Source: a virus
Virus record (IMG/VR): IMGVR_UViG_3300024264_000006
Coordinates: 83,637 to 147,636 of that record
Length of the DNA stretch: 64,000 bases
Reading direction: 5' to 3' (one strand)
In this document: positions 1 to 64,000 of the stretch, one piece after another
Position numbering within the stretch: position 1 is the stretch's first letter
How the letters are laid out: every line of letters begins with the position of its first letter
Made by a program: the position numbers and the translations under genes
Notes under the pieces: generated by a model
Databases searched by the model: none
What the model saw: only the letters and a program-made list of their open reading frames with translations
Told to the model about the DNA's origin: nothing

Positions 1-66
1 GAACACCGTAGTCTGAACTCCATTAGCAGTCAACCATGAACCAGCGTCTATTGTTATATCAGCCAT
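1..66 (-). CDS. Hypothetical protein, N-terminal part (runs off window)
   Basis: ATG at 66 overlaps the stop of the upstream ORF; reads MADITIDAGSWLTANGVQTTVF, open to the window edge. Confidence 0.55.
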   Translation of the reverse strand, partial: MADITIDAGSWLTANGVQTTVF

Positions 67-694
67 TTCTTAAATTCTCCATTCTTGCCTTGGAGGCTTT
101 CCACTGTTCAAACCCCATAGGTTTACGAGCTTCTCCGAAAGCGAGTTTACGTTGTTTGAATTCCGCCTTCAACACCTTCTTACAATCGGAACCTAAAAAT
201 GTACCAACCATTTGAAGTAGAGTTTTACGGAACGACCTTCCGTGGTGCATATACCCAAGACAATGAGTTAACTCATGAATCAAAGTGTATGCATCAAATC
301 CACAGTAACTATCTAGGGTGACGGTATATCCGTTAGTGTGACCAGCAGTACCACGTCCGGATGAACGTGCCTTTTGAATCACCTTCGGAGTCGAAGCAAA
401 GATGCGAGTCACATCCCCGTCGATAGATTGAGACCAGAGTTTCTGCCAAGTCTTAGACTTGTAAATCTTCTTGGCGAACTTCTCCGCCTCTTTGATATCC
501 TTGAATTGAGGAATCGGTTTGAAGGCAGTACCCGACTGCCTTTGCATGGCCCATTCCGCTTCGTAACACTTTGAACGTTCAGAGTCCTTAGTCCCGAAAG
601 AACCTTTGTTCTGAGAAACCTTCTGTTTCTTCAGGTAAGCTTTGTAACCGGACACAAACTCATCATTGAACTTTTCGACTTGAGCACTAGGCAT
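59..694 (-). CDS. Putative zinc metallopeptidase/hydrolase (HExxH)
   Basis: TLIHELTHCLG followed by HHGRSF, the HExxH...HG.xF pattern of minimal zincin/SprT-like proteins. Confidence 0.65.
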   Translation of the reverse strand: MPSAQVEKFNDEFVSGYKAYLKKQKVSQNKGSFGTKDSERSKCYEAEWAMQRQSGTAFKPIPQFKDIKEAEKFAKKIYKSKTWQKLWSQSIDGDVTRIFASTPKVIQKARSSGRGTAGHTNGYTVTLDSYCGFDAYTLIHELTHCLGYMHHGRSFRKTLLQMVGTFLGSDCKKVLKAEFKQRKLAFGEARKPMGFEQWKASKARMENLRNG

Positions 695-935
695 TCTTCA
701 GAATCTCCTCAATGTATTCGTATCTGACCCTCTCTCTATCGATAGAGTCTCCACCACCCCAAGTGTAGTTGTTGACTTCGACCTTCTTGAGGTATTCAAA
801 GATTGCCTTCTCGACAATGGCGACAGTCAAACCTTCGGTAGGATAGATGCCGTCATAGGCGTAGAAAGACAAAATATAATTCCTAAACTCGACAAATGTA
901 GGATTGTTTCTCAATGCGATGCAATTAGTAATCAT
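687..935 (-). CDS. Hypothetical early protein (82 aa)
   Basis: ORF track 687..971; start reassigned to ATG 935, preceded by GGAG. Confidence 0.7.
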   Translation of the reverse strand: MITNCIALRNNPTFVEFRNYILSFYAYDGIYPTEGLTVAIVEKAIFEYLKKVEVNNYTWGGGDSIDRERVRYEYIEEILKNA

Positions 936-943
936 AACCACTC

Positions 944-1243
944 CTATCTCAAGTACAGTGGGCCAGTCCACTCAACAACATAATCTTCGAACAAGTTCCC
1001 TCTAGGGGCGTTAAGAGCGGGAGCATTCCAGCTTGCAGCCTTAAGAATGTCACCTTTCTTGAACTTAGGATTCGCAAGGTTGATAAAACCCCATGCGCTA
1101 CCACCACTCAAGATTTTGATGTACTTCTTACCGATCTTGTAGTCAAGACCTTCAGCGTACCTTTCTTCCATTTCGGGTCTAAACCCCATTCTTTTGTAAT
1201 CGGCGATGCACGCTTCAAACAACTTTTTGATTTCGTTTTCCAT
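944..1243 (-). CDS. Hypothetical early protein
   Basis: GAGG SD, directly downstream of a sigma70 promoter. Confidence 0.8.
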   Translation of the reverse strand: MENEIKKLFEACIADYKRMGFRPEMEERYAEGLDYKIGKKYIKILSGGSAWGFINLANPKFKKGDILKAASWNAPALNAPRGNLFEDYVVEWTGPLYLR

Positions 1244-1273
1244 AATTTACCTCTCTCATCAATTTACTGTACC

Positions 1274-1302
1274 AGTATAACCTATTCTTGTTATAATGGC
1301 AA
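1274..1302 (-). promoter_or_regulatory. Early sigma70 promoter TTGCCA-N17-TATACT with A/T-rich UP region
   Basis: Read directly from the sequence; near-copy at 30235-30263. Confidence 0.8.
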
Positions 1303-1320
1303 GCGTTTTTTCAAACTTTT

Positions 1321-1497
1321 TTAACAAAAACAATACTGAGGAACCTTAAATTCTTCCTCAAACATACCAATTTCATCGAAACCGTACAGGACATAACCGT
1401 CCATAGGGTCACCACCTTTCTCGTAAACCACTAAGTCCGCACCAGCTCGGGGACGTTCAGGGATCACACCATTTATGTCAAAGTCAACGTGTTTCAT
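1321..1497 (-). CDS. Small hypothetical protein, 58 aa (not in ORF track)
   Basis: MKHVDFDINGVIPERPRAGADLVVYEKGGDPMDGYVLYGFDEIGMFEEEFKVPQYCFC; AAGGA SD; own promoter. Confidence 0.75.
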   Translation of the reverse strand: MKHVDFDINGVIPERPRAGADLVVYEKGGDPMDGYVLYGFDEIGMFEEEFKVPQYCFC

Positions 1498-1528
1498 ATC
1501 AATTCCTTTCTCTCATTTCTCAGACTAT

Positions 1529-1556
1529 ATTATAACACAGCCACAGCCCGTTACAA
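1529..1556 (-). promoter_or_regulatory. Early sigma70 promoter TTGTAA-N16-TATAAT (TG-extended)
   Basis: Upstream 55 bp resembles 30261-30317. Confidence 0.7.
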
Positions 1557-1622
1557 GCGGTTTTTGAAAAAAAGATGAGTTTTTTTAGAATATTTTGTTA
1601 TAAGGATATAACTGGAACGTCT

Positions 1623-1645
1623 AAACTTCGCCCCGTGAGGCGAAG
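1623..1645 (-). terminator. Probable intrinsic terminator after the DUF932 gene
   Basis: Stem CTTCGCC/GGCGAAG followed by a short TTT on the minus strand. Confidence 0.55.
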
Positions 1646-1661
1646 CAAGACTGTTTGTTCC

Positions 1662-2618
1662 TTACGCTGCAGTCGCAAATTCTACTGCCTTGTTGACAGC
1701 TTTTTCTTTACGAGTTTGGTTAGAACCGAACCAAGCAGAAGCTAAACGGGTATCCGCAGAACGTCCCATCTTGTGATCGGTCAAGTAGGTAACACTGTTA
1801 AGTGCTTGCCACCATGTACCTTCACCGAACTGAGCGCCGGGTTGTGTCTCAAGGAATGAGTACGCAGCCTGACCGTTAGTGGTGAGGTCTTTGAAGTCCT
1901 GAACGGTTACTTCTTTTTTACCTTGGTAGGTACGTGGGAAGACTTCGTTGTAGTAGTTGATCAAAGATTCAACGGTGAACTTCTTAGTTGAGAGGAATTC
2001 AGCCATCTCTTTGTACTTCGCAAACTTCTCGTGTGCGATGCCAAGGGCTTCTTTTACCTTCTCAGGGTTGAACTCTGAACGGTGGTTCAACTTGCAAGAG
2101 TTTGCAACTTGTTGTCCCAACGATAGTGTCAGAGTATTGTTACACACAACACGAATCGGAGTGAATCGAACATCGATTGACTTACCATACATGTGTGGGT
2201 TTGAGAACAACAAGTATGAATCAACTTGGTCACCACCAAGGATGTCAAAAGACTCCTTGATCTTCGCAAGTGCCCAGACCATCTGTCCACCTTTTAAAGA
2301 ACCAGCGGTGTGCATTTCCATGTCACCAGCAGCGCAATACTCTGAGAAGAACTCAAACGCATCTGCGTTCTGAACAGGGTTCCAGTTTGCACCAACTTGA
2401 GTCAGAACCTTGTTATCCGAGGATCGGACAAGGGCTTCTACACCTGTTGGAATTTCTTGATCACCTACTCGTGCGTAGGTAGGGATTTTCTCGACAGACC
2501 AGTCGAGTCCCGCTTTCTCCATCATTTGTTGTGGATGCAGATCATTTGAGACAGCAACACCCAGACCATGCCAAGGGACAGCTCCGGCGTATGCCATTGT
2601 TTCTACTTCATGACTCAT
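1662..2618 (-). CDS. DUF932 family phage/plasmid protein
   Basis: N-terminal MAYAGAVPWHGLG, TAGSLKGG, FTPIRVVCNNT and GTWWQALNSVT motifs. Confidence 0.85.
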   Translation of the reverse strand: MSHEVETMAYAGAVPWHGLGVAVSNDLHPQQMMEKAGLDWSVEKIPTYARVGDQEIPTGVEALVRSSDNKVLTQVGANWNPVQNADAFEFFSEYCAAGDMEMHTAGSLKGGQMVWALAKIKESFDILGGDQVDSYLLFSNPHMYGKSIDVRFTPIRVVCNNTLTLSLGQQVANSCKLNHRSEFNPEKVKEALGIAHEKFAKYKEMAEFLSTKKFTVESLINYYNEVFPRTYQGKKEVTVQDFKDLTTNGQAAYSFLETQPGAQFGEGTWWQALNSVTYLTDHKMGRSADTRLASAWFGSNQTRKEKAVNKAVEFATAA

Positions 2619-2675
2619 AATATATTTCTCCGTAAGTTAAGGCGTTTGGGGAACCTCTCCCCAGACAACATACGT

Positions 2676-2705
2676 ATTATCTCATAATAAGAACAAGTTT
2701 GTCAA
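2676..2705 (-). promoter_or_regulatory. Early sigma70 promoter TTGACA-N18-GATAAT
   Basis: Same AAAACGCTTG context as the other early promoters; leader hairpin TGGGGA/TCCCCA at about 2647-2663. Confidence 0.65.
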
Positions 2706-2723
2706 GCGTTTTCTTCAATTAAT

Positions 2724-2942
2724 TTAAAGTTTTTTTCTACGGACTAGTTCTTTCTTGATCTTTTGTCGTAGTTTAGGGGTGGTACTGGACTTATCCATGG
2801 CTTCAACCAACTCCGGAGTAGGAGTAGATTTCATGTACTTGTGCACTATAGAGACCTTTCCGGTCTCCCTATTGCGTATTACATGTGATTGTCCGAATTT
2901 TACTGGCATCTTATTATACGAATTTTGCGAGGGTTTCAACAA
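2724..2942 (-). CDS. Small basic hypothetical protein
   Basis: ORF; true start probably MPVKF near 2909. Confidence 0.65.
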   Translation of the reverse strand: MLKPSQNSYNKMPVKFGQSHVIRNRETGKVSIVHKYMKSTPTPELVEAMDKSSTTPKLRQKIKKELVRRKKL

Positions 2943-3171
2943 CCTTTACTAGTTTTTGTTTCATCTGAGTAATCTCTGCTTCTTCCCAGATCAGTTCTGT
3001 GGTGCGAATATCACCAAGTAGTTCGATGTATTCTTCTTCTGTCAGTTCACCTTCACGTCTAGCATGGACTATATCGATGATGACCTCTCCCAGTCTACTG
3101 GCTTCCCAGTCTTCATCTTCGTTATCGATAATCTGTTGAAGAATCCTTTCTTCTTCTGTATATCTAGTCAT
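2914..3171 (-). CDS. Small acidic hypothetical protein
   Basis: Translationally coupled to the upstream lipoprotein gene. Confidence 0.7.
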   Translation of the reverse strand: MTRYTEEERILQQIIDNEDEDWEASRLGEVIIDIVHARREGELTEEEYIELLGDIRTTELIWEEAEITQMKQKLVKVVETLAKFV

Positions 3172-3569
3172 TAGTCATATCTCCCCATAACCGTTAACGC
3201 AATTGCTTCTGATTGTTGCAACAATACACCTTGTTTTAAGGCACAGTATCTTTGCGATACAGTTTCCTTTTCATACATGGGGTCTAGGGTTAAAGACATC
3301 TTATCCAATAGGTATTCAATGTCACTAGTACCCTTAGTTTCCACATAAGTACTTAACCAACCATGCTTCTTATAGATGTCATCTATCATGTGTGTGATTA
3401 ACACCGGATCAAGTTCACAATCTAACCAGATGATTGCCCATCTTAAATCGGTTACACCAGCTGCCTCATTGTCATCCCATTTGGATGGCAACAAACTACA
3501 ACCAGTAATCATTATTCCCAACAGGGAAGCTGTAATTATACTATAAAATTTTCTCACTGTCAACCTCAA
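3171..3569 (-). CDS. Putative lipoprotein
   Basis: Basic N-terminus, hydrophobic stretch, lipobox ITG-C; two further Cys. Confidence 0.7.
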   Translation of the reverse strand: MRLTVRKFYSIITASLLGIMITGCSLLPSKWDDNEAAGVTDLRWAIIWLDCELDPVLITHMIDDIYKKHGWLSTYVETKGTSDIEYLLDKMSLTLDPMYEKETVSQRYCALKQGVLLQQSEAIALTVMGRYD

Positions 3570-4045
3570 TCTGATAATGGATTATCTAAAGCTTTCTGCA
3601 ATTTCTCGTCTAGTTTTTCTTCTAGTTCTTCTATCTCTTTTCGCAGTTTAGCATATGCTTGATCATAATCATCGGATAACTTATCTCGACGATTCTCAAA
3701 TCTTTCTTCTGCATTATCTATACTATTCCTAACGTCCACTTCTACGGCCCGTATTTTATCGTCTATACGATCCACGTTCTTTTCAAGAGAAAGTAAATCA
3801 TCACGAAGACCCGACTTGATATCACGAGTATAGTCAATAGCTTCATCTAGTTTAGTTTCGATAATTGCATTACGGGACTCAATCTGATCCACATCAATGT
3901 TTTGAACAACCTCTCTCATGTCCATGTAGTCCTTATAGAACTCAAAACCAGCCCAAGATGCTCCGCCCAATGTAGACAGTGCGGTAAGTAAGATTGCCAT
4001 CTTACCCCCAGTAAATTTCATTCCCGCAAATTCTACCTCTGCCAT
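3566..4045 (-). CDS. Membrane-anchored coiled-coil protein
   Basis: One N-terminal TM segment followed by a long heptad-like helical region ending ALDNPLSD. Confidence 0.75.
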   Translation of the reverse strand: MAEVEFAGMKFTGGKMAILLTALSTLGGASWAGFEFYKDYMDMREVVQNIDVDQIESRNAIIETKLDEAIDYTRDIKSGLRDDLLSLEKNVDRIDDKIRAVEVDVRNSIDNAEERFENRRDKLSDDYDQAYAKLRKEIEELEEKLDEKLQKALDNPLSD

Positions 4046-4047
4046 TC

Positions 4048-4503
4048 TTACTCCTCAAATTTTAGTTTACGTAGGTTGACGATCTCTTGTTGCAACCTCA
4101 TAACTTCTAATCTTTTTTTCTCTAATTCTAATTTGTATAGTGCGTTGCAGTTTAACCTTTCTTTAGGTGCACCGATTGGCACTGTGATCCTTGCGTATAC
4201 ACCAACGTTACGCATAAAGTCATCATTGTAAGGTAATAGTACTCTATTTGGATCGACAAAACTGCCGTTCCCCGTCCTGTATTGATCCCACGGATCGTTT
4301 TGATCCATGATACCGACAACACCAAACTCTAAGTTCGTGGATGAACCGATAGCTGCTGAACACTCAACGTCACCCGCTCTCACTCTATCAGACTGAAAAC
4401 TCTGTGGCGACTGTGGTATTGCCAAGTTCAAAGAACCAGACTGTGCGTTCACCGAGCTCGACCAGAAACTTATTACCAAAACAAATAATAATATTAATCT
4501 CAT
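4048..4503 (-). CDS. Exported protein with amphipathic beta-strands and a C-terminal coiled coil
   Basis: Signal peptide (VNA|Q); strands NLEFGVVG and VGVYARITVP; Cys pair; start ATG 4503 abuts the upstream stop. Confidence 0.7.
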   Translation of the reverse strand: MRLILLFVLVISFWSSSVNAQSGSLNLAIPQSPQSFQSDRVRAGDVECSAAIGSSTNLEFGVVGIMDQNDPWDQYRTGNGSFVDPNRVLLPYNDDFMRNVGVYARITVPIGAPKERLNCNALYKLELEKKRLEVMRLQQEIVNLRKLKFEE

Positions 4504-4874
4504 TTTATTTTCGAACATATCCTTGAAGCGATTAAGGCCTTTGTGCCAGAATCTTTCACTAATTTAGATTTTGAACAGATATATGTTACTTTTTCACTGT
4601 CCGACTTTCGGACGTAAATGTTAACTGACGCCCTACTCAAATACTTTACTCTTATAATTCTCTGTGCAACCGCAAAGGGGACTGGATTCCAATCACTGTC
4701 CCATACGTTTATCTGGTAGTATTCAACATCTGGTCTACCATTCCACAGTTCCATCTCAGTAACCAAAACCGATTCGACATATGATTGAGTTAGTTCTGGA
4801 TAAGTGGGTGTCCACTCGTGGGCCTTCAGACCCACTGAGCAGAACACCAAACTTAGTATCATAACAAAGCGCAT
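4500..4874 (-). CDS. Exported beta-rich protein, possibly fimbrial-chaperone-like
   Basis: Signal peptide (LKA|H), alternating beta pattern, C-terminal Cys pair; function is inference. Confidence 0.55.
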   Translation of the reverse strand: MRFVMILSLVFCSVGLKAHEWTPTYPELTQSYVESVLVTEMELWNGRPDVEYYQINVWDSDWNPVPFAVAQRIIRVKYLSRASVNIYVRKSDSEKVTYICSKSKLVKDSGTKALIASRICSKIK

Positions 4875-4878
4875 ACTA

Positions 4879-5376
4879 TTATATAGCGATACACTCAGCT
4901 GTTACCACTGAACGATATTGTCCAGCAGGAAAAGCCTTGTCGTAACCATAATTAGCAGTCGATGCGACCTTAAACCATGTGCTTCCAGCAATAGTCAAGT
5001 CGATCTCTGTTATGTTATTGTACTCAATTTTGTTGTTGTCATAAGCAGACATAGCAGCATCAGATACTTCTGATACAGTTACATCACCAACCCAAACCAC
5101 CACATCATTAAGAGTAGGACTCTCTGTGAATTCATTCGGTCTTGAGATGACAGCCTTGTAGTAATCCGCTTGGATTACGTCATACCTAACGACAGGCGGT
5201 ACACCACCGTTCGACAGATTAGTTGTCAACGTATTTGGCGTTGGGTTACCATAGACACCTTGAGTGTCTGTTGTTACTACACACTTAGAATCTACAGAGC
5301 CCATAATTGGGACTTCGGCAGCTACTGCGTTAGACAACGTAAAAATGCCTAGTAAGGCAAATATATTTTTAAACAT
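4879..5376 (-). CDS. Exported fimbrial/pilin-like beta-sandwich protein
   Basis: Signal peptide; N-terminal IMGSVDSKC and C-terminal PAGQYRSVVTAEC resemble chaperone-usher/Csu pilin ends. Confidence 0.55.
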   Translation of the reverse strand: MFKNIFALLGIFTLSNAVAAEVPIMGSVDSKCVVTTDTQGVYGNPTPNTLTTNLSNGGVPPVVRYDVIQADYYKAVISRPNEFTESPTLNDVVVWVGDVTVSEVSDAAMSAYDNNKIEYNNITEIDLTIAGSTWFKVASTANYGYDKAFPAGQYRSVVTAECIAI

Positions 5377-5403
5377 TATAGTGCTCCTATGTAAAATGTT
5401 TTT

Positions 5404-6270
5404 TTATTTTTTATACTGTAAATTTACTAACTCTTTATGTAATAACTGTTGAGCGAGATTTTGTCTCCGTAACAATCGATTGTCTGGAAGACTTGCATCT
5501 TTCAAAACAACAGTTTCTTCATATTTCGAGTCCGGAAGAACTTCAAAGTAACTAACCGGAATATAATTCTGAGCCATCAATGACGTATGTTTACGTAATG
5601 ATTCAGAGGCCAACAACGAGTTGTTAACCGTACCCAAAATCGCCTCCAGTCTCATATCTTCTATCTCTTCTTCCGACATCATTTTTTGACGATCTTTATC
5701 TTCTTCATCCTCATCACGTGGTTCCCAATCCTTTTCTAGTTCTCTCTGAACCCACTGATCGTTAAGTGGATCATAAAACCCTATCTCCGGAATTACCGGA
5801 ACAGGTGGGATATAGTCGGGACAAGATGGGTCTGTAGTAACACCAAAACACGTATCGTAAGAATAATTGTACAATACGGTGGCGCCCTCTACCGAACCTT
5901 TCCCTTCTACTTCAATCGACCCATCTCCCCAAAACTCTAATGGTATTGTATTGACGGGTACGAGTTTATTGATTGAGTTGCCAGGCAACCCACTCCAGTC
6001 ATCTGCGTTCCTAAAGATATAACCACCATTGATGGCATCTTCGTTTTGAACATAAACAACCATATCATCTTCTGCATTCTTTACCGTAGTATAACGGTAT
6101 ACGATTCCATTGACAGTCAATCCCGCATTCTGAGGCAGGATATTAGTCATAACCCAATTGAGGCCAAATGCGGCCGCATTGGGTGAAGTTTCGTTTACTT
6201 GTTCAGAGTAAGAGTAGGACGAGCAAACTAGCAATGCCAGCGCCGCCCAATAGTGTCTTGTTTTGGTCAC
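5404..6270 (-). CDS. Exported protein (beta domain, Cys/Pro linker, acidic helical tail)
   Basis: GTG start with GGAG; signal peptide; overlaps the upstream gene by 68 nt. Confidence 0.7.
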   Translation of the reverse strand: MTKTRHYWAALALLVCSSYSYSEQVNETSPNAAAFGLNWVMTNILPQNAGLTVNGIVYRYTTVKNAEDDMVVYVQNEDAINGGYIFRNADDWSGLPGNSINKLVPVNTIPLEFWGDGSIEVEGKGSVEGATVLYNYSYDTCFGVTTDPSCPDYIPPVPVIPEIGFYDPLNDQWVQRELEKDWEPRDEDEEDKDRQKMMSEEEIEDMRLEAILGTVNNSLLASESLRKHTSLMAQNYIPVSYFEVLPDSKYEETVVLKDASLPDNRLLRRQNLAQQLLHKELVNLQYKK

Positions 6271-6808
6271 TCATCGGCTCCTTTTTCTTATCTTCATCTT
6301 CAACGGGTAAATCATCAGTATTTACTGACCATGCAGCTTTAGCTTCCTCACCTATTAGTCCATCAAACGGACAAGGTGTACCAGCATTCATCATAGCGTC
6401 AAAAACCCGTGGGTCTTGACACATAAGAGATACTGCTGCAACTTTCATACCCATATCGAATAATGTCTTAGAATTTTTTAATCTTTCACAGTTATCGTCT
6501 GTTACTTGTGTGCCTGTTGAGATACCTAGTATCTGAGTTTGGATTGCACCCGCAACACCAAACGTACATAGGTCTGAGTTGGAGGTATTGATCGTAGGAG
6601 AGATCGCTGAGGCCGGAGGCGACTTCAACGTAGTAGTAGTATTACCATTAGTGGTAACGGTAGACTCAGTTATGATAGGTTCGATTGCAGGCGTTACGGG
6701 TTCATCCGTACCCCCGCCACCATCTTGAGCGTTAGCGTCTTCTGCCAGTAATCCGAAAGAGAACACACAAAGTGCAATCAAGGACAATTTTCTTATTGCG
6801 TTATACAT
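6203..6808 (-). CDS. Exported Cys-rich protein with C-terminal hydrophobic anchor
   Basis: Signal peptide; Gly-rich hairpin GVAGAIQTQILGISTG; four Cys in the core; C-terminal LLGGAGIASLLVLLLL. Confidence 0.75.
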   Translation of the reverse strand: MYNAIRKLSLIALCVFSFGLLAEDANAQDGGGGTDEPVTPAIEPIITESTVTTNGNTTTTLKSPPASAISPTINTSNSDLCTFGVAGAIQTQILGISTGTQVTDDNCERLKNSKTLFDMGMKVAAVSLMCQDPRVFDAMMNAGTPCPFDGLIGEEAKAAWSVNTDDLPVEDEDKKKEPMSDQNKTLLGGAGIASLLVLLLL

Positions 6809-6841
6809 ATTATACCCATTGAAAATAATTCATATCAAGGG

Positions 6842-6849
6842 TATTTATA
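6842..6849 (-). promoter_or_regulatory. T4-type late promoter TATAAATA driving the exported-protein operon
   Basis: Exact gp55 consensus about 33 nt upstream of ATG 6808; TTGACG 18 nt upstream lies within the palindrome GTCAATTAATTGAC (6869-6882). Confidence 0.8.
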
Positions 6850-6890
6850 CTTGAAGTTATCTCAAAGCGTCAATTAATTGACAGCTAAAA

Positions 6891-7184
6891 TCAGATTCTT
6901 TCGGGAACTGAACAGTCCAAATCATCTAGTTCTTTAGTCATACGGTGATACTCTCCACAGACACCTTCGAACTCTTCCCACATTTCTTGGAATCTTAGAT
7001 TAGTCAATTCTTTTGTTCCAAGCAAAAGGTTTCCTATCTTATCCGCATGTTCAGCTGCGATAGGAAGATTATCAAGGTATCGTAAGATGCTATCGATATC
7101 ATCGACTACACTCCAAGTCCTCATAATTTTGTCTTCCAGTGCAATGATATTGCCGGTAATGGGATCAATAAATGGTTTGTTCAT
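6891..7184 (-). CDS. Hypothetical helical protein
   Basis: ORF with AAGGA SD. Confidence 0.7.
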   Translation of the reverse strand: MNKPFIDPITGNIIALEDKIMRTWSVVDDIDSILRYLDNLPIAAEHADKIGNLLLGTKELTNLRFQEMWEEFEGVCGEYHRMTKELDDLDCSVPERI

Positions 7185-7225
7185 GACAATTCCTTAGTTG
7201 GTGATGCGGTAATGTTTTACCGCTT

Positions 7226-7978
7226 TTAGTAGTATTTCTGAAAAAGGTGGTGAAGTAGTTCCGCATAGTATCTGTGCGATTCTGTGCCGGGATGTCCATT
7301 CTCTGCAATGTCTTGAAACTTTTCTCTTGAAAGTGAGTATAGATCATCTCCGACACCCAAACCCAATCTGGAAGATTTCCTTAATCTACTGAACATATTA
7401 GATATCTTGGTAGTGTAATCTTGCCATTCGGGACGATTGGACTTGTATATCATTTTAATATTTTCAAGGTTTCTTTCATGGAAGCCACCCTGAACCAACT
7501 TAATACCTTTAGCGTCACATAGGTCTTGGAGGGCCAACATAAACGCCAATCCGTGAATAACATCGGTCTTGTATGTCTGACATAGATTATACCATTGATG
7601 CATGGCGCCCCATCGTTTAGACGCTAACCAGTGAATCCTATCAGCAGAGAACTGAGTCATACAGTCACTTCTCTGTACCTTCGATTCATATTCGGTATGA
7701 TCAAGTTCGTGTGACCCTTCTGCCAATTCATTTCTTTGCCATGCTGACCAAAGGACAACAACGTGAGTAATATCATCATTAGCAGCAAGAGCCTCAATTG
7801 TGTCACGGAATATCTTCTCGTTTCCGTTACCACAGGCTGCAATGTTCAGAGGTTTAACGCCCAACTTTTTCGCAAGGTGATATGTGAAGGTTAATTTCTG
7901 GTGTGTAGGCGGATCGTTGTAACAGCCGGGAAGTTCATCTCCCCACACAAAACTACATCCACATGTTAATAATTTCAT
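7226..7978 (-). CDS. SGNH/GDSL-like hydrolase or acyltransferase
   Basis: Block I GCSFVWG, G-N-G-N block, C-terminal NGHP. Confidence 0.7.
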   Translation of the reverse strand: MKLLTCGCSFVWGDELPGCYNDPPTHQKLTFTYHLAKKLGVKPLNIAACGNGNEKIFRDTIEALAANDDITHVVVLWSAWQRNELAEGSHELDHTEYESKVQRSDCMTQFSADRIHWLASKRWGAMHQWYNLCQTYKTDVIHGLAFMLALQDLCDAKGIKLVQGGFHERNLENIKMIYKSNRPEWQDYTTKISNMFSRLRKSSRLGLGVGDDLYSLSREKFQDIAENGHPGTESHRYYAELLHHLFQKYY

Positions 7979-8808
7979 GGTGCTCCTGGCGTCATGTTGT
8001 TAAATGTCTCATAAAGCATCTGTGCATAATACGTATGTGTATTTCCACAAGGATGCCCCAGAGGATATAAGAAGCAATCCGGTTTTGATTCAGCAATACT
8101 TGACATGTCTCTGCCGTCACCAAAACCAAGTTTACATTCTGGTCTAAGATACTTTATATAGTGCTTTATTTCTTTTACTGCAAAGGGTAGAACATCTTCT
8201 TCTTTGAGAACACATTTGACATTATTCCACAGATCATAATGTATGACTCCTTGAATCAACTTAATACCTTTAGCATCACACATGTCTTGCATTATGGTCA
8301 TGTAGTTTAGATGATGGAGAACTGGAGTTGCCATGGTGTAGGCATGTTTGAACCAATTTATACAGGCCTGTTCATGTTCTTTTTTCTTTTCGTCTGCCCA
8401 GTGATCGTTCCAACCTCTTAATCCAAAACGTAAACTTCCCTGATAATGATCTGGGATTAATTGATTCATATTGCATTCTTGGAAAATCCAAACCTGTTCG
8501 TCAGTAGGTCTGTGATCCATACTAACAATTTCGGTTCTACCCCAACTAGACCACATGATAACCATATAGTCAACTTGTTTAGAGGTTTTCTGTAAGAAGG
8601 TGGTGCCTCTTCTTAGAATTTTTTGATTGGACGCACCGTTAGCCCCTAAGTTTACATAGTCACGGTCTAAGTGTTCTGCTAGTTTATGAGAGAATGTGAG
8701 ATGATGATGGATAGGCGGCATGGGCCTACCCTTCTCATTGAGTCTTCTAGAGCCAGGCAGTTCATCGCCTTGGGTGAAACTATCACCATTAGTCAGTAGT
8801 ATTCCCAT
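7975..8808 (-). CDS. SGNH/GDSL-like hydrolase or acyltransferase (paralog)
   Basis: GDSFTQGDELPG, NLGANGASN, GHP; collinear with 7226..7978. Confidence 0.7.
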   Translation of the reverse strand: MGILLTNGDSFTQGDELPGSRRLNEKGRPMPPIHHHLTFSHKLAEHLDRDYVNLGANGASNQKILRRGTTFLQKTSKQVDYMVIMWSSWGRTEIVSMDHRPTDEQVWIFQECNMNQLIPDHYQGSLRFGLRGWNDHWADEKKKEHEQACINWFKHAYTMATPVLHHLNYMTIMQDMCDAKGIKLIQGVIHYDLWNNVKCVLKEEDVLPFAVKEIKHYIKYLRPECKLGFGDGRDMSSIAESKPDCFLYPLGHPCGNTHTYYAQMLYETFNNMTPGAP

Positions 8809-9253
8809 GTGTCCTATCGTGCTCGAATAACATCAAAAACCCGTAATGAATAATCTTCATTATATCTTTTCGATGATCTTCTGCTGTTCCCTTTTTTCCG
8901 TAACGTCCATTGTATTTATCAACATTGCCAGAAAAGAAACCCATACCATGACCACGATCAATGATCACTTCAGACGATTGTAGTCCGCCTTGACCATAGT
9001 GTGCACCATAGGTAGAATCGATGTAGTTCTGAAACTCTTCAATAAGTTCACCTTCACGAAATTTATATTCAATTTCTTCCATATCATAATCCAAGTTGTA
9101 GTCACTATCAGTGACCGTAAATATTTCTTCACCGGATGCTCGTTGGGATTCCATTGTTTGTTTTCGTTTGATTTCGCCTAGGTGCATCCGATTCATTTCA
9201 TTCCACTGTTGTGGTGTGATATCATCGATGCTGCCGTTATTTGTTTTCGCCAC
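8789..9253 (-). CDS. DUF3310-like protein
   Basis: TYGAHY...GFFSGNVDKYNGRYGKKG...DIMKIIHY motif. Confidence 0.65.
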   Translation of the reverse strand: MAKTNNGSIDDITPQQWNEMNRMHLGEIKRKQTMESQRASGEEIFTVTDSDYNLDYDMEEIEYKFREGELIEEFQNYIDSTYGAHYGQGGLQSSEVIIDRGHGMGFFSGNVDKYNGRYGKKGTAEDHRKDIMKIIHYGFLMLFEHDRTHGNTTD

Positions 9254-10706
9254 TGTTCAAGTACCTCACTCTGTTGACTTCATATTCATCAAATCCATAT
9301 TCAAACTGGTTCTTTAAAGCATGCCAGTCCCTATACCTGCTATTTTCCAAACAGAAGGCCATCTTATCAGAAACACCTATGTCTGTCAAGCCTAAGGTGT
9401 CTAGAAGTTTACTTTGTTGTGGTGTGGGTTCTTCAAACACTGCAAGATAGTTTAGAGCGTTCTTACGCAACAACCAGAAATTATTGTGGCCCAATATTTG
9501 TTCTACACGTTCTTGGAATGGATGTACCTCAACAAAACCCTTGAAGACGTACTCCGCATTATCCAACTTCTCCAACTTAAACGATAGGGGATAATACTTG
9601 GTATCATTATGAGAACGAACAAAGCACACATTCTTCTGTGGACTGTGTACTACCTCATAGTAGTTGTCCGCTATGAACCCTACACTGTCTTCAACATATG
9701 ATCCTCTTATTGGTTTTACAAAAAGAGTCATACATTTGGATCGGGTCTCACCATACATAATTGCACAATTCAATTGTCTCTCATCACACAGGTCATGAAG
9801 TTCTGGTGTGATCACTCCCATAGGGGAAACGAACTCAATTCTCTTTGCTTGTTCAGGCGTAATATTTCTAGTACAAACTTCCAAGGTTTCTAAATTCTTA
9901 AAGAAGATAACCTTTCTATCATCCATCTCAAAGACGTTCTGTAAGGCCTTACCTAGACCACCCATTTGCCACATCTCTATCCTATCCCACCAGTTCACAA
10001 AGTAGTGTTTTGTTGAACCCATGAAAGAGGCACACGTATATGTGATGAAAGACATGCCATGCAACACATTAAAAGAATGGATACCAATAGTGTCCTTCAT
10101 GTTAAACAATTTATAGTGACGATGAGCTAGACCCCAACACTCCTTGTGAGTATAATATTGGTACTCAAATCCGTCTTCGAACTGACCATCCGAATAGGTG
10201 ACCCAAAAAGGATCGTCAGGTAAAACATCTGGATGATGAAACTCAATCGGTTTATTATAGTTTTCAATGTCTACAGTATCGACGTTTATCATTTCAACCT
10301 CGACAGTATCCTCGTAGTACTCTTCCTGAACTCCATCCAACATCTTAAGTGTCAAGGAATCCCAAAATCCAAATGATGCGGGCAAGTCTGTCGCAACCAT
10401 AGGAACCTTTGCTTTCGGGTTCCAAGCCAAATTAGCAGAAAACACTTGTGCACCTAGTTCTGCACACGCCATAACAAGAGCGGTAGTCTTCACATTATTC
10501 TTCGAAACACCAAGACCGACCAATTGACCCTTGCGTAGTCCATACTCATTTGACAGGTATGCTTTCCATTTGTCAATAGTATTCCAGAAACGTTCCTTGT
10601 CATAAGGTGTTGAATCACCCAACATCTGATTCATGACGTTTCTGAGTTGAAGCTGTTCTCTGTTTTGAATTATGTATCGATCAATAATCATTTTCAATTT
10701 CCTCAA
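9237..10706 (-). CDS. Divergent AMP-binding (ANL/adenylate-forming)-like protein
   Basis: GLRKGQLVGL...ALVMACAELGA, DDPFWVTYSDG and YGET at ANL-like spacing; P-loop degenerate. Confidence 0.5.
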   Translation of the reverse strand: MRKLKMIIDRYIIQNREQLQLRNVMNQMLGDSTPYDKERFWNTIDKWKAYLSNEYGLRKGQLVGLGVSKNNVKTTALVMACAELGAQVFSANLAWNPKAKVPMVATDLPASFGFWDSLTLKMLDGVQEEYYEDTVEVEMINVDTVDIENYNKPIEFHHPDVLPDDPFWVTYSDGQFEDGFEYQYYTHKECWGLAHRHYKLFNMKDTIGIHSFNVLHGMSFITYTCASFMGSTKHYFVNWWDRIEMWQMGGLGKALQNVFEMDDRKVIFFKNLETLEVCTRNITPEQAKRIEFVSPMGVITPELHDLCDERQLNCAIMYGETRSKCMTLFVKPIRGSYVEDSVGFIADNYYEVVHSPQKNVCFVRSHNDTKYYPLSFKLEKLDNAEYVFKGFVEVHPFQERVEQILGHNNFWLLRKNALNYLAVFEEPTPQQSKLLDTLGLTDIGVSDKMAFCLENSRYRDWHALKNQFEYGFDEYEVNRVRYLNSGENK

Positions 10707-11352
10707 TTAACATATCACGTAACTGTATTGCATTTTCATCACGGGAATCATTTTTACCATATCCGCAGAATTTATATGCGAGAGTAATACGTTCTCCACC
10801 AGCGTAGGCGGCATGCCAAAATATATTTTCAGGTTCTTCTTTTGGCCCAAAGTAATAGTGTCTGCACTGCCAACCTTTGACATCTGGAATAGTGACTACT
10901 TCGTCTTTCTCATTATCATAATAAGTAAAGTAACCATCACCATCTGACCAAGTAAAGAGAACTTGATAGGCAGAGGCATCCCAGTTAGTGTGCCATCCAA
11001 CAAAACCGCCTGGCGGATAATACGACAAAAGGGCACTAGTGTGTGCCCCTATCTCAGCAGCGAATTCAAACTTGACCATGTTCATATATGAAGACCAAAC
11101 ATTCGGGTCTTCACGCACCATCTTTCCAATCGGTTGTGCGAAATGCCTGTCCGGTGGGCCTACCAGTCCACCCTTGAGAGATACGTCTCTAAGGTATTCT
11201 TCACTGGTGTAATACTCACCCTTCTCCATGTCCTCAGTAGAACTGTAAGCGTAGTACTTGGGGTTTCTGTAACCCTCTGTAGAGAACATCTCATCTTTGA
11301 ACTTATCAAGAGTAACAAGAAACGTCTTGTTGCGAATCGTGACTTCGGACAT
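10681..11352 (-). CDS. 2OG-Fe(II)/DSBH oxygenase-like protein
   Basis: YPPGGFVGWHTN...FWH...RITL; paralog of 40166..40813. Confidence 0.6.
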   Translation of the reverse strand: MSEVTIRNKTFLVTLDKFKDEMFSTEGYRNPKYYAYSSTEDMEKGEYYTSEEYLRDVSLKGGLVGPPDRHFAQPIGKMVREDPNVWSSYMNMVKFEFAAEIGAHTSALLSYYPPGGFVGWHTNWDASAYQVLFTWSDGDGYFTYYDNEKDEVVTIPDVKGWQCRHYYFGPKEEPENIFWHAAYAGGERITLAYKFCGYGKNDSRDENAIQLRDMLIEEIENDY

Positions 11353-11621
11353 TAGATAATAAGACCGGATACCGCTTGACGATATGAAGAAGCAAAGTCA
11401 TCACTAGTTGCTACCACATACACATAATTTTTAAACTGAGCGCTGGTAGGATTTTCACGGCCGGTCATACAGACACCACGTGCAAATCCAATCTCGTTTT
11501 CGGCCGTTGCAACCAACATACGAGGATCGTTGATCAAAAGAACACCGTCTTTCTCACCATTATATTTACCAACATATTCACCACTCTGTGCTACCACAGA
11601 TACAATATCATTTTTCTTCAT
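11352..11621 (-). CDS. Small Sm/SH3-like beta-barrel protein
   Basis: IVSVVAQSGEYVGK pattern, typical of small T4-like Sm-fold proteins. Confidence 0.5.
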   Translation of the reverse strand: MKKNDIVSVVAQSGEYVGKYNGEKDGVLLINDPRMLVATAENEIGFARGVCMTGRENPTSAQFKNYVYVVATSDDFASSYRQAVSGLII

Positions 11622-11781
11622 TTCTTATTCCCTTTTTAAAAGACCACTGATCAGTGATATCATTTTTCTCCCAGATAATAGTATCACCGACCTTAAGGTC
11701 AAGTGCATCCATCATCTCATCAGAGAATTCTAAACACTGATAGCCGTCACTATCTTCAATTACGTTACACGTATAAATCAT
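11608..11781 (-). CDS. AbrB/MazE-like small protein, 57 aa (not in ORF track)
   Basis: MIYTCNVIEDSDGYQCLEFSDEMMDALDLKVGDTIIWEK...; ATGA-coupled to thyX. Confidence 0.65.
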   Translation of the reverse strand: MIYTCNVIEDSDGYQCLEFSDEMMDALDLKVGDTIIWEKNDITDQWSFKKGIRNEEK

Positions 11782-12530
11782 CCTGTAAACTTACCCGTTT
11801 CAATATCAACACCCGCATCATCTACAAGTCTTTGTTTAGGTTCAGGATCAAATGCCTTCATTACATTCGGGAAGTGCACACCCAATAAATCCCAACAATC
11901 TTTAGCAATCAACATATGTTCTTTCTGTGTACCATTAGCCATTCGCAATTGACAGTAGTGAATCCATGATCGAAGTGTACCAGACACATAAAGAGTTGTC
12001 TCTGTGTTACCTTCAGGTAGGACTGCACGTGCTTGTTCTTTTGCGATACCATTATCTAGTGCCCACTTATAGACTTGTTTTGACTTATTGATAACTTCAG
12101 ACTGTTTCATATTCCAGTTTTCGTACAGGCGTTCTTCTTGAGTTTTATTACCACCCTTACCAAAGTCTTCGATATCTAGGTCAACAGAATTCTGTCGGTT
12201 CTTGGGGTCTTGCAGTCTTGCAGCCCTCTGAGTAAAGTCTTCACTGACCGCATACCTCTGAGAGAATTCTTGAAATGAAAACGAGCGGTGTCGAATAATT
12301 TGTCGAGAAATATCACGAGTCGTTGTAATTTCTATAGTTGCACTAACCATTTCAAAGGGTGACCAGTGTTGTTCACGGATCAAGTATTTCAACAGTTTTG
12401 GGGCCGTTTCTTTGTTCGCCTGATTGCCTGGGTTACTAACTCTAGCTGCATACGCAACAAGTTCTTCAGCAGTATGACAATCAGTGATTGCACTGGGTTG
12501 ACTTAGAGAAATTAATTTAATCTTGCTCAT
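11778..12530 (-). CDS. thyX: Flavin-dependent thymidylate synthase
   Basis: RHRSFSFQEFSQRY signature; HWSPFE; EQARAVLP. Confidence 0.95.
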   Translation of the reverse strand: MSKIKLISLSQPSAITDCHTAEELVAYAARVSNPGNQANKETAPKLLKYLIREQHWSPFEMVSATIEITTTRDISRQIIRHRSFSFQEFSQRYAVSEDFTQRAARLQDPKNRQNSVDLDIEDFGKGGNKTQEERLYENWNMKQSEVINKSKQVYKWALDNGIAKEQARAVLPEGNTETTLYVSGTLRSWIHYCQLRMANGTQKEHMLIAKDCWDLLGVHFPNVMKAFDPEPKQRLVDDAGVDIETGKFTG

Positions 12531-12711
12531 TTTTTATTTCATTTTCCTTTTCTTCGTCGAACCAGCCCTTCTCCATGAAATATTCAAGGGCTTCTTCGAC
12601 TCCTTCTATTTTGCCTTCTTCTTTTCCAAGATATCTTGCTATATACCATACAGGTACTATAACTAACAAAGAATAGAATAAGTGTTCCCACATTCCAATT
12701 GGTTCAGACAT
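12517..12711 (-). CDS. Small membrane protein
   Basis: Single TM segment; coupled to gp41. Confidence 0.6.
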   Translation of the reverse strand: MSEPIGMWEHLFYSLLVIVPVWYIARYLGKEEGKIEGVEEALEYFMEKGWFDEEKENEIKNEQD

Positions 12712-14102
12712 TAGATTTTAAATCCTCTGAATTTATTTTCCATGTTCAATCTCTCACCAGAGGCAGAGTTATCAAACGCTGGGCCATTGTCCTCTTCTTC
12801 CTGTTCAGAAGATTGATCACAATCGTATAACCGCATCTTACTACGATCCACACCAAGTACGAAACGTGCATTGTATGTAGGATCATTATATCGGTTCTTA
12901 AGTTGTTTAACCAACATCTTACCTTGTGCTTGTAATTCTTGATTTGATATCAAGGCAAACATAAAGTCAGCAGTTGCGGGAAGTCCGAATGATTCGGAAG
13001 TATCTTCCAGACCGACATCATCATTAGAGTAACCAGAACGTGTTGTCTGCGTGGCAGATACGATTGGTAGATCGAACTCCACAGCAAGTCCACGTAACTC
13101 TTCTGCAATACTCTTGATGTAAGTGTACGAGTTAATTGCACCACCCATAGACTTCATACGTGAAGAGGCACAGATGTTTAGATAGTCAATGTAGATGATA
13201 TCAGGAACAAAGTTCTTTTTCAGTTTCAGTTCATTGAGAAGGGCACGGAAATGACTGGCGTTCGCTTGTCCTGTAGGATACTCCTTGACAATTAACTTGC
13301 CTTGAGTTTTACGGGATATCTCACCCACCCTATCACGGAACATATCCAGAGAGAGGTTCTCAAGTTGATCTATTGGAACATTCAATAGATTAGCATCGAT
13401 ACGTTCAGCAATGCGTTCCTCAGCCATTTCCATAGTGACATATAATACATTCTTACCTTGGGAAAGGTTAGCTCCAGCACAGTGGCACATAAAAAGGGAT
13501 TTACCTACACCCGTACCCGCAAGGGCAATGTTCAGGGTCTTGTTAGGCATTCCACCCTTAGTGATGGAGTTGAAGTATTCTAGATCAAACGGTAGTCGTT
13601 CTTCCTTCTCATGATAGAAGTTGTAACGAGAGTCTACGTTCTCTAGATAGTCATGACCAATGTTGGTATCAAAGGTAACCGCCAATGCCTTGGTCAGAAC
13701 ATCGGGGATAGAACCCTTGGAGAGGGTCTTGTGTTTACCTTCAATAATGTTGATTGATTCCATGACAGCATTGAATACGGCCCGATCTTGGCACCATGAT
13801 TCAGTACGGTCAACTAACCAATCTAAATTAGTGTTTTCTTCTTTCTGAAATAAGTTAGGTAGTATCTCCATTGCATGACGGTACTGTTCATCCGACATAC
13901 GATCACCTTCATCAATCTCAATCTTGAAGGCTTCCATCGTAGGAAGTTTGTTGTACTTGGCAATGAACTTGGTAAACTCTTTGAATAGAGATCGATACAC
14001 ACCATCAAAATAATCTGGTTGTACGAATGCAGCTACTTTACGAGCATACTGATCATTTGTTACTAGGTTTTTGAGTACGGTTTGTTCTAAATTAATTTCC
14101 AC
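12711..14102 (-). CDS. gp41: Replicative DNA helicase (T4 gp41)
   Basis: Walker A AGTGVGKS, VTMEMAEE, IDYLNI, SESFGLPATAD; probable GTG start at 14102. Confidence 0.95.
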   Translation of the reverse strand: MEINLEQTVLKNLVTNDQYARKVAAFVQPDYFDGVYRSLFKEFTKFIAKYNKLPTMEAFKIEIDEGDRMSDEQYRHAMEILPNLFQKEENTNLDWLVDRTESWCQDRAVFNAVMESINIIEGKHKTLSKGSIPDVLTKALAVTFDTNIGHDYLENVDSRYNFYHEKEERLPFDLEYFNSITKGGMPNKTLNIALAGTGVGKSLFMCHCAGANLSQGKNVLYVTMEMAEERIAERIDANLLNVPIDQLENLSLDMFRDRVGEISRKTQGKLIVKEYPTGQANASHFRALLNELKLKKNFVPDIIYIDYLNICASSRMKSMGGAINSYTYIKSIAEELRGLAVEFDLPIVSATQTTRSGYSNDDVGLEDTSESFGLPATADFMFALISNQELQAQGKMLVKQLKNRYNDPTYNARFVLGVDRSKMRLYDCDQSSEQEEEDNGPAFDNSASGERLNMENKFRGFKI

Positions 14103-14433
14103 TAGTTCTCTCTTTTGCGACAAGCCAACCTTCAGCATGAGCAGTCTCTAAAATATCTTCTAGAATATCTGCAGCATGTTCCTGAAGGTCAGTGTCTTCA
14201 GTTGTTATGTCAGGGTCAGGGGTATATACTATCACAAAATTGAACGTAAGGCAATCCCTTTTTCCATCAAACGCAACATTACCATAACGAATAACAGTTT
14301 CCACAAAATCTCCACGTAGGATGCGAACATCCCACGCTTGATCATTTGGAGAGTCTTCTACGGGGATAAGATCATAATCCAACCCCACACAAACTTTGTC
14401 TACATTAAGCTTCGGCATACTCAGCAATCTCAT
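14092..14433 (-). CDS. Hypothetical protein between uvsX and gp41 (gp40 position)
   Basis: ORF and synteny. Confidence 0.65.
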   Translation of the reverse strand: MRLLSMPKLNVDKVCVGLDYDLIPVEDSPNDQAWDVRILRGDFVETVIRYGNVAFDGKRDCLTFNFVIVYTPDPDITTEDTDLQEHAADILEDILETAHAEGWLVAKERTSGN

Positions 14434-15460
14434 CCATGTCTACTTGAGTAGGAAGACCAATCTGGTATTGCTTTTTCAGGAACTCAGCGAAGTCGGTGAA
14501 TTCAAAGATTGGTGTCCAGAATTCTTCTTTGAGAGTTTCTGCTAACCGTACTTTCGGTTCAGAGACCTCTCCGCTTTCCCTATCAACACGAGCATACCAA
14601 CCATTGGAAGGTTTAATACAATAACCACCAGCAAGAGCAGCGTCCAACAAACCACTAAAACGCTCCACGCCACCATCCCAAGAAACAGAGATAGGGATTT
14701 TACTTTTCTCTTTAACATATCGAGACTTTTCAACATTAATGATGAAATCATATCCAGTAACCTCCGTACCAGTTTTATTCTGTCTGCGTCCAAGAATCCA
14801 GATGTTGTCTGCACTGTAGTAAATACCAGTACCACCACCTACGACATCTTTCGGAAACAAACCAATTTCTTTATATGTATGGTTTACGGCCAACAAAGGA
14901 ATATTTTTCATTGCAAGGTATGGAGTTGTCATACGGAACAGACCTTTCAGTGCCTTCGCACGTGACATGTCTGCAACAGACTTCTCGTTGATTGCATCTT
15001 CAAGTTCTTTCTTAGATGCGAGGTTACCAATAGAATCAATAACCACAATAACATTGTCAGTTCTTTCCATAGATTCAAGTTGACTGATTAGGTCAAACTT
15101 AAGTTCTTCTACGTTTGTGATAGGAGTATGTAGAACCCGACTAGTGTCAATTCCAAACTGTGTGAAATAAGACTGGGGTGAACCAAACTCACTATCGTAA
15201 AATAGCATGACCGCATCTTTTTTCTCCCGTAGATAAGCACCCGCCATCAATAGGGCGAATGACGTTTTAAAGTGTTTACTAGGGCCTGCTAGTACAGTCA
15301 GGCCAGGCGTAACACCACCATCGATTGATCCCGACAATGCCACATTAACCATTGGCACATCGGTGGTCACCATATCTTTTTCAGTAAAGAATTTACTCTC
15401 CGACAGTACTTCCGTTGCCTTGATCTTTGAGTTCTTCCTCAGTTTGTCCATCACGCTCAT
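14405..15460 (-). CDS. uvsX: RecA-like recombinase UvsX
   Basis: GPSKHFKT P-loop, FYDSEFG, IDSIGNLASKKE; start MSVMDKL. Confidence 0.95.
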   Translation of the reverse strand: MSVMDKLRKNSKIKATEVLSESKFFTEKDMVTTDVPMVNVALSGSIDGGVTPGLTVLAGPSKHFKTSFALLMAGAYLREKKDAVMLFYDSEFGSPQSYFTQFGIDTSRVLHTPITNVEELKFDLISQLESMERTDNVIVVIDSIGNLASKKELEDAINEKSVADMSRAKALKGLFRMTTPYLAMKNIPLLAVNHTYKEIGLFPKDVVGGGTGIYYSADNIWILGRRQNKTGTEVTGYDFIINVEKSRYVKEKSKIPISVSWDGGVERFSGLLDAALAGGYCIKPSNGWYARVDRESGEVSEPKVRLAETLKEEFWTPIFEFTDFAEFLKKQYQIGLPTQVDMDEIAEYAEA

Positions 15461-16433
15461 TATCATCTCCAAATGTAATATTATTAACTTTCTCTCTTTC
15501 ATCCAACTCGTAGTGTCTACGATATCCAGAATTGATATCTAGAACTTTCTCTAACAAGTCAAACGAAATAGTCTCACCAGCTTCATTCTTAAACTCAGAG
15601 AATTTAAGAAAAGCCATTGTGTCTTTAGGTAGACACGCACCACCAAACCCACGCTTCCTGTCATAGCCAGGCACACGAGTGTGTCCAATACCTACACGAG
15701 GGTCATTACCCATTACACGTGTAATAATATTGTAACTACAACCAAACGCATTCACCAGATCAAAGAACTGGTTGAAAAACGTTACCTTGGTCGAAAGGTA
15801 TGAATTGATTCCGTACTTCACAAAGGATGCCTCTGCGGCTGACATACGGTAATATTGATCCGACTTACACAAACTGAAGATATCATAAATCTCTGTCAGT
15901 TCACCAGTGGCGTTTGGTGCACCACCCAATACATGGAACTCCGCATTCACGAATTGTTCCTCTGCGTTCTTCTCTGTGAGGAACTCAGGATTGTATACGA
16001 GTCTTTCCACACCATCTTCAAACATAGAGTTGTATAGTCTATCGATGATGTCTGGTGTGATTGTTGATTTAATAACAACCAACGCTTCGGTGTGTTCTAT
16101 TAGTTTGAGTACCGCATCTTCTACAATAGACGCATCAACAAATCCAGATTCAGGATTCATTGGTGTTGGTGCACATACAAAAACACACATAGGACTGAAC
16201 TCAACCATTGAGTCAATGTCCGTATCATACTTCGGGTCAACAATATGTAAGTCAACTAAAGGATGACAGAATGCATACTCTACTGCACGACCAACAAAAC
16301 CATGCCCTACAATACCCAAACGAAATGGGTTTGTTGGACTGATCGGTTTCTGTTTGTCCGCTGTTGTCAAACCATCGGTGTCGGTTAACCCCTTCGGTTT
16401 ATATTGATCAAAATCATCTGCCATTTGTAACAT
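15393..16433 (-). CDS. UDP-glucose/GDP-mannose dehydrogenase family (short form)
   Basis: GHGFVG Rossmann motif, KST, YNPEFL, GFGGACLPKD. Confidence 0.85.
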   Translation of the reverse strand: MLQMADDFDQYKPKGLTDTDGLTTADKQKPISPTNPFRLGIVGHGFVGRAVEYAFCHPLVDLHIVDPKYDTDIDSMVEFSPMCVFVCAPTPMNPESGFVDASIVEDAVLKLIEHTEALVVIKSTITPDIIDRLYNSMFEDGVERLVYNPEFLTEKNAEEQFVNAEFHVLGGAPNATGELTEIYDIFSLCKSDQYYRMSAAEASFVKYGINSYLSTKVTFFNQFFDLVNAFGCSYNIITRVMGNDPRVGIGHTRVPGYDRKRGFGGACLPKDTMAFLKFSEFKNEAGETISFDLLEKVLDINSGYRRHYELDEREKVNNITFGDDNERDGQTEEELKDQGNGSTVGE

Positions 16434-17454
16434 CTCCTATTTTCGGTATCCATTCGGCATACCATTGATAAAAATTAGTAACACCGTGTTCTATTGACAC
16501 CTTCGGTTTGTACCCGAATGCCTGAAGCTTTTCGGTGTTACTCCAAGTCTCTGTTGTATCAGCTGGGTGTTTAGGCACCATATTCATTATAGCTTTCTTG
16601 CCACAATTCTGTTCTATTGAATTAATAAAGTCCAATAGATTTACCTGTTCACCCCGTCCGATATTGAATATTTCATTTGATTCAATTTTACCAGAGTCAA
16701 AGTTCTCCAACACAATCTCAATACCATCTAGGATATCTTCGATGTATGTGAAGTCTCGCTTCATATCCCCATAATTATACACGTCAATTGGTTCTCCGGC
16801 AAGTATTTTTTTCGTAAATTGAAAAAGAGCCATGTCCGGTCTGCCCCAAGGGCCGTATACAGTGAAGAATCTTAACCCAACATTTTCAATTCCGGATATC
16901 TTGAATTGACATTCATTTACATACTTGGTATAAGCATAAGCGTTGAGTTGGTGTGCCTGTACATTATCTTCTTTCCATCCGTCTTCAGTGATAGGTGTAC
17001 CACCATACACAGAACTAGTAGAGGCGTAAATTACTTTGGGTCTATCTTCGGGTTTCAACTGATTAATAAAATCGATCATACACTGAGTACCGTTGATATT
17101 GTTAGAGTGGTACTCACCCTCTTTACCAAAAGAATCCCTTACACCCGCATGAGCGGCTAGGTGAATTATATAATCAAACCCATACTTGGTATCATCCGCT
17201 CTTCTATCGGGGTCTGCGATTGCTTGGTCTGAGTTAGTGAACACGTGATCCCACAGAGAATTACTTCTGATATCAATCTCTGTCCAAGTTGGTAGTTTGA
17301 AATAATCTCTTCGTCTGACTTTAAGTCTATTTTTGTAAAGATGGTTGTTGAAGTTGTCAATCATAATAACATCATGATTTGCCATAAGGCGATTGTGAAG
17401 TTGTGATCCAATAAACCCCGCTCCACCAGTTACTAATATTCTTTTTCTATCCAT
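16414..17454 (-). CDS. NAD-dependent epimerase (UDP-glucuronate 4-epimerase-like)
   Basis: TGGAGFIG, HLAAHAGVR, YAYTK, LRFFTVYGPWGRPDMA. Confidence 0.9.
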   Translation of the reverse strand: MDRKRILVTGGAGFIGSQLHNRLMANHDVIMIDNFNNHLYKNRLKVRRRDYFKLPTWTEIDIRSNSLWDHVFTNSDQAIADPDRRADDTKYGFDYIIHLAAHAGVRDSFGKEGEYHSNNINGTQCMIDFINQLKPEDRPKVIYASTSSVYGGTPITEDGWKEDNVQAHQLNAYAYTKYVNECQFKISGIENVGLRFFTVYGPWGRPDMALFQFTKKILAGEPIDVYNYGDMKRDFTYIEDILDGIEIVLENFDSGKIESNEIFNIGRGEQVNLLDFINSIEQNCGKKAIMNMVPKHPADTTETWSNTEKLQAFGYKPKVSIEHGVTNFYQWYAEWIPKIGDVTNGR

Positions 17455-18395
17455 TATCCATTCCTATAAATGTATTCTAACGCTCTATCAGCCTCAACTG
17501 TAAGAGGTCTGTTCTCATACCAATTACCCGTGGAACTATCAAACTGTTTACACATGTTAGCAATCTGTGTTGCTGTGATCGGGTATCCACTTTCCACTGC
17601 TCTGCCTGCTATAGCGACCATGATCTGATACATCTTGTGATACCAACCCGTACCAGTTATTTGTATATATTCTGCCGCCAAAGATTTAGGCCAGAAGGGA
17701 CAGTCGGAGTATCCAACCCAATTATAATTGATGTTTGTGAGTTGACTCTTTCGGTGTTCAATGACTGCCTTTTGTAATTCTGGTGGTAATCTATCTAGGA
17801 AAGAATTACCTGTCTTCTCCACGTAGGGATTTTTTGCCATTAGTTCCGATACGTTAAGAGCATTACCGCCATCATGGTTAAAGATAAAGTTGTTGGAATT
17901 AGGATATAAAGCTGGTACATAATACATTCTCGCAAGGTCTTTAGTCTGCGGGTCTCCAATCTCTCCAAGTTCTGTATTAAGGGAGTGCCAGAATGCTTTG
18001 ATATTATCTCGTGCGATAGGTTCATCAGTTCTGAATACAATACGGAACTTAGCCATATCGTCCCTAGAACTAGCAGTACTATACACAACAAAATCCAACC
18101 CATGAAACTGATCAATTAGGGTCTCCTTTAAAAGTGATATGTCGTTAGGATATGCATGGTCATCCACATCAACAGCACACCAAGAACCCCAATGCAAAGT
18201 AGATCGATTACTACGAGTCGAACCGTCTTCGAAAACAGCAGGAGTAATAAGAGGACTAGAATTATTTCCACCTTTCTCACCTTTTTGTTTAGACAAACCA
18301 TATAACAAACTTACAAACTTGTCCCATGTATCTAGAGAGACACGCTTGTGAGTTTTGTTATCAAACTGGTTTTTAAATATAGTTAATTCATACAT
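17454..18395 (-). CDS. AEP/PrimPol-like primase-polymerase
   Basis: AVDVDD (DxD), YSTASS, KFRIVF, DPQTKDLARMYYVP; helical C-terminal domain; start ATG 18395. Confidence 0.65.
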   Translation of the reverse strand: MYELTIFKNQFDNKTHKRVSLDTWDKFVSLLYGLSKQKGEKGGNNSSPLITPAVFEDGSTRSNRSTLHWGSWCAVDVDDHAYPNDISLLKETLIDQFHGLDFVVYSTASSRDDMAKFRIVFRTDEPIARDNIKAFWHSLNTELGEIGDPQTKDLARMYYVPALYPNSNNFIFNHDGGNALNVSELMAKNPYVEKTGNSFLDRLPPELQKAVIEHRKSQLTNINYNWVGYSDCPFWPKSLAAEYIQITGTGWYHKMYQIMVAIAGRAVESGYPITATQIANMCKQFDSSTGNWYENRPLTVEADRALEYIYRNG

Positions 18396-18402
18396 GGGGT
18401 GT

Positions 18403-18432
18403 ATCATATCATACATCTAGTGTGCCTGTCAA
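18403..18432 (-). promoter_or_regulatory. sigma70 promoter TTGACA-N18-TATGAT for the PrimPol-like gene
   Basis: Ends 7 nt upstream of ATG 18395. Confidence 0.6.
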
Positions 18433-18804
18433 GTACTTATGCATACGCATTACAATGTCGGGGTCTTCCTTAAGATTACTTACTCCGGTGTTACACAAAT
18501 GACACAACCAGCCTCTAAATTCTCCGGACTCATGATCATGATCCAAACACCAAGAAGTTCTGACATAACCACGTTCAACCTGAGACTGTATAGTGTCACC
18601 ACATACCGGACAACTATAATCGTCGGGTGGAGAACTGTGTTGTCGTTTTAAAAACGAGAGTTGCTTGGTATGTCTTGACTTGCAAGACTTACACTTACTC
18701 CGGACATAGGTAGTGTCCATTGCAAACTCAGTGAGTGCCTTTACTTCTCTACACTCACTACACGTTCTTGTCTCCACCCATTCATCACCCCAAAGTGTGT
18801 TCAT
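18409..18804 (-). CDS. Endonuclease VII-like His-Me nuclease with Zn fingers
   Basis: CxxC motifs and LDHDH...[10 protein letters not shown]. Confidence 0.8.
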
Positions 18805-21284
18805 GCAAAGAAGTCATCCAAGTTGGCCTTGGGTTCTGCACTCCAACCTACCGCATCAAGGATAGGCGTTAACGGGTCAAGGAAAGTCTTATCAAACATC
18901 TTGTCGTAGTCTACGTATTCACCCAGACCCAGTTCCTTCGGTAGATTCAGGGGAAACGCAATGACGTTTTCTGATAGACGGTTGGGCATCTTCAGGTAGA
19001 CAAACTTGATCTTCTCACCATTCTGCACCAATACGTAACGTCTTTCCAGTGCATTCTTCTTGATCGCATTGTTGTAAACAATCGCACCACGAACATGAAT
19101 CGGTGTACCCTTCTTATAGACGGTGTATCGATCAACCCACTTGATTACGTCCGACACGCCACGTGGAAATGAGATATCCTCGACGGGTAGTCTGCGGAAG
19201 TCAGTACGGAACTCACGAATAAACTGTTGAGTATCATCCTCGCTTTTCTCCACGATCACACGGAAGATTTCTTGGAACTTGTCACGAACGATCTGTGGTG
19301 TGGATGACTTGATCGCTTCGATACCCATCATCTTGAGTTTGGGTTTTGCGTACTGGACACCCTCATTATTGTGGACATTCAAGATGTATCGTTTCTTCGC
19401 CATCCAGATACCACGGTCTGCGATTACCTCACGTCCCATCTCCATACGATTGGTGTAAGCACAAGTCATGTCCGCAAGTTGTTGGTACGCCTTGTCAAGT
19501 ACAGGTTCGAAATGTTCAGAACAAATCTTGTCCAGAAACTTTACAGGATTCTTGGGAGAAAAATGATCAACGAGATTCCCCATCCTAATATAAACAGAAT
19601 CGGTGTCAATTGCCACAACATAGTCTTCGTCTGTGTTGAGAAGTTTTTGCATCTCATTGTTAACGGCCCTCTCCGCCCACTTGATTGCGAGTTGTCCCGC
19701 AAGAGTAATAGACTCTGCAACACGTTGGTCAAAGTATCGAAACCATCGATTACCCAACGCACCGTAGAGTGAGTTCATTAGAATCTTGATCGCCATCTGT
19801 TGGTTATTCAGGGCGGTGATCTTGTTGTCCAGTTCCTTGGTGTCACCGGATTGTTGTTCTTGTTGCAAGCGCAACATCTCTTTCTTGATGATTTTACGTT
19901 CATCATAGTACTGTCGAATCACACTAGGAATCACACCCTCTTTCTCGTGCGAGAATTTGATTCCGGTAGGTGCGACAGAGAAACCACTGTTCTCTACATT
20001 CACACTACCATCCAAGTACCCGTCAACACTTATATCGTTGTAGAACCCATCTAGGACGGTCTCAGGGGACATATTGTACTGTACAATGATGTTTGGGTAC
20101 AGACTGTTCAAGTCGAATGATGTAACCCAATCATGGGAACCTACTTGAGGTTCCTTGACGTAACCGCCAGGATATGAGGTCTTAGGTTTCTCTACCCTCG
20201 GTGGTGGACATATCTTACGTTCATTCAGGATACGATAGATGATTGTGTCCCAGATGTTTGTGGTTCCAAGTGTGTCGTTGTAGTTCACACCACCACGATA
20301 GGCCATGGTCAACACGAGAGATATCAGGTCGAGTTTCTCATCCAGTTTCTCTACGAGTTGTACGTCCTTGATATTGTAGTCGATGAACTTTTGGAAGTCA
20401 GACTTGTACAGGGTGTACAGTGAACCATGTTCCTCGTAGGAAAGTTTACCTTCACCCAATACCACGTGACCAATATGATCCAGTCGGTAGGACTCTTGTT
20501 GACCCAAGGTGTTGTACGTAAACTTCCGGAAGATTTCTAGGTAGTCGAGTTGTTCGATGCCTTCCAGTTTGTATTCTTGTTGTTTCTTGCCGTTAATGGT
20601 GGCGTTACCTTCACGTATCAGACCCCACGGTGATAGTTTCTTGGCCATGTCTGCACCGATAGTCTTACTGATACGGTTGACCAAGTACGGGATATCGAAG
20701 AACCTCGTGTTCCATCCGGTCACAATGTCAGGTTGATTGCGAGACCAGTGATCAACAAACTTCATCAACAGTGATGCTTCGGATTCACACTTCTCGTAGA
20801 TGGTGTCTTCACGTGGTTCATAGTCGTACAGACCCCAGACCCGATACGGGCCGTTGGGTGACTTGAGACTGATAGAGATTACTGGATGGTCTGCCTTGTC
20901 AGGTACAGGGAACCCCTCATCGGATGCCACCTCAATGTCAATGGTGCAGACATCCACCCACTCACGTTTGAATTGAATAGGAGTTGGGAACATCTCCGCA
21001 ATGAACTGAGACACAAAGTTGTTCATGCCGTAGATTTTGAAGTTGGGGATATCGTCGTATCGCTTCTGGAACTCAGTCGCCTCTTTCATGGAGTCAAACT
21101 TCATAGGTTCTACGGACACACCATCGATGCCCTTCCACTCCGAAATGTTTTTGTCGGACTGGACAAACAACGTAGGTTTGTAGGGAATTTTGGTTTGGAT
21201 TTTCTTGCCGTTCTCGGCATATCCACGGAAGAGGATATTGTTACCGTAACGAACAACAGAAGTGTAAAACATTGGTTGATTCAT
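18801..21284 (-). CDS. gp43: Family B DNA polymerase (T4 gp43)
   Basis: DIEV exonuclease motif, [25 protein letters not shown]. Confidence 0.97.
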
Positions 21285-21310
21285 ATATGCGCCTTTTTCA
21301 GTATCCGTGT

Positions 21311-21339
21311 ATTATACATGGATCAGAACGGGTTGTCAA
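21311..21339 (-). promoter_or_regulatory. Consensus sigma70 promoter TTGACA-N17-TATAAT for gp43
   Basis: Perfect consensus. Confidence 0.85.
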
Positions 21340-22148
21340 GTTAAAATTTTGAAGTTGCGAGATCGTGTCCAAGGTTCCTTAATGTATTTTTCTGGGTATC
21401 CATGATGGTCTTGAGTGACCGCCAACTCTTTAGATACTACTTGAGTAGTTGGGTTCTTGACGGAGTCATCCGGATTTGGGTCGGGATAATTGTAGGCCGT
21501 GAAGATATCTCTCCCAAAATAAAGAGTACTACAATTGGCATAAGGATGAATGCAGATATTTTCTTTTCCAAAGTAATCACGTTTGCTCAGGTAGTGTGTT
21601 ATGTAATTTTTAAAAAGTCTTTCCATGATACCGTATGGGCCACCGTTGATCCAGAATGCTTGTTCTGATAACAACTGATACATCCACTTAGCACAATGTG
21701 GAGATAACTGATAACATCCCATAAACAAACCTATGTTTGCGTAGTCAATGTTCTTATCAACAATATACTTTAGTAGCTTACGAAATTCATTTGAATGATG
21801 TGAACCTTCCCAAAGATACGAGTCATGTTCCATAACCAAGAATCTTTCTTCCGACTCTCCCTGTTGTCTCATCAACTCCCAGTGAGAACACATACCAGCT
21901 TTCTCTGTTGGGGAATGATCGTCGGGTTGACTACCTGCCAAATCGACTTTTGCCAAAGAAGGTAACCAATTATACCTCGCACTTATTTGTGTGAATTCAG
22001 GATGGTCGGGTGTTATCGCATCGAAGGTTTCAAACTCAATAGTCTCATCATCTATTAATCGTTGAAAAGACAGTCTAGAAATTTCTGCATACGACTCTGA
22101 ACGATCATCATCTTTTATAACAATTTGTTTTACTTTCATATCACACAC
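21336..22148 (-). CDS. Glycosyltransferase family 25-like protein
   Basis: FDAITP, TEKAGMCSHWELM and LVMEHD resemble GT25 motifs. Confidence 0.6.
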   Translation of the reverse strand: MCDMKVKQIVIKDDDRSESYAEISRLSFQRLIDDETIEFETFDAITPDHPEFTQISARYNWLPSLAKVDLAGSQPDDHSPTEKAGMCSHWELMRQQGESEERFLVMEHDSYLWEGSHHSNEFRKLLKYIVDKNIDYANIGLFMGCYQLSPHCAKWMYQLLSEQAFWINGGPYGIMERLFKNYITHYLSKRDYFGKENICIHPYANCSTLYFGRDIFTAYNYPDPNPDDSVKNPTTQVVSKELAVTQDHHGYPEKYIKEPWTRSRNFKILT

Positions 22149-22153
22149 TAATA

Positions 22154-22175
22154 TGGGGGTGGCGAACCACCCCCA
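22154..22175 (-). terminator. Stable hairpin GGGGGTGG-TTCG-CCACCCCC (terminator or processing signal)
   Basis: 8-9 bp stem with UUCG loop on the minus strand; weak U tract. Confidence 0.6.
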
Positions 22176-22184
22176 ATAGGTAGT

Positions 22185-22277
22185 TTAGAGTAATGGTAAG
22201 AATGCGAACCACACACATGTTGCAAACATGCCCGTGACTACAAACTCACCAACCCGTTCAAATAGGTCAGTTTTCAT
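22185..22277 (-). CDS. 30-aa hydrophobic peptide downstream of hsp20
   Basis: MKTDLFERVGEFVVTGMFATCVWFAFLPLL; strong GAGGAG SD. Confidence 0.6.
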   Translation of the reverse strand: MKTDLFERVGEFVVTGMFATCVWFAFLPLL

Positions 22278-22296
22278 GATCTTCTCCTCGTTAGAT

Positions 22297-22725
22297 TTAT
22301 AAAATATCGATCTTACGAGGTCTCTTCTCTTCCGGAAGTTCAAACTTCAACTGAACGGACAGAATTCCATCCTTGAGAGAAGCACCGTCAACATAGACGT
22401 ACTCTGACAGTCGGAACACCCTCTTGAACTTCTTCTGCGAGATACCTTTATGAATGTACGTAACATCATCTCCATCTTCCCCAGACTTTGATTTTTCACC
22501 TTTTACAGTGAGAGTACGTTCATCCTGTTCGATCTCCAGATCGTCCAGAGTAAATCCAGCTACTGCGATTTCGATTTGATAATCGTCCTCAGTAACCTTC
22601 ACAACATTGTGTGGAGGATATGTATCAGTGGCGTGTTTGGCAACCCAATCAAGTTCTTGAAACAGGTGGTCAAAACCCACAAACGAAGAGCGTGGAAATA
22701 GTGTATTAGCTTTAAGATTAGTCAT
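22297..22725 (-). CDS. hsp20: Small heat shock protein (Hsp20/IbpA-like)
   Basis: YPPHNV, IEIAVAGF, HKGISQKKF, ASLKDGIL, PRKIDI. Confidence 0.93.
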   Translation of the reverse strand: MTNLKANTLFPRSSFVGFDHLFQELDWVAKHATDTYPPHNVVKVTEDDYQIEIAVAGFTLDDLEIEQDERTLTVKGEKSKSGEDGDDVTYIHKGISQKKFKRVFRLSEYVYVDGASLKDGILSVQLKFELPEEKRPRKIDIL

Positions 22726-22841
22726 TTGTTTTCTCCTTTTTTAAAGCAAGATTAAATATGAACCGGAACCATTCCGCATTCACGTTACTATATATACTAA
22801 ATAGTATTGCAAACTATAACACATTTAAGGATTATTTGGCA

Positions 22842-23180
22842 ATGACTGATTATAAATTTGATCAAGACACAGCACCTAGTAACGGTGATGTATTGACGTG
22901 GAATGCAACTGCAAATCGCATTAAGTGGACTTCTCTTCCTTCCGACTCGACACTGGCATCTACCATTATAAAAATTCCAAATGGTGCGGGGGAGGGTGGA
23001 ACTCCGGTAATATATAGTACCCCAGCTGGTTCTTATATTGGTGGCCACGGCACCTTGTCTGGTGGTGGATTATCTACTGTTACTATGGCTGAAGGTGTGA
23101 TTTATGGCCCTACCAGCGGCGCTGATATTTCAATAAGCGGAACAGAAGGCGAATACTTTATTCTGTCTAAACCCGTCTAG
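22842..23180 (+). CDS. Small virion/tail-fibre-like protein
   Basis: DTAPSNGDVLTWNAT fibre-type repeat; Gly/Ser/Thr rich; CTAAATA late-like promoter upstream. Confidence 0.55.
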   Translation: MTDYKFDQDTAPSNGDVLTWNATANRIKWTSLPSDSTLASTIIKIPNGAGEGGTPVIYSTPAGSYIGGHGTLSGGGLSTVTMAEGVIYGPTSGADISISGTEGEYFILSKPV

Positions 23181-23737
23181 AAATAGACTGAAGGGTCTGG
23201 GTCTCCCTCAACACCGAAACTAAATGTCGCACGTGATATACGTGGGAATATTTGGTGGTGTGTGCCACGTGGTAGGTAAACATAATCGCCGGGATGGAAG
23301 TCGAATTCTTCGTTGTTATTCACTCCCTCAACACGTATACCGATAGTAGAGATTACCTGTACCAAGAAAACATCCATACTGTCTTTATGCCATGGGTAAC
23401 TATCAGATTCTTGGCCAAACCCAGTAAATGCAATGTTGGTTATGCTTCTTTTGTTACCATGCAGTGAAAAGAAGTCTTCAATCTGTTCTTGAATTTCTTT
23501 CGCAAAATCAGGTGCGGAAGGTCTGCCATGAAAGACATTGAGTCCGATCCTAAACTTACTTGAGTTAGAGTCAACCTTTTCTAGTGGATGAGTATCCAAC
23601 ATATCCATATGTCGGTTCCAGTCGTAATTCTCAACAACGTCCTTTGGTAAACTACCAAAGAAAGGCGTCTTGGAGGCTACATTGTCTTCTTGTCCTTCAA
23701 ATAGTTTTGGTATCATGAAAATCTCTTTTGTAGCCAT
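23177..23737 (-). CDS. JmjC/cupin-4 type 2OG oxygenase
   Basis: WHKD...VFLVQV...PGDYVYLPRGTHH. Confidence 0.75.
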   Translation of the reverse strand: MATKEIFMIPKLFEGQEDNVASKTPFFGSLPKDVVENYDWNRHMDMLDTHPLEKVDSNSSKFRIGLNVFHGRPSAPDFAKEIQEQIEDFFSLHGNKRSITNIAFTGFGQESDSYPWHKDSMDVFLVQVISTIGIRVEGVNNNEEFDFHPGDYVYLPRGTHHQIFPRISRATFSFGVEGDPDPSVYF

Positions 23738-24000
23738 TTAAACAGAGCGTATATACTCAATCCATAAAAGGCCAACACACTCATAGGTAAAGCGATATAG
23801 GCAAGTTCCCACGGACTTAGGAACAATACCTGCCATGTAAAATCTGCGATTGCCTGTCCGTCACCGGATAACTCAGGCACAACATCTACGTTTTCGGAAA
23901 ATTCTTGTTGAAGGTCTAATTCATATTCACGTATGAATAGACTCCACTCCTGTTCGGAAAAGCATATATGGTTTTCTTTACACCACTCCTTTTCCACCAC
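23713..24000 (-). CDS. Hypothetical membrane protein
   Basis: C-terminal TM helix. Confidence 0.65.
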   Translation of the reverse strand: MVEKEWCKENHICFSEQEWSLFIREYELDLQQEFSENVDVVPELSGDGQAIADFTWQVLFLSPWELAYIALPMSVLAFYGLSIYALFKWLQKRFS

Positions 24001-24002
24001 GG

Positions 24003-24413
24003 TTACTTGTTTCCGATATTATATTTTGGACAAAGTTCCCATTGATCCTTATCCTTAAATCCAATAATTTTAATTTGACGCATAGGCGCACAGTCTTCTG
24101 CAACTTCCTTGTTATGGATTTCTACCAGACCCCAGTCTGCTAATAGAGTTGCGATAGTGTTGCGTCTTTGTACATCCGATAATTCTAAGTTAGACTTCTT
24201 ACCGTCCAACATGAATAGTTCTTTGAAGTGTACAATGAAGTATCTTCCTTGTTTATGCAAGATATGACAAGATTGAAATAACTTGTTCTCTTTACGAGAA
24301 GCTACTCCGATTCTTGTTAGGGTTTCTCTCACTTTCAAAAAATCATCTGGTTCTGCCAGAATGACTTCCAACATCTTTGCCGGATTCCATTCAACAATAT
24401 TATTTTCTTCCAC
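24003..24413 (-). CDS. regA: Translational repressor RegA
   Basis: DDFLKVRETLTRIGVAS, QSCHILHKQGRYFIVHFKELF. Confidence 0.96.
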   Translation of the reverse strand: MEENNIVEWNPAKMLEVILAEPDDFLKVRETLTRIGVASRKENKLFQSCHILHKQGRYFIVHFKELFMLDGKKSNLELSDVQRRNTIATLLADWGLVEIHNKEVAEDCAPMRQIKIIGFKDKDQWELCPKYNIGNK

Positions 24414-24792
24414 CTTTATTCACCTTATTTTTTATAAATTCAATTTGTTCGGAAGATAGTAGAGATACCACTTGGCGGGCTTTTTCATTGCTATAGCCAT
24501 AATACTCTTTTATCACTTCCACGTTCTTTTCAACATCAGGTTTTACCCATTTGGAGAAACGTTTCCGTTTCCTAATGATATTTATAAAAAAATCATATTG
24601 TAGACGGTTGTCTATATAGTGGTGAATATTCATGGCATTCGCCAATGAAACTGTGTCTTGGAAGTAAGATAGGGTACGATTTACCACAAAGGGTACGTAC
24701 TGTTTTTCTTCGTCTGTTCCTTCCATGAGGTTTTTCTTGTTAGTGTTGATACTATTCAAGAAATCAAATGGACTAATTTTCTGTCCAGCCAT
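24400..24792 (-). CDS. gp62: Clamp loader small subunit (gp62)
   Basis: PFDFLNSI, NRTLSYF, RKRKRFSKW, EYYGYSNEKA; upstream of regA. Confidence 0.9.
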   Translation of the reverse strand: MAGQKISPFDFLNSINTNKKNLMEGTDEEKQYVPFVVNRTLSYFQDTVSLANAMNIHHYIDNRLQYDFFINIIRKRKRFSKWVKPDVEKNVEVIKEYYGYSNEKARQVVSLLSSEQIEFIKNKVNKGGRK

Positions 24793-25531
24793 AATCATAA
24801 TCCTCTTCATAAATACGCATTATACGCTTTTTTTGTCCGCCTGTCAATTGTTCGACACTTGGATAGTTTGTGTAACTACTTTTGTTACGTACCTTGGTCA
24901 GAGACTCAGTACCAGTGTATTCGTTGTGGTACTTCAGGAAGACCAATATATCCCCAAACCTATTCATTGGGTATATCTGGTGATACTGTCCTCTATTGCC
25001 TAGGTAGTGAGTTTGAGTAAAGAAGTGTGAGTTCTGTATCTCCCCATTCCACACACCATTTATAACATCGTCAATGTTTTTTGGGAGTCTCTGTACGTCC
25101 GACAACTTGTGTAATTCATACAGTTCATTTTCGTTTAAATCATCCTTTCCGGTAATATCTCTTTGTCGGTTATATTCGTCCTTTAGATACTCACAGGCGG
25201 ATAAGAACCTCTTTATCGGATCACGTGAAACAGTGACCCTGTAACTATTCCTTCGAAAAGGCAAGTCCGGTTGGTAACCATACTTTTCAATTTCTTCCAT
25301 ACGGTGAACTTTAGTGGCGTATTGACGGTCACGCAATGTCTGACCAAGATTTGCACCGTCCACAAGAACCTTAAACATCTTCAGACTAGAGATACCGTTC
25401 TTAGGACACAGACGCACATCAATGTTGTTCTTAAAATAAAGAACGTTCTCTGTAGGCCACATAATACCACGCAGTCTTTTTCTAAGAATCTTGCGTAGTT
25501 CCTCTTGATAAATTTTATCTATCTGGGACAT
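24773..25531 (-). CDS. Sulfotransferase family 2-like protein
   Basis: PAPS-binding motifs PKNGISSLK and RDPIKRFLS; HFFTQ; YEEDY. Confidence 0.7.
   Translation of the reverse strand: MSQIDKIYQEELRKILRKRLRGIMWPTENVLYFKNNIDVRLCPKNGISSLKMFKVLVDGANLGQTLRDRQYATKVHRMEEIEKYGYQPDLPFRRNSYRVTVSRDPIKRFLSACEYLKDEYNRQRDITGKDDLNENELYELHKLSDVQRLPKNIDDVINGVWNGEIQNSHFFTQTHYLGNRGQYHQIYPMNRFGDILVFLKYHNEYTGTESLTKVRNKSSYTNYPSVEQLTGGQKKRIMRIYEEDYDYGWTEN
24819..24847 (-). promoter_or_regulatory. Consensus sigma70 promoter for gp62-regA, inside the sulfotransferase gene
   Basis: TTGACA-N17-TATAAT. Confidence 0.75.
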
Positions 25532-25988
25532 GGATAACTTCTATGCCACATTTCTCAAGAAAAGAAATACCAGCATCACCTTTGTGATATGTGTTGTTAT
25601 AGAAAACCCTTGATATGCCAGATTGATGTATGAGTTTAGCGCAATCCATACATGGTGCCATAGTCACGTATAGACTAGAACCTTCGGACGATTCTCCAGA
25701 CCTAGCAACCTTAGCGATTGCATTTGTCTCTGCATGTAAAACTTCAGGTTTAGTTTTGAGTTTCACATAGATCGGATCAACAGTTTTTTCGTGTTGGGCC
25801 CAGATAGGCCAGTCTTCATCTTCACAGTTATTATCCCAACCAGAGGGCATACCATTGTATCCAATGGAGATGATCCGGTTATCCTTTACAATAACACATC
25901 CAACTTTTGCTCTGCGACCATGTGAAAGATTGGCATACACATGAGCTGCATCCATGTGAGCATAGTCCCACTTAGTCAATGATTCCAT
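25515..25988 (-). CDS. cd: dCMP deaminase
   Basis: GYNG, HAETNA, PCMDC. Confidence 0.92.
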   Translation of the reverse strand: MESLTKWDYAHMDAAHVYANLSHGRRAKVGCVIVKDNRIISIGYNGMPSGWDNNCEDEDWPIWAQHEKTVDPIYVKLKTKPEVLHAETNAIAKVARSGESSEGSSLYVTMAPCMDCAKLIHQSGISRVFYNNTYHKGDAGISFLEKCGIEVIHVPDR

Positions 25989-26193
25989 CTTTCTTCACCC
26001 CAAAACGAATGACGTTGTACCAAAGCCTTTCGTGATAATAATATAATACAAACTTAATTACCATATCCGCAATGAATACAGCTCCGATTGCTTTTGCAGG
26101 CATTCCAAATGCCCATGCGATTAATGCTGTTGTTGTTGAAGCAATAATTCTCCAAGTAACAGCCTTCATCAAATGTCTTTTCTTACTAATCAA
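25972..26193 (-). CDS. DUF2061-like small membrane protein
   Basis: KAVTWRI...YYYHERLW. Confidence 0.75.
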   Translation of the reverse strand: MISKKRHLMKAVTWRIIASTTTALIAWAFGMPAKAIGAVFIADMVIKFVLYYYHERLWYNVIRFGVKKDGIID

Positions 26194-26606
26194 TATCTAA
26201 CGCTTCCTTAATTTTTGGCGGGAAGTATGCATCGGGTTTCATGACCTTTCCGGTATCAGGATTTTTCATCAACTGTCCATCCTGTACTTTACTCATGTTG
26301 GATTCCCATACGGCATCCCACACTTTATAGAAGTCAATACCTAGTGTACTACTTAGTCCCATGATAACCCACACCATATCAGCAATACCGTCAGCAACTC
26401 CTACAACATCTTTATCTGCGAACGCTTCCTTGGTTTCTAGGAACTCTTCTTCAACCAAGTCCATATACAATTTTGATTGATCTTCATCAAACATGATTGT
26501 AGGATCGTCCGGTATAACATACCTCAATGGTTGATCCGCAGCCACCATAAAGATGTCAACATCTTCTTGAGGTGAGAACCCTTTACTTTGTTGTTTATCT
26601 GTCATA
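26186..26606 (-). CDS. MazG-like/PRA-PH nucleotide pyrophosphohydrolase
   Basis: LVEEEFLE...VADGIAD...SNMSK...GKVMKP; start MTDKQ. Confidence 0.8.
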
Positions 26607-26622
26607 ACATATCCTTGTCTAG

Positions 26623-26790
26623 TTACCAGTTCCTCAAAACATTTGCCATAATCATCATAGCACACAGTAGGTTGATACCGACAATAAATGTGCGGATAGT
26701 GGCCACGATGTTATCGTTTGCGGGATCGTATCCGTCTTGTTCTGAATATGATCCCAGTGCATGTTTCCATATAGTCCAAAGTTTATTCAT
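26623..26790 (-). CDS. Small membrane protein, 55 aa (not in ORF track)
   Basis: MNKLWTIWKHALGSYSEQDGYDPANDNIVATIRTFIVGINLLCAMMIMANVLRNW; fills the gap. Confidence 0.7.
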   Translation of the reverse strand: MNKLWTIWKHALGSYSEQDGYDPANDNIVATIRTFIVGINLLCAMMIMANVLRNW

Positions 26791-26973
26791 TTAGTGTTCT
26801 CTTGATGCCTCCGTTTTCCCGACCTTTCTGAATCTCTTATTATACTTTCTTTTGATACTCTTGGCAACCCCACTTCGTGCTAGGTAACAATACATTTGTC
26901 TACCATAACCAAATGCATCGTATTCATCACCATCGTTCGTTGGTATTTTTGGGTTCTTCTTAGCCATAAACAA
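26791..26973 (-). CDS. Small basic hypothetical protein
   Basis: ORF with GGAG SD. Confidence 0.65.
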   Translation of the reverse strand: MFMAKKNPKIPTNDGDEYDAFGYGRQMYCYLARSGVAKSIKRKYNKRFRKVGKTEASREH

Positions 26974-26986
26974 TCTCCGAAAGTAT

Positions 26987-27376
26987 TTACAACAACCTCA
27001 GTCTTAACTCTTCTTTCATACAAGCACGTCTGATAGGACATACACCACCCATCTCAATAACTGATTGAAGGTGTTCCGTTTCCATCTCTGCAATAGTCTT
27101 GTACTGCAATGGTTGTTTACCATCTTTGCCGTATGTTCCCCACGTGAGTACCTCACTTTGTACCTTATGGGGTTCATTGTCATACAGACACATATCAATT
27201 TGGTCTGCATGAAAAGACCGTCTTACATAATCAAGACCACCATCGACCATATAGGTCTTACCAGACAGAGCGTCTACATGGGTCACATAGTCGTGTCGAG
27301 TTTTAGATTCTATTATAGTACCGTCAGGCGTTTGTAACGCATTACGAATAAGTCTTGGGAATTCCCTTGGAACCAT
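26987..27376 (-). CDS. Hypothetical protein
   Basis: HDYVTH and VDGGLDY motifs; coupled to gp44. Confidence 0.7.
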   Translation of the reverse strand: MVPREFPRLIRNALQTPDGTIIESKTRHDYVTHVDALSGKTYMVDGGLDYVRRSFHADQIDMCLYDNEPHKVQSEVLTWGTYGKDGKQPLQYKTIAEMETEHLQSVIEMGGVCPIRRACMKEELRLRLL

Positions 27377-28314
27377 TATTTAATCTCCACGTTTGCCATG
27401 ACCTCAGTCATGCAAGCTACTAGGTTAAGTTCATGGTCAGCAACAAACGCATTCTTGTATTGATAATCAGCGAGGATCAACACGAGTTGTGGAATTGATT
27501 GTGGTTGTACATGGTCTTGCATTACGTCATAGATGCCACGGAATACCGTTGCTGGTTCTACGTCCATGTTGTTGACCACCCAACTACGCATCTTCTTGAA
27601 GTCCTTGTCTTTGAGAGACTTGAAAAGAACATTGTAGTTATCATTTGCGTCATTCAAGATAACGCCGGTTTCTAATTGACCACCAATGGAGTGACGTTGT
27701 AACTCATTGAGTACACGCCTCCAGTCAGGTGAGTAACGCATGATTAGCTGTGCGAGTGTATCCTTGTTATAATTCACCCCCTCGGCAACAAGGATACTAC
27801 TCGCACGCTCCATGAATTGTGCACACAAACCTGCCTGCACTTTCTTGTTAAAGTTAAACTCATAATTAGAACAACGAGAATGTAGTGGTTCAATCACACG
27901 ATTCTTGAAGTTACAAGTTAAAATGAATCGACAGTTCTGAGAGAACTCTTCGATAAACCCACGCAAGGCGGGTTGAGTTGATTGGGGATTAAGGTAGTCC
28001 GCTTCGTCTAGAATGACTACTTTGTAGCCCCCTGAGAGAGAGATAGACGAAGCGAACTGTTTGATCTTGCCACGTAACGTGTCGATGTTACCCTCTTCAG
28101 ACCCATTAATGACAATGTAGTCAAGTCCAAGGGTGTCACAGATCGCACGAGCGACTGTTGTTTTACCAGTACCAGCAGTACCAGAAAAAAGCATGTTAGG
28201 AATCTCACCGCCATTTACAATCTTTCGAAAGGTGTCTTTCAGTGTATCGGGGAGAATTGTATCCTCGACAGTGCGAGGGCGATACTTCTCGACCCATAAA
28301 AATTCATCACGCAT
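27376..28314 (-). CDS. gp44: Clamp loader large subunit (gp44)
   Basis: LWVEKYRP, GTAGTGKT, ILDEAD, SRC. Confidence 0.96.
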   Translation of the reverse strand: MRDEFLWVEKYRPRTVEDTILPDTLKDTFRKIVNGGEIPNMLFSGTAGTGKTTVARAICDTLGLDYIVINGSEEGNIDTLRGKIKQFASSISLSGGYKVVILDEADYLNPQSTQPALRGFIEEFSQNCRFILTCNFKNRVIEPLHSRCSNYEFNFNKKVQAGLCAQFMERASSILVAEGVNYNKDTLAQLIMRYSPDWRRVLNELQRHSIGGQLETGVILNDANDNYNVLFKSLKDKDFKKMRSWVVNNMDVEPATVFRGIYDVMQDHVQPQSIPQLVLILADYQYKNAFVADHELNLVACMTEVMANVEIK

Positions 28315-28327
28315 AATATAAACTCCA

Positions 28328-28555
28328 TCATTTAATTTTTGATTTTTCAGTTAGGTATCTTACCACATATATACGGGTGAAGGCAATACAAAAGAATCCG
28401 ATAGTAGAAATTGTTGCAAACTTTACTGGATCGGTGATACCCCATTCATGTATAAAAAGCCAAGCAAAGAAGATACTCACGGGGTAGTTTATTACTGTCC
28501 CCATGAATACATGTATCGACGTTTCCTTGGCAATTGCCTTATCCCAGAACTCCAC
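28328..28555 (-). CDS. Small two-TM membrane protein
   Basis: Two hydrophobic helices. Confidence 0.65.
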   Translation of the reverse strand: MEFWDKAIAKETSIHVFMGTVINYPVSIFFAWLFIHEWGITDPVKFATISTIGFFCIAFTRIYVVRYLTEKSKIK

Positions 28556-28556
28556 T

Positions 28557-28832
28557 CTATAGAAGTTTTGAGATGATCTCTGCCTTTTTCATACGAGCAG
28601 ATACTAGAACGTCTTTGGATTCTGCGAGGGCAATCAATTCCTTCTTGGTCATTCCGTTAAGGTCATGAGCTTCCTCAATCTCGTCACGAACTTTATCCAT
28701 TTCGGTTTTGATAACACCAGCGTCATCCATAACGGTAATGCTAGGTGTCTTATTCATAAGATACACAGCACCAACCAAAGCGACTAGTAAACCTAGTCCG
28801 ATCAATAGTTCTAATTCCATAATTTCCTCCAA
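28557..28832 (-). CDS. Membrane-anchored protein with Rho-N/HeH-like C-terminus
   Basis: N-terminal TM; LNGMTKKELIALA...MKKAEIISKL. Confidence 0.6.
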   Translation of the reverse strand: MEEIMELELLIGLGLLVALVGAVYLMNKTPSITVMDDAGVIKTEMDKVRDEIEEAHDLNGMTKKELIALAESKDVLVSARMKKAEIISKLL

Positions 28833-28835
28833 CGG

Positions 28836-29441
28836 TTATTTAGAATTACGATCAACATAAAAAATATGTCGATCAATTTTGGTAACCATCTCAAAAGATG
28901 GCGCCCAATACGGTGTTACATAATCCGCATGATAGTACAAACTACCCTCAGTTATGTCCACAGTATCTAGGTACAGAATATCTGTAACTAAATCTAGTAT
29001 AGAATGGTAAGTACGAACATCAACGGGAATGTCACTCTTCCCATCACACCACCAACTAAAGTGGCATTGGTTCAATACAGGTACTACATTACCCTTCCAG
29101 TTAATTCTCGTTTTTCCGTGTTGTATCACTTCACATATAGTGTTGGGATACTGAGTACTCTTAACACGATTCATTACTACTTGAGCTACTGCAACTTGAC
29201 CAGCTACACTTTCACTACGAGCTTCGTAGTATGAGTTTAGTGCAAGACATTCAATATCTCTTTCTGAGTATAAGAGTTTTTCTTGTAACGGTTCTGGTGG
29301 GCCTACTAATTCAATTTCAATCGGGACTACAACAGGATCAGGTTCTACAGTTTCTTGTTTTGGATACAAGAAGAGTCCCATGAGAAGACCAAAGGATAAG
29401 ACGATCCCTACCCATAATTGCCAACATACTTGAACCCTCAT
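28836..29441 (-). CDS. SleB/Hydrolase_2 cell-wall hydrolase with N-terminal TM
   Basis: CLALNSYYEAR, VAQVVMNRV, CHFSWWCDG, YYHADYVTPYW. Confidence 0.9.
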   Translation of the reverse strand: MRVQVCWQLWVGIVLSFGLLMGLFLYPKQETVEPDPVVVPIEIELVGPPEPLQEKLLYSERDIECLALNSYYEARSESVAGQVAVAQVVMNRVKSTQYPNTICEVIQHGKTRINWKGNVVPVLNQCHFSWWCDGKSDIPVDVRTYHSILDLVTDILYLDTVDITEGSLYYHADYVTPYWAPSFEMVTKIDRHIFYVDRNSK

Positions 29442-29911
29442 GATGCCTCATCAAACTTATAGTATGAAACGATCTCGTCCATCTGTTCGAATGTAATGAG
29501 ACGTTGATTAGAACAACCATCTTCGGTCTGAGACCAAGAACGCTCACCATAAGGCGTAGCTTCCATGTCGTACTTACGTGCAACAGACTTACACAGAAGT
29601 TCGTCACGGTCAGACAACTTAATGCAGTAGATGGGAGATTCCCAGTGCTCTACATGATCCGACTCTTTGAAGTCGATCTCGTCTATGAGATCACCCAAAC
29701 CAAGAATGAACTCTTCTGAGTAGTCAGACTTGTGCTCAATGCACTTCTGTACCGACTCATAGAAAGCCACGTCTTGCGCTTCCTGAAGATTCACCTCAAC
29801 GATGTAGGTGCTACCACCCTTACACTTCCAGTACTGCGGGCATTCACCCTTACCGTCCCAATCATGGGCACCATAGTTCTCTCTGAACTGAGTTTGAATA
29901 ACTAATTTCAT
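29438..29911 (-). CDS. Hypothetical early protein
   Basis: ENYGAHDWDGKGECPQYWK motif; coupled to the upstream ORF. Confidence 0.75.
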   Translation of the reverse strand: MKLVIQTQFRENYGAHDWDGKGECPQYWKCKGGSTYIVEVNLQEAQDVAFYESVQKCIEHKSDYSEEFILGLGDLIDEIDFKESDHVEHWESPIYCIKLSDRDELLCKSVARKYDMEATPYGERSWSQTEDGCSNQRLITFEQMDEIVSYYKFDEAS

Positions 29912-30204
29912 TAACACTTTCCTCCATAACCTAAAGCTCTCATTGCACCCACCGGATGCTCTGCAGCTGCCAACTCAAGATACTGTTCAACAGTTACATT
30001 CTTCACCAAGAAGTTAACCCACGCCTTCCAAGGCTTATAGTTCCCATACTTGAATCTCGCAATGAATTCAGGTCTGGGTTTACCAATCCAAGATGGGTGA
30101 CAGTCAGGTCTGACCTCTTCCATGTTCTTAGAACCAGTATGTTTACCTCTATACATGAGATACATACCGTCCCAAGTGAATTGTTCTTTATCAAATTTCG
30201 TCAT
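29911..30204 (-). CDS. Hypothetical early protein
   Basis: Follows the repeated early promoter and leader. Confidence 0.75.
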   Translation of the reverse strand: MTKFDKEQFTWDGMYLMYRGKHTGSKNMEEVRPDCHPSWIGKPRPEFIARFKYGNYKPWKAWVNFLVKNVTVEQYLELAAAEHPVGAMRALGYGGKC

Positions 30205-30317
30205 AATTTACCTCTCTCATCAATTTATGTACCCATTATAGGACATTCTTGTTCTAAAGGCAAGCGTTTTTCGAAAAAAAGTTAAAGTTTTTTTAGATCA
30301 TTTTGTTATAAGGATAT
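30202..30317 (-). repeat. Dispersed early-promoter element (TTGCCT-N17-TATAAT) homologous to 1241-1310 and 1554-1609
   Basis: 26 bp CATAATTTACCTCTCTCATCAATTTA identical at 1241 and 30202; ATTTTGTTATAAGGATAT shared with 1592-1609. Confidence 0.85.
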
Positions 30318-30318
30318 G

Positions 30319-30501
30319 CTATTCTGATATATCTTCGATCTTGACTACTGTGGATTTTAGAATATCTTCCCATGTTCCATCGGAACACTTCATTATCCAT
30401 CTGTCGTTGTCCGGACTTCTGTTCATGTTAGTGGGTAGAATTCCTTCTCTCACCAATATGACCTCAGGCTTCTTCCAGTGTTTGTACGTTATCTTTTTCA
30501 T
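30319..30501 (-). CDS. Small hypothetical protein
   Basis: ORF fills the gap. Confidence 0.6.
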   Translation of the reverse strand: MKKITYKHWKKPEVILVREGILPTNMNRSPDNDRWIMKCSDGTWEDILKSTVVKIEDISE

Positions 30502-30508
30502 TCACGTC

Positions 30509-31060
30509 CTATGTGTAATGAAGACAAGTCATCATGATGTATTTATCATGATTCGTCGGTTCCAATCCAGCATGTGGAAACATCCAGTTTGGTGGAAAGA
30601 TAACTACTCTACCTCGTTTAGCCTCGACCTTCATACCAATAGTAGGGAATACTGTCGCACCATCATTATCGTTTAAATACACAATAGCGACAGCGTATCT
30701 TCTAGCGGTTGCATGGTCAACGACATCTACATGAGTCTTGAACTGTTCACCACTATTCTTTTTATACTTCTTGATCCTTAAAGCTTCGACGCTTGGTTTA
30801 TCCAAGTGTACATAATCAGAACATTCTAACTCTTCGAAGTAGTCTTGATACCTTGGAATTAAAGTCCGATAAATGGGATCAGCAACATCCTTTATAGTAG
30901 GTGTAGTGTTGATCTCCAGTTGATTAAAAATATAACCATCGGTCTTGTGCGTTTGCACGTGGTTAAGGTTTTCTTTGTAAGCAAGGATAAGGTCTTCACA
31001 AACTTCCTTTGGAAAGACCTCATCGTAAACTTTTATGTAGTCGGTAAGACTATGCGCCAT
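30509..31060 (-). CDS. 2OG-Fe(II) oxygenase (prolyl-4-hydroxylase-like)
   Basis: HVD...VYLND...G.TVF...FPPNWMFPH...K. Confidence 0.85.
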   Translation of the reverse strand: MAHSLTDYIKVYDEVFPKEVCEDLILAYKENLNHVQTHKTDGYIFNQLEINTTPTIKDVADPIYRTLIPRYQDYFEELECSDYVHLDKPSVEALRIKKYKKNSGEQFKTHVDVVDHATARRYAVAIVYLNDNDGATVFPTIGMKVEAKRGRVVIFPPNWMFPHAGLEPTNHDKYIMMTCLHYT

Positions 31061-31478
31061 CGTGATTTAAATCTATGAGTGGATTGCCAATATGGCCATC
31101 TGTTGGATGTTTTTCCAGTGCACGTCCTTGTGTTCTTCGGACAATATCATCTCCGTCAAACTCAGACCAATACAACTCAAATGCAACACCATCGGTAACA
31201 CCGACGAATTGATGCCACTTGCCAGGTTCTACTTTATAGTACTCACCGGCCTTGAGAACGGTTTGGTCACAAATGACAGGTCTACTGTCGTTTGGTTCTT
31301 CATTATCTGGCCATGTTCTAATTAACATTCTACCAGACTCAACAAAGAAACCATTCCACTTAGTTTTGTGGTAATGTTCTGAACAACAGTGATTCGCCTT
31401 GAATTCAATTCTATGAAATTCAAACGAAGACGTATGTTCAATAAGTTCTGTATGTCCCCATACTTTCCCTGATTTCAT
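31050..31478 (-). CDS. Cupin-fold protein
   Basis: CSEHYHKTK...VEPGKWHQF. Confidence 0.7.
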   Translation of the reverse strand: MKSGKVWGHTELIEHTSSFEFHRIEFKANHCCSEHYHKTKWNGFFVESGRMLIRTWPDNEEPNDSRPVICDQTVLKAGEYYKVEPGKWHQFVGVTDGVAFELYWSEFDGDDIVRRTQGRALEKHPTDGHIGNPLIDLNHDGA

Positions 31479-31497
31479 ATCATGTCCCTTTTAAAAT

Positions 31498-31571
31498 TGG
31501 AGCGGAGTGGTGGAATCGAACCACCCTCTGAAGGTTGGAAACCTTCGGTAATACCACTATACGAACTCCGC
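31498..31571 (-). tRNA. tRNA-Gly (TCC)
   Basis: Cloverleaf; anticodon arm GAAGG-TTTCCAA-CCTTC; TTCGATT; encoded CCA. Confidence 0.95.
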
Positions 31572-31581
31572 ATTAAAATGT

Positions 31582-31658
31582 TGGCACGCCTGACAGGAAT
31601 CGAACCTGTAACCTACAGCTTAGAAGGCTGTTGCTCTATCCTATTGAGCTACAGGCGC
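31582..31658 (-). tRNA. tRNA-Arg (TCT)
   Basis: Cloverleaf; ACAGC-CTTCTAA-GCTGT; TTCGATT; encoded CCA. Confidence 0.95.
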
Positions 31659-31665
31659 ACTGATA

Positions 31666-31899
31666 TTACTCAGTGTCGCCAGCCTCTTCAGATTGAAAAC
31701 CTTCAGCAAGTTGAACAAACTGCATTGCTTGATCACGCAATTGTCCAATAGTAGAAAGTTCCTCGCCTTTGAAACCACCACGTTGTACTACAGTATCAAT
31801 AACTGCAATAGTAGATCGTGATACACGGTTTCCGAGTTCATATGCCTGAGAGTGGTCTTGTGCTGTCTCAGTCGTTACAGCTTCGTTTGCTTTTGCCAT
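31666..31899 (-). CDS. Small helical hypothetical protein downstream of gp45
   Basis: IDTVVQRGGFKGEELSTIGQLR motif; GGAG SD. Confidence 0.7.
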   Translation of the reverse strand: MAKANEAVTTETAQDHSQAYELGNRVSRSTIAVIDTVVQRGGFKGEELSTIGQLRDQAMQFVQLAEGFQSEEAGDTE

Positions 31900-31901
31900 C
31901 G

Positions 31902-32588
31902 TTATACTCCAAATGTTGATGATTTTTCAAGTGCAATAAAATACTCAATGTCAGATTGTACAGACTTGAACTGAGAGATCAACTTCTTAGAGATGTTGAC
32001 TTCAAAGTCCTCGTTGACAATCTTGAGATTGTTCACATTCAATACGAAGTTGAAATCAACTTCATTGTCATACGAACCATCTACGTCAATAGTAAACGCA
32101 TTTGACGTTGCATCCTTAGTATCTAGTACAGAGATTTGAATCGATCCATTATTTGGACGGATACTAATCTCGTTATGTCCTAGTGCCTGAGCTGCACGTT
32201 TAATGCGTCCCAACGTACCATTATCTAGTACGAATTTAACTTCGAATTCCGGTAAGTTTATATCCTTAGACGGAGAAGTTAACATGTCCGGATCAGAGTA
32301 AAAATACTTGACCTTAGAACGTCCAGTAGCATCACCCACAACAACATAATCTTTCTCAAATGAAAGAACAGGTTTATCAACCAGACCTAAAACATTTAAG
32401 AATTCATTGAGATCGTAGATGCCGAACCCTGCTGGAAATTGTTCTGACACAGTAGTACGTGAAAACACGTTACGTGCGACAGATACGGTTCGAACATTGC
32501 TGCCTTCTTCGAAGACGATGTTCGGGTTAATGTTTGCATAGTTCTTAAGAACTGCGAGAGTACGATCAGATAATTCCATAATATTCAC
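31902..32588 (-). CDS. gp45: Sliding clamp (gp45)
   Basis: LKNYANIN, FGIYDLNEFL, YFIALE. Confidence 0.93.
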   Translation of the reverse strand: MNIMELSDRTLAVLKNYANINPNIVFEEGSNVRTVSVARNVFSRTTVSEQFPAGFGIYDLNEFLNVLGLVDKPVLSFEKDYVVVGDATGRSKVKYFYSDPDMLTSPSKDINLPEFEVKFVLDNGTLGRIKRAAQALGHNEISIRPNNGSIQISVLDTKDATSNAFTIDVDGSYDNEVDFNFVLNVNNLKIVNEDFEVNISKKLISQFKSVQSDIEYFIALEKSSTFGV

Positions 32589-32615
32589 CTTTTTGTTTAT
32601 TTACAAATTACGCAT

Positions 32616-32644
32616 ATGATAACACAATAGACCCTTTGTGTCAA
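32616..32644 (-). promoter_or_regulatory. sigma70 promoter TTGACA-N17-TATCAT for gp45
   Basis: Sequence and position. Confidence 0.7.
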
Positions 32645-34365
32645 GCCGCTTCTTTTATTTTACTAAAGTTTTTTTCTTTGACGAACTCAATTCGACGTTG
32701 GAAAGCCGCATCTTCTAGTTCCGCCTTATGAGAAATCACAAACACATTAGTCTCTTCACCAAGTGTGTGTATGATCTTCATCAGGTTGTCCACCCCATCA
32801 TCATCCAGAGATGAATCAAATGTCTCATCAAGGATTAGTAGGTTGGTTGCAACACTGTTCTTCATCTTTGCAATCTGTCTCCATGTAAACAGTAGGGACA
32901 AATCAATACGTTGTTTCTCACCCTCAGAGAATGAGTCATACGAAAAGTTGTCACGGAACCTTGATCGGATAGTCTCATTGAAACTCTCATCCAAATCAAA
33001 GTGTACAAAGAAATCTAGAATCTGTAAGTACTGATTAGTCAGTTGGTTGATGACCGGAAGGTACTGTTTAATAATCTTGGTCTTGATACCAGTGTCACGA
33101 AGTAACTCCGAACTCACCTGTTGGTAAGAATAGTTTTCGTGTAGTTTATATTTCTGATCCTGTTTGGTATCTAATTCTTTATTCAGTCTCATTAGATCGT
33201 CGTTGGCTTCTGCGAGATCACCAGTGTTCTCTGCCATACTCTCTATCTCATTGCGGATACGATCTATGTTACGATTGATTCGTGTGATCGTTTGGTTGTT
33301 GTTGTTTACCACGTTTTGTAATTCGTTGACATCAGTCAACTCCGTGTTTAACTCTTTAAGTTGTGCCTCAAACTCTTCCATCTTACTATGAGATTCGTTC
33401 ATGACATCATTAAGTTCTTTTGCACGTGTCTGTGCATCGGTCTTCTTGGTATCACGTAAGTCCTCATCGATGTCTTGATCGCACGTAGGACATATAGCAT
33501 TGTCCTCAAAGAACTTGGCCTGTTTGACCACAGACTTAATCTCACTCTTAAACGAAGACTGATAGTTGAGTAACTTCTCACGTGACGTGGCGACTTTTTC
33601 TAGTTTCTTCGACAGGTCTTGTTGACGTGTCGTTGCGGTAGACATATTCTCAGTGTTGAAGTCTTGGAGTTCCGCAATCTCCGTGAGTAATACGGTGATC
33701 TCAGATTCTTTCTCCTTACGGTGTGCAGTGTTTAAGGCTGATAAGTCCCGCAAGTATTTCTTCTGTGAATTGATCTTAGTCTTGACAACTTCTATCTTAT
33801 GTGAGTTGTCCTTGATGTCCTCTTTAAGTATAGACATTTTTTCTTTTAATAAGGCATTCATCTTACTGAACATGTTGATGTCAAGTAAGTCTTCGATAAC
33901 CTCACGCCTTGCACCACTACCCAATTGCATAAACGGTACAAAAGAACTTGATCCAAGAACAACAATTTGATGAAACGACTTGTGAGTCAACTTCAGAATG
34001 TTGCGTTCTAGAATCTGTTGATATTCTTTTGCATGAGAGTTCTGATTAATCATGTTGTCATTGGCCCATATCTCAAACACGTTAGGTTTGATACCACGGA
34101 CAATTTTATAATTAACCCCATTAACAGAAAAAAGAACCTCGACCAGTGTGCCTTTCTGATTGACAGAATTGACTAACTGAGACTTGGATATCTTACGATG
34201 GGACTTACCAAAGAGTCCAAACGACAAAGCGTCCAACATCGTAGACTTGCCTGCACCATTGTCTCCCACCACCAACGTGGTAGGTTTTTGGGTCAGGTCA
34301 ATCTCTGTAAAGTTGTTACCAGTGGATAGAAAGTTCTTCCACCTAATCTTCTCAAATTTGATCAT
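32641..34365 (-). CDS. gp46: Rad50/SbcC-like recombination ATPase (gp46)
   Basis: GDNGAGKS, CPTC hook, FSEGEK, LDETFDSSLD. Confidence 0.96.
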   Translation of the reverse strand: MIKFEKIRWKNFLSTGNNFTEIDLTQKPTTLVVGDNGAGKSTMLDALSFGLFGKSHRKISKSQLVNSVNQKGTLVEVLFSVNGVNYKIVRGIKPNVFEIWANDNMINQNSHAKEYQQILERNILKLTHKSFHQIVVLGSSSFVPFMQLGSGARREVIEDLLDINMFSKMNALLKEKMSILKEDIKDNSHKIEVVKTKINSQKKYLRDLSALNTAHRKEKESEITVLLTEIAELQDFNTENMSTATTRQQDLSKKLEKVATSREKLLNYQSSFKSEIKSVVKQAKFFEDNAICPTCDQDIDEDLRDTKKTDAQTRAKELNDVMNESHSKMEEFEAQLKELNTELTDVNELQNVVNNNNQTITRINRNIDRIRNEIESMAENTGDLAEANDDLMRLNKELDTKQDQKYKLHENYSYQQVSSELLRDTGIKTKIIKQYLPVINQLTNQYLQILDFFVHFDLDESFNETIRSRFRDNFSYDSFSEGEKQRIDLSLLFTWRQIAKMKNSVATNLLILDETFDSSLDDDGVDNLMKIIHTLGEETNVFVISHKAELEDAAFQRRIEFVKEKNFSKIKEAA

Positions 34366-34372
34366 AGCGAGT

Positions 34373-34402
34373 ATGTTACCATATTTTATTCATCGTTGTC
34401 AA
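34373..34402 (-). promoter_or_regulatory. sigma70 promoter TTGACA-N18-TAACAT for gp46
   Basis: Ends 7 nt before ATG 34365. Confidence 0.6.
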
Positions 34403-34640
34403 GCTCAAAGTCTTCTTCCATTTTACCACACCAATTACATGGGAAATCTTTTTCTACACCCATCAAGGCATCTTCTACCTTACAGTAGTGTTCCCAAAAT
34501 CCCTTGGGGGCATTGAATCCATCATTAAAACCTAGTCCCACATCCTTCTCCTTTCGAAAAATTTTGTCGTAGTTATCACGATACTTTTCACTTGTTTTAG
34601 AAACAATAGCATCACCAGTAATGTCGTTTTTTGCAGCCAT
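34386..34640 (-). CDS. Small hypothetical protein with C-terminal HxC...CxxC
   Basis: KNDITGD motif; possible Zn site. Confidence 0.65.
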   Translation of the reverse strand: MAAKNDITGDAIVSKTSEKYRDNYDKIFRKEKDVGLGFNDGFNAPKGFWEHYCKVEDALMGVEKDFPCNWCGKMEEDFELDNDE

Positions 34641-35704
34641 TACATTACCTCCAGTTGTTGCGCCTCAACCATGAGGGTAGAGATTTCTTGTTTGATTCGA
34701 GCTTTGTCTAGGTCAGTTTGTACTGCATCAATATAGTCCATGACTAGAGTCTCTGTGTCTTCTACAGAAACGGCTTGGTCATCTACACTAGAACCTAAGA
34801 AGTCTTTGAAGTCTTCTACAATCTTCAGTTCATGTATGTTACAGTTCTGTACACGATCAACGAAACGTTCAAACTCATATGCATCACCCTTGTTAACAAC
34901 AACGATCTTAACGAACTTGTTGTCTAGGTATCGCATGTCCTTGAACTTGAAGTTACCCATCTGTTCATGATCATAATAAATCTTCTCGTAGATTTTGATA
35001 GGATTTTGTACAGGTGTCAGTTCTCTTGTTTCAGTATCAAGAATATGGAAGTACTTATTATCACCACAGTCGTTCCAAAAGAACTCCATCTGTGCACCAA
35101 GGTAATGTATGTTATCCTTACTAGACCTTGTGTGGAAGTGTCCGGTCAGAACCATATCAAAGTTCTCAAAGTGTTTTGGTGACATACCATCATGACAGAA
35201 CAAACCACGATCCATCTCAAATCCAGCCAACTCTAAGTGTGCGCCAACCACGGACGCCTTGCATGACTTAAGGAATTCTAAAGTGTCACTTTCGTTTTCC
35301 TGATTTATCCAAGGAACCAAGGCAACATCTAGTTCACCATACTTGACAACCTTTGGTTCCATAACAAGATTCACTTCGTTCATGTAGTGACCCTGTAGTT
35401 CCTTCAGTGCGTTAAGTTCGTTAGTGTTCTTGAAATAAGTGTCATGGTTGCCAGGAATAATGTCCATAGTGATACCATATTGACGCAACCTCTCTAAAAA
35501 GATTTTACGGTTGTGACTCAAGGCCTTGAAGTTGATTGTCTTACGGTTGTCGTAGTAATCACCAAGGTGTAGTATGTGTTTGATGTCATTCTCTAACAAA
35601 TATGGAAAGAACACGTCCCGATAGAAACGTTCCTGATAGTCCATAAAAATGTCAGACGAATTACGACACCCACAGTGAGTGTCATTAAGTATTGCTATCT
35701 TCAT
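34640..35704 (-). CDS. gp47: Mre11/SbcD-like nuclease (gp47)
   Basis: DTH, GDYYD, GNHD, GHFH. Confidence 0.95.
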   Translation of the reverse strand: MKIAILNDTHCGCRNSSDIFMDYQERFYRDVFFPYLLENDIKHILHLGDYYDNRKTINFKALSHNRKIFLERLRQYGITMDIIPGNHDTYFKNTNELNALKELQGHYMNEVNLVMEPKVVKYGELDVALVPWINQENESDTLEFLKSCKASVVGAHLELAGFEMDRGLFCHDGMSPKHFENFDMVLTGHFHTRSSKDNIHYLGAQMEFFWNDCGDNKYFHILDTETRELTPVQNPIKIYEKIYYDHEQMGNFKFKDMRYLDNKFVKIVVVNKGDAYEFERFVDRVQNCNIHELKIVEDFKDFLGSSVDDQAVSVEDTETLVMDYIDAVQTDLDKARIKQEISTLMVEAQQLEVM

Positions 35705-35734
35705 AAATTAAACCGAATTTATATAAATGCACCC

Positions 35735-35763
35735 ATGATACCAGATGCGGAAGGAGTTGTCAA
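35735..35763 (-). promoter_or_regulatory. sigma70 promoter TTGACA-N17-TATCAT for gp47
   Basis: Sequence and position. Confidence 0.7.
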
Positions 35764-36317
35764 GCCCTTTCTAAATTACCTGAAACAGTGACACGAAGTT
35801 CATCACTAGTGTAAAATGGATAGACACAATGTTTTAGTTTAGATGGAAACATAAACATCTTATTGTTATACAACTTGTCTACCGGAATAAATTTCTCACA
35901 CAGATCACCATACATGTTGGCAAACTGAAAAGAAAAGTGTCCAGAACAAGATGCACTAGTGTCCGGATACATGTTAAGTTCGTCCTCAATATCATACGGG
36001 ACATCCACAAACATTACAAATGATAGATCGCCTCCGTGTCGGTGTGGCGGATTGAACTCATGTTTAGCCATAAGGTTAACCCACAAGTCCACCATGTTCC
36101 ACTTACCTTTTTGCCACCCGTGGGCGGTCTGTTCCACGTAGTTCCTAACATTACTACGGCAACTTTCTAGTAGATACTCTCGTTTTATATTACCCGCAAG
36201 TGCACTGTTATAAGGTTTTAAATCTTCGTAGTGTGCGGATTCCAATTTGACTGCATTCATTACATCCTTGGGAACAACAGTCTCTACATATTCACTATCA
36301 ACTAGGGTCTTTATCAT
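35760..36317 (-). CDS. 2OG-Fe(II) oxygenase-like protein
   Basis: WVN...FNPPHRH...LSFV...FPSKLKHCVYPF...RVTVSGN. Confidence 0.8.
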   Translation of the reverse strand: MIKTLVDSEYVETVVPKDVMNAVKLESAHYEDLKPYNSALAGNIKREYLLESCRSNVRNYVEQTAHGWQKGKWNMVDLWVNLMAKHEFNPPHRHGGDLSFVMFVDVPYDIEDELNMYPDTSASCSGHFSFQFANMYGDLCEKFIPVDKLYNNKMFMFPSKLKHCVYPFYTSDELRVTVSGNLERA

Positions 36318-36924
36318 CTACTAAAAAATCCGTTAGGTCTGAGTCTACTTTGACAGTTCTGCGTTTGCGCTTCTTCTGTTCATTTACATATTCTTTGAAT
36401 TCCGCATCAGCACCTTTCACTTGATCAATGCGATAACGTAAAGTTTCTACGAATGGAATAATATTAGAGTAATCTCTTTCCTGATTGCTAGCATGACCAT
36501 CAAGGAATGACTCTACACCAGCTTCAGTGATATACTTCATCTTGATGTCTTGTTGTTTCTTTTCCTTCTGTATCCTACGCAAGAATGCATACCATGATAT
36601 CTGTGTAAAGTAAGCAAACGCATTGGGTAGTCCGGTACGTGTTGCAGTCTTGATATCATAGTTCTCAATTGCCTTGAGACAGTTCTCTACCGCATCCATC
36701 ACCATCTCTTCACGATAAGTGTACCGGACGAAGTTTGCTTTATGGGATAACCCCTGACAAATCTTCAGAAAACATTCTGCGATATAGTTTGGCACAACAG
36801 GTTTGGGGTCTCCTTTCTTTTCACACCATTCTACTCGTTGACAGTATTCAACAACAGCTTCAGAAAATTGTCTGTTGTTAACGTAATGTGGTTTATCTTT
36901 TGGTTTGATTTTTTGCTTAGTCAC
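36298..36924 (-). CDS. gp55: Late-transcription sigma factor (gp55)
   Basis: HYVNN, NFVRYTYREEM, NAFAYFTQI..AFLRRIQKEKKQ. Confidence 0.95.
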   Translation of the reverse strand: MTKQKIKPKDKPHYVNNRQFSEAVVEYCQRVEWCEKKGDPKPVVPNYIAECFLKICQGLSHKANFVRYTYREEMVMDAVENCLKAIENYDIKTATRTGLPNAFAYFTQISWYAFLRRIQKEKKQQDIKMKYITEAGVESFLDGHASNQERDYSNIIPFVETLRYRIDQVKGADAEFKEYVNEQKKRKRRTVKVDSDLTDFLVDDKDPS

Positions 36925-36946
36925 AAAGTACTCCTAAATTTCACGT

Positions 36947-36976
36947 ATTATACCTTATTGGGGGTAGGTATGGCAA
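36947..36976 (-). promoter_or_regulatory. sigma70 promoter TTGCCA-N18-TATAAT for gp55
   Basis: Overlaps the 3' end of the cytidylyltransferase gene. Confidence 0.65.
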
Positions 36977-37379
36977 GTGAAGAAACCCTTCGGCGTAGGT
37001 CAGATGTTGAAAACCTATGGTCTCTTCGGTTAAAATAAATTTCAATACCACGAGCAGCACACGTTGCACGGCCTGTGAATTTCTTATCCTTATATTCCGC
37101 ACCTATAATTCTTACATCAAAGTCAAACATTTTAAGGATATCTTCCAAGTCCTGTTCTGTTTGATAGGGAATAATTTCGTCAACATATTTAATCGCCTGT
37201 AGTTGCGTCCATCTTTCAACTAACGTTTGTACGGGTGGATTCTTTTCAGGTCTATCTGAGGAAGGGTCAACTTGTAGGGCACAAACCAAATAATCACATT
37301 GACCTTTGGCTTCTCTCAACATAGAGACATGACCAGCATGAAGTAAATCAAACGTGCTCGCAGTAAATCCTGTAATCAT
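36948..37379 (-). CDS. Cytidylyltransferase (TagD/HldE-like)
   Basis: FDLLHAGH (HxGH) and RFSTSDLR. Confidence 0.88.
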   Translation of the reverse strand: MITGFTASTFDLLHAGHVSMLREAKGQCDYLVCALQVDPSSDRPEKNPPVQTLVERWTQLQAIKYVDEIIPYQTEQDLEDILKMFDFDVRIIGAEYKDKKFTGRATCAARGIEIYFNRRDHRFSTSDLRRRVSSLAIPTPNKV

Positions 37380-37386
37380 AATATCC

Positions 37387-37806
37387 TCAACAAAAAAATG
37401 TAACTACCAATCTATCTATAGGGAAGCCTTCGGGTCTGTGTAAGTCGTTCCCATTGTACTGAATCAGTTTCCCAGTCTTGTACTCATGGACAACACCATC
37501 TACCTCAGTACCACATCCCCTTGCACCACGTAGATATATAACTCCAGCGTGATCGTATTTATCTCTATGTACTATAGGTTCCCAATCTGGGTCACCATCG
37601 TGTTTATGAAAGTAGAGAGAGTTAGGTCTCTTTCCAATGGCGTCATGTATATCTTCGGTCAATTCACTCATTTCGGCCACATTGAGTGTCCGGAGTCCCT
37701 TGAACCTTCCCGCCTGAGGAACTTCTTCACAAGTGTAGTATGGTAAACTATCTGCAAACTCAAGAACTTCATCTAGGTCTTTTATAAAATTTTCAACAAT
37801 TATCAT
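37387..37806 (-). CDS. Small 2OG-Fe(II) oxygenase-like protein
   Basis: VHRD...GVIYL...GT...LH...RLV. Confidence 0.7.
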   Translation of the reverse strand: MIIVENFIKDLDEVLEFADSLPYYTCEEVPQAGRFKGLRTLNVAEMSELTEDIHDAIGKRPNSLYFHKHDGDPDWEPIVHRDKYDHAGVIYLRGARGCGTEVDGVVHEYKTGKLIQYNGNDLHRPEGFPIDRLVVTFFC

Positions 37807-37813
37807 TTAGTGC

Positions 37814-37842
37814 TTGCCAGATTTTAAAATCCATGATATAAT
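37814..37842 (+). promoter_or_regulatory. Plus-strand sigma70 promoter TTGCCA-N17-TATAAT with no cognate ORF
   Basis: Intergenic, TG-extended; palindrome GATTTTAAAATC in the spacer. Confidence 0.6.
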
Positions 37843-37874
37843 AAGAGCTCCTCTGCGGGAAAGTGAATATATAC

Positions 37875-38237
37875 CTAATGAATTTGAGGATTCTTCGGAA
37901 AATTAACTACATTAGAACCTGAGTCACGCATCTCCATCTCATGTTCATGTGACAGTCTTGAAGTCTCGGCATACATTTCTTCTAGAGCCTTCTCCCATTC
38001 AAGTTGTAAATCTTCTGGAGGGTTCGCATACGAAACAATATGTTCCGCACGAATAACACTTACGGATTCTGGACGGTCTTGATAGACCATAAAATTCTTA
38101 AACGTGTAGTATTTGTATCCGTCTTGTTCCTTAGAAATTAGACGTAACGCATTGCGTACAGGAATTTCGAATTCATTGTCCTCTAAAACTTCACATACTA
38201 CTTCATCGCCAGTTGTCAACTTAAGTTGTTTAATCAT
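37875..38237 (-). CDS. Sm-like hypothetical protein downstream of uvsW
   Basis: LKLTTGDEVVCEV pattern; synteny. Confidence 0.7.
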   Translation of the reverse strand: MIKQLKLTTGDEVVCEVLEDNEFEIPVRNALRLISKEQDGYKYYTFKNFMVYQDRPESVSVIRAEHIVSYANPPEDLQLEWEKALEEMYAETSRLSHEHEMEMRDSGSNVVNFPKNPQIH

Positions 38238-39733
38238 GACTTATCCTTTAGATTAATTGGGAAAATTTTATATTTAAAACCTTCTCTACTATATATCTTT
38301 ATTCTTTCAGCAGAATGTTTCAGGGTGAAATTCCGATAACCTCTACAATGTAGATCATCTGATATATCATAAAGGTTAGTAGCAACCCCATTGTCACTTT
38401 TTCGTAACCCTCTACCGATAGACTGAAGTACCTTAACTTGTGATTTACTTGGAGAAGCAAAGACAATATTATGGAGATTCCTAATATTAATCCCAGTAGA
38501 AAAAGTTCCAAGGCTTGCAACGATGATAGCATTTTTTTGACCCTCTACGATACCACGTATCTGTTCTCTATCTGAAGCATCAACTTCACCGGACACATAA
38601 AATACTTTTCGATTTTCCTCAGATTCTCTTTTTATTAGATCATATAAAACTTTACCGTGTTTTTCTACAAACTGAAACAGCACCAGAGTGTTGCCTTCTT
38701 GATCCAAAGTAAGTCTCTTTATGAATTGATTTCTTCTCTCATTAGTTACTATATATTCAATTTCTTCTTGATAGGTTTTGCCTTTCATTTTGACGCATTC
38801 GTCATTGTGATATCTTAGTAACAATACTTTGATATCTAAGTCTGCGAGTTGATTGTCCTCTTGTAGTTTTACTGTGGTAGTGACCTTGAACACGGGCCCG
38901 AAAAGACCTTCAAGTACAAGTTTGTTCGTTTCAGTACCATCAAGTGTACCTGTAGTACCGATACGATATCTAGCATTGACACACTTATCCATGAGAGTGC
39001 CTAAAGATTTGGCTTTAAATAGATGTACCTCATCCCCAAAAACACAATGGAAATCTTCAAACCATTCTCTACCAAATTTGTAGATAGATTGCCACGTAGA
39101 TATAATTATCCTCTTGTCGGTAGTCTTGTCCTTACCTGAGTAGATCATGTGGCACTGATTCTCTACGTCATATCCGTAGTCTCTGAAGTCTTTATACATC
39201 TGTTCTACTAAAGAGGTTGTTGGTACTACAACAAGAATCTTTCCATTCTCGTTCTTCTCAATCCATCTCATTACATTATAAATGATAAATGATTTACCGG
39301 AACCCGTAGGTGATAGAAGAATTGCACGTTTGTTCTCAATGCTGTGAGATACGGCCTCGTACTGATAGTCGTAAGGTTCGAAAGGCGCTTTGAGGTTTCC
39401 AAGGAACTTCACCAAGTCTGGGTGGGATATCTTGTTCTTTGCGTTTGGTGTTCCCCACTCATAGGAGTCTATGATTTGTAGGGGATAGAATCGGTCTCCG
39501 CAAAATTTACGTAGTTGGGTATACAGACCGACATGAATCTGTTTGGTGACTTGATTATAGAGTTTGATCTTACCATCCCACTGGCGTCTCTTAAAGGCAG
39601 GCATAAACTTATGGCCCGGCACAAAGAAAGAGAAGTACTCACGTAACTCTTGTTCCTGTGAAGGGTTAGATTCTACTGCCATGTAAGAGTTGCTAAGCAT
39701 CTTAACTCTTATAGTGTTATCCGCCGGATTCAA
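38234..39733 (-). CDS. uvsW: SF2 helicase UvsW
   Basis: SPTGSGKS, DEVH, TTGT, QSIGRGLR. Confidence 0.95.
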   Translation of the reverse strand: MNPADNTIRVKMLSNSYMAVESNPSQEQELREYFSFFVPGHKFMPAFKRRQWDGKIKLYNQVTKQIHVGLYTQLRKFCGDRFYPLQIIDSYEWGTPNAKNKISHPDLVKFLGNLKAPFEPYDYQYEAVSHSIENKRAILLSPTGSGKSFIIYNVMRWIEKNENGKILVVVPTTSLVEQMYKDFRDYGYDVENQCHMIYSGKDKTTDKRIIISTWQSIYKFGREWFEDFHCVFGDEVHLFKAKSLGTLMDKCVNARYRIGTTGTLDGTETNKLVLEGLFGPVFKVTTTVKLQEDNQLADLDIKVLLLRYHNDECVKMKGKTYQEEIEYIVTNERRNQFIKRLTLDQEGNTLVLFQFVEKHGKVLYDLIKRESEENRKVFYVSGEVDASDREQIRGIVEGQKNAIIVASLGTFSTGINIRNLHNIVFASPSKSQVKVLQSIGRGLRKSDNGVATNLYDISDDLHCRGYRNFTLKHSAERIKIYSREGFKYKIFPINLKDKS

Positions 39734-40163
39734 GTCTTCTCCAATCTATAATGTTCTTGATGGTAGAGTGTCTCCATCTCAAAGTCTGAATGATTTCTTC
39801 TAGAGTACTTATAGTAACTTTAAGGTACTCTACTTTCTCTTCTGACTTCTGGATGTCTGTGTCCGCATCAGCCATTTTCTCTTTCATGGCTTTAGTCGGT
39901 AGGTTACCCTCAAAGGGATCATACTGCCAGTTTTTAGTGTTGATATCCTCTTGGGACATCTTACCTTCGTAATACATAAACTTATCTTTGAACAGATTCC
40001 GTTGGGAATGTTCAGCACGTTTTAGTTGTAACTTGGTAAGAGATAGGTACTGCAAATATTTTGCATGTAACTTCGATGTCGCTATAGAGGTATCATCTAG
40101 TTTATATCTGTCAATTTCCGCATCGGTTTTCCATTCATTCAAAATAGACTCAAGGTCTAACAT
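39717..40163 (-). CDS. uvsY: Recombination mediator UvsY
   Basis: LHAKY...YYEGK...IKNIIDWRR; upstream of uvsW. Confidence 0.88.
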   Translation of the reverse strand: MLDLESILNEWKTDAEIDRYKLDDTSIATSKLHAKYLQYLSLTKLQLKRAEHSQRNLFKDKFMYYEGKMSQEDINTKNWQYDPFEGNLPTKAMKEKMADADTDIQKSEEKVEYLKVTISTLEEIIQTLRWRHSTIKNIIDWRRLESGG

Positions 40164-40165
40164 AA

Positions 40166-40813
40166 TTATTCTCCATTAATAAAATCTATACAATCCTTCC
40201 AGTAATCATAATGAGTTCTGTTAAAGACGTAACTCAAGGTCATTCTCCAACACTCAGTTTTTGCACAATGATATACTAATTTATCATCATCATAATTACC
40301 AAAATATCCGGCCTTTAAAGACCATCCTTTTTTATCTTTCAGTATGTCATTACGTTTTGCTTCTCTGTCATACTGTATGAACTGACCATCTCCTGTCTCC
40401 GACCAAGTAAAGACTAGGTTGTAGGAACAAACGTCTGCATTGTTATGCCATCCAATCCATCCCTTGGGTGGATACAATGAACTCAATGCACTAAATCTTG
40501 ATCCAAGCAGAGTATTGATCTCGGCGTCCAGTGTTCTCCATGCATTTTTATATCGGTCTGCATACTCACCTTCGACAACAAGTTTATCGGGTTTCATAAA
40601 ATGAAGAAACCCTCTATCAGCAGCACCGGAATGGTCTCTACCCTGATTGATAATCTTATCCCTAAAAACATCAGACAGATAGTAATCACGATCCATCTCT
40701 TGGCCACGTCCTTCAACTAGGTGTTTAGTCGGGAGTTCATCTATAAAAGTATACCTGAATTTTTCCAAGATGGCAAGAACTTCTTCGTTCTTAATATCGT
40801 AAAAAGTCAACAT
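40166..40813 (-). CDS. 2OG-Fe(II)/DSBH oxygenase-like protein
   Basis: YPPKGWIGWHNN...VYH...RMTL; paralog of 10681..11352. Confidence 0.6.
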   Translation of the reverse strand: MLTFYDIKNEEVLAILEKFRYTFIDELPTKHLVEGRGQEMDRDYYLSDVFRDKIINQGRDHSGAADRGFLHFMKPDKLVVEGEYADRYKNAWRTLDAEINTLLGSRFSALSSLYPPKGWIGWHNNADVCSYNLVFTWSETGDGQFIQYDREAKRNDILKDKKGWSLKAGYFGNYDDDKLVYHCAKTECWRMTLSYVFNRTHYDYWKDCIDFINGE

Positions 40814-40814
40814 A

Positions 40815-41315
40815 TTAAACTATCTCAAATGTGTCAAACCTAAAACTTGAAGTGTATGTTATATAGGTCTGGTTTTGACTGGCGTTCATCTCAAAAGAAC
40901 CTACGTTTGTCGGGATACAGTTTTTATACTTGATCCTTTTATTGGCGTTGTTGTGACTAGTTAGGATAGTGACCGTGATGTCTGCGAAGGTTGCTATTAG
41001 ACCGTTTTGCAATGCGTGTGCAGTTGATACGTTTCCGTCATTGACCATTCTTTCCAACCAGTTTTGCATCTCTAAGTAAGACACCATATCCTCATCAAGG
41101 ATAAAGTCCACTTGCAGTTCACCATAGGTGATCTTGTCACCCGCAAAAGGCAGGGACGTTATTCTACGGCCAGGCAGTTCAATAGGGTTGACGGAAGCGC
41201 CAGGATGTGTTATACTCTGTGCAAAATATTGTAGATTAGGGTAGTTGGTTCTTTCAATAGAAACCGAAAACCCACTAGGTTGTAAGTAGTTTTTGTTAGT
41301 CGTAACAGTCGCCAT
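40815..41315 (-). CDS. gp3: Tail tube terminator/completion protein (gp3)
   Basis: NYLQPSGF, FILDEDM..Y.E..NW; tube-like fold; late promoter upstream. Confidence 0.8.
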   Translation of the reverse strand: MATVTTNKNYLQPSGFSVSIERTNYPNLQYFAQSITHPGASVNPIELPGRRITSLPFAGDKITYGELQVDFILDEDMVSYLEMQNWLERMVNDGNVSTAHALQNGLIATFADITVTILTSHNNANKRIKYKNCIPTNVGSFEMNASQNQTYITYTSSFRFDTFEIV

Positions 41316-41339
41316 AATTATCTCCTGTGGTCACTCTTC

Positions 41340-41347
41340 TATTTATA
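41340..41347 (-). promoter_or_regulatory. Late promoter TATAAATA for gp3
   Basis: Exact consensus. Confidence 0.8.
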
Positions 41348-41350
41348 CGC

Positions 41351-41380
41351 TTGACAACCCCTATGTAAATGTTATATAAT
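41351..41380 (+). promoter_or_regulatory. sigma70 promoter TTGACA-N18-TATAAT for the DUF4338-like gene
   Basis: Consensus hexamers, GAGG SD downstream. Confidence 0.75.
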
Positions 41381-41401
41381 ACGTAGTAATGAGAGGAACT
41401 T

Positions 41402-42532
41402 ATGATTTTATCTAGACAAGATGCATGTTACGCCGCTGGTGTATTCACAGACTTCTTTGCGAACTTTGATCGCATTGATGACTACATGCGTAAAATAAAG
41501 TTAGAACGTATGGAGACTTTTCCATATGCATTGCCTGGCATGGGGCCTGAGACTGATCTCTTTGACAAGTTTGACATGCACCCGAATGATATGGAGTTTG
41601 TTGTATCCCCGTGTAAACAGGATCAGTTCATGTCATATATGGAGATTACTACGTCTGCACCTGTAGAGTCTTCAATCCCCGGCAAACAAATGTTGTGGTT
41701 AGTTAAAGAAAAGAACACGGGCATGGTTATGGGTATGATTCGATTTGGATCACCAACCATTAACTCACGTCCACGTAATGAATGGTTGGGTAAACCACTA
41801 GACACCATGAGTCCTGAAGTAATGTCAAGGTTCAACAAGTCAGTGATTATGGGTTTCAACATTGTACCCACTCAACCATTTGGGTTCAACTATCTTGGCG
41901 GTAAGTTACTTGCAGCCATCTGTTGTTCCCACACAGTGCGTGAAGCACTGAACAAGAAGTACGATGCGAACATCTGTATGTTCGAAACTACTTCTCTGTA
42001 TGGGTCATCCAAGTCATCGTCTATGTACGATGGCATGAAACCCATTTTGAGGTTTAACGGTCTGACAGACTCAAACTTCGCACCGCTTATTAATGATGAT
42101 AACTTCCGTAAACTTAATGATTGGTTTAGGGAAAGGAACGGCGGAGAATTCTTAGTACCAGCTGACGCATCTTCACGCAAGTTGAAGACTCAGACTAAGA
42201 TGGCATCTATCATCAAATCCTCTCTCAAACAACATGATGAGGGTGCATATGCGAAGTTCTGTCAGACCTTTTTAGATGCAAAGGGACTTACTGAAAAGAA
42301 ACGTTCCTTCTATTCAACATACGGGTATGAGAATGTACCCGACTTTCTTAACCTCAAGACTGATACTCTTGTTAAGAAAGATAACTTTGATCGTTTCGAA
42401 CTTGAGAACCTCACCGAATGGTGGCGTAAGAAAGCAGGTAAACGATACGAGTCTTTGAAGTCAGACGGTAGACTGCGTTCCGTTGTGGAGACTTGGAACA
42501 CTAACGCAGAAGATATCGATATTATTCGATAA
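41402..42532 (+). CDS. DUF4338/DruA-like protein (predicted GNAT-related fold)
   Basis: PTQPFGFNYLGGKLLA, ETTSLYG, S.YD motifs. Confidence 0.65.
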   Translation: MILSRQDACYAAGVFTDFFANFDRIDDYMRKIKLERMETFPYALPGMGPETDLFDKFDMHPNDMEFVVSPCKQDQFMSYMEITTSAPVESSIPGKQMLWLVKEKNTGMVMGMIRFGSPTINSRPRNEWLGKPLDTMSPEVMSRFNKSVIMGFNIVPTQPFGFNYLGGKLLAAICCSHTVREALNKKYDANICMFETTSLYGSSKSSSMYDGMKPILRFNGLTDSNFAPLINDDNFRKLNDWFRERNGGEFLVPADASSRKLKTQTKMASIIKSSLKQHDEGAYAKFCQTFLDAKGLTEKKRSFYSTYGYENVPDFLNLKTDTLVKKDNFDRFELENLTEWWRKKAGKRYESLKSDGRLRSVVETWNTNAEDIDIIR

Positions 42533-42613
42533 AAGTATTATATATACTATTGTGTTTTAGGATTCTCTATGAGTCTTCTACTTCACTTAATTTAATCCAA
42601 TAGGAGAAATCAT

Positions 42614-43684
42614 ATGGCTATTATAGCACTGGCAGATTATGCCAATTCAAACCCTGACGCAATTGCGTTACCCGACTACACCGACCTTGGTGTAACATCC
42701 GTAAAAAATATAAAACTTAACTTCAACGATGTTCATATTGATGATATCGAAGGCAACGTTGGTAAAGTAGAGACTCACACTGCCGCTGAGATTGAACAAC
42801 TTAGAATGTCCTTCGCAGACGGTGTGGATACTCTGGAGTTTCCGCCTGGTGTTTACTTTCGTGGTGATTCATACGAGAAACCTTATGTTCTCGTATATGG
42901 ATATGGTCGTTCTGAAGCGATTCGTGCTTTAGGACAAAAAGACTGGATATTCACTTTGTTCGCTGGTACACCAGAACAGATGGAAGATGTACAAGCAAGA
43001 GAGAACGAGGGATATCCCAAACGTCTCAATAAAGAAGTTGACATGCGTAAACACTTGAGTCGTAAGATTGCGAATGGTCGTATCAAGAATAATGAGAAAG
43101 CAATTAATGCCGAGTTCGTTCGTATCTACGGTAAGACCCGTGATAAAACTTGTCGAAACCGTGTGGTAAAAATGGTTATGGAAGAGGCAGGAACTCCTCA
43201 ACCATACATTCTATACACATCTGTTCCTAAAATACAGGACTGGATTGACAACCATTCATCGATAGAACATAAAATTGGTGGTGAGTTTAACCCAGAAACC
43301 GATACCTATGGTGTGTGTATTGGTGAAGGTTACCAGTATCGTGTTATCATGCAAGCTATTACACGTTACGTAGAAACAGGTAAGTATACTGATTTGATTG
43401 GACACGTAGGTGCTCCAACGGCAAAGGCGACTCTAGAAACTAAAAGACAGAAGTTCATGACACAGTTGGAACAACACAAACATGAATTGAAAATGTGTGG
43501 ATTAAAAGTCTTTCCTTTGAACGTGATTGGGTTTCTACCACAAGAACGTGGAACAGAAAATTTGAAAGAATTGGTGACGGGTACGGGTATTACTTCGCCC
43601 GTGAAGTTGACTCATACACCTTATGGCCATAAGGCATCCTTTAACTATAAAGAGGTATTAAAGGACTTGCCTTTAACTGTATAA
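42614..43684 (+). CDS. Hypothetical protein with ParB/Srx-like N-terminal domain
   Basis: IEQLRMSF..G...PP...YVLVYGYGRSEAIRALG resembles the ParB GxxR box. Confidence 0.5.
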   Translation: MAIIALADYANSNPDAIALPDYTDLGVTSVKNIKLNFNDVHIDDIEGNVGKVETHTAAEIEQLRMSFADGVDTLEFPPGVYFRGDSYEKPYVLVYGYGRSEAIRALGQKDWIFTLFAGTPEQMEDVQARENEGYPKRLNKEVDMRKHLSRKIANGRIKNNEKAINAEFVRIYGKTRDKTCRNRVVKMVMEEAGTPQPYILYTSVPKIQDWIDNHSSIEHKIGGEFNPETDTYGVCIGEGYQYRVIMQAITRYVETGKYTDLIGHVGAPTAKATLETKRQKFMTQLEQHKHELKMCGLKVFPLNVIGFLPQERGTENLKELVTGTGITSPVKLTHTPYGHKASFNYKEVLKDLPLTV

Positions 43685-43712
43685 AAAAAGGGGGGTGTTA
43701 CCCCCCTTTTTT
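43683..43712. terminator. Bidirectional intrinsic terminator
   Basis: A-tract, GGGGGG-TGTTA-CCCCCC, T-tract between convergent genes. Confidence 0.85.
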
Positions 43713-44154
43713 ATTCCTCACACTCTTCAGCGTACCGATCATCATTCTCGTTCGGTTGTGAATAACCAAATGCTAGTTGCTGAGAACTAGGTGTATAGTC
43801 ATCACAGAATACATATGTACCATCGTTGTTGGTATCACATGCACGTTGCCAAGAGATCATATCGAAAGTCAACCCTTCACTCCAAGGGACATATGATTCA
43901 CACCACGCAACCGTACCGATTGCATACGGGTCTTGTGGTTGTGGTACATAGTCTCTTTTAGTCCAAGGTTTTTGTACACGAAAATATGTATCTTTGTTTT
44001 GCATCAATTGACGTTTGAACAAAGAACTATTTGGTGTACTGATATAAATCTCTTGATTATCTGCGAGAGTATACGTAGAACCATCATCATAGTTAATTAC
44101 CGTTTCTGCTTGAGCCAAAAACGGAACCAGTAGTAAGAACAGAACTGCTCTCAT
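43711..44154 (-). CDS. Exported hypothetical protein
   Basis: Signal peptide AQA|E; Cys residues; DTNNDG Ca-loop-like motif. Confidence 0.7.
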   Translation of the reverse strand: MRAVLFLLLVPFLAQAETVINYDDGSTYTLADNQEIYISTPNSSLFKRQLMQNKDTYFRVQKPWTKRDYVPQPQDPYAIGTVAWCESYVPWSEGLTFDMISWQRACDTNNDGTYVFCDDYTPSSQQLAFGYSQPNENDDRYAEECEE

Positions 44155-44225
44155 ATCATAATCCTCGTGTTGAGGTGTGCGCTTCCATTCGTTTATTGAC
44201 TACCCTGTCCCTTTTATATATACTC

Positions 44226-44393
44226 CTACCACCCTGATTTAATTCTCGTATCAAAGTGATATTGTTTGCATTCACGTACTGTCTCTGCAACACCTTCTTC
44301 TACTTCTTTCTTACACATTTTGTTCAACTCAATAGTACCATTGGTTGCACTAAGTGTGCCAAAAACGACAATCGCCCAAAAAACTATAGTCAT
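44226..44393 (-). CDS. Small membrane or exported protein, 55 aa (not in ORF track)
   Basis: MTIVFWAIVVFGTLSATNGTIELNKMCKKEVEEGVAETVRECKQYHFDTRIKSGW; AGGAG SD. Confidence 0.65.
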   Translation of the reverse strand: MTIVFWAIVVFGTLSATNGTIELNKMCKKEVEEGVAETVRECKQYHFDTRIKSGW

Positions 44394-44416
44394 GTTCTAC
44401 TCCTGATTTTTAAAAT

Positions 44417-44440
44417 AAAAAAAAGGGCACCGAAGTGCCC
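44417..44440 (-). terminator. Intrinsic terminator after gp23
   Basis: GGGCAC-TTCG-GTGCCC followed by T8; T4-type UUCG loop. Confidence 0.9.
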
Positions 44441-44474
44441 TTTAAAAGTGTCCCTTAAGGGATTCTTTTTATCC

Positions 44475-45803
44475 TTATGTGAGGATGTTGTCCACACGGA
44501 AGATACGGTAGTACTGGTTAGACTTAGCAGATGCCAATCCATCAGCTGGAGTTGATCCAACAAATGGGTTAGAAGCCATGCCGTAACGAGTCTTGAAACC
44601 GATCTTAGGCTGGAAAGTGTCTTCCGAAACGGCTTTAACCATTTGCAGAGGAACGTAAGGACAGTAGAACAGACCAGCGTCATAAGGGTTAGTACCCTTG
44701 TAGCCGATTGTTACGTAATCTGTCTGTGCATACGGATCGATGTATACACGTAAACGTCCATTTAACACACCAGCGAAGGTGTTACCTGTGTCATCAACTT
44801 GCAAGTTGGTGTTCATAGCAGGAGTATAGTCCAACATACCAGAAGCAGCCAATGCAGTAGCAACGTCAGAAGAACAGATAACTACGTTACCTTTTCCACG
44901 TCTTGTTTCTTTTGCAATAACGTTTGCTTCACGATCAAGTTGTACAACCAGACCTTTGAACTTCTCAGCAGACCAACGACCATCAGCGTCACTAGAAAGG
45001 TCAAAAATACCGTTCTTAGTTACGTTTGCCTGAAGGGCACCTGTCTTAGCTTGAGAGTTAATAGTTCTGATAACTTCTCTGTTGATCTCAGCAAGAATCT
45101 CAGTAGACAAAATGTTTGCCAACTCAGTTTCAGCATCAAGACCGTGAATTGCTTTAAGGTCTTGAGCGAGTTCAAGAGAGTACTCAGCTTTCAGCGCACG
45201 AGACTTTGCAGTCACGGTTGCTTTCTCAATGGTGAATCCCATTTCTTCGAAAGTGCCAGAACCAGAAGAACCAAGTGCTTCTGCGTCAGCAGTAGACATT
45301 GGGCGACCAGTTAGGTTAGTACCACGCATGTCATTAGCAGAGTCACCAGAAGGTGCGATTCCGTTAAATCCAGATACGTTGTCACTATCGTGAGCAGCTG
45401 CGCCAGAAGAGTCACCACTGAAAGTAGTTTCTGCTTCGTTGAACAATGCTTCACGGTTAGATGTAGAACCACCACCATATCTTGCCTTCATAGCGAAGAT
45501 AAGACCAGTAGGGCCAGACATCGGTTGAACACCACATACATCGTATGCCATTAAGTTAGGCATTGCACGGCGTACAAGTGAGATTAAAATCGGATCCCAT
45601 GTACCGATAGCAGAAGTTGCGTTAGCAGGAGCTGCTTCAGTCATGAAACCTGAATGTTGTGCACGTTCTTCAGAAAGAGCACGTTCTTGGTTTTCTAAAA
45701 TGGCTGCAGTGACGGCCTTTCTGTGGTGATCAGTGATCGCACCAGCAGACTCTTCGTTCAATACAGGACTCCATTTTTCGATAAGATTATCGTAAGAATT
45801 CAT
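44475..45803 (-). CDS. gp23: Major capsid protein (gp23)
   Basis: GVQPMSGPTGLIFAM, SRALKAEYSLELAQDLKAIHGLDAE, FQPKIGFKTRYG. Confidence 0.98.
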   Translation of the reverse strand: MNSYDNLIEKWSPVLNEESAGAITDHHRKAVTAAILENQERALSEERAQHSGFMTEAAPANATSAIGTWDPILISLVRRAMPNLMAYDVCGVQPMSGPTGLIFAMKARYGGGSTSNREALFNEAETTFSGDSSGAAAHDSDNVSGFNGIAPSGDSANDMRGTNLTGRPMSTADAEALGSSGSGTFEEMGFTIEKATVTAKSRALKAEYSLELAQDLKAIHGLDAETELANILSTEILAEINREVIRTINSQAKTGALQANVTKNGIFDLSSDADGRWSAEKFKGLVVQLDREANVIAKETRRGKGNVVICSSDVATALAASGMLDYTPAMNTNLQVDDTGNTFAGVLNGRLRVYIDPYAQTDYVTIGYKGTNPYDAGLFYCPYVPLQMVKAVSEDTFQPKIGFKTRYGMASNPFVGSTPADGLASAKSNQYYRIFRVDNILT

Positions 45804-45814
45804 AATGGTTTTCC

Positions 45815-46870
45815 TTATTTATTAGCGGTTTGTCTAATAGTTTGGATGTACTGTTCCATTACAGAAGACACTTCGACAGTTGTCTCAGGTTCTTCAGCAG
45901 TAATTTCATCAGTTACATCAGTTTTTTCAGCCTTAAAGAAAGACTCACGGATTGTTTCGACCTTAGACTTAAACGACTCTTCGTCATCAAAATCTACGTT
46001 CTCAACCAAACCACGAAGTTTCTCTACTTGAGTTTCTGCCATACCACGTGCAGCTTCAATAATAATTGAATCACGCTTGTATGTTTCAAGTTCTTCGGCA
46101 AGTTTAATTGCGTCACCTGTTGTTGCGTTGAGTTTAGTTTCCAACTCTTCAACAGATTCAGCTAGTTCGTCAACTAGGTCAACTTTGGACTCAGGAACTT
46201 CAATGTAAGATTCTACAAAGACATCTTTCATTTTGTTCATGAACGTCTCAGCGATTTCAGTACGGAGACCGTTCTGAACTGCTAACTTGTTCTCTTCCAT
46301 CCAAGATTCAACTACATAGTTAAGGTAGCTATCTACTTTCTCTACAAGATCAGATTTAACTTCAGATACTTCTTCAGCTAATTGTTCTTGATACTGTGTT
46401 TCAATTCTGTCTACTTCTTCAGACAGTTTTGTTTTCACAGCTGCTTCAAAAATTATAGCAGTTTTGGCTTTAAACTCATCACTGAGTGTTGCCTCAGACT
46501 CTACCAGTGCGTCTATTTCAGCAGTAGTATCAATTTGTGTCTCAGCGACAACACTTGATTCTTCTACTTCCACTTCTTCGCCCATTACCTTACTGTACGA
46601 TGCTTGAAGGTCAGCTTTTTTCATGCTGTTCAATTTACCGTACATGGCACTGATCATACCTGCTTTTGTTTTTGGAACAGGAGCTTGTTTTGTTGCGCCT
46701 GCAGCTTTGTCCACACTTGCGATTGACTCAGGTTCAGTTACTTCACCTTCGTCGCCCTTCGGTGCTGACTTAACAGCAGGAGCTGTTTCGTCGAGAGTCT
46801 CTTCCACGATATCGTTAATATCTTCATCGTGGAGTTCGACAGCTTCGACTTCTTTATTGACATCAGTCAT
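45815..46870 (-). CDS. gp22: Prohead core scaffold (gp22)
   Basis: Acidic coiled coil, IFEAAV, YLNYVVESW; synteny. Confidence 0.9.
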   Translation of the reverse strand: MTDVNKEVEAVELHDEDINDIVEETLDETAPAVKSAPKGDEGEVTEPESIASVDKAAGATKQAPVPKTKAGMISAMYGKLNSMKKADLQASYSKVMGEEVEVEESSVVAETQIDTTAEIDALVESEATLSDEFKAKTAIIFEAAVKTKLSEEVDRIETQYQEQLAEEVSEVKSDLVEKVDSYLNYVVESWMEENKLAVQNGLRTEIAETFMNKMKDVFVESYIEVPESKVDLVDELAESVEELETKLNATTGDAIKLAEELETYKRDSIIIEAARGMAETQVEKLRGLVENVDFDDEESFKSKVETIRESFFKAEKTDVTDEITAEEPETTVEVSSVMEQYIQTIRQTANK

Positions 46871-46881
46871 AATCGACTCCT

Positions 46882-47541
46882 TTATAATTGCGATTTTATT
46901 AACGAGAGGAAATTTTTAAACTCTCGAATTTGCACTTCTGGACGAAATGCTTTCGGAGTAGTTTTAATTTCAGTCTCCATTTTCTCAATTACCTGAGGCT
47001 CTAAAATGCCGTTATTCCAGACCCAGTCTACACCTTCCATAATTCCATTAACGAAAGCTTCTGGTGCGCTAGGGTCTTGTACTATGTCAACAGTACTAAG
47101 AATAAAGTCGTCTTTAACGACCATGGCGCCATTTCGATTCTCAAGGCTACCCATACCACGAGTTGACACGCCTAGTTGAACACCGCCTTCTAGGAGACCT
47201 TTTACGATCTTACCCATTGGAGTATCCAATACTTGTGCCTTTCCTACCACATCATTTCCCTCAAACTTGAGGTCTGTGATGAGGTGTGAAACTTTGTCTA
47301 AGTTGACTGTCGGCCCTTCAGGGTGGTTTAGTTCCCCTACTGCCCGTCTCTTAGAAACTTGTTCTTGTACGTACTTACCTACCGCCCTTTCCATAATTGG
47401 TTTGGGGTAGATACGTCCGTTTCTGTTCTTTTTGTCGGCCTGTGCGAACACACCTTCAATGGTGTACTTCTTTTCACCATCTTCTTTTTTCTCTACGATG
47501 CATTGAACATCGTTTTCTAAGTATTCGCTTATCAGCTTCAT
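46882..47541 (-). CDS. gp21: Prohead protease (gp21)
   Basis: NRNGRIY, GELNHP, GVSTRGMGS, DPSAP. Confidence 0.96.
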   Translation of the reverse strand: MKLISEYLENDVQCIVEKKEDGEKKYTIEGVFAQADKKNRNGRIYPKPIMERAVGKYVQEQVSKRRAVGELNHPEGPTVNLDKVSHLITDLKFEGNDVVGKAQVLDTPMGKIVKGLLEGGVQLGVSTRGMGSLENRNGAMVVKDDFILSTVDIVQDPSAPEAFVNGIMEGVDWVWNNGILEPQVIEKMETEIKTTPKAFRPEVQIREFKNFLSLIKSQL

Positions 47542-47756
47542 CTTGCTAAATCCTTTAAAATAGCTTGTGCGCCTTTAACGGCGTCTTTTTCGGACTTGAA
47601 TGTGTCCAGCATATCTCCATCGACATATGCGGTATACCCCTTACTGTCTTTCCAGACTTCGTAAGGGATTTTCTTTCCACGGACTTTCTCTGTTCCGGAA
47701 TGAACCTTTTTCCCTTGAGGTTTTTTTGCCTCTCTGATTTGTTCAAACGTTTTCAA
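47538..47756 (-). CDS. Small prohead-region protein (gp68 position)
   Basis: TTG start with GGAG; late promoter upstream. Confidence 0.65.
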   Translation of the reverse strand: MKTFEQIREAKKPQGKKVHSGTEKVRGKKIPYEVWKDSKGYTAYVDGDMLDTFKSEKDAVKGAQAILKDLAR

Positions 47757-47781
47757 AGTAAGTTTTCTCCGTTGTACCTAT

Positions 47782-47789
47782 TATTTATA
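47782..47789 (-). promoter_or_regulatory. Late promoter TATAAATA
   Basis: Exact consensus; hairpin ATGAAGTC/GACTTCAT (47826-47846) just upstream. Confidence 0.8.
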
Positions 47790-47850
47790 CAATTTATGTT
47801 TTTAAAAACAAATGTTTGTGACTTTATGAAGTCTCCCCGACTTCATCATC

Positions 47851-48180
47851 CTATGAAACTTCTTCCACTTCGTCTTCAACCACATCTTCGGTTGTTTCAT
47901 CATCATCAATACCTTCCTCGTCGATCTCATCATCGACCATATTTTCTATTTCTTGGTCAGTGAGGTCTTCGTCTTCAATGTCGCCATCCGCATCATTAAA
48001 GATGGAACCAGCCACTGCCACTTTCTCTGCATCCAATCTGGCTTGCAGTTTGTCGTTCAACATAGAATTGAATGTGGTCTGTGCAGCATTATAATTCTGC
48101 TGTTGCAAAGCATCAATGAACTGTTGTGCTTGACCGATTTCTTCTTGTTGTTCGACTTCTTGATTTTCTACTTCACTCAT
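47851..48180 (-). CDS. Acidic prohead core protein (gp67-like)
   Basis: Highly acidic; directly after the portal gene. Confidence 0.7.
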   Translation of the reverse strand: MSEVENQEVEQQEEIGQAQQFIDALQQQNYNAAQTTFNSMLNDKLQARLDAEKVAVAGSIFNDADGDIEDEDLTDQEIENMVDDEIDEEGIDDDETTEDVVEDEVEEVS

Positions 48181-48182
48181 GA

Positions 48183-49694
48183 TTATACTCCTAAATCATC
48201 TTCGTCATCGTCACCCTTTGAATTCTCAGACTCGACTTCATCTTTCATTTGATCGATGGATTCGTCTGACATCATCATGACGTTCTTCATTACCCACTCA
48301 CGTGAGAAATATTCACCAACATAATTAGTGATCCTATCCATTGTGTCCAGTCTCTCTCTTAAGAGTTCTGCGTTTTTAAGTTCAGTAAAGTGGTTGTCAC
48401 GAATAAAGTCAATGACGATATTGTTTTTCCACACTTCCCAATCATCCTCAGTAATAATACCTTTGAGGATTAGTTGCTTCTTGAGAATACCCAAGAACAA
48501 CATAGAGAATCTTCTACGCAGTCTGTCCACAAACTTTTGAAACTTAACTTCGTCTCGACTGATCTCTGTTGATCTACCAAGACTAAACTGAGCTTCTTGT
48601 TCCAGTCTATTTATTGGAACGTTAAGTGATCGATACAATCTCTTTTGGAAGTAGATAATATCATCAATCTGACCAAGGTTCTCACCGCCAGGCAGTGTAG
48701 AAATCTCAGTCCCTTTGCCACCTTCTCTACGAGGTAACCAAAAGTCTTCTAACATAGACATGTGTTTACGATCATCTTTGATCTGTCCAGTACTTGCATC
48801 ATAGACTAACTTGTTTCTATAACGAGTCATGATGTCTTTCATGTGTTGTTCAGCCTTACCAGTAGGTAAGTTACCAACATCTATGTAAAAAATTCTTCTC
48901 TCTGGTGCACGTGCAAGACGATAGATTACCAAAGAGTCTTCCATCATACGCAATTGGTTGATGGGTTTAATTGACTTGTGTAGGTAGGATATTACACGCT
49001 TTCTTTGTGCGTCTAACAATCCAGAAGTTACATACGAAACAGAATCAGTAGACATCTTGACGCCTGTTCTTGTTCCTTGTTTCTCTTGGAAAACATAAAA
49101 CTCGTTGACCTTATCAACGATCTTGGCGTCAGTCTTTGTATCTTTTTTGTATTTAACCTCTTTTACTTTACGAACCTTGGAGGCATCGATAGGACGAATT
49201 TCCTGAATACCAGCCTTCATATTAGATTCGTTTACTACGAGGTGGTGAACCAAACGTCCATCCACATACCATGACCTAAAGATGTCATGTGCGTTATCAT
49301 TGAAGTTCAACATCGAACAGATGTTATCAAACTCTTCAACAATAATCTTTTTAATCTTGTCGGACGCATCTACTTTGTCCAGACTAATTTCTACAGAGGA
49401 TTCTAAATCAGATGCACTGATAGACTCATTGATGATGTCTTCAACAGCTGCATCGACTTCAGGGTGTTCTGCAACACCACGATACTTCTTAATTAATTCT
49501 GCATTATCTTTTGCGCCATCACCTTCAATGTCAATAAATTGACCGAAGTGGGCCCCAGAGGCAGTAACGTACCCCGCACCATCTTCATCCGCTTTCGGAA
49601 CGATGGACGGTAATTTCTCAGGTTTCTTATCTTGATTCGCTCTTTTTATTTCGAATCCGAAAAGTTTAATGATGCTATTACTTTCTTCTGCCAT
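48183..49694 (-). CDS. gp20: Portal protein (gp20)
   Basis: YRLARAPERRIFYIDVGNLP, EDFWLPRREGGKGTEI. Confidence 0.97.
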   Translation of the reverse strand: MAEESNSIIKLFGFEIKRANQDKKPEKLPSIVPKADEDGAGYVTASGAHFGQFIDIEGDGAKDNAELIKKYRGVAEHPEVDAAVEDIINESISASDLESSVEISLDKVDASDKIKKIIVEEFDNICSMLNFNDNAHDIFRSWYVDGRLVHHLVVNESNMKAGIQEIRPIDASKVRKVKEVKYKKDTKTDAKIVDKVNEFYVFQEKQGTRTGVKMSTDSVSYVTSGLLDAQRKRVISYLHKSIKPINQLRMMEDSLVIYRLARAPERRIFYIDVGNLPTGKAEQHMKDIMTRYRNKLVYDASTGQIKDDRKHMSMLEDFWLPRREGGKGTEISTLPGGENLGQIDDIIYFQKRLYRSLNVPINRLEQEAQFSLGRSTEISRDEVKFQKFVDRLRRRFSMLFLGILKKQLILKGIITEDDWEVWKNNIVIDFIRDNHFTELKNAELLRERLDTMDRITNYVGEYFSREWVMKNVMMMSDESIDQMKDEVESENSKGDDDEDDLGV

Positions 49695-49717
49695 ATCTCG
49701 CTTCTTTTGATAAAGTG

Positions 49718-49751
49718 CGGGGGCTAATTGCCCCCGACTCTATTACTTATA
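49718..49751 (-). promoter_or_regulatory. Late-promoter variant TATAAGTA followed by a leader hairpin CGGGGGC/GCCCCCG
   Basis: Between gp19 and gp20. Confidence 0.55.
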
Positions 49752-49757
49752 CTAGTC

Positions 49758-50285
49758 TTAACTAGTTGTGTCAGATTCCCAGTATTGGACTTGGAACTCA
49801 ACCGTAAACTCTTCGATCTGATCTACTGTTTCGTAGTTAACATCGATTGCAGCTACGTTGGTTGGGAAACAACCACGGAACTGATAAGTTTTAATGGTCT
49901 CGCCATCTTTGTCCAATTGCTCAACAATTAAATCTGCTTCATATTCAACAGGGTTGGTCAGACCAGTATTAGCACTGTGTGCATTGATACCGTTCATCCA
50001 TCGTTCCATTGCGTTTCTAACATTGAAGTCTGTATCGTTGATAATAGTCGTTGTCCATGTTTCAAACGTTCTATCACCAGCAATCTTCAATTGTCGTCCA
50101 CGGAAAGGAACTTCAACCACGTTCATTACTGAAGCGGGTAATTGTGCAGCCTTACATAGGAAGGATGTCAATTCGACATCGCCTCCAGCGTAAGCGGGAA
50201 AGTTGACAGTCGCTTTAAAAAGATTGGGACGTGCGCCCCCGCCTCTTAGCTTCGACTTAAAGTCATCTACGCCTAAAATTGCCAT
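49758..50285 (-). CDS. gp19: Tail tube protein (gp19)
   Basis: GGARPNLF, FRGRQLKIAGDRTF, WTTTIIND. Confidence 0.95.
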   Translation of the reverse strand: MAILGVDDFKSKLRGGGARPNLFKATVNFPAYAGGDVELTSFLCKAAQLPASVMNVVEVPFRGRQLKIAGDRTFETWTTTIINDTDFNVRNAMERWMNGINAHSANTGLTNPVEYEADLIVEQLDKDGETIKTYQFRGCFPTNVAAIDVNYETVDQIEEFTVEFQVQYWESDTTS

Positions 50286-50298
50286 CTTTCTCTACTCC

Positions 50299-52092
50299 TT
50301 AAACTGTGCCAACGACTTCTTCAAAGTCTACACCACTACGAACTGCGACAAAATTCAATGTCACGAAGTTAATAGAACGTGCAGGCTTAATGAAGATAGA
50401 AGCGACAAATTCGTTTCTGTCAATCACAGCCGGTGTGTTGTTTGTTTCATCACAAACAACCTTAAAGTCTGTAATACCTCTTCGACCCTTGATCTCACGA
50501 AGTAAAGGTTCTACAACATTCACAAACTCAGCACGAGTAAACTCGTCATTGAATTCGAAGAGAATGTTCTTAGCAGCTTGTGCGATTGACTTCTCAACAC
50601 CGATAAACAATCTTCGGACGTTGATTCTGTCAAATGCAGAAGGTCTAAGTTCATGAGTCTTGTCACCATACAATACAATACCTACGCCTGGGATATTAGC
50701 CACAGGGTTGACATTTGCTTTATATAGTGCGTCTCTCTGCGCTTTATTTGGAGAGTGTGCAATATCTGTTACTGCCAGATAGCTACCACGTCTCTGCCCA
50801 GCTGGAGAGAACCAAGGAGCAGCAACAAAGTCTGTTGCAGCCATGATTCCAGCAGTTGAGGAGTTAGCAGGAATATAAATGTATTGATCGTTATATTTAT
50901 CAAACACCTTGAGGTAGTTATTATCTACGATCAAGTATGAACTGTTTGATAGTGAATTTGCAAACGAAATGGCATTCGTATTTGCAGCACTGGTTGTTAC
51001 ACCAATGATTCCATCTCTGTTAGGAGAAACTGGAACCACACAGTCCTTGCGGTCTTTTGCAATTGCGTTACAATAGTTTGCGATTGTTACAGCGTCAGAG
51101 TCATTAGATGACTGAGGCGGAATCAGGAAGTCTACCTGAAGAGCTTCTGCGTCATCAAACAGATCGAATCCTGTTGTAACTTGACTATTAGTCAAATCAG
51201 CAGAGTTTGATCCACCGCCCAATTTAATTTGAGAGATGTCGTTTGTCCATGCAGATACGCCTGTAGAGTAATCTACTGCGCTGTCCACTGAAGGGGTCTT
51301 ACCCCAGTTTTGCCCGATATTTGCATGAGAAGAACCAAATGCAGAGTCATCTGCAAAGATGTTGTTCCATACATATCCCGATTGCGTGTTGATTACATCG
51401 GAAATATAGTTCGGAGAACCATCCGGTGTAACAGCACCTTTAGCAACAGACAGGTGAGGGAATGTTTCCAACACTGTGCCTGGCGTTCCAGTGAATGACC
51501 CAGTTCGGTCAATAACCGCTACGTGTACTTCGTCTTTAGATGCACCGTTTTCGGTTGCATAAGCAGAAGTAGTTGGTTCACGATCAAATGAACCTTTGTA
51601 TGACCAACCACCAAAAAAGTCGTTGCCATCGGAATCGCTTGCTGGACAGAATGCTACTGTCAATGCATTACCCAGTGAGCCTGGATATTTTGCAATGAAC
51701 GATCCTGTATTTAGCGTTCCCGCCTTGACAGAAGAAGAAACATTAGTTTCCCAATCTTGAAGGTTCTCAACGGTTGCTGAGTCGCTGGTTAGTTTTGTAA
51801 CAGCACTGTGTGCGTTAGTGCCTCCATTGTTACCACGAACAATGTAGAGGCTGTTTGTGTACTTCAAGAAGTACGATGCGCTATGGAAATCCACAGCATT
51901 ATCTTCGTTAGGCGCTGCGAACGCTCTCACCAGTCCAGATTCGTCTGCCACTAGTGTTTGCGAGTTTACAGGCCCCCAACGAAAGTTCCCAACAAATGCG
52001 CCTACAGAAGTCGATACATTGGGCGCTACACCCGAAAGATCGATTTCTCTGATCGTAATTGCTGGAGACAGAGACGGTGATAGTAATGCCAT
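50299..52092 (-). CDS. gp18: Tail sheath protein (gp18)
   Basis: PWFSPAG, FDRINVRRLF, IKPARSINF. Confidence 0.96.
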   Translation of the reverse strand: MALLSPSLSPAITIREIDLSGVAPNVSTSVGAFVGNFRWGPVNSQTLVADESGLVRAFAAPNEDNAVDFHSASYFLKYTNSLYIVRGNNGGTNAHSAVTKLTSDSATVENLQDWETNVSSSVKAGTLNTGSFIAKYPGSLGNALTVAFCPASDSDGNDFFGGWSYKGSFDREPTTSAYATENGASKDEVHVAVIDRTGSFTGTPGTVLETFPHLSVAKGAVTPDGSPNYISDVINTQSGYVWNNIFADDSAFGSSHANIGQNWGKTPSVDSAVDYSTGVSAWTNDISQIKLGGGSNSADLTNSQVTTGFDLFDDAEALQVDFLIPPQSSNDSDAVTIANYCNAIAKDRKDCVVPVSPNRDGIIGVTTSAANTNAISFANSLSNSSYLIVDNNYLKVFDKYNDQYIYIPANSSTAGIMAATDFVAAPWFSPAGQRRGSYLAVTDIAHSPNKAQRDALYKANVNPVANIPGVGIVLYGDKTHELRPSAFDRINVRRLFIGVEKSIAQAAKNILFEFNDEFTRAEFVNVVEPLLREIKGRRGITDFKVVCDETNNTPAVIDRNEFVASIFIKPARSINFVTLNFVAVRSGVDFEEVVGTV

Positions 52093-52157
52093 AACTGTTA
52101 TCCTTTTCGTTTACAAATTATAAGTGAGTTCATAATACGGTTTTTATCAATCAGTAT

Positions 52158-52165
52158 TATTTATA
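52158..52165 (-). promoter_or_regulatory. Late promoter TATAAATA for gp18
   Basis: Exact consensus. Confidence 0.8.
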
Positions 52166-52177
52166 ATTTTTAAGTTT

Positions 52178-53791
52178 CTACCAATCATCTTGACGCCATA
52201 CCTGCCATTCATTTGCGAGGTTACTCTCTTCAGCTTCGATGGCTGCGATAGCGTCACTACCATCATCAATAAACCCAAAAGCGGGTACATCATTTGCAAT
52301 TGACTGCATTTTTTCATCAAATAACATTTGTTTAAGGTTTATATCGGTCATGTCCCCAAAGAATTGTGTTGATGCAAAGTATCCAAACATCACGAGATTC
52401 ATCATTAAATCATCGTGGTTACCGTCTGAGGCCTCGTAGGACTGTCCTCTTGCGGTAAATGTAGACACCTCTAAGATTGTATTCTCATCTACAATTTCAA
52501 GCTTGCCATTTTCAAGAATATCCTTTATACTAGAACATCCAAGTCTTTTGACCTTACGGTTCATTTCAATACCAAGGCCAGAGGACTTTACGGAAGAGGT
52601 CACATGTAGGTGTTCGTATTCTAAATCGTGATATAGTCCATTACACACCACACCACCCTGATCATTTGCCTCTACGACCACATATGCGTCATTGTAGAGA
52701 ATCGCATACTTATAGATAATATTTGGAAAGAGTATTGGAGATATAGTATTACAGCGATACACCGCAACTTGTTTGAAAGGTTGGACTGCAATATCGATAA
52801 CCGTAAAGGTAGAATAATCCTGACCTCTTCCTTTTGATACGTCCACAGTAAAGATGTAATCATGATCTTTAACTGGATGGTCATATACAATTAGATCGCC
52901 ACCCTCAAGAAATTCTTTTGGTGGCTTCGACCTCAATGAGAGTAAAGTCTCTGCATTGATTAGGGTATCGCCGGTTCCAAAAAAGGTGTTACCGAATTCT
53001 TGGTCGAACTGTAACTGTGATGTGTTGGAAACAGTCTGTTCCTTCCACTTCTCATCACGGCCAGGCACGTCCCACCAATCTACTTGAAAAGACTTGTACT
53101 CATTGATTCCTTGAACTGCACCTTCCCAAACCTTGTGGAATGTATTTCCTATACCGTTGGCTGTTGACGTGATAATAACTTTCGTGTCTTTACCAGCAGA
53201 GACAACAGGGTAGGTAGAAGTATAGAATTCATTAGCACGTTCAACGAAAGCAAACTCATCAAGAAACAGTAGGTTAACAGACATACCACGAATAGAACTA
53301 CCGCTAGTGGCAGCAGCAATAATCCGACTATTGTTGGAAAATTCGATACTACCTTTGTTGAGTGCTTTGCAGCCCGGCTGCAAAAAGAACGGTAGGTTTT
53401 CGAGAGCAAGAGTAACACGTCCTAACATCTCCCTTGCGGTTGCACCTTTATTGGCAAGGATTGCAATCGTCTTTTCTGTATGAAAAATGGCATACCATAA
53501 AAGATATACTACACTGGAAATCGATTTACCACTCTGTCTACATGCAAGAACAATAGAGAATCTATTATCATTGAAATGTTCAAACATCTTTTCTTGGTAT
53601 GGATACAAGTCAAAGTTGACAAGACCCTTATCCAATGATATAATCTTCACATAGGTTCGAGCAAAGTATGCGGGGTCGTTCATACACTTCGCATACTCTT
53701 TAATTTTTGTTTCATCCCATTCTTCATTAACCCCGTCTTTCTTTACGTTAGGGTTACCAAGGTAGGATTCTTTATTCAGGAGGGGGTTCAA
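52178..53791 (-). CDS. gp17: Terminase large subunit (gp17)
   Basis: RQSGKS, LDEFAF, ITSTANG, DVSKG, HDDL. Confidence 0.96.
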   Translation of the reverse strand: MNPLLNKESYLGNPNVKKDGVNEEWDETKIKEYAKCMNDPAYFARTYVKIISLDKGLVNFDLYPYQEKMFEHFNDNRFSIVLACRQSGKSISSVVYLLWYAIFHTEKTIAILANKGATAREMLGRVTLALENLPFFLQPGCKALNKGSIEFSNNSRIIAAATSGSSIRGMSVNLLFLDEFAFVERANEFYTSTYPVVSAGKDTKVIITSTANGIGNTFHKVWEGAVQGINEYKSFQVDWWDVPGRDEKWKEQTVSNTSQLQFDQEFGNTFFGTGDTLINAETLLSLRSKPPKEFLEGGDLIVYDHPVKDHDYIFTVDVSKGRGQDYSTFTVIDIAVQPFKQVAVYRCNTISPILFPNIIYKYAILYNDAYVVVEANDQGGVVCNGLYHDLEYEHLHVTSSVKSSGLGIEMNRKVKRLGCSSIKDILENGKLEIVDENTILEVSTFTARGQSYEASDGNHDDLMMNLVMFGYFASTQFFGDMTDINLKQMLFDEKMQSIANDVPAFGFIDDGSDAIAAIEAEESNLANEWQVWRQDDW

Positions 53792-54125
53792 CGTCTATCA
53801 CCTTAGCTTTTTCATTCTGTAGAAGTCGTTGTAAGTCGCTTGTTGATCCAAGAAATAAATTATTATTGGTTGTGTTCCCAAGTTTTTTGGGATCATCTTC
53901 ACGATCTATTTCTTTCTTTTGTTTATTCAGAGCCATGAGTTTGTCGTTGATGTCTGCCATGTTTTTCATCATACCAGACAATACTTCAAACGCACGAGGA
54001 TGTTCGCTTTCACGTGCTACCTCAATCATGAGTTCCATACTCTCTCTACCTTTTTCTAGTAGATCGTAGTATGTCTCTCTTGAGTATTGGTAATCATTAT
54101 CTACATTATCATTACGTTTTGTCAT
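53772..54125 (-). CDS. gp16: Terminase small subunit (gp16)
   Basis: HPRAFEV, NNNLFLGSTSDLQ. Confidence 0.9.
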   Translation of the reverse strand: MTKRNDNVDNDYQYSRETYYDLLEKGRESMELMIEVARESEHPRAFEVLSGMMKNMADINDKLMALNKQKKEIDREDDPKKLGNTTNNNLFLGSTSDLQRLLQNEKAKVIDVEPPPE

Positions 54126-54892
54126 GCACTGCTATCCAAATATTGAATCAAAAATCCATAGTCGCTGTCGGGACTCACTCCTACAGGCGTTGGAGTTATG
54201 TTTATGTTCGTATAGAACGTATCACTGTCTCCCATAATATATAGATTATTATTAACTTCACGTATAATGCCTTGTTCAACATTAGGCCCATAGAATGCAA
54301 TTTTCATTGTAAAATCAAGATTATATATAATGGTTCTTCTCTGTTCTAGTGCACCCTCAAAAGTATCTTCGAAAGAAACCCCTTCAAGTACTACAGGCAC
54401 ATCTTCTTTGACATCTGGGAGATCAGAGAATGGTTTTATCGTCACCGTATATTGTGGTGCGAAATACGGTATAATTTGTTCTACTATTTGTAACGCATCA
54501 TCCTGAGACTTTGCGTAAATACTTAATTGAAATGATACGTCATAAGGTACAGACGTAAACATTTTGTACCTTTTAGTAATGTCATTTTCAAATTCGTTTT
54601 GAACACGGTTTACTTTAGGTAATTGTCTTGCTGGGTCATAGGTCATCTGAGTAATTTCAAATGACATACGAGGAAGTTTCATCGCAACTTTACGTTCTGC
54701 TTCCTCTCCCTTTGACATCTCTGCCAGTCTTTGGATAAAGTTTCTCTTAGGCGCATAAGATAAAGGCACCTTTACCTGAGAAATAATCTCACCGCCAGCA
54801 TTTGCTCTGAGGACGTGCAAGTCGTTAAACAACGATCCGAATACAGATACCGCTGTTCTAACTCTCTTGTGATAAAAATGTGTTCCAAACAT
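54122..54892 (-). CDS. gp15: Tail terminator/sheath stabilizer (gp15)
   Basis: FGSLFND, VPLSYAPK, LPRMSFE, QIVEQIIPYF. Confidence 0.93.
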   Translation of the reverse strand: MFGTHFYHKRVRTAVSVFGSLFNDLHVLRANAGGEIISQVKVPLSYAPKRNFIQRLAEMSKGEEAERKVAMKLPRMSFEITQMTYDPARQLPKVNRVQNEFENDITKRYKMFTSVPYDVSFQLSIYAKSQDDALQIVEQIIPYFAPQYTVTIKPFSDLPDVKEDVPVVLEGVSFEDTFEGALEQRRTIIYNLDFTMKIAFYGPNVEQGIIREVNNNLYIMGDSDTFYTNINITPTPVGVSPDSDYGFLIQYLDSSA

Positions 54893-56601
54893 TATTCCAT
54901 GTCTCCAAAGGGATTAGATTCGGAGAAGTCTAGGAAGTCACCCTCAAAATCATCAAATATCGTGTTCTGAGATTCCTGTTGAATCTCTTGTAATTCTTCT
55001 ACCAGACTGGGAACCCAACTTGCATTCGCACCTGATATAGGACGATTAACATTGAACTGTCGGTATTCTCCATCTGTAGAACCACAGTGAGCCAATTGAA
55101 GAACTCTATCAGAGTCACTCCAGTCTGTAACCTCACCCTTCATAGTATATGTAGAGTTTACTTGAGATACTACTTCCCCAATAATAAAGTTACCACCCGA
55201 ATCTGGGGCAGAGAATATTGGAGATGGTGCATTTGAATACAAGAATCCTGACGTAACTAATGTTAGTCCGGTTACACTACCTGTTGTTGCATCAATCGTA
55301 GCAGTAGCAGTAGCTGGTGTTCCGTCCGCATGTTCTAGTGTTATTGTATTAGAACCACTATCGTTCACTGAGGTTGGTACTGTAAAGTCTGAGTCTCCTA
55401 CTAGAGTACTTACACTACCAGCTCGGAAATGAATCTCATCTAGGTTACCCGCAGTAACTTTCCAGTCTGTACCACCGAAGGTTCTACTAGAAAATGCACC
55501 CAACGAGTATCCTGAAGACGTTGCAAATGGATCAGTATAACCAATAGCAGAGTCCATTTCCTTTGTACCATTTACCCACACATGAACATCACCTGAATCT
55601 AAAGCAAACGCAATATGTTCAAATGAACCACGAGTAAGAGTAGAAGTACTTGCAACTCTAGGGGTTGCCATTCCACTTCCCCTTTGGTATACTAATGCAC
55701 CAGATGAGTTTATACCCCACATGGTTTGATTGCCGGCACTATCACCACCGTGTAACAATATAGAAGAGAATTCTCCAGCAGATGGATACTCACTAACACG
55801 GATAAACATGTCTACCACACCGTTATCGGATGGAAACAAGAAAGAGTCTTCTACGCCCAGAGCCTGTGACATGTCGATACTGTTCCTACCAAAATAAGAT
55901 ATGTCACCTGAATCGGGTTGTGGGAAGGTTACCGTTGGCGCAGTTGTATAACCACGTCCAGCTGTAGACAGAGATATGGTGTCCACACCACCGGCTTGGT
56001 TGATTGTTGAACCAGCAGTAGGTAAACTACCAAAACTATCTCTTGTTCTCATAGTAAGTTTATACTGGAAGGCACCTTCGTACTCAATATCGTCTATGGT
56101 ATCAATACCAGTATCAAAGTCTTCATCGTTGTATTCGAACAATTCAGCTTGTAGTCTAAACGTAGGCAGATTACTTAGTTGATAGAATGGCGTCTCAGTT
56201 TCTACTTTGTTAATTTGGAAGATAGATTTGGAGAGAGACAGATAAATGACATCGCCTTCTCTTGGTCGAAACTTGTTTGAATCTAAGTAGTTACCGATAA
56301 GTTGTTTCCAACGTTTACGAGCAACTACGAATGTGGCTTGATCTCTTAGTTCAATACCAAATTTTGTGAACAGGTCACCCTCACCTTCGAATCCTTCAGT
56401 GTTCTCAATGTACATCTCTATTTTGTAGGCGTCAGAGAAACGTGAGGGTACATCATCAAGGAATACTTTATCCTTGTTGACTATTTCTCTTGGTATGTAG
56501 TAAACGTCCTGACCGTAGAACTTTAAAGACTCAATTACGATGTCTTCATAAAGGTTTTGTTCCGATCTGACTGTTTGACTGATATATGGATTTGTTGCCA
56601 C
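54892..56601 (-). CDS. gp14: Neck protein gp14 with a large inserted lectin-like domain
   Basis: gp14 N-terminus (YGQDVYYIPR, KFGIELRD, RPREGD) and C-terminus (DFSESNPFG) flanking an insert of about 300 aa. Confidence 0.88.
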   Translation of the reverse strand: MATNPYISQTVRSEQNLYEDIVIESLKFYGQDVYYIPREIVNKDKVFLDDVPSRFSDAYKIEMYIENTEGFEGEGDLFTKFGIELRDQATFVVARKRWKQLIGNYLDSNKFRPREGDVIYLSLSKSIFQINKVETETPFYQLSNLPTFRLQAELFEYNDEDFDTGIDTIDDIEYEGAFQYKLTMRTRDSFGSLPTAGSTINQAGGVDTISLSTAGRGYTTAPTVTFPQPDSGDISYFGRNSIDMSQALGVEDSFLFPSDNGVVDMFIRVSEYPSAGEFSSILLHGGDSAGNQTMWGINSSGALVYQRGSGMATPRVASTSTLTRGSFEHIAFALDSGDVHVWVNGTKEMDSAIGYTDPFATSSGYSLGAFSSRTFGGTDWKVTAGNLDEIHFRAGSVSTLVGDSDFTVPTSVNDSGSNTITLEHADGTPATATATIDATTGSVTGLTLVTSGFLYSNAPSPIFSAPDSGGNFIIGEVVSQVNSTYTMKGEVTDWSDSDRVLQLAHCGSTDGEYRQFNVNRPISGANASWVPSLVEELQEIQQESQNTIFDDFEGDFLDFSESNPFGDME

Positions 56602-56607
56602 GTCTTA

Positions 56608-57384
56608 TCACCCTATGAAGAAGACAGGGCCTACATCCTCTTCATCCCTAAACTTTTGCATTAATCTTTCCATGTCATTGAGAGCATCTTCATAGATTTG
56701 TCTCCCACTGATCGTCACTCCGCCGGGCAGTTGCATTCCTTCGAATTTTAAGAGGTTTATACCCCATTGTTTTTTGATCAAACACACAGTATATTCTTTA
56801 AGGAAAGCGTGGTTCCAAAGAGAATGGTTTATGGTCGTTGTCGTTGAGTTTGTTGATAGTTCTTTGAATCCATATCCTTCGATAACAATAAAATCTCCCA
56901 CGCTCAATTTTTCTTTATTTAAATAAAAGTGAAGTCTACCTTCCTGTCTATCGAAAGTGATTTCTGGTTGACCATTCAATTTCATGTCCAACAAAGATAA
57001 GTGTTGTTGCATCTGTTCGTAGTATGCTATGTCACCCGCAAAATTATTTAGGTCGGTAATATCATTCAACATCATTTGATATTTCACATCAAAAAAGTTG
57101 GTTGTCTGGGACATCGTGTTTACAGGAAACATTCTAACAATGGTCTGAATACGAGGAGCTGATTCATGAAGATCGATAAATCCATTGGTAATATCATCTT
57201 GAGTTACAGCGTGACTTACATAAAGGCGTCGAGTTCCATCTGGATGATGTTCACGAAACCATTGAATTGCTTCATCAACGTTATCTTCAAGCTGTTCGTC
57301 ATCTACATTAATTTCAACTACAGGAGCTCCTAACCTACGTAGGCACCAATCGGTGAACTCATCTCTACTATTTGGTATTGCCAT
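56608..57384 (-). CDS. gp13: Neck protein gp13
   Basis: LRRLGAPVVEINV, KQWGINLLKF, LPGGVT. Confidence 0.93.
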   Translation of the reverse strand: MAIPNSRDEFTDWCLRRLGAPVVEINVDDEQLEDNVDEAIQWFREHHPDGTRRLYVSHAVTQDDITNGFIDLHESAPRIQTIVRMFPVNTMSQTTNFFDVKYQMMLNDITDLNNFAGDIAYYEQMQQHLSLLDMKLNGQPEITFDRQEGRLHFYLNKEKLSVGDFIVIEGYGFKELSTNSTTTTINHSLWNHAFLKEYTVCLIKKQWGINLLKFEGMQLPGGVTISGRQIYEDALNDMERLMQKFRDEEDVGPVFFIG

Positions 57385-57396
57385 TATACTGTCCTA

Positions 57397-60276
57397 TTAG
57401 TTTTGTAGTGTTCCACTAGCATCGTATACGTTGATTCTATAGTAAGCTCCGTGTTGTCCGTCAAGTAAGTCGGCATCCAATCCTGAAGTTGCTCCGTCCA
57501 CTGTCTTAATCGCAGTTAAGAGTTCAGCAGCAGTTGAGTATGTTTCACTGAATGAGAATGCACCTGTTCCTGAGTTGTAACCTAAGTCACCGGATGCACT
57601 GAACATTCCTTTAACGTTTGCAGAGTCAAGGTTGAATTCTCCATTAGTAACAGAAAGTCCCTTGTTTGCAGTTAAGTGTGCTCTTACTTCAGCAGCACTA
57701 GGCCCTGTATAGGTAATAACACCTGTTGAACTATTGTATGATGCACTTCCATCTCCACCCGCATCGGTTACCGATATAGCACCTCTTGCACGTGCAGTGG
57801 TATGATAGAGGTTAGACCCTTCTGGTAGATCATCCGTCTTGAGATGATTGATACCATCACTATCAATAACAGTTGTTAATGCGACTGCGCCTGTTCCATC
57901 AAAAGAAACGGCACTTGCAGTCACATCACCTGTTAAGGAGAAGTTTTGACTACTTGCAAGAGCAGTTGCAGTGTCAGCGTTACCTGTTACCGCACCAGTT
58001 ACATTACCGTAGAAGTTTGCTGCTTGAACGTTTGCGTTTGTAAGTGTCAAGTCACCAGTTGATGCACCTGTAGCAGTTGTAGTTGCAAATACTACTCTGT
58101 CTATACTTTCATCCCAACCCATGAACACATTGTCACCAGTTGTTCCTCTTTCGAGAACAAGACCAAGGTCATTAGCGTTTGCACCTGAGTTGCCTGAACC
58201 AAGTTCAATCAACGCATCTTCGATTGTTGTGTTGGTTGCACTGTTAGTTACAGTACTACCATTGACAGTCAAATTGCCTGTGATTACTACGTTACCACTC
58301 GCATCAACATCTGCGAACTGTACGTTGTCAGAAGTTCCTACTGCTTGACCAATACTGATTGCACCGTCATTATACGTTACACCAGTACCACCACTAAACA
58401 GACCTTTAATCTGTGTCGCAGTTCTATCTGAATCAGTGTAAGAGAATACGCCATCCGAATATGATAGGTCGCCACCCGCACTAAACATTCCCTTGACATT
58501 TGCAGAGTCAATATTAAACTCACCATTAGAAACGGAGAGTCCTTTGTTTGCGGTTAAATGCGCTCTTACTTCAGCAGCACTAGGCCCTGTAAATGTAAAT
58601 CTGCCTGTTCCAGAATCATATGAGAGCGAACCATCTCCACCAACATCGGATAGACCAATTGCATTTCTTGCTCTTGCGTCTGTATAGTAAAGATTTGTAT
58701 TTTCTGTTAAGTCGGCTGTGGTGAAAGGGTCGAGTGATATGACATCCGTAAAGTTTCCACCAGTTGTTTGTATTGTAATAGTTGCGTCTGAACTATCAAA
58801 GTCAACCCCTGTAACACCCGCAATAGTAATGTTCTTTGCAGAGTCGATTTGACCCTGTGCATTTACTGAGAACTGTGGTACTTGTGTAGAAGAACCGAAT
58901 GTTCCCGCACTGACCCCAGAATTAGTAATGCTGATCGCACCACTACTCAAGGTTATACCAGTGCTACCACTAAAGTGTGCTCTTGCTTCTGCAGCAGAAG
59001 GCCCTGTGTATGAGAATCTACCGGAAGCAGAGTCATATGTCAGAGACCCGTCACCACCCTGATCATGAAGACCAATGGCATTACGTGCACGTGTATCTGT
59101 GTAATAGAGGTTGGATGACCCTTCACTCAAATCGTCGGTTGAACCTGAGTCAATCGCAACGTTAAAGTCGGAATCAAAGTTTGCTTTAGTGTAGACTTGT
59201 TCTACATCAAATGAGAATACACCAGTAGAAGAATCGTAAGATAGATCACCTGTTGCACTAAACATTCTACGTACATTTTCTGAGTCAATATTAAACTCAC
59301 CACTACCAGTATCATAACTGAGACCTTTGTTACCTGATACGGCCGCTCTCGCTCTAGCATCGGTATAATACTGATTTGTCCCTTCAGATAAGTCGGATGT
59401 AGATTTTTGACTTAAGTCTAAATTAGCACCAACTTGTAATGCGATTCTAGCATCAGCTCTTGCATTTGTATAATACTGATTTGACCCTTCAGATAAGTCG
59501 GTGGTAGTATACGGGTCTAGCGTGATTGTGTCGAGGAATGTTTGACCATCAGCAGTATTGATTGTGAAGTTACCGTTGGAAGAATCGAAGTTGATGCTTG
59601 AAACACCAGCTACACTTACTGTACCAATACTATCGATTTGTCCTTGTGCATTGACAGTGAATACGGGAACGAGAGACGCACTGCCATATGTACCGGCTGT
59701 TACCCCAGTATTTGTTATAGAGATAGTACCACTAGCACTATCATAAGTAAGACCTGTACCTTGAACCATTGAAGCTCTGGCACGTGCTTCGGTAAAGTAT
59801 TTGTTTATGCCTTCTGTTAAATCAGTAGTAGTTGAGGATGATTCGTCTAATAGTTTGTGCCATGCACCACCATGTGCAAAGTAACCTTTGCCTGTTCCGT
59901 GTACGTGTGCGAACATACCATGATAAGATGAAGCATTTGGTAGGTCGCTGTCCGAACTGTAGACGTTAGCAAAGAGAACCTTATTACCACCCATATCAAG
60001 GTCTTGACGTGTGACATCCGAATCAACACGTGCAGTGGTATAATACTGCCTCGTACCTTCAGCGATATTGGTTGTCGTAAGGTCTTGACTATCACCCAGC
60101 GAAACAGTCAAATCGTTTATAGTGATTCCACTGTGAGCCAACATTGCATTTGCGATGACGGGTAACGATGCTGAATCGATACTACCGTCAGAACCGGCAA
60201 GTTGTGATCTGTCGTCTTTTACGAAACCAGATGTTGTCAACAGACTTGACAGAAATCTAGCTTTTGATTGTGCCAT
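57397..60276 (-). CDS. Repetitive tail-fibre/whisker-like virion protein
   Basis: Repeated DL(S/T)EG.NxYYT.ARAR and GGDGS..Y..TG...TGPSAAE units; LDADLLDG C-terminus. Confidence 0.75.
57680..58591. repeat. Intragenic direct repeats in the fibre gene
   Basis: 30 bp identical at 57680-57709 and 58562-58591; 33/34 bp match at 59363-59396 and 59468-59501. Confidence 0.8.
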
Positions 60277-60323
60277 TAGACGTTCCCTTTTATTCCTCGT
60301 TTCATGCTAAGCATGTTCTCTCT

Positions 60324-60331
60324 TATTTATA
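60324..60331 (-). promoter_or_regulatory. Late promoter TATAAATA
   Basis: Exact consensus upstream of the 959-aa gene. Confidence 0.8.
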
Positions 60332-60335
60332 AGTT

Positions 60336-61700
60336 TTAATCTATGAAGTATGTACCTGTTACAAGAATTCTTCCTGATCCATTGTCGGCCATTCCAACGT
60401 TAGCATAATTTCCTGCTCCGTCTTCGGTCTGAACCAATAGTGTTGAAGAATTTTTCTCTAATCTGGTCAACAAAGTATCATAATCAGTATAAGTTAGTTG
60501 TCCATTTGTTGATGCTGGGAAAACATATTCCAATCCAGTCTCATTCATAGACGCAAAAGGCAATCCAGATACTCTCAAATTACCCGTTCCTGTGTGTGTA
60601 CTCCATACCAGTTGTAAAGAAAAGGTAATCATGTTACCCATTCTAGTATAGAACCCAATCTGAGAACTATAGTTCCCTGTCCCTGCTGAACTTGATCCAA
60701 CAACAACAGGAGTAAATTGTTGTTTTTGTGTGTACTCCTTGATGAGATAATCACTAGAAGTACCGCCAATGTAAATACCTGCCGTTACCTTCACATCTTC
60801 ATACGAAGGACGTTGTGAAGATTGTTCAAAGGCCTGAATCTCTACCCTGTCGGAAGAGTCCAGTGCAGTTGTAAAGTTTACATTCTCACCGTCAATGGCA
60901 CTATAGTCCGTATCTGGACTCATCAAAACACCATTGTTAAATACCTTAAGTGCACCAACTTTATAATCTAAAGTGTTGCCATCTGAGTCATTACCTGTTA
61001 TAGTAGAGACTCCACCATTACCCACAAAGGAATAATGATAATCTTTATATGATTGACTTGTGCTTAAGAAGTCTGGAAGTGCGATGACCTGTAGTAGATC
61101 GTTTACAGCCGCCGGTATCGTAAGTACAATTGTCGTACCATTTGTTGCAGTATAGTCAAGCTTGGGGTCTAGGATAACACCGTTAAGATATACCTCTACT
61201 TTTCCTGTAGCATATCTTAAAGTACGGTTATTGTTATCTAGTCCAATAAACGTGGTCTGTGCTGCCGTTGCAGTGTAGTTGTATTCTGCAACCTGAAGAC
61301 CTTGTGTAAAACTTTGAACCTGAAGGATGTCACCGGAATTTGCTCCAGTGTTTAATGTGATCGTAGTCCCGTCATTTGACACAAAGTCATTTGCGGAGTC
61401 TAAAAGTACTCCGTTCATATAGACATTAACAAGACTAGGGATATACCCTAGAATGTCGCTATCTAAATCTGCTCCGGTAAATACCGTCTGGTTGCTATCT
61501 GCTGAGAAATAAAATTCCTCATAAGTAGCACCAGTCTGTTCACCAATCTCAACAATTGATTCAGTACCATTAACACTCTTCTTGATGAACATAAGTCCAT
61601 CGTAAGTGTTGATCGCAACTTCACCAAGATCAAGTTGGCCAATAGTCGGTATCTTTCCGGCTACAGAACTACGTTTAAGCCGAAATTTTGTTGTTGACAT
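60336..61700 (-). CDS. Virion structural/fibre protein with three tandem beta domains
   Basis: LKRSSVAGKIP...GEVAIN N-terminus; three V(Y/F)xNGV(L/I)-type units. Confidence 0.7.
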   Translation of the reverse strand: MSTTKFRLKRSSVAGKIPTIGQLDLGEVAINTYDGLMFIKKSVNGTESIVEIGEQTGATYEEFYFSADSNQTVFTGADLDSDILGYIPSLVNVYMNGVLLDSANDFVSNDGTTITLNTGANSGDILQVQSFTQGLQVAEYNYTATAAQTTFIGLDNNNRTLRYATGKVEVYLNGVILDPKLDYTATNGTTIVLTIPAAVNDLLQVIALPDFLSTSQSYKDYHYSFVGNGGVSTITGNDSDGNTLDYKVGALKVFNNGVLMSPDTDYSAIDGENVNFTTALDSSDRVEIQAFEQSSQRPSYEDVKVTAGIYIGGTSSDYLIKEYTQKQQFTPVVVGSSSAGTGNYSSQIGFYTRMGNMITFSLQLVWSTHTGTGNLRVSGLPFASMNETGLEYVFPASTNGQLTYTDYDTLLTRLEKNSSTLLVQTEDGAGNYANVGMADNGSGRILVTGTYFID

Positions 61701-61759
61701 TTGTCATCCCCAAGTCCAATATTGGAATTACACAACCCTTATATAAGGGAAACTTACTT

Positions 61760-63769
61760 TTAGTAAGTACCTCCGTCCATTTGATAAATAGTTACCGCAC
61801 CACTTGTTACAGTAAATTGATCAGAGTCGAAGGAAGCTACGCCTGGATTACTCTTTGTAGCAAGTTCTGCTGCGATGAGTAATTCATTTGTGTTGTCTGT
61901 ATAGGTTAAATCTATACCTTCTCCAGCGGTCAGAAGGTTTGCAACTTCACTATCAACTAATTGTTCGAATGCGACACCGTTGATAGTTAAAGAACCAGCT
62001 TCTACATTTGCTGAAGATGTTATTGCGCCCGTTACATCGAGCGGTTTGTTTATTGTCCACTTGTCACCAGTTGCGGAATACGAGAACGTTGCACTTGCAC
62101 CGTTTACAGTAAGACCCGCACCATCAGCCTCAGCTGCGTTGGTGGCACTATCTGCGAGGACAATATTTAAATCGTTAATTGACAACTCAGTTGAGTTGAT
62201 GGTTGTTGTAGTGCCTTGGACGGTTAAGTTGCCAAGGATATAAAGGTCACCAGAATCTCCAACAGGATTTGGATCAATATACAAGATTCCATTTGTATCC
62301 GTATTACTGATCGTGTTTCCGGTTAATCTTAAGTTACCTACTTCTACCTGAGTAAGACCAGCGATAGTACTAGAAGAATCTCCTAGAGATACTGTGGTAC
62401 TACCAAACTTGACTGTACTATTGGTTAGTTGTCCATTGCCAACCGCATTGGCTTTAATGGTGACATCACCACTAGTAACATCAAAGTCTGCACTATTAAA
62501 TGATGCGACACCTTTGTTGCTGGTAGATGCGTCTTCACCTTTAACAGTAATGACAGCACCTGTGTGATTTACATCAATGCCCTCACCACCAAGAAGAGAA
62601 ACAGAATGACCTGAAGGTGTTACAGCACCATCGTCTGTAGTTACTCCCTTGAGAACTACATCCGCTAAACTAACATTGCCGTTTGAGGCAACGAAGTCGG
62701 TATTATCAAACTGAGCCACACCCTTCTGGTTTGAATCAGCATTCTCAATTGTTGCGGTAATTGTATCTGTAGAAGCAGAGAAAGAAATTCCTCTGTTAGA
62801 TGTACCCAATAAGTTAATACCATGAGCACTAGGGTCAACCGTTCCGGTGTCTGTTGTAACAGTCTTGATAACATTATCATCAAGAGTTACTACACCAGAT
62901 GCAACACCAAAGTCATTCGCATCAAACTGAGCGGCACCTTTTGATGAAGTAGATGCGTCTACCAATCCATATGTGAATGAGTTAGTAGAAGAATCTTGTG
63001 TTAGGGTTAAGTTACCACTGGCCGCTAATGTTACATCTGAATCAAGAAGACTTATTGCATCTCCATTGATTGTAAGATTAGTTGCAACGGGTACTGTTCC
63101 AGCACTGTCTAGTTGACCTTGTGCGTTTACTGTGAATACTGGGATTGCAGTTTGCGACCCGTAAGTTCCAGTTGTTACACCTGTTGCATCAACAGAATAT
63201 GTTATAGTGTCGTTTGTTACATTTGAAGTAAGACCAGTTCCACCCGCAAAGGTTAGTACACCTGATACAGATGAGAATGAGTCTGAGTCTGCCTGATCGT
63301 CTGCGATAGAGAAACTAACGTTAGATATCTGAGCGTCTACATAGGCTTTGTTCGCAGCATCACTATCATCGACGGGAGCAATGAGATTGATTAATCTATT
63401 ACCATTTACGTCAATATGAGATGTTGGTGCGAAAACAAGATTGCCTGTGGTCGTAGAAATATTATTGCCATTGAAGTCAATGTTGTCTACAATAAGGTGG
63501 TCTAGTTTAGAATTCGAATCTGCAATTAATGCTGTGTTTGCTGTAAGGACACCGAATGGGGCGTTTCCGGTTCCTCCAAGAAGATCGACGTAATACTTAC
63601 CACCGATAACTTCATGGTTAGCAGCATCGCCAGCTGTCTCTGTACCAGTACCAACATATAGTCGATCACCACCGGCACCATTGAAATACGAATACGCAAA
63701 CTCACCTTGAGCAAGCGTAGTGGGATTGCCCGTAGTCCCACTTCGTTTTATTCTAATTATTGATGCCAT
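61760..63769 (-). CDS. Tail-fibre-like virion protein
   Basis: IRIKRS N-terminus, DAANKAYVD, repeated KG(V/A)A.F units, DGGTY end. Confidence 0.75.
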   Translation of the reverse strand: MASIIRIKRSGTTGNPTTLAQGEFAYSYFNGAGGDRLYVGTGTETAGDAANHEVIGGKYYVDLLGGTGNAPFGVLTANTALIADSNSKLDHLIVDNIDFNGNNISTTTGNLVFAPTSHIDVNGNRLINLIAPVDDSDAANKAYVDAQISNVSFSIADDQADSDSFSSVSGVLTFAGGTGLTSNVTNDTITYSVDATGVTTGTYGSQTAIPVFTVNAQGQLDSAGTVPVATNLTINGDAISLLDSDVTLAASGNLTLTQDSSTNSFTYGLVDASTSSKGAAQFDANDFGVASGVVTLDDNVIKTVTTDTGTVDPSAHGINLLGTSNRGISFSASTDTITATIENADSNQKGVAQFDNTDFVASNGNVSLADVVLKGVTTDDGAVTPSGHSVSLLGGEGIDVNHTGAVITVKGEDASTSNKGVASFNSADFDVTSGDVTIKANAVGNGQLTNSTVKFGSTTVSLGDSSSTIAGLTQVEVGNLRLTGNTISNTDTNGILYIDPNPVGDSGDLYILGNLTVQGTTTTINSTELSINDLNIVLADSATNAAEADGAGLTVNGASATFSYSATGDKWTINKPLDVTGAITSSANVEAGSLTINGVAFEQLVDSEVANLLTAGEGIDLTYTDNTNELLIAAELATKSNPGVASFDSDQFTVTSGAVTIYQMDGGTY

Positions 63770-64000
63770 TAGTACTGGCCTCCGTTTATTGTTTGTTCTG
63801 TTAATTCTGTGGTCGTTTCAAATACTTCACTCGTTGAATTATAAACTAAGACGGAACCATTTACCTTGGTGCTGACATCAATACCTTCCAAGGTATTAAT
63901 ATTACCCCCAGACTGAGTTGAGGTTTGCCATTCATTTGCTTCCGCATTGTAAACTAAAATATGTTCGTCTTGAGCACCAGAAGCATTCACGCCCTGAATG
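63769..64000 (-). CDS. C-terminal part of a fibre-type virion protein (starts beyond the window)
   Basis: Open frame to the edge; ILVYN/VLVYN repeats, INGGQY end. Confidence 0.65.
   Translation of the reverse strand, partial: IQGVNASGAQDEHILVYNAEANEWQTSTQSGGNINTLEGIDVSTKVNGSVLVYNSTSEVFETTTELTEQTINGGQY

Follow-up and report, generated by a model that had tools for sequence, protein, structure and literature searches.

The uncultured marine T4-like phage analysed here (a 148-kb record, of which a 64,000-nucleotide stretch, the window, was studied) carries a cassette of eight tightly coupled minus-strand genes, g1 to g8. Three of them, g3-g4-g5, form a conserved triad that recurs in T5-like Vibrio phages and in bacterial operons and encodes an Ig-like, pilin-like subunit, a protein with the fold of half a chaperone-usher (CU) chaperone, and a hairpin and coiled-coil protein some of whose relatives carry a peptidoglycan-binding domain, all without an usher. 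We tentatively propose, with somewhat less than even confidence, that this triad is the core of an usher-independent chaperone-subunit device that works late in infection in the cell envelope of the Gram-negative host; our best guess is that it builds or anchors an Ig-like polymer there.

Table 1. Genes of the cassette and its promoter (positions in the window)
Feature	Position	Strand	Product or description
Late promoter	6842-6849	minus	T4-type, TATAAATA, 34 nt upstream of the g1 ATG
g1	6203-6808	minus	201 aa; signal peptide, Thr/Ser-rich linker, four-Cys domain, acidic linker, hydrophobic tail anchor
g2	5404-6270	minus	288 aa; signal peptide, beta-rich N-domain with Cys pair, acidic linker
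g3	4879-5376	minus	165 aa; exported Ig-like, pilin-like subunit
g4	4500-4874	minus	124 aa; exported; single domain folded like the N-domain of CU chaperones
g5	4048-4503	minus	151 aa; exported; disulfide-stapled beta-hairpin followed by a C-terminal coiled coil
g6	3566-4045	minus	159 aa; N-terminal TM anchor and long periplasmic coiled coil
g7	3171-3569	minus	132 aa; lipoprotein, lipobox ITGC, conserved start CS..PS.WDDNE
g8	2914-3171	minus	85 aa; acidic, no export signal

The original prediction described a late-promoter-led operon of eight genes for exported or membrane proteins within 2914-6849, and this operon is real: all eight ORFs are found at the coordinates given, on the minus strand, and the promoter precedes them (Table 1). 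Adjacent genes overlap by 4 nt or 1 nt or are separated by gaps of 2-27 nt, except for an overlap of about 68 nt between g1 and g2 that is also kept in relatives. The start of g5 was set to 4503 rather than 4518, because relatives have a stop codon within the extension. The motif TATAAATA occurs six times in the window against 3.1 expected, a count that is not significant. Every copy lies on the coding strand, some of them directly in front of the sheath and structural genes. In related contigs, 22 distinct regions preceding g1 were compared, which are diverged apart from the motif itself; 17 of them keep it, at a distance of 11-67 nt from the gene. From these sequence features we conclude that the cassette is expressed late in infection.

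Export signals were read directly from the translations. Seven of the eight products carry a signal peptide, a lipobox or a membrane anchor, as had been predicted. The leaders of g1 to g5 are of the Sec type with AxA-like cleavage sites, and g1 has a hydrophobic C-terminal tail in addition; in g6, a TM segment at the N-terminus precedes the coiled coil, and the lipobox of g7 reads ITGC, whereas the translation of g8 shows no such signal. The paired cysteines that the prediction had pointed out are present and, in alignments of relatives, invariant (C141/C150 in g2, C32/C162 in g3, C100/C120 in g4, C48/C119 in g5), as are the four cysteines of g1.

The genes also stay together in other genomes: of 42 related viral contigs, 33 keep g1 to g6 in colinear order and nine break off at a contig end. 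While the clustering holds, the proposed eight-gene unit is better read as two modules, the triad g3-g4-g5, which is shared with bacteria and T5-like phages, and a separate frame, g1-g2-g6, which is common to the Pelagibacter podophage HTVC115P. g1 (phrog_20531, function unknown) contains, within its conserved four-Cys domain, one of the two Gly-containing hairpins noted originally, the other being that of g5; this domain is common to pelagiphages, roseophages and N4-like Achromobacter phages (tblastn down to 2e-34). g2 has no match in Pfam, PHROG or NCBIfam, but its conserved C-terminal motif LPDN...H..MV.LQY matches HTVC115P gp53 (hhalign 65%, E 6e-5). g6 has a homologue in HTVC115P gp49 (tblastn 4e-19), and it is colinear with g1-g5 wherever a related contig reaches far enough. 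g7 and g8 are each found in just part of the relatives; for g7 these include the distant L022 and L038.

The small beta protein that had been noted in the chaperone position, g4, gave a confident AF2 model (pLDDT 85) of a PapD-like Ig domain. PapD, DraB, Caf1M, FimC, FaeE and SafB make up nearly all top Foldseek matches (E 4.5e-4 and weaker), and these map to the N-domain of CU chaperones; the VIA Z scores are 8.9 for FimC, 8.6 for SafB, 8.0 for PapD and 7.5 for CsuC. A search of Pfam, NCBIfam and PHROGs with g4 returned nothing, so it is not a PapD_N member at the sequence level, and its family reaches only 0.3-2.8% in hhalign against 11 E. coli PapD_N domains. With a broad profile of the g4 family, however, Caf1M, SafB and DraB are among the ten best PDB sequence matches, and where HMMER aligns it, below threshold, with Caf1M and SafB, C100 falls on the F1-strand cysteine and N45 on the conserved chaperone asparagine. 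Neither these two residues nor C120 vary within the g4 family. A disulfide between strands F1 and G1 is the hallmark of FGL chaperones, is found in those alone and is required for subunit binding (PMC4133393).

For g3, the pilin-like termini of the prediction are present and conserved, with an N-terminal strand of the type VxFxGxVxSxC and a C-terminal strand aGxYxxxVTxxC that contain the invariant C32 and C162. Its AF2 model (pLDDT 78) is an Ig-like sandwich; the N-terminal 11 residues are conserved, yet unstructured in this monomer model. CU pilins appear among its weak best Foldseek matches (E 2e-3 and weaker; CfaB, CsuA/B, Caf1, the PapG pilin domain), and VIA Z scores of at most 7.6 indicate a generic Ig fold, with MSCRAMM and Gram-positive pilin domains ranking top. 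Pfam, NCBIfam and PHROGs returned nothing for g3, so sequence-level membership in Fimbrial or SCPU failed; against 24 SCPU domains the g3 family (1070 clusters at 90% identity) scored 3.5% or less in hhalign, no better than unrelated controls and with only the last-strand motif aligned.

Such generic matches raise the question of whether the likeness is convergent, in which case g3 and g4 would be just two stable Ig-like domains of the periplasm, perhaps serving to bind ligands or inhibit enzymes. They would then not be related as chaperone and subunit, and the triad would have some other role in the envelope. The non-significant profile-profile tests against PapD_N and SCPU fit this explanation, as do the g3 fold matches and the VIA-align results for g4, in which MSP domains and the Ig domains of glycosidases score equal to chaperones and the best match is CsxA (Z 9.9). 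We nevertheless consider it quite unlikely, given that two independent fold searches with g4 rank CU chaperones first or close to first, and that the sequence matches below threshold are to FGL chaperones as well, aligned in the right register with the Asn and Cys that never vary in the family. Moreover, the neighbouring gene encodes a protein with pilin-type termini, and Alphaproteobacteria and phages alike keep the g3-g4 pairing.

On the chaperone-subunit reading, the closest known systems are FGL chaperone-usher pathways such as Caf1M-Caf1 of Yersinia pestis, SafB-SafA and DraB-DraE. In these systems and in the cassette, chaperone and subunit are exported by Sec; g4 shares the N-domain fold and has a Cys pair closing the long loop between the last two strands, and its sub-threshold profile alignments are with Caf1M, SafB and DraB themselves. 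Next to it lies the gene for an Ig-like subunit, whose ends are an N-terminal strand and a C-terminal strand of the form aGxY...V.V. Unlike these systems, the cassette belongs to lytic phages, which express it late; it has no usher and shows no significant sequence similarity. g4 consists of a single domain where CU chaperones have two, and the Arg/Lys pair that anchors subunits is missing or not identifiable. The disulfide of g3 links its first and last strands, which may imply a complete Ig fold lacking an acceptor groove, and nothing in CU systems corresponds to g5, the obligatory third partner. With archaic (sigma, Csu-type) SCPU pili (PF05229), g3 shares a Cys after the first strand and a last strand aG.Y.dt.tVT, and CsuA/B and CsuC are among the fold matches of g3 and g4; however, Pfam SCPU does not match g3, and the cassette encodes neither a two-domain chaperone nor an usher.

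g5 (phrog_37374; 380 clusters at 50% identity) has an N-terminal hairpin domain without any family match, and family members differ most in the loop at the hairpin tip. Some relatives carry a C-terminal fusion to OmpA_C (PF00691, 1.5e-25), a peptidoglycan-binding domain; one such fusion in Vibrio pectenicida is annotated as 'OmpA family protein'. These fusions suggest that the C-terminus of g5 lies in the periplasm at the cell wall; they bear indirectly on the original idea that the hairpin proteins g1 and g5 might oligomerise into an outer-membrane pore displaying a fimbria. OmpA/Pal-type anchors and Braun lipoprotein are thus a natural comparison: the coiled coil is suited to oligomerisation in all members, and many bacterial relatives have Ala/Pro-rich tails, although the copy in the window has neither OmpA_C nor a lipid anchor. 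By the originally proposed analogy to curli export (CsgG, CsgE/CsgF), where small exported proteins are likewise encoded together, an oligomeric outer-membrane conduit of short g5 hairpins is conceivable; in contrast to curli, no cassette product matches a Pfam family, those of curli among them, and the subunit is Ig-like instead of an amyloid repeat.

The triad is homologous to genes of T5-like Vibrio phages, with hhalign probabilities for g3, g4 and g5 of 90, 94 and 98% (the g3 homologue is pVp-1_0077), and to bacterial operons (97.5, 97.0 and 99.6%), where the gene order is the same. In chromosomes of Hyphomicrobiales and other Pseudomonadota, the triad forms stand-alone operons flanked by housekeeping genes, with at least two pilin-like genes and tandem duplications. 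The absence of an usher, already remarked on in the prediction, holds for the 148-kb phage record, which contains neither an usher-size ORF nor a PF00577 match; likewise, PF00577 found nothing in pVp-1 and three whole triad-bearing bacterial genomes, while the E. coli control matched.

In pVp-1, the triad and a small lipoprotein gene lie directly 5′ of genes for an M15 endolysin and a T-type holin (PF11031, 1.6e-46). An i-/o-spanin pair comes after the cassette in the relatives L029 and L038, in L038 together with a putative endolysin, and a g5 homologue occurs in 68 phage records, all of Vibrio phages. Such recurrent placement next to lysis genes is just as compatible with a role in lysis. 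The cassette could be an undescribed envelope-spanning lysis accessory that weakens the links between outer membrane and cell wall or tunes the last lysis step, with g5, g6 and g7 behaving as spanins or assisting them, and with adaptor roles for the Ig-like proteins. Its late expression and the OmpA_C fusions agree with this, and the layout of g6 (TM and coiled coil) followed by the lipoprotein g7 with a 4-nt overlap resembles that of two-component spanins (lambda Rz/Rz1, T4 PseT.3/PseT.2). However, mature g7 is large (~108 aa) and low in Pro, unlike typical o-spanins, and neither g7 nor the g6-g7 pair is kept in all relatives. A canonical overlapped i-/o-spanin pair is encoded in the same phage (G000 47523-48318), 39 kb from the cassette, and g6/g7 are therefore ruled out as its spanin; L029 and L038 likewise have both. 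No lysis genes adjoin the cassette in this phage, and for a triad standing alone among bacterial housekeeping genes lysis makes little sense. Overall, we regard a lysis accessory as unlikely.

The envelope location of the products, their Ig-like binding folds and the variable hairpin-tip loop of g5 would also suit superinfection exclusion or receptor masking, with exported proteins binding or covering outer-membrane receptors or periplasmic entry factors. T5-like phages mask their own receptor late in infection via the lipoprotein Llp, and an analogous function (compare also T4 Imm/Sp) would save late-arriving phages or progeny that meet lysis debris. Exclusion proteins are usually encoded by single small early or constitutive genes, though, not by a block of several late genes, one of them chaperone-like. 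With 70% mean column identity across diverged phages, g3 is ill-suited as a receptor-specific binder, and the bacterial operons, with their two or more pilin-like genes and tandem duplications, suggest a built structure. This explanation seems very unlikely to us.

In the chaperone-subunit device that we favor, g3 would be the Ig-like subunit, exported by Sec, stapled by its disulfide and bearing an N-terminal strand of the pilin type; it would be held in the periplasm by g4, a half chaperone that would retain only the subunit-binding N-domain of the PapD/Caf1M type, closed by an FGL-like Cys pair. The device may work by donor-strand binding and polymer formation. g5 would be an oligomerising hairpin and coiled-coil protein, tied to cell wall and outer membrane, that replaces the usher as the site of g3 hand-over, polymerisation or anchoring, while the inner-membrane-anchored, outer-membrane lipoprotein and exported products g1, g2, g6 and g7 would provide a phage-specific frame around the triad. 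Of the originally proposed phage-built envelope apparatus with pilin and chaperone, the g4 fold, the Ig-like sandwich of g3, the clustering and the missing usher are upheld, whereas membership in the known pilin and chaperone families is not. We found no published description of the cassette; new here are the conservation of the triad, its occurrence in T5-like Vibrio phages and as operons in bacteria, the g5-OmpA_C fusions, the separate g1/g2/g6 frame and the spanin pair far from the cassette. For the phage, such a device might coat or cross-link the envelope or lysis debris, or modulate lysis or superinfection.

The phage contig whose right-hand 64 kb form the window (147.6 kb, IMG/VR; CheckV completeness 87%) carries T4-type genes in the window for a DNA polymerase, a DnaB-like helicase, an SbcC-like nuclease and a tail sheath. 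The window has a GC content of ∼41% and nearly all of its genes lie on the minus strand. Here the eight genes g1 to g8 form the coupled series that had been predicted, neighbors being joined by 1–4-nt overlaps or short gaps, with a longer overlap of ∼68 nt between g1 and g2. The g2 gene starts with GTG inside g1 in another frame, and the same DNA encodes both the C-terminal membrane tail of g1 and the signal peptide of g2; relatives such as the viral locus L004 share this overlap. A T4-type late promoter, TATAAATA, precedes g1 by 34 nt. This sequence occurs six times within the window, every time on the coding strand, a count that is no real evidence for a promoter; we base the assignment on its conservation upstream of g1: of 22 distinct regions from related contigs, which have otherwise diverged, 17 retain it. 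The late expression signal proposed for the cassette was thereby confirmed. A σ70-like promoter was rejected as the g1 promoter because its –10 hexamer abuts the ATG. A palindrome, GTCAATTAATTGAC, separates the late promoter from the stop codon of the preceding 97-aa gene and might act as a terminator or as an operator. Similar or longer hairpins are located at the same place in the related loci L002–L012 and L021 (e.g., GGGGTGTCAATTAAATGACACCCC in L021).

Our reading of the protein sequences revealed Sec-type leaders in g1–g5, an N-terminal transmembrane segment in g6 and a lipobox in g7, in agreement with the original prediction of exported or membrane products; the translation of g8 contains no export signal. 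The paired Cys residues described before are invariant across the alignments of the cassette proteins. None of the eight proteins belongs to a named family in Pfam, PHROGs or NCBIfam: g1 and g5 fall into PHROGs of unknown function, and the output for g6 is coiled-coil noise.

The genes were expected to stay clustered in other genomes, and they do. An IMG/VR scan with g3 retrieved 42 loci with 58–93% identity. Tblastn with all eight proteins found g1–g6 colinear in 33 of these loci, while the other nine end at contig edges, and no rearrangement of g1–g6 was detected among the 42. The genes g7 and g8 are present in only part of the loci, distant ones included. The g3 family comprises 1070 clusters at 90% identity, none of them named and nearly all from aquatic metagenomes, and an exhaustive HMM search assigned 380 clusters at 50% identity to the g5 family. 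Literature searches found no published description of g3 or g5 family members or of the cassette. Hence, the cassette is very common, yet the members of its g3 and g5 families lack a family name.

Features of the cassette and of related loci (positions refer to the window unless a locus is named)
Feature	Position	Strand	Remark
g1 to g8	2914-6808	minus	eight ORFs, 1-4-nt overlaps or short gaps
g1	6203-6808	minus	
g2	5404-6270	minus	
g3	4879-5376	minus	pilin-like
g4	4500-4874	minus	half-chaperone-like
g5	4048-4503	minus	hairpin/coiled coil
g6	3566-4045	minus	
g7	3171-3569	minus	
g8	2914-3171	minus	
g1/g2 overlap	6203-6270	minus	two reading frames
H19 codon of g4	4818-4820	minus	first mature residue
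g1 stretch matching HTVC115P	6337-6547		211 nt
σ70-like promoter	6838-6809		rejected
T4-type late promoter TATAAATA	6842-6849	minus	34 nt upstream of g1
Palindrome GTCAATTAATTGAC	6869-6882		
Overlapped i-spanin/o-spanin pair	G000:C1:47523-48318		outside window, 39 kb from cassette
∼45-aa basic ORF	L031:7019-7156		
∼45-aa basic ORF	L046:6446-6583		HTVC115P gp50
∼45-aa basic ORF	L038:9385-9531		

Foldseek with the AF2 model of g4 (pLDDT 85) returned eight matches at E ≤ 1e-3, all of them chaperones of the chaperone–usher (CU) type, and its top matches (E from 4.5e-4) are almost exclusively such proteins: PapD, DraB, Caf1M, FimC, FaeE, SfaE and SafB. An exhaustive VIA-align comparison gave Z scores of 8.9 for FimC (rmsd 2.7, 94 aligned residues), 8.6 for SafB, 8.4 for YadV, 8.3 for FaeE and 8.0 for PapD, and also recovered the N-terminal domains of CfaA, CupB2 and CsuC. 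The CU matches fall on chaperone residues about 6–125, that is, the N-terminal domain, with the reservation that MSP domains of the same superfamily score alike and that one glycosidase Ig domain reaches Z 9.9. The model of g4 therefore has the predicted fold of a PapD-type N-terminal Ig-like domain, bearing out a weak ESM Atlas lead to PapD_N (0.83). The Atlas returned nothing for g5 and contains no structure for either protein, and a BFVD fold search with g4 found unnamed phage proteins only. That g3 and g4 are generic Ig proteins with no chaperone–subunit relation would fit the scores of the MSP and glycosidase domains, and also the VIA-align matches of g3, which are generic Ig domains with Z at most 7.6; in view of the Foldseek result for g4 we consider this quite improbable.

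At the sequence level, g4 had to be rejected as a member of PF00345. No Pfam match at E ≤ 1 was obtained for g4, for pVp-1_0078 (its homolog in a T5-like Vibrio phage) or for the Aminobacter homolog, NCBIfam gave no match for g4, and the 11 PapD_N domains of E. coli K-12 aligned with the g4 family, whether phage, bacterial or merged, at hhalign probabilities of 0.3–2.8%. We also searched PDB sequences by HMMER with A9, a broad g4-family profile in which N45, C100 and C120 are the sole invariant residues. Caf1M (four entries), SafB and DraB were among the ten best matches, at sub-threshold E values of 0.7–2. These alignments are in register: N45 is placed on the conserved B1-strand Asn of the chaperones, and C100 coincides with the Cys in strand F1 of Caf1M and SafB. 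Only FGL chaperones have a disulfide that closes the F1–G1 loop, and they require it for subunit binding (PMC4133393). In g4, C100 and C120 sit in the last two strands and are predicted to form this hallmark disulfide, closing the F1–G1 loop. The evidence is coherent, if statistically weak, and suggests a distant kinship of g4 with FGL chaperones.

The C-terminal domain that completes the boomerang cleft is absent, as mature g4 (∼105 aa) ends at the last strand of its single domain; all phage and bacterial homologs measure 115–135 aa. The chaperone-like character ascribed to g4 thus holds for its fold, that of a CU chaperone N-terminal domain, and fails for PF00345 membership and for the second domain. 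CU chaperones anchor the C-terminus of the subunit by conserved basic residues (R8/K112 in PapD, R20 in Caf1M). In the g4 family, for which there is no reliable residue-level alignment, no Arg or Lys is invariant throughout, and R47 is invariant in the T4-like clade only. The first mature residue, H19, is invariant in all 17 T4-like relatives within the motif HE(W/F/M)TPTYP, whereas T5-like and bacterial homologs lack this His; a general copper “histidine brace” formed by this N-terminal His (HEWTPTYP) was rejected for this reason. H19 may serve the T4-like clade specifically, in binding a metal or the subunit.

The protein g3 is modeled by AF2 (pLDDT 78) as an Ig-like sandwich, with residues 19–29 unstructured in the monomer. 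Its best Foldseek matches are weak (E 2e-3 to 3e-2) and include CfaB, CsuA/B, Caf1 and the PapG pilin domain. Neither g3 nor its pVp-1 or Aminobacter homolog matched Fimbrial (PF00419) or SCPU (PF05229) in Pfam at E ≤ 1. We rejected g3 as an SCPU/Csu family member because hhalign of the g3 family against 24 SCPU domains from sampled Pseudomonadota stayed at or below 3.5%, level with the controls, in an alignment covering the last-strand motif aG.Y.dt.tVT only. The pilin-like label of g3 is therefore retained for the Ig-like fold, with CU pilins among its weak structural matches, and dropped for SCPU or Fimbrial membership. Since the Pfam and NCBIfam searches were empty and the hhalign values against PapD_N and SCPU low, g3 and g4 are not family members by sequence. 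When the alignments of g3, g4, g1 and g5 were run as profiles against PDB sequences, no match was significant. The best match of the g3-family profile, with a sub-threshold E of 0.016 and helped by the signal peptide, was chain a of PDB entry 10ss (179 aa, 14 chains), deposited as “Ferrous iron transporter B”. Its N-terminus resembles that of fimbrial subunits (ADGTITFNGKVTDKTCTI), and the deposited name may be wrong.

The genes g3, g4 and g5, which we refer to as the triad, also occur elsewhere. Tblastn with g5 detected 68 phage records, every one from a T5-like Vibrio phage. In one of these, pVp-1, the consecutive genes 0077, 0078 and 0079 encode homologs of g3, g4 and g5 (hhalign 90, 94 and 98%; 3.5e-23, 2.7e-7 and 4.4e-25 against the merged HMMs). 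Through a high-GC branch of g5 we reached 61 loci in genomes of Hyphomicrobiales, among them Mesorhizobium, Aminobacter, Nitratireductor, Aureimonas and Fulvimarina. Housekeeping genes flank these loci, and at least 55 of them share one gene order: pilin-like, g4-like, g5-like, second pilin-like. Six loci from Nitratireductor, Zhengella and relatives (L049, L053, L057, L094, L096 and L098) contain two to three tandem copies of the triad. Phage and bacterial families are homologous for all three proteins (hhalign 97.5, 97.0 and 99.6% for g3, g4 and g5). Among 401 sampled Pseudomonadota genomes, ten carry the g5 family, nine of them, one low-GC genome included, with the triad order. All bacterial triad members are annotated as “hypothetical protein”. 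Judged from these sequence families, the triad is older than the cassette.

An usher (PF00577) is an outer-membrane protein of about 800 aa that is encoded together with chaperone and pilin. Its predicted absence proved correct: a PF00577 search of the phage record, pVp-1 and three whole triad-carrying bacterial genomes found nothing but did recover a match in the E. coli control, and no ORF of usher size lies in or beside the cassette.

Of the remaining genes, g1, g2 and g6 can be traced separately. The Cys domain of g1 is found in pelagiphages, roseophages, N4-like Achromobacter phages and RSP15. In the Pelagibacter podophage HTVC115P, gp54 resembles g1 (2e-34), gp53 has the C-terminal motif of g2 (hhalign 65%, E 6e-5) and gp49 resembles g6 (4e-19); the three follow the tail-fiber genes in cassette order, and the triad is absent at this locus. 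Therefore, the T4-like cassette looks like a g1–g2–g6 frame into which the triad has been inserted. When compared at the DNA level with the cultured phages of the INPHARED copy, the cassette region matched only in a g1 stretch, which is 75.7% identical to HTVC115P. This stretch is unusually close for such different phages, which hints at recent domain exchange among marine phages. In some T4-like relatives and in HTVC115P, g6 is preceded by a very basic ORF of ∼45 aa ending in ...KKYRGQGK (phrog_17967).

The pVp-1 triad is followed by genes for a small lipoprotein, a T-type holin and an M15 endolysin, a neighborhood that would suit a lysis accessory. Our phage encodes a separate canonical spanin pair, consisting of an i-spanin of 134 aa with an N-terminal transmembrane segment and a coiled coil and an o-spanin lipoprotein of 143–148 aa. 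The viral loci L029 and L038 likewise combine the cassette with a separate spanin pair, L038 also with a putative endolysin, and we therefore rejected g6/g7 as the phage's spanin. A search for T-type holins (PF11031) found no match in this phage and equally none in the control genomes. Overall, a lysis-accessory function of the cassette appears unlikely.

The peptidoglycan-binding domain OmpA_C (PF00691) is absent from g5 of the window and fused to some of its relatives (P0191 and P0243); one fused form, a Vibrio pectenicida protein encoded on a contig of 1.16 Mb, bears the annotation “OmpA family protein”. Viral and metagenome scans revealed no close relatives of the fused forms. By predicted domain content, these fusions link the g5 family to the cell wall.

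We tentatively read the cassette as an usher-independent chaperone–subunit device, at somewhat less than an even chance. In such a device, we infer, g4 would hold g3 by strand complementation and g5 would replace the usher as anchor or conduit, to the benefit of the phage. A more far-reaching model, which is rather unlikely, regards the triad as a third route by which donor-strand-linked Ig-like fibers are assembled in Gram-negative envelopes, one that needs no usher. The half chaperone g4 would deliver g3 subunits to a g5 oligomer; this oligomer would provide the conduit through the outer membrane by its disulfide-stapled hairpins and be tethered to the cell wall by its coiled coil. In bacteria the triad would build a thin surface fiber; captured by abundant marine T4-like phages and T5-like vibriophages, it would serve late in infection to cover the dying cell or its debris. 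Exported products could also serve exclusion or receptor masking, which we consider very unlikely for genes placed behind a late promoter.

Because cultured T5-like Vibrio phages and Mesorhizobium/Aminobacter strains carry the core triad, its function is directly testable. If the predicted fold is correct, the subunit-binding half of a pilus chaperone is conserved here with neither its second domain nor an usher, and such an usher-less half chaperone would challenge the textbook view of chaperone, usher and pilin as an indivisible unit. The late promoter, in lytic phages whose virions are already forming in the cytoplasm, points to an unrecognized step of envelope remodeling in the dying cell.

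Follow-up and report, generated by a model that had tools for sequence, protein, structure and literature searches.

A putative Asp-Ser-(Ala/Asp) sequon for serine O-glycosylation on the outward-facing virion proteins of a marine T4-like phage

The general O-glycosylation system of the Bacteroidota uses the sequon D-(S/T)-(A/I/L/V/M/T), and Maf-type flagellin O-glycosyltransferases are cytoplasmic enzymes that modify Ser/Thr on the exposed parts of a self-assembling filament protein; we know of no strict sequon in flagellin glycosylation. Mycobacteriophage virions are reportedly glycosylated by phage-encoded glycosyltransferases and, to our knowledge, no strict tripeptide sequon has been described for them. 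This virion glycosylation is referred to in passages of PMC12582341 and PMC11256854. In staphylococci, SdgB and SdgA O-GlcNAcylate the serine-aspartate repeat adhesins (PMC3794999, PMC8561734), and the Bacteroidota O-glycosylation system is discussed in PMC8698959. The glycosyltransferases of pelagimyophages and cyanomyophages, with GT8 as the commonest family and UDP-glucose 6-dehydrogenase also present, have been read as modifiers of the host O-chain that block co-infection, with no mention of a virion tag (Zaragoza-Solas et al. 2020, PMC7029224).

Here we describe a window of 64,000 nucleotides from the 147.6-kb genome of an uncultured marine T4-like myovirus, in which outward-facing virion proteins carry Asp-Ser-(Ala/Asp) at four to five times chance level.

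Asp-Ser-(Ala/Asp) on the outward-facing virion proteins

The tagged virion genes in the window are as follows.
44475..45803, minus strand: gp23 major capsid protein, 442 aa (homology to annotated major head proteins)
45336..45413, minus strand: variable surface loop of gp23 with all three capsid sites, SGDSSG..HDSDN..SGDSAN (alignment)
50299..52092, minus strand: gp18 tail sheath, 597 aa (DS count)
54122..54892, minus strand: gp15 tail sheath stabiliser, 256 aa (Pfam T4-gp15_tss, E 2e-67)
54892..56601, minus strand: gp14 neck protein with an extra part (Pfam T4_neck-protein at residues 4-173, Laminin_G_3 at 258-391)
57397..60276, minus strand: 959-aa tail fibre (PHROG tail fibre and structural protein matches)
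60336..61700, minus strand: 454-aa tail fibre protein (PHROG tail fibre matches)
61760..63769, minus strand: 669-aa fibre or structural protein (DS counts and protein-family search)

According to the original prediction, the dipeptide DS is concentrated in these proteins. Its counts (19 in the 959-aa fibre, 13 in the 669-aa protein, 5 in the 454-aa protein, 11 in gp14, 5 in gp18 and 3 each in gp15 and gp23; 59 in sum), the 48 DS[ADGS] among them, the locations given inside gp14, gp15, gp18 and gp23 and the control count of 11 DS in 4,284 aa (gp13, gp17, gp19, gp20, gp21, gp22, gp41, gp43, gp46 and UvsX) were all recovered on recount. The three DS[ADGS] of gp23 are at residues 131, 139 and 154, and the five DS[AD] of gp18 at residues 104, 153, 249, 270 and 331 (nt 51094-51783), with none in its conserved C-terminal part; all three sites of gp15 fall in the final 35 residues, the C-terminal tail ..YLDSSA among them. 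After its neck domain gp14 has an extra part of ~390 residues (about 180-569) that includes the Laminin_G_3-like region, and 10 of its 11 DS are at residue 188 or later; in the phages C48C1 and HTVC008M gp14 is only ~290 aa long. DS[ADGS] occurs 16 times against 4.4 expected in the 959-aa fibre, in which YDS[AS]xG hairpin-like repeats are present, 4 times against 0.9 in the 454-aa protein and 9 times against 2.4 in the 669-aa protein.

Since D and S abound in the fibres, some sites lie within internal repeats and the motif was picked after the sequence had been inspected, an artefact of composition, repeats or motif selection could be suspected. When residues were shuffled within each of the seven proteins, however, 31.2±5.0 DS and 11.8±3.3 DS[ADGS] were expected, and none of 3,000 shuffles was as high as the observed 48. 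DS ranked first of 228 dipeptides in the tagged proteins, and DS[ADGS] led the XY[ADGS] classes with z=10.5, the runner-up having z=3.0. The 86 virion sites found genome-wide still made up 77 clusters once similar contexts had been merged, with ~20 expected, so that neither composition nor repeats account for the excess. In a blind ranking of the 193 ORFs of the genome by DS[ADGS] excess, 12 of the top 13 were virion proteins, namely the seven above together with the gp8-like, gp9/10-like, 794-aa, 1910-aa and LtfC-like proteins. When 4,520 tripeptides were ranked blind across all ORFs of the late modules, two tetrad-repeat proteins being left out, DSD came first (36 against 7.7 expected, over 14 proteins) and DSA second (33 against 7.1, over 12 proteins), both with z of about 10 and the next tripeptide at z 6; the motif is therefore not a post-hoc pick. 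About 20 further related contigs show the same motif. The shuffles and blind scans refute an artefact, which is left with practically no probability. Codon usage at the motif is the same as background, which places the signal at the protein level. The scarcity of DS in non-virion proteins was also recovered but is not specific evidence, since their DS[AD] observed/expected ratio (O/E) of 0.40 here compares with 0.49 in the weakly tagged C48C1 and, in part, with 0.76 in the untagged HTVC008M.

To define the motif, 359 non-redundant sites were taken from tagged relatives (14 contigs). Position +1 after DS is enriched in A (4.0x) and D (3.3x) and depleted in I/L/V/T/Y/F/E/K/R/Q, with I/L/V/M/T at 0.1-0.2x. 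The proposed definition DS[A/D/G/S] thus holds for A and D, whereas G and S are at background level only. In the same contigs the O/E is 4.8 for DS, 0.49 for DT[ADGS], 0.57 for ES, 1.26 for NS and 1.06 for SD. Hydrophobic residues in the flanks alternate as in a strand-turn-strand, and the core is a strict Φ-D-S-[A/D], with no enrichment of DT, ES or NS. An analogy with the Bacteroidota D-(S/T)-x sequon, drawn at the outset, fails on these figures, as Thr is not accepted, the favoured +1 residues differ and that system is periplasmic.

The concentration on outward-facing parts was borne out after correction for composition and repeats. In the capsid, sheath, neck, outer baseplate and fibres the sites occupy loops, tips of hairpins, starts of helices and C-terminal tails, the tails being those of gp15, the gp9/10-like protein, a 346-aa protein and a gp5-like protein; further sites are in giant-fibre repeats that, by sequence alone, look helical. 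Buried parts lack sites, with a single one in total across gp6, gp25, gp53, gp48, the hub proteins, gp19, gp20, gp21, gp22, gp13, gp16, gp17 and gp3. On a structure model of the gp8-like protein all nine DS are in coil (coil being 49% of the model): three at hairpin tips, one at a helix N-terminus and the others in long loops. Such surface placement, with selection on site number and turnover of sites, would also suit a non-covalent tag that binds a decoration or assembly protein, seawater divalent cations or a host surface component, or that resists marine proteases, and its acidic and hydroxyl groups are potential chelators of Ca2+ or Mg2+. We regard this as highly improbable: the motif is absent from relatives that share this seawater, the analysis yielded no candidate partner for binding, Ala is about as frequent as Asp at +1 and DxDxDG-type periodicity is absent. 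Ca2+ binding, raised as an alternative in the original prediction, is further disfavoured by the strict Ser at position 2.

Distribution among relatives and accompanying genes

The O/E of DS[AD] in structural proteins is 4.5 in G000 and 1.9 in C48C1; the cultured relatives HTVC008M (0.90), Mosig (0.73) and S-SM2 (0.69) have no motif excess in these proteins (0.7-0.9). In alignments of tagged orthologues the motif serine is more conserved than other serines (0.76 v 0.56; 0.66 v 0.49; 0.61 v 0.38; 0.56 v 0.35), and in weakly tagged orthologues it is less so (0.13 v 0.33; 0.10 v 0.46), so that it outconserves other serines in tagged lineages only. Sites are still being gained and lost: between G000 and G057, 19 are common, 25 are private to one and 36 to the other. 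Orthologues of gp23 have 2-4 sites in tagged lineages and 1 in untagged ones, and those of gp18 have 3-6 in tagged loci and 0-2 in untagged. At the positions of the gp23 loop the alignment gives DG, DR or KPAD in untagged relatives and, in some tagged lineages, additional inserted stretches with DS; in gp15, DSD and DS[AS] stand where untagged relatives show DGD, DPD, QNN or DND. In gp23, gp18, gp15 and gp8, which are vertically inherited core proteins, sites were gained by substitution and not by module exchange.

Genes that might serve a modification of these sites are found both in the window and outside it.
7226..8808, minus strand: two paralogous DUF6071/GDSL-like ORFs, 250 and 277 aa (atlas neighbours)
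15393..16433, minus strand: UDP-glucose/GDP-mannose dehydrogenase-like (Pfam UDPG_MGDP_dh central and N-terminal domains)
16414..17454, minus strand: NAD-dependent epimerase/dehydratase (Pfam Epimerase, E 7e-42)
genome 46.2-62.7 kb, outside the window, strand not given: glycan island, ~16 kb (family searches)

Of the enzymes originally listed for the window, only these two sugar-nucleotide genes, the DUF6071/GDSL-like pair and 2OG oxygenases were confirmed there; the GT25-like and sulfotransferase-like genes of that list belong instead to the island (genome 46-63 kb), and no family search gave a cytidylyltransferase in the window. The dehydrogenase-like gene could possibly supply a sugar nucleotide and the epimerase/dehydratase, also present in G001, G004 and C48C1, could possibly tailor one. 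Both occur in the weakly tagged C48C1 and are therefore not sufficient for tagging. The DUF6071/GDSL-like ORFs, with a homologue in C48C1, have no Pfam or PHROG match, and DUF6071 or Lipase_GDSL is found in a minority of the members of their atlas neighbours. A 489-aa ORF at 9237-10706 is AMP-binding-like by atlas search, as a lead only.

The island holds three GT8-like and two GT25-like glycosyltransferases together with sulfotransferase-like, two methyltransferase, carbamoyltransferase, cupin, GATase-like and radical-SAM/SPASM genes; no enzyme like SdgA/B was found in it. Its 261-aa GT8-like gene has no match in any of 50,697 deposited phage records, and the protein model (pLDDT 90.5) has a retaining GT-A fold closest to UGGT, LARGE1, XXYLT1 and the chlorovirus capsid-glycosylating A64R. 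Beside the island is a 209-aa orphan gene, c209, found in every examined tagged lineage whose record spans that part of the genome and, among the 50,697 deposited records, in C48C1 only, which is also the only one of four deposited phages tested to have DS-rich fibres. Its motifs (GNG...CN...CGH...YGFD) presumably recall sialyltransferase or Maf-type enzymes, although c209 has no Pfam or PDB match, profile searches included, and hence no detectable family, and PF01973 has no match in the whole genome at E<=1. This distribution and these motifs make c209 a candidate initiating enzyme.

Serine modification of another kind, by phosphorylation (a Zeta-toxin-like P-loop kinase gene lies at genome 45242-46117), sulfation, or acylation and de-acylation through the DUF6071/GDSL-like and AMP-binding-like products, would fit the motif evidence for a trans-acting reader equally well, and sulfotransferase-like, AMP-binding-like and GDSL-like genes do exist in the genome. 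G003, G001, G002 and G056 share the kinase-like gene, conserved at 65-89%, and C48C1 and HTVC008M lack it, but the complete tagged genome G057 has just a weak 25% match and contig G018 none, and the substrates known for Zeta-type kinases are sugar nucleotides rather than proteins. The strongly tagged G002 lacks the sulfotransferase, methyltransferases, cupin and GATase-like genes, and glycosyltransferases are the densest conserved enzyme set. We therefore consider another modification improbable.

In the records compared, heavy tagging goes with the island and any tagging with c209. Sixteen contigs are known to have the island, and in 15 of these a DS index computed on the 25 kb downstream of gp6 falls within 3.3-7.4; in six island-less relatives (five clade B contigs and HTVC008M) it falls within 0.2-3.5. 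In a gp6 tree, however, the island-negative contigs form one clade with untagged phages as the outgroup, so the association of genes with tag is confounded by descent and rests on one or two independent, clade-level contrasts. G018 is an exception: it has GT8L, both GT25-like genes, the small GT8-like, sulfotransferase-like and methyltransferase genes and c209, yet its DS index is only 1.7 and its gp8-like, gp9/10-like and gp7-like proteins have no sites. G053 deviates also, with GT8L missing from its slot and yet several DS-rich fibres. Contigs without GT8L have one giant fibre with 19-33 DS[AD] in regular repeats (..RIxxDS[AD]Lxx..) that look helical, as judged from sequence alone.

G018 and these giant fibres bear on the main rival, a purely structural motif with no covalent change, which would be a turn former, a cap at helix N-termini or, in trimeric fibres, a polar or ion-binding layer, native to certain fibre repeat modules and spread by module shuffling and lineage-specific preference. 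D-S-D-G is a near-ideal type-I turn and D-S-[A/D]-Φ can act as a helix cap, which may make the signal partly structural; the coil, tip and helix-start positions in the gp8-like model, the strand-turn-strand flanks, the classic turn residues of untagged relatives (DGD, DPD, DND), the giant helical-looking fibres and the few sites of the enzyme-bearing G018 all agree with it. A turn or cap should, however, accept Thr, Asn and Glu, whereas DT and ES fall below expectation and NS stays close to 1. A single tripeptide is used at hairpins, at the starts of helices, in long loops, in a capsid loop and in flexible C-terminal tails; HTVC008M, Mosig and S-SM2 build their fibres and baseplates on the T4-like plan with no excess, and the core proteins gained their sites by substitution. 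On balance a structural motif seems unlikely, though it is the rival to be taken most seriously.

The putative sequon and its counterparts in described systems

Since the motif is strict, occurs in several structural contexts, keeps its Ser only in tagged lineages and is missing from related phages without the glycan genes, the best explanation at hand is a linear tag that is read in trans. The originally proposed address tag for a cytoplasmic phage-encoded modifier survives in this form, with the qualification that the association is at clade level. We tentatively propose, with a probability of roughly 0.45, that DS[A/D] is a putative sequon for phage-encoded serine O-glycosylation of virions. 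We infer that the serine is modified at all and that the modification is a sugar, which a cytoplasmic system of the phage would put, late in infection, on D-S-[A/D], mostly after a hydrophobic residue, in exposed loops and C-terminal tails, at the tips of hairpins and at the starts of helices. The candidate c209 would start the glycan and the GT-A enzymes of the island would lengthen it, giving a particle whose glycan coat may shield or tune the virion surface. It is likely that the tag arose first in one giant fibre, which would be the state of clade B and C48C1, and that in the island-bearing clade point changes and loop insertions later carried it to the capsid, sheath, neck and baseplate.

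Like the mycobacteriophages, this phage has its own glycosyltransferase and methyltransferase genes and the proposed targets are structural proteins made in the cytoplasm, several with sites in C-terminal tails. Mycobacteriophages, however, are siphoviruses of actinobacteria with other enzyme families and a proven modification, whereas the modification here is a prediction from sequence. The D-S-D serine that SdgB and SdgA glycosylate is modified by soluble enzymes before the protein reaches the surface, where the sugar protects it, and the tag here likewise includes D-S-D; in staphylococci, GT-B (GT4) enzymes act on a long tandem SD repeat, whereas the sites here are isolated and Ala serves as well as Asp at +1. 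With the Bacteroidota the system shares a three-residue sequon with Asp first, a hydroxyl second and Ala allowed third, on many unrelated surface proteins, but DT (0.49) and I/L/V/M/T at +1 are depleted here and Asp is favoured, and virions assemble in the cytoplasm whereas the Bacteroidota system acts on exported proteins. The N-terminal GNG of c209, followed by CN, CGH and YGFD, may recall the fold class of Maf and Cst-II-like sialyltransferases, and its distribution fits the tag, although it differs from Maf-type enzymes in having just 209 aa. The published host O-chain reading of such glycosyltransferases counts against a virion coat; the phages and genes are of the same kinds, but in the present data these genes vary together with a motif of the virion.

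Asp-Ser excess in the virion proteins

The virus record is 147,636 bp long and represents a T4-like marine myovirus; the window is its right-hand 43%. The nearest deposited relative of this virus is C48C1 (Kyanoviridae; 77% nucleotide identity over gp21-gp23), followed by cyanomyophages and pelagimyophages. The late genes lie in one region of the window:

44475-63769, minus strand: late-gene region with gp23, gp22, gp21, gp20, gp19, gp18, gp17, gp16, gp15, gp14 (long), gp13 and three fibre proteins

The Asp-Ser (DS) counts behind the original prediction of a tag on the virion were all reproduced exactly. The excess survived shuffling within each protein, with 59 DS against 31.2 ± 5.0 and 48 DS[ADGS] against 11.8 ± 3.3, values that none of the 3,000 shuffles reached. 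It also survived the collapse of repeats, since the 86 genome-wide sites fell into 77 context clusters where about 20 were expected. DS was the top dipeptide in the tagged proteins and ranked 391st of 396 among the window's 62 remaining ORFs, and DS[ADGS] had a z of 10.5 compared with 3.0 for the runner-up class in the same proteins. When all ORFs of the genome were ranked blindly by DS[ADGS] excess, 12 of the top 13 were virion proteins, and those outside the window included a gp8-like protein, a gp9/10-like protein, a 794-aa fibre and a 1910-aa VrlC-like protein. When 4,520 tripeptides were scored blindly across the late modules, DSD led (36 against 7.7 expected, 14 proteins) and DSA was the runner-up (33 against 7.1, 12 proteins). 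Repeats or composition as the cause are thus ruled out by the shuffles, the context clustering and the tripeptide scan. The motif could also have reflected GAYTC, a form of the GANTC methylation site, but its Asp and Ser codons are used in the proportions found elsewhere in those genes, and serine is encoded by AGY as often as expected; since motif codons follow background usage, the tag is not a DNA motif. Depletion of DS in non-virion proteins might have indicated avoidance of a sequon, but C48C1 shows the same depletion, which is therefore not specific.

The sole non-virion ORF among the top 13 encodes a 124-aa protein (window 4500-4874, minus strand) in a late operon of 'exported proteins', with three DS and two DS[ADGS] against 0.1 expected. 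Late-gene tripeptide scans are dominated by two tetrad-repeat fibre-like proteins outside the window (genome 2775-6209 and 6244-8700; locus L001), in which GNY, YSR and TRT reach z values of 13-25 and DS sites are confined to the N-terminal non-repeat parts.

The anatomy of the motif was taken from 359 non-redundant sites in 57 proteins on 14 contigs of tagged relatives, where DS[ADGS] had an observed/expected ratio (O/E) of 4.8. Directly after the serine, Ala (4.0-fold, 117 sites) and Asp (3.3-fold, 95 sites) were enriched, Ser and Gly were at background, and I, L, V, T, Y, F, E, K, R and Q were strongly depleted; Gly was twofold enriched one position further on, and the position before Asp was hydrophobic. 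There was no enrichment of DT[ADGS] (64 against 131.6 expected, O/E 0.49), ES (0.57), NS (1.26) or SD (1.06). Since these related pairs are unenriched, the core of the motif is a strict D-S-[A/D]. Calcium binding, which had been offered as an alternative, is disfavoured: the second position is strictly Ser, the next is Ala at least as often as Asp, and no acidic periodicity follows, so that the alternating acidic or amide ligands and variable second position of DxDxDG or EF-hand-like sites are not found.

The predicted outward-facing placement was borne out when sites were sorted by position in the particle. Tagged proteins comprise gp23, gp18, gp15, gp14, the gp8-like, gp9/10-like and VrlC-like proteins, a 346-aa protein and the fibres, and a single site was found across gp6, gp25, gp53, gp48, the hub proteins, gp19, gp20, gp21, gp22, gp13, gp16, gp17 and gp3. 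The sites of gp23 occupy one variable loop, those of gp18 only residues 104-331, those of gp15 the last 35 residues and those of gp14 the extra part beyond its neck domain. Several lie in extreme C-terminal tails (gp15, 253/256; gp9/10-like, 327/334; 346-aa protein, 327 and 339; gp5-like, 502 and 508 of 512). AlphaFold modelling of the gp8-like protein (pLDDT 77.7) put every one of its nine DS in coil, a state covering 49% of the model, with three on β-hairpin tips, one at a helix N-terminus and the others in long loops. Such loop positions would suit a structural turn or cap motif, which we regard as the main rival reading though an unlikely one; the exclusion of Thr, Asn and Glu argues against it. 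The long gp14 (window 54892-56601, minus strand) has 569 aa compared with about 290 aa in C48C1 and HTVC008M, and its extra part holds a Laminin_G_3/concanavalin-like domain, which would place a lectin-like fold at the neck.

Lineage distribution and site turnover

Across 80 IMG/VR loci around gp15, DS[ADGS] O/E ranged from 0.4 to 5.9 and tracked relatedness. For DS[AD] in structural proteins, O/E was 4.5 in this genome, 1.9 in C48C1, 0.90 in HTVC008M, 0.73 in Mosig and 0.69 in S-SM2, and a DS excess was seen in no virion protein of the last three, which are cultured relatives. The existence of untagged relatives also speaks against a purely structural motif. Where vertically inherited proteins are aligned, positions that hold DSD or DS[AS] in tagged lineages hold DGD, DPD, DND, DR or DG in the others, and some tagged lineages carry additional DS-bearing insertions in the gp23 loop. 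Compared with the remaining serines of the same proteins, motif serines were better conserved in tagged orthologues (0.76 v 0.56; 0.66 v 0.49; 0.61 v 0.38; 0.56 v 0.35) and less conserved in weakly tagged ones (0.13 v 0.33; 0.10 v 0.46). Sites also turned over: comparison with the complete genome of one relative (G057) gave 19 common sites, 25 in one genome alone and 36 in the other alone.

Relatives that lack the glycan island described below are not tag-free, each having one giant fibre that bears the same strict motif (observed against expected: 33 against 3.9 in G048, 19 against 3.8 in G049, 22 against 4.5 in G053 and 15 against 3.2 in C48C1), with DT[AD] at 1-2 against 4-5 expected. The sites fall in regular repeats that look helical by sequence alone, a feature that favours the structural reading. 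The fibre of G048 (IMGVR_UViG_3300017911_000967, contig 64154-69664) has 1836 aa and 33 DS[AD], one per 15-40 residues, within helical-looking repeats of the form ..RIxxDS[AD]Lxx..; elsewhere on that contig, the virion proteins examined have none or one apiece.

The glycan island and the candidate enzymes

The original prediction had listed candidate modifying enzymes in the window. A UDP-Glc/GDP-Man dehydrogenase-like gene, an epimerase/dehydratase, two DUF6071/GDSL-like paralogues and 2OG oxygenases are indeed there, together with an AMP-binding-like gene (an atlas lead only), but the GT25-like and sulfotransferase-like genes lie outside:

Genome 46.2-62.7 kb: glycan island with three GT8-like, two GT25-like, sulfotransferase-like, two methyltransferase, cupin, GATase-like, radical-SAM/SPASM, carbamoyltransferase-homologue and HAD/NT5C-like genes, and unnamed 209-aa and 299-aa genes (c209 and p299)
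Genome 48.3-62.7 kb: the glycosyltransferases, GT8-like of 218, 261 and 283 aa and GT25-like of 227 and 330 aa
Genome 46283-46912: c209, 209 aa, flanking the island

In Pfam scans of the island ORFs, GT8-like and GT25-like were the only glycosyltransferase families found, p299 and c209 being without family, and searches of PDB sequences with the GT8-like and GT25-like proteins gave one weak GT25 match. The 261-aa GT8-like protein (GT8L) has the predicted fold of a retaining GT-A enzyme, nearest to UGGT, LARGE1, XXYLT1 and the chlorovirus capsid-glycosylating A64R.

For the comparison across relatives suggested at the outset, a uniform tag index was used, the DS[AD] O/E of the 25-kb stretch that follows gp6 downstream. 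Of 16 contigs in which the island is known to be present, 15 had values of 3.3-7.4, among them two complete genomes ending in terminal repeats, and six island-less relatives (five contigs of one clade and HTVC008M) had values of 0.2-3.5. This comparison is confounded by descent: since the gp6 tree groups the island-negative contigs in a single clade, with the untagged pelagiphages as outgroup, it amounts to one or two independent contrasts. The exception, G018, is nested among strongly tagged phages and keeps its glycosyltransferases, yet has no site in its gp8-like, gp9/10-like and gp7-like proteins, which again favours the structural reading. GT8L occurs in nearly all strongly tagged contigs and in no deposited phage; it is not a strict marker of tagging, being contradicted by G018, and by G053, which is tagged although its slot lacks GT8L. 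G004 and G061 (3300034374_001920 and 3300006868_000018) have identical gp6 proteins from different samples and are probably overlapping fragments of one phage, which, when joined, would connect a strongly tagged structural module with the island.

Several single enzymes were rejected. The dehydrogenase and epimerase are not sufficient for tagging, since C48C1, whose island slot is about 2 kb with one unrelated glycosyltransferase, carries both. The sulfotransferase, methyltransferases, cupin, GATase-like and AMP-binding enzymes are not required, as the strongly tagged G002 lacks them all. A DruA/Mom-like gene correlated perfectly with tagging among the first few contigs only, and was discarded as the modifier since it occurs in untagged HTVC008M and many cyanophages. 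This DruA/DUF4338-like gene (window 41402-42532, plus strand; 376 aa) is inserted near gp23, has a homologue labelled 'methylcarbamoylase mom' in one cyanophage record, and looks mobile, being scattered in cyanophages and HTVC008M, often beside clamp-loader or HNH genes. A 356-aa ORF on the opposite strand to the late genes (window 42614-43684, plus strand) gave no Pfam or PHROG match and no homologue among the related contigs and genomes compared.

Two further genes were noted. A 291-aa Zeta-toxin-like P-loop kinase outside the window (genome 45242-46117; L003:5242-6117) is 65-89% conserved in G003, G001, G002 and G056 and has no counterpart in C48C1 or HTVC008M. Beside the island of two IMG/VR relatives (L138:9968-10660 and L148:13003-13692) is a 230-aa protein whose C-terminal part resembles, by eye, glycerophosphodiester phosphodiesterase (HRGN...PENT motifs) and which opens at its N-terminus with a 60-residue stretch of four to five (x)DSDG repeats, with eight DS[ADGS] against 0.5 expected.

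The orphan gene c209 has a distribution that suits a reader of the tag: it was present in every island-bearing contig examined for it and in the island-negative clade; among deposited phages it was found in C48C1 only, and it is absent from HTVC008M. Its invariant GNG, CN, CGH and YGFD motifs recall, as we take it, sialyltransferase/Maf-type enzymes, and we infer that c209 may be such an enzyme and a candidate reader of the tag. The PF01973 model (Maf, MptE-like/DUF115), run against all six frames of the genome, gave no match at E ≤ 1, control genomes being matched; c209 and p299 had no match in Pfam or PDB, as single sequences or as profiles; and ten distant c209 relatives from a profile search of 1.8 billion proteins belonged to no Pfam family. 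A search of IMG/VR for distant c209-bearing phage families supplied no independent replicate, since the best 80 loci were all close relatives.

A putative sequon and its relation to known systems

Since the tripeptide is strict and exposed in varied structural settings, its serine is conserved only in tagged lineages, its sites are renewed elsewhere and it is missing from similar phages without the gene set, the most satisfactory account of the DS tag is that its serine is read in trans. Serine O-glycosylation is the most likely chemistry, albeit putative (probability about 0.45), since four to five glycosyltransferases and sugar-nucleotide and glycan-tailoring enzymes are conserved alongside the tag. 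Some other modification of the serine seems improbable, and non-covalent recognition of the tag more improbable again.

With a little more reserve, we tentatively propose that D-S-[A/D] is an undescribed O-glycosylation sequon, which would be read in the cytoplasm by the phage-encoded orphan-family enzyme c209. The GT8- and GT25-like enzymes would then extend the sugar to a methylated, sulfated and carbamoylated glycan coating the capsid, sheath, neck, baseplate and fibres in a widespread clade of uncultured marine T4-like phages. Marine phage glycosyltransferases of this kind have been published as modifiers of host O-chains (PMC7029224). Under this proposal such pelagimyophage-like genes would act on the virion and not, as previously supposed, on host LPS.

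Our search of the literature for a DS sequon on phage particles found no paper describing one. If it is a sequon, bacteriophage particles would, to our knowledge, have their first glycosylation signal defined by sequence, virion glycosylation would reach beyond mycobacteriophages to very abundant ocean phages, and many glycosyltransferase "auxiliary" genes of marine myoviruses would gain a new role. DS[A/D] density would be a simple sequence predictor of coated virion surfaces, the coat would affect how the phage recognizes its host and how stable the particle is, as well as grazing and aggregation in seawater, and the short portable tag with its compact enzyme set could be of use in glyco-engineering. 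If it is structural only, it is still an unusually strict, lineage-specific turn or cap motif that deserves a structural explanation.

The analogy first drawn, with the Bacteroidota O-glycosylation sequon D-(S/T)-(A/I/L/V/M/T), fails at two of three positions and probably in the cellular compartment. The Asp directly before the hydroxyl residue is common to both. The Bacteroidota sequon accepts Ser or Thr, whereas the DS tag excludes Thr, and of the Bacteroidota third residues the tag fits Ala only (I, L, V and T being at 0.1-0.2 times expectation) and adds Asp. Bacteroidota substrates are exported and glycosylated in the periplasm, which is unlikely to hold here, T4-type virion proteins being both synthesized and assembled in the cytoplasm. 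Staphylococcal SD-repeat glycosylation and the virion glycosylation of mycobacteriophages are nearer in their working. The substrate of SdgA/SdgB is, however, long tandem Ser-Asp repeats, whereas DS sites are isolated and DSDS doublets rare, and DSDS tandems are not its substrate. SdgA/SdgB are GT4 enzymes (GT-B); the Pfam scans of the island gave GT8-like and GT25-like genes, with p299 and c209 matching no family. The mycobacteriophage type relies on phage-borne glycosyltransferase genes, a feature that this virus shares in its genes. The DS system belongs to neither of these two.
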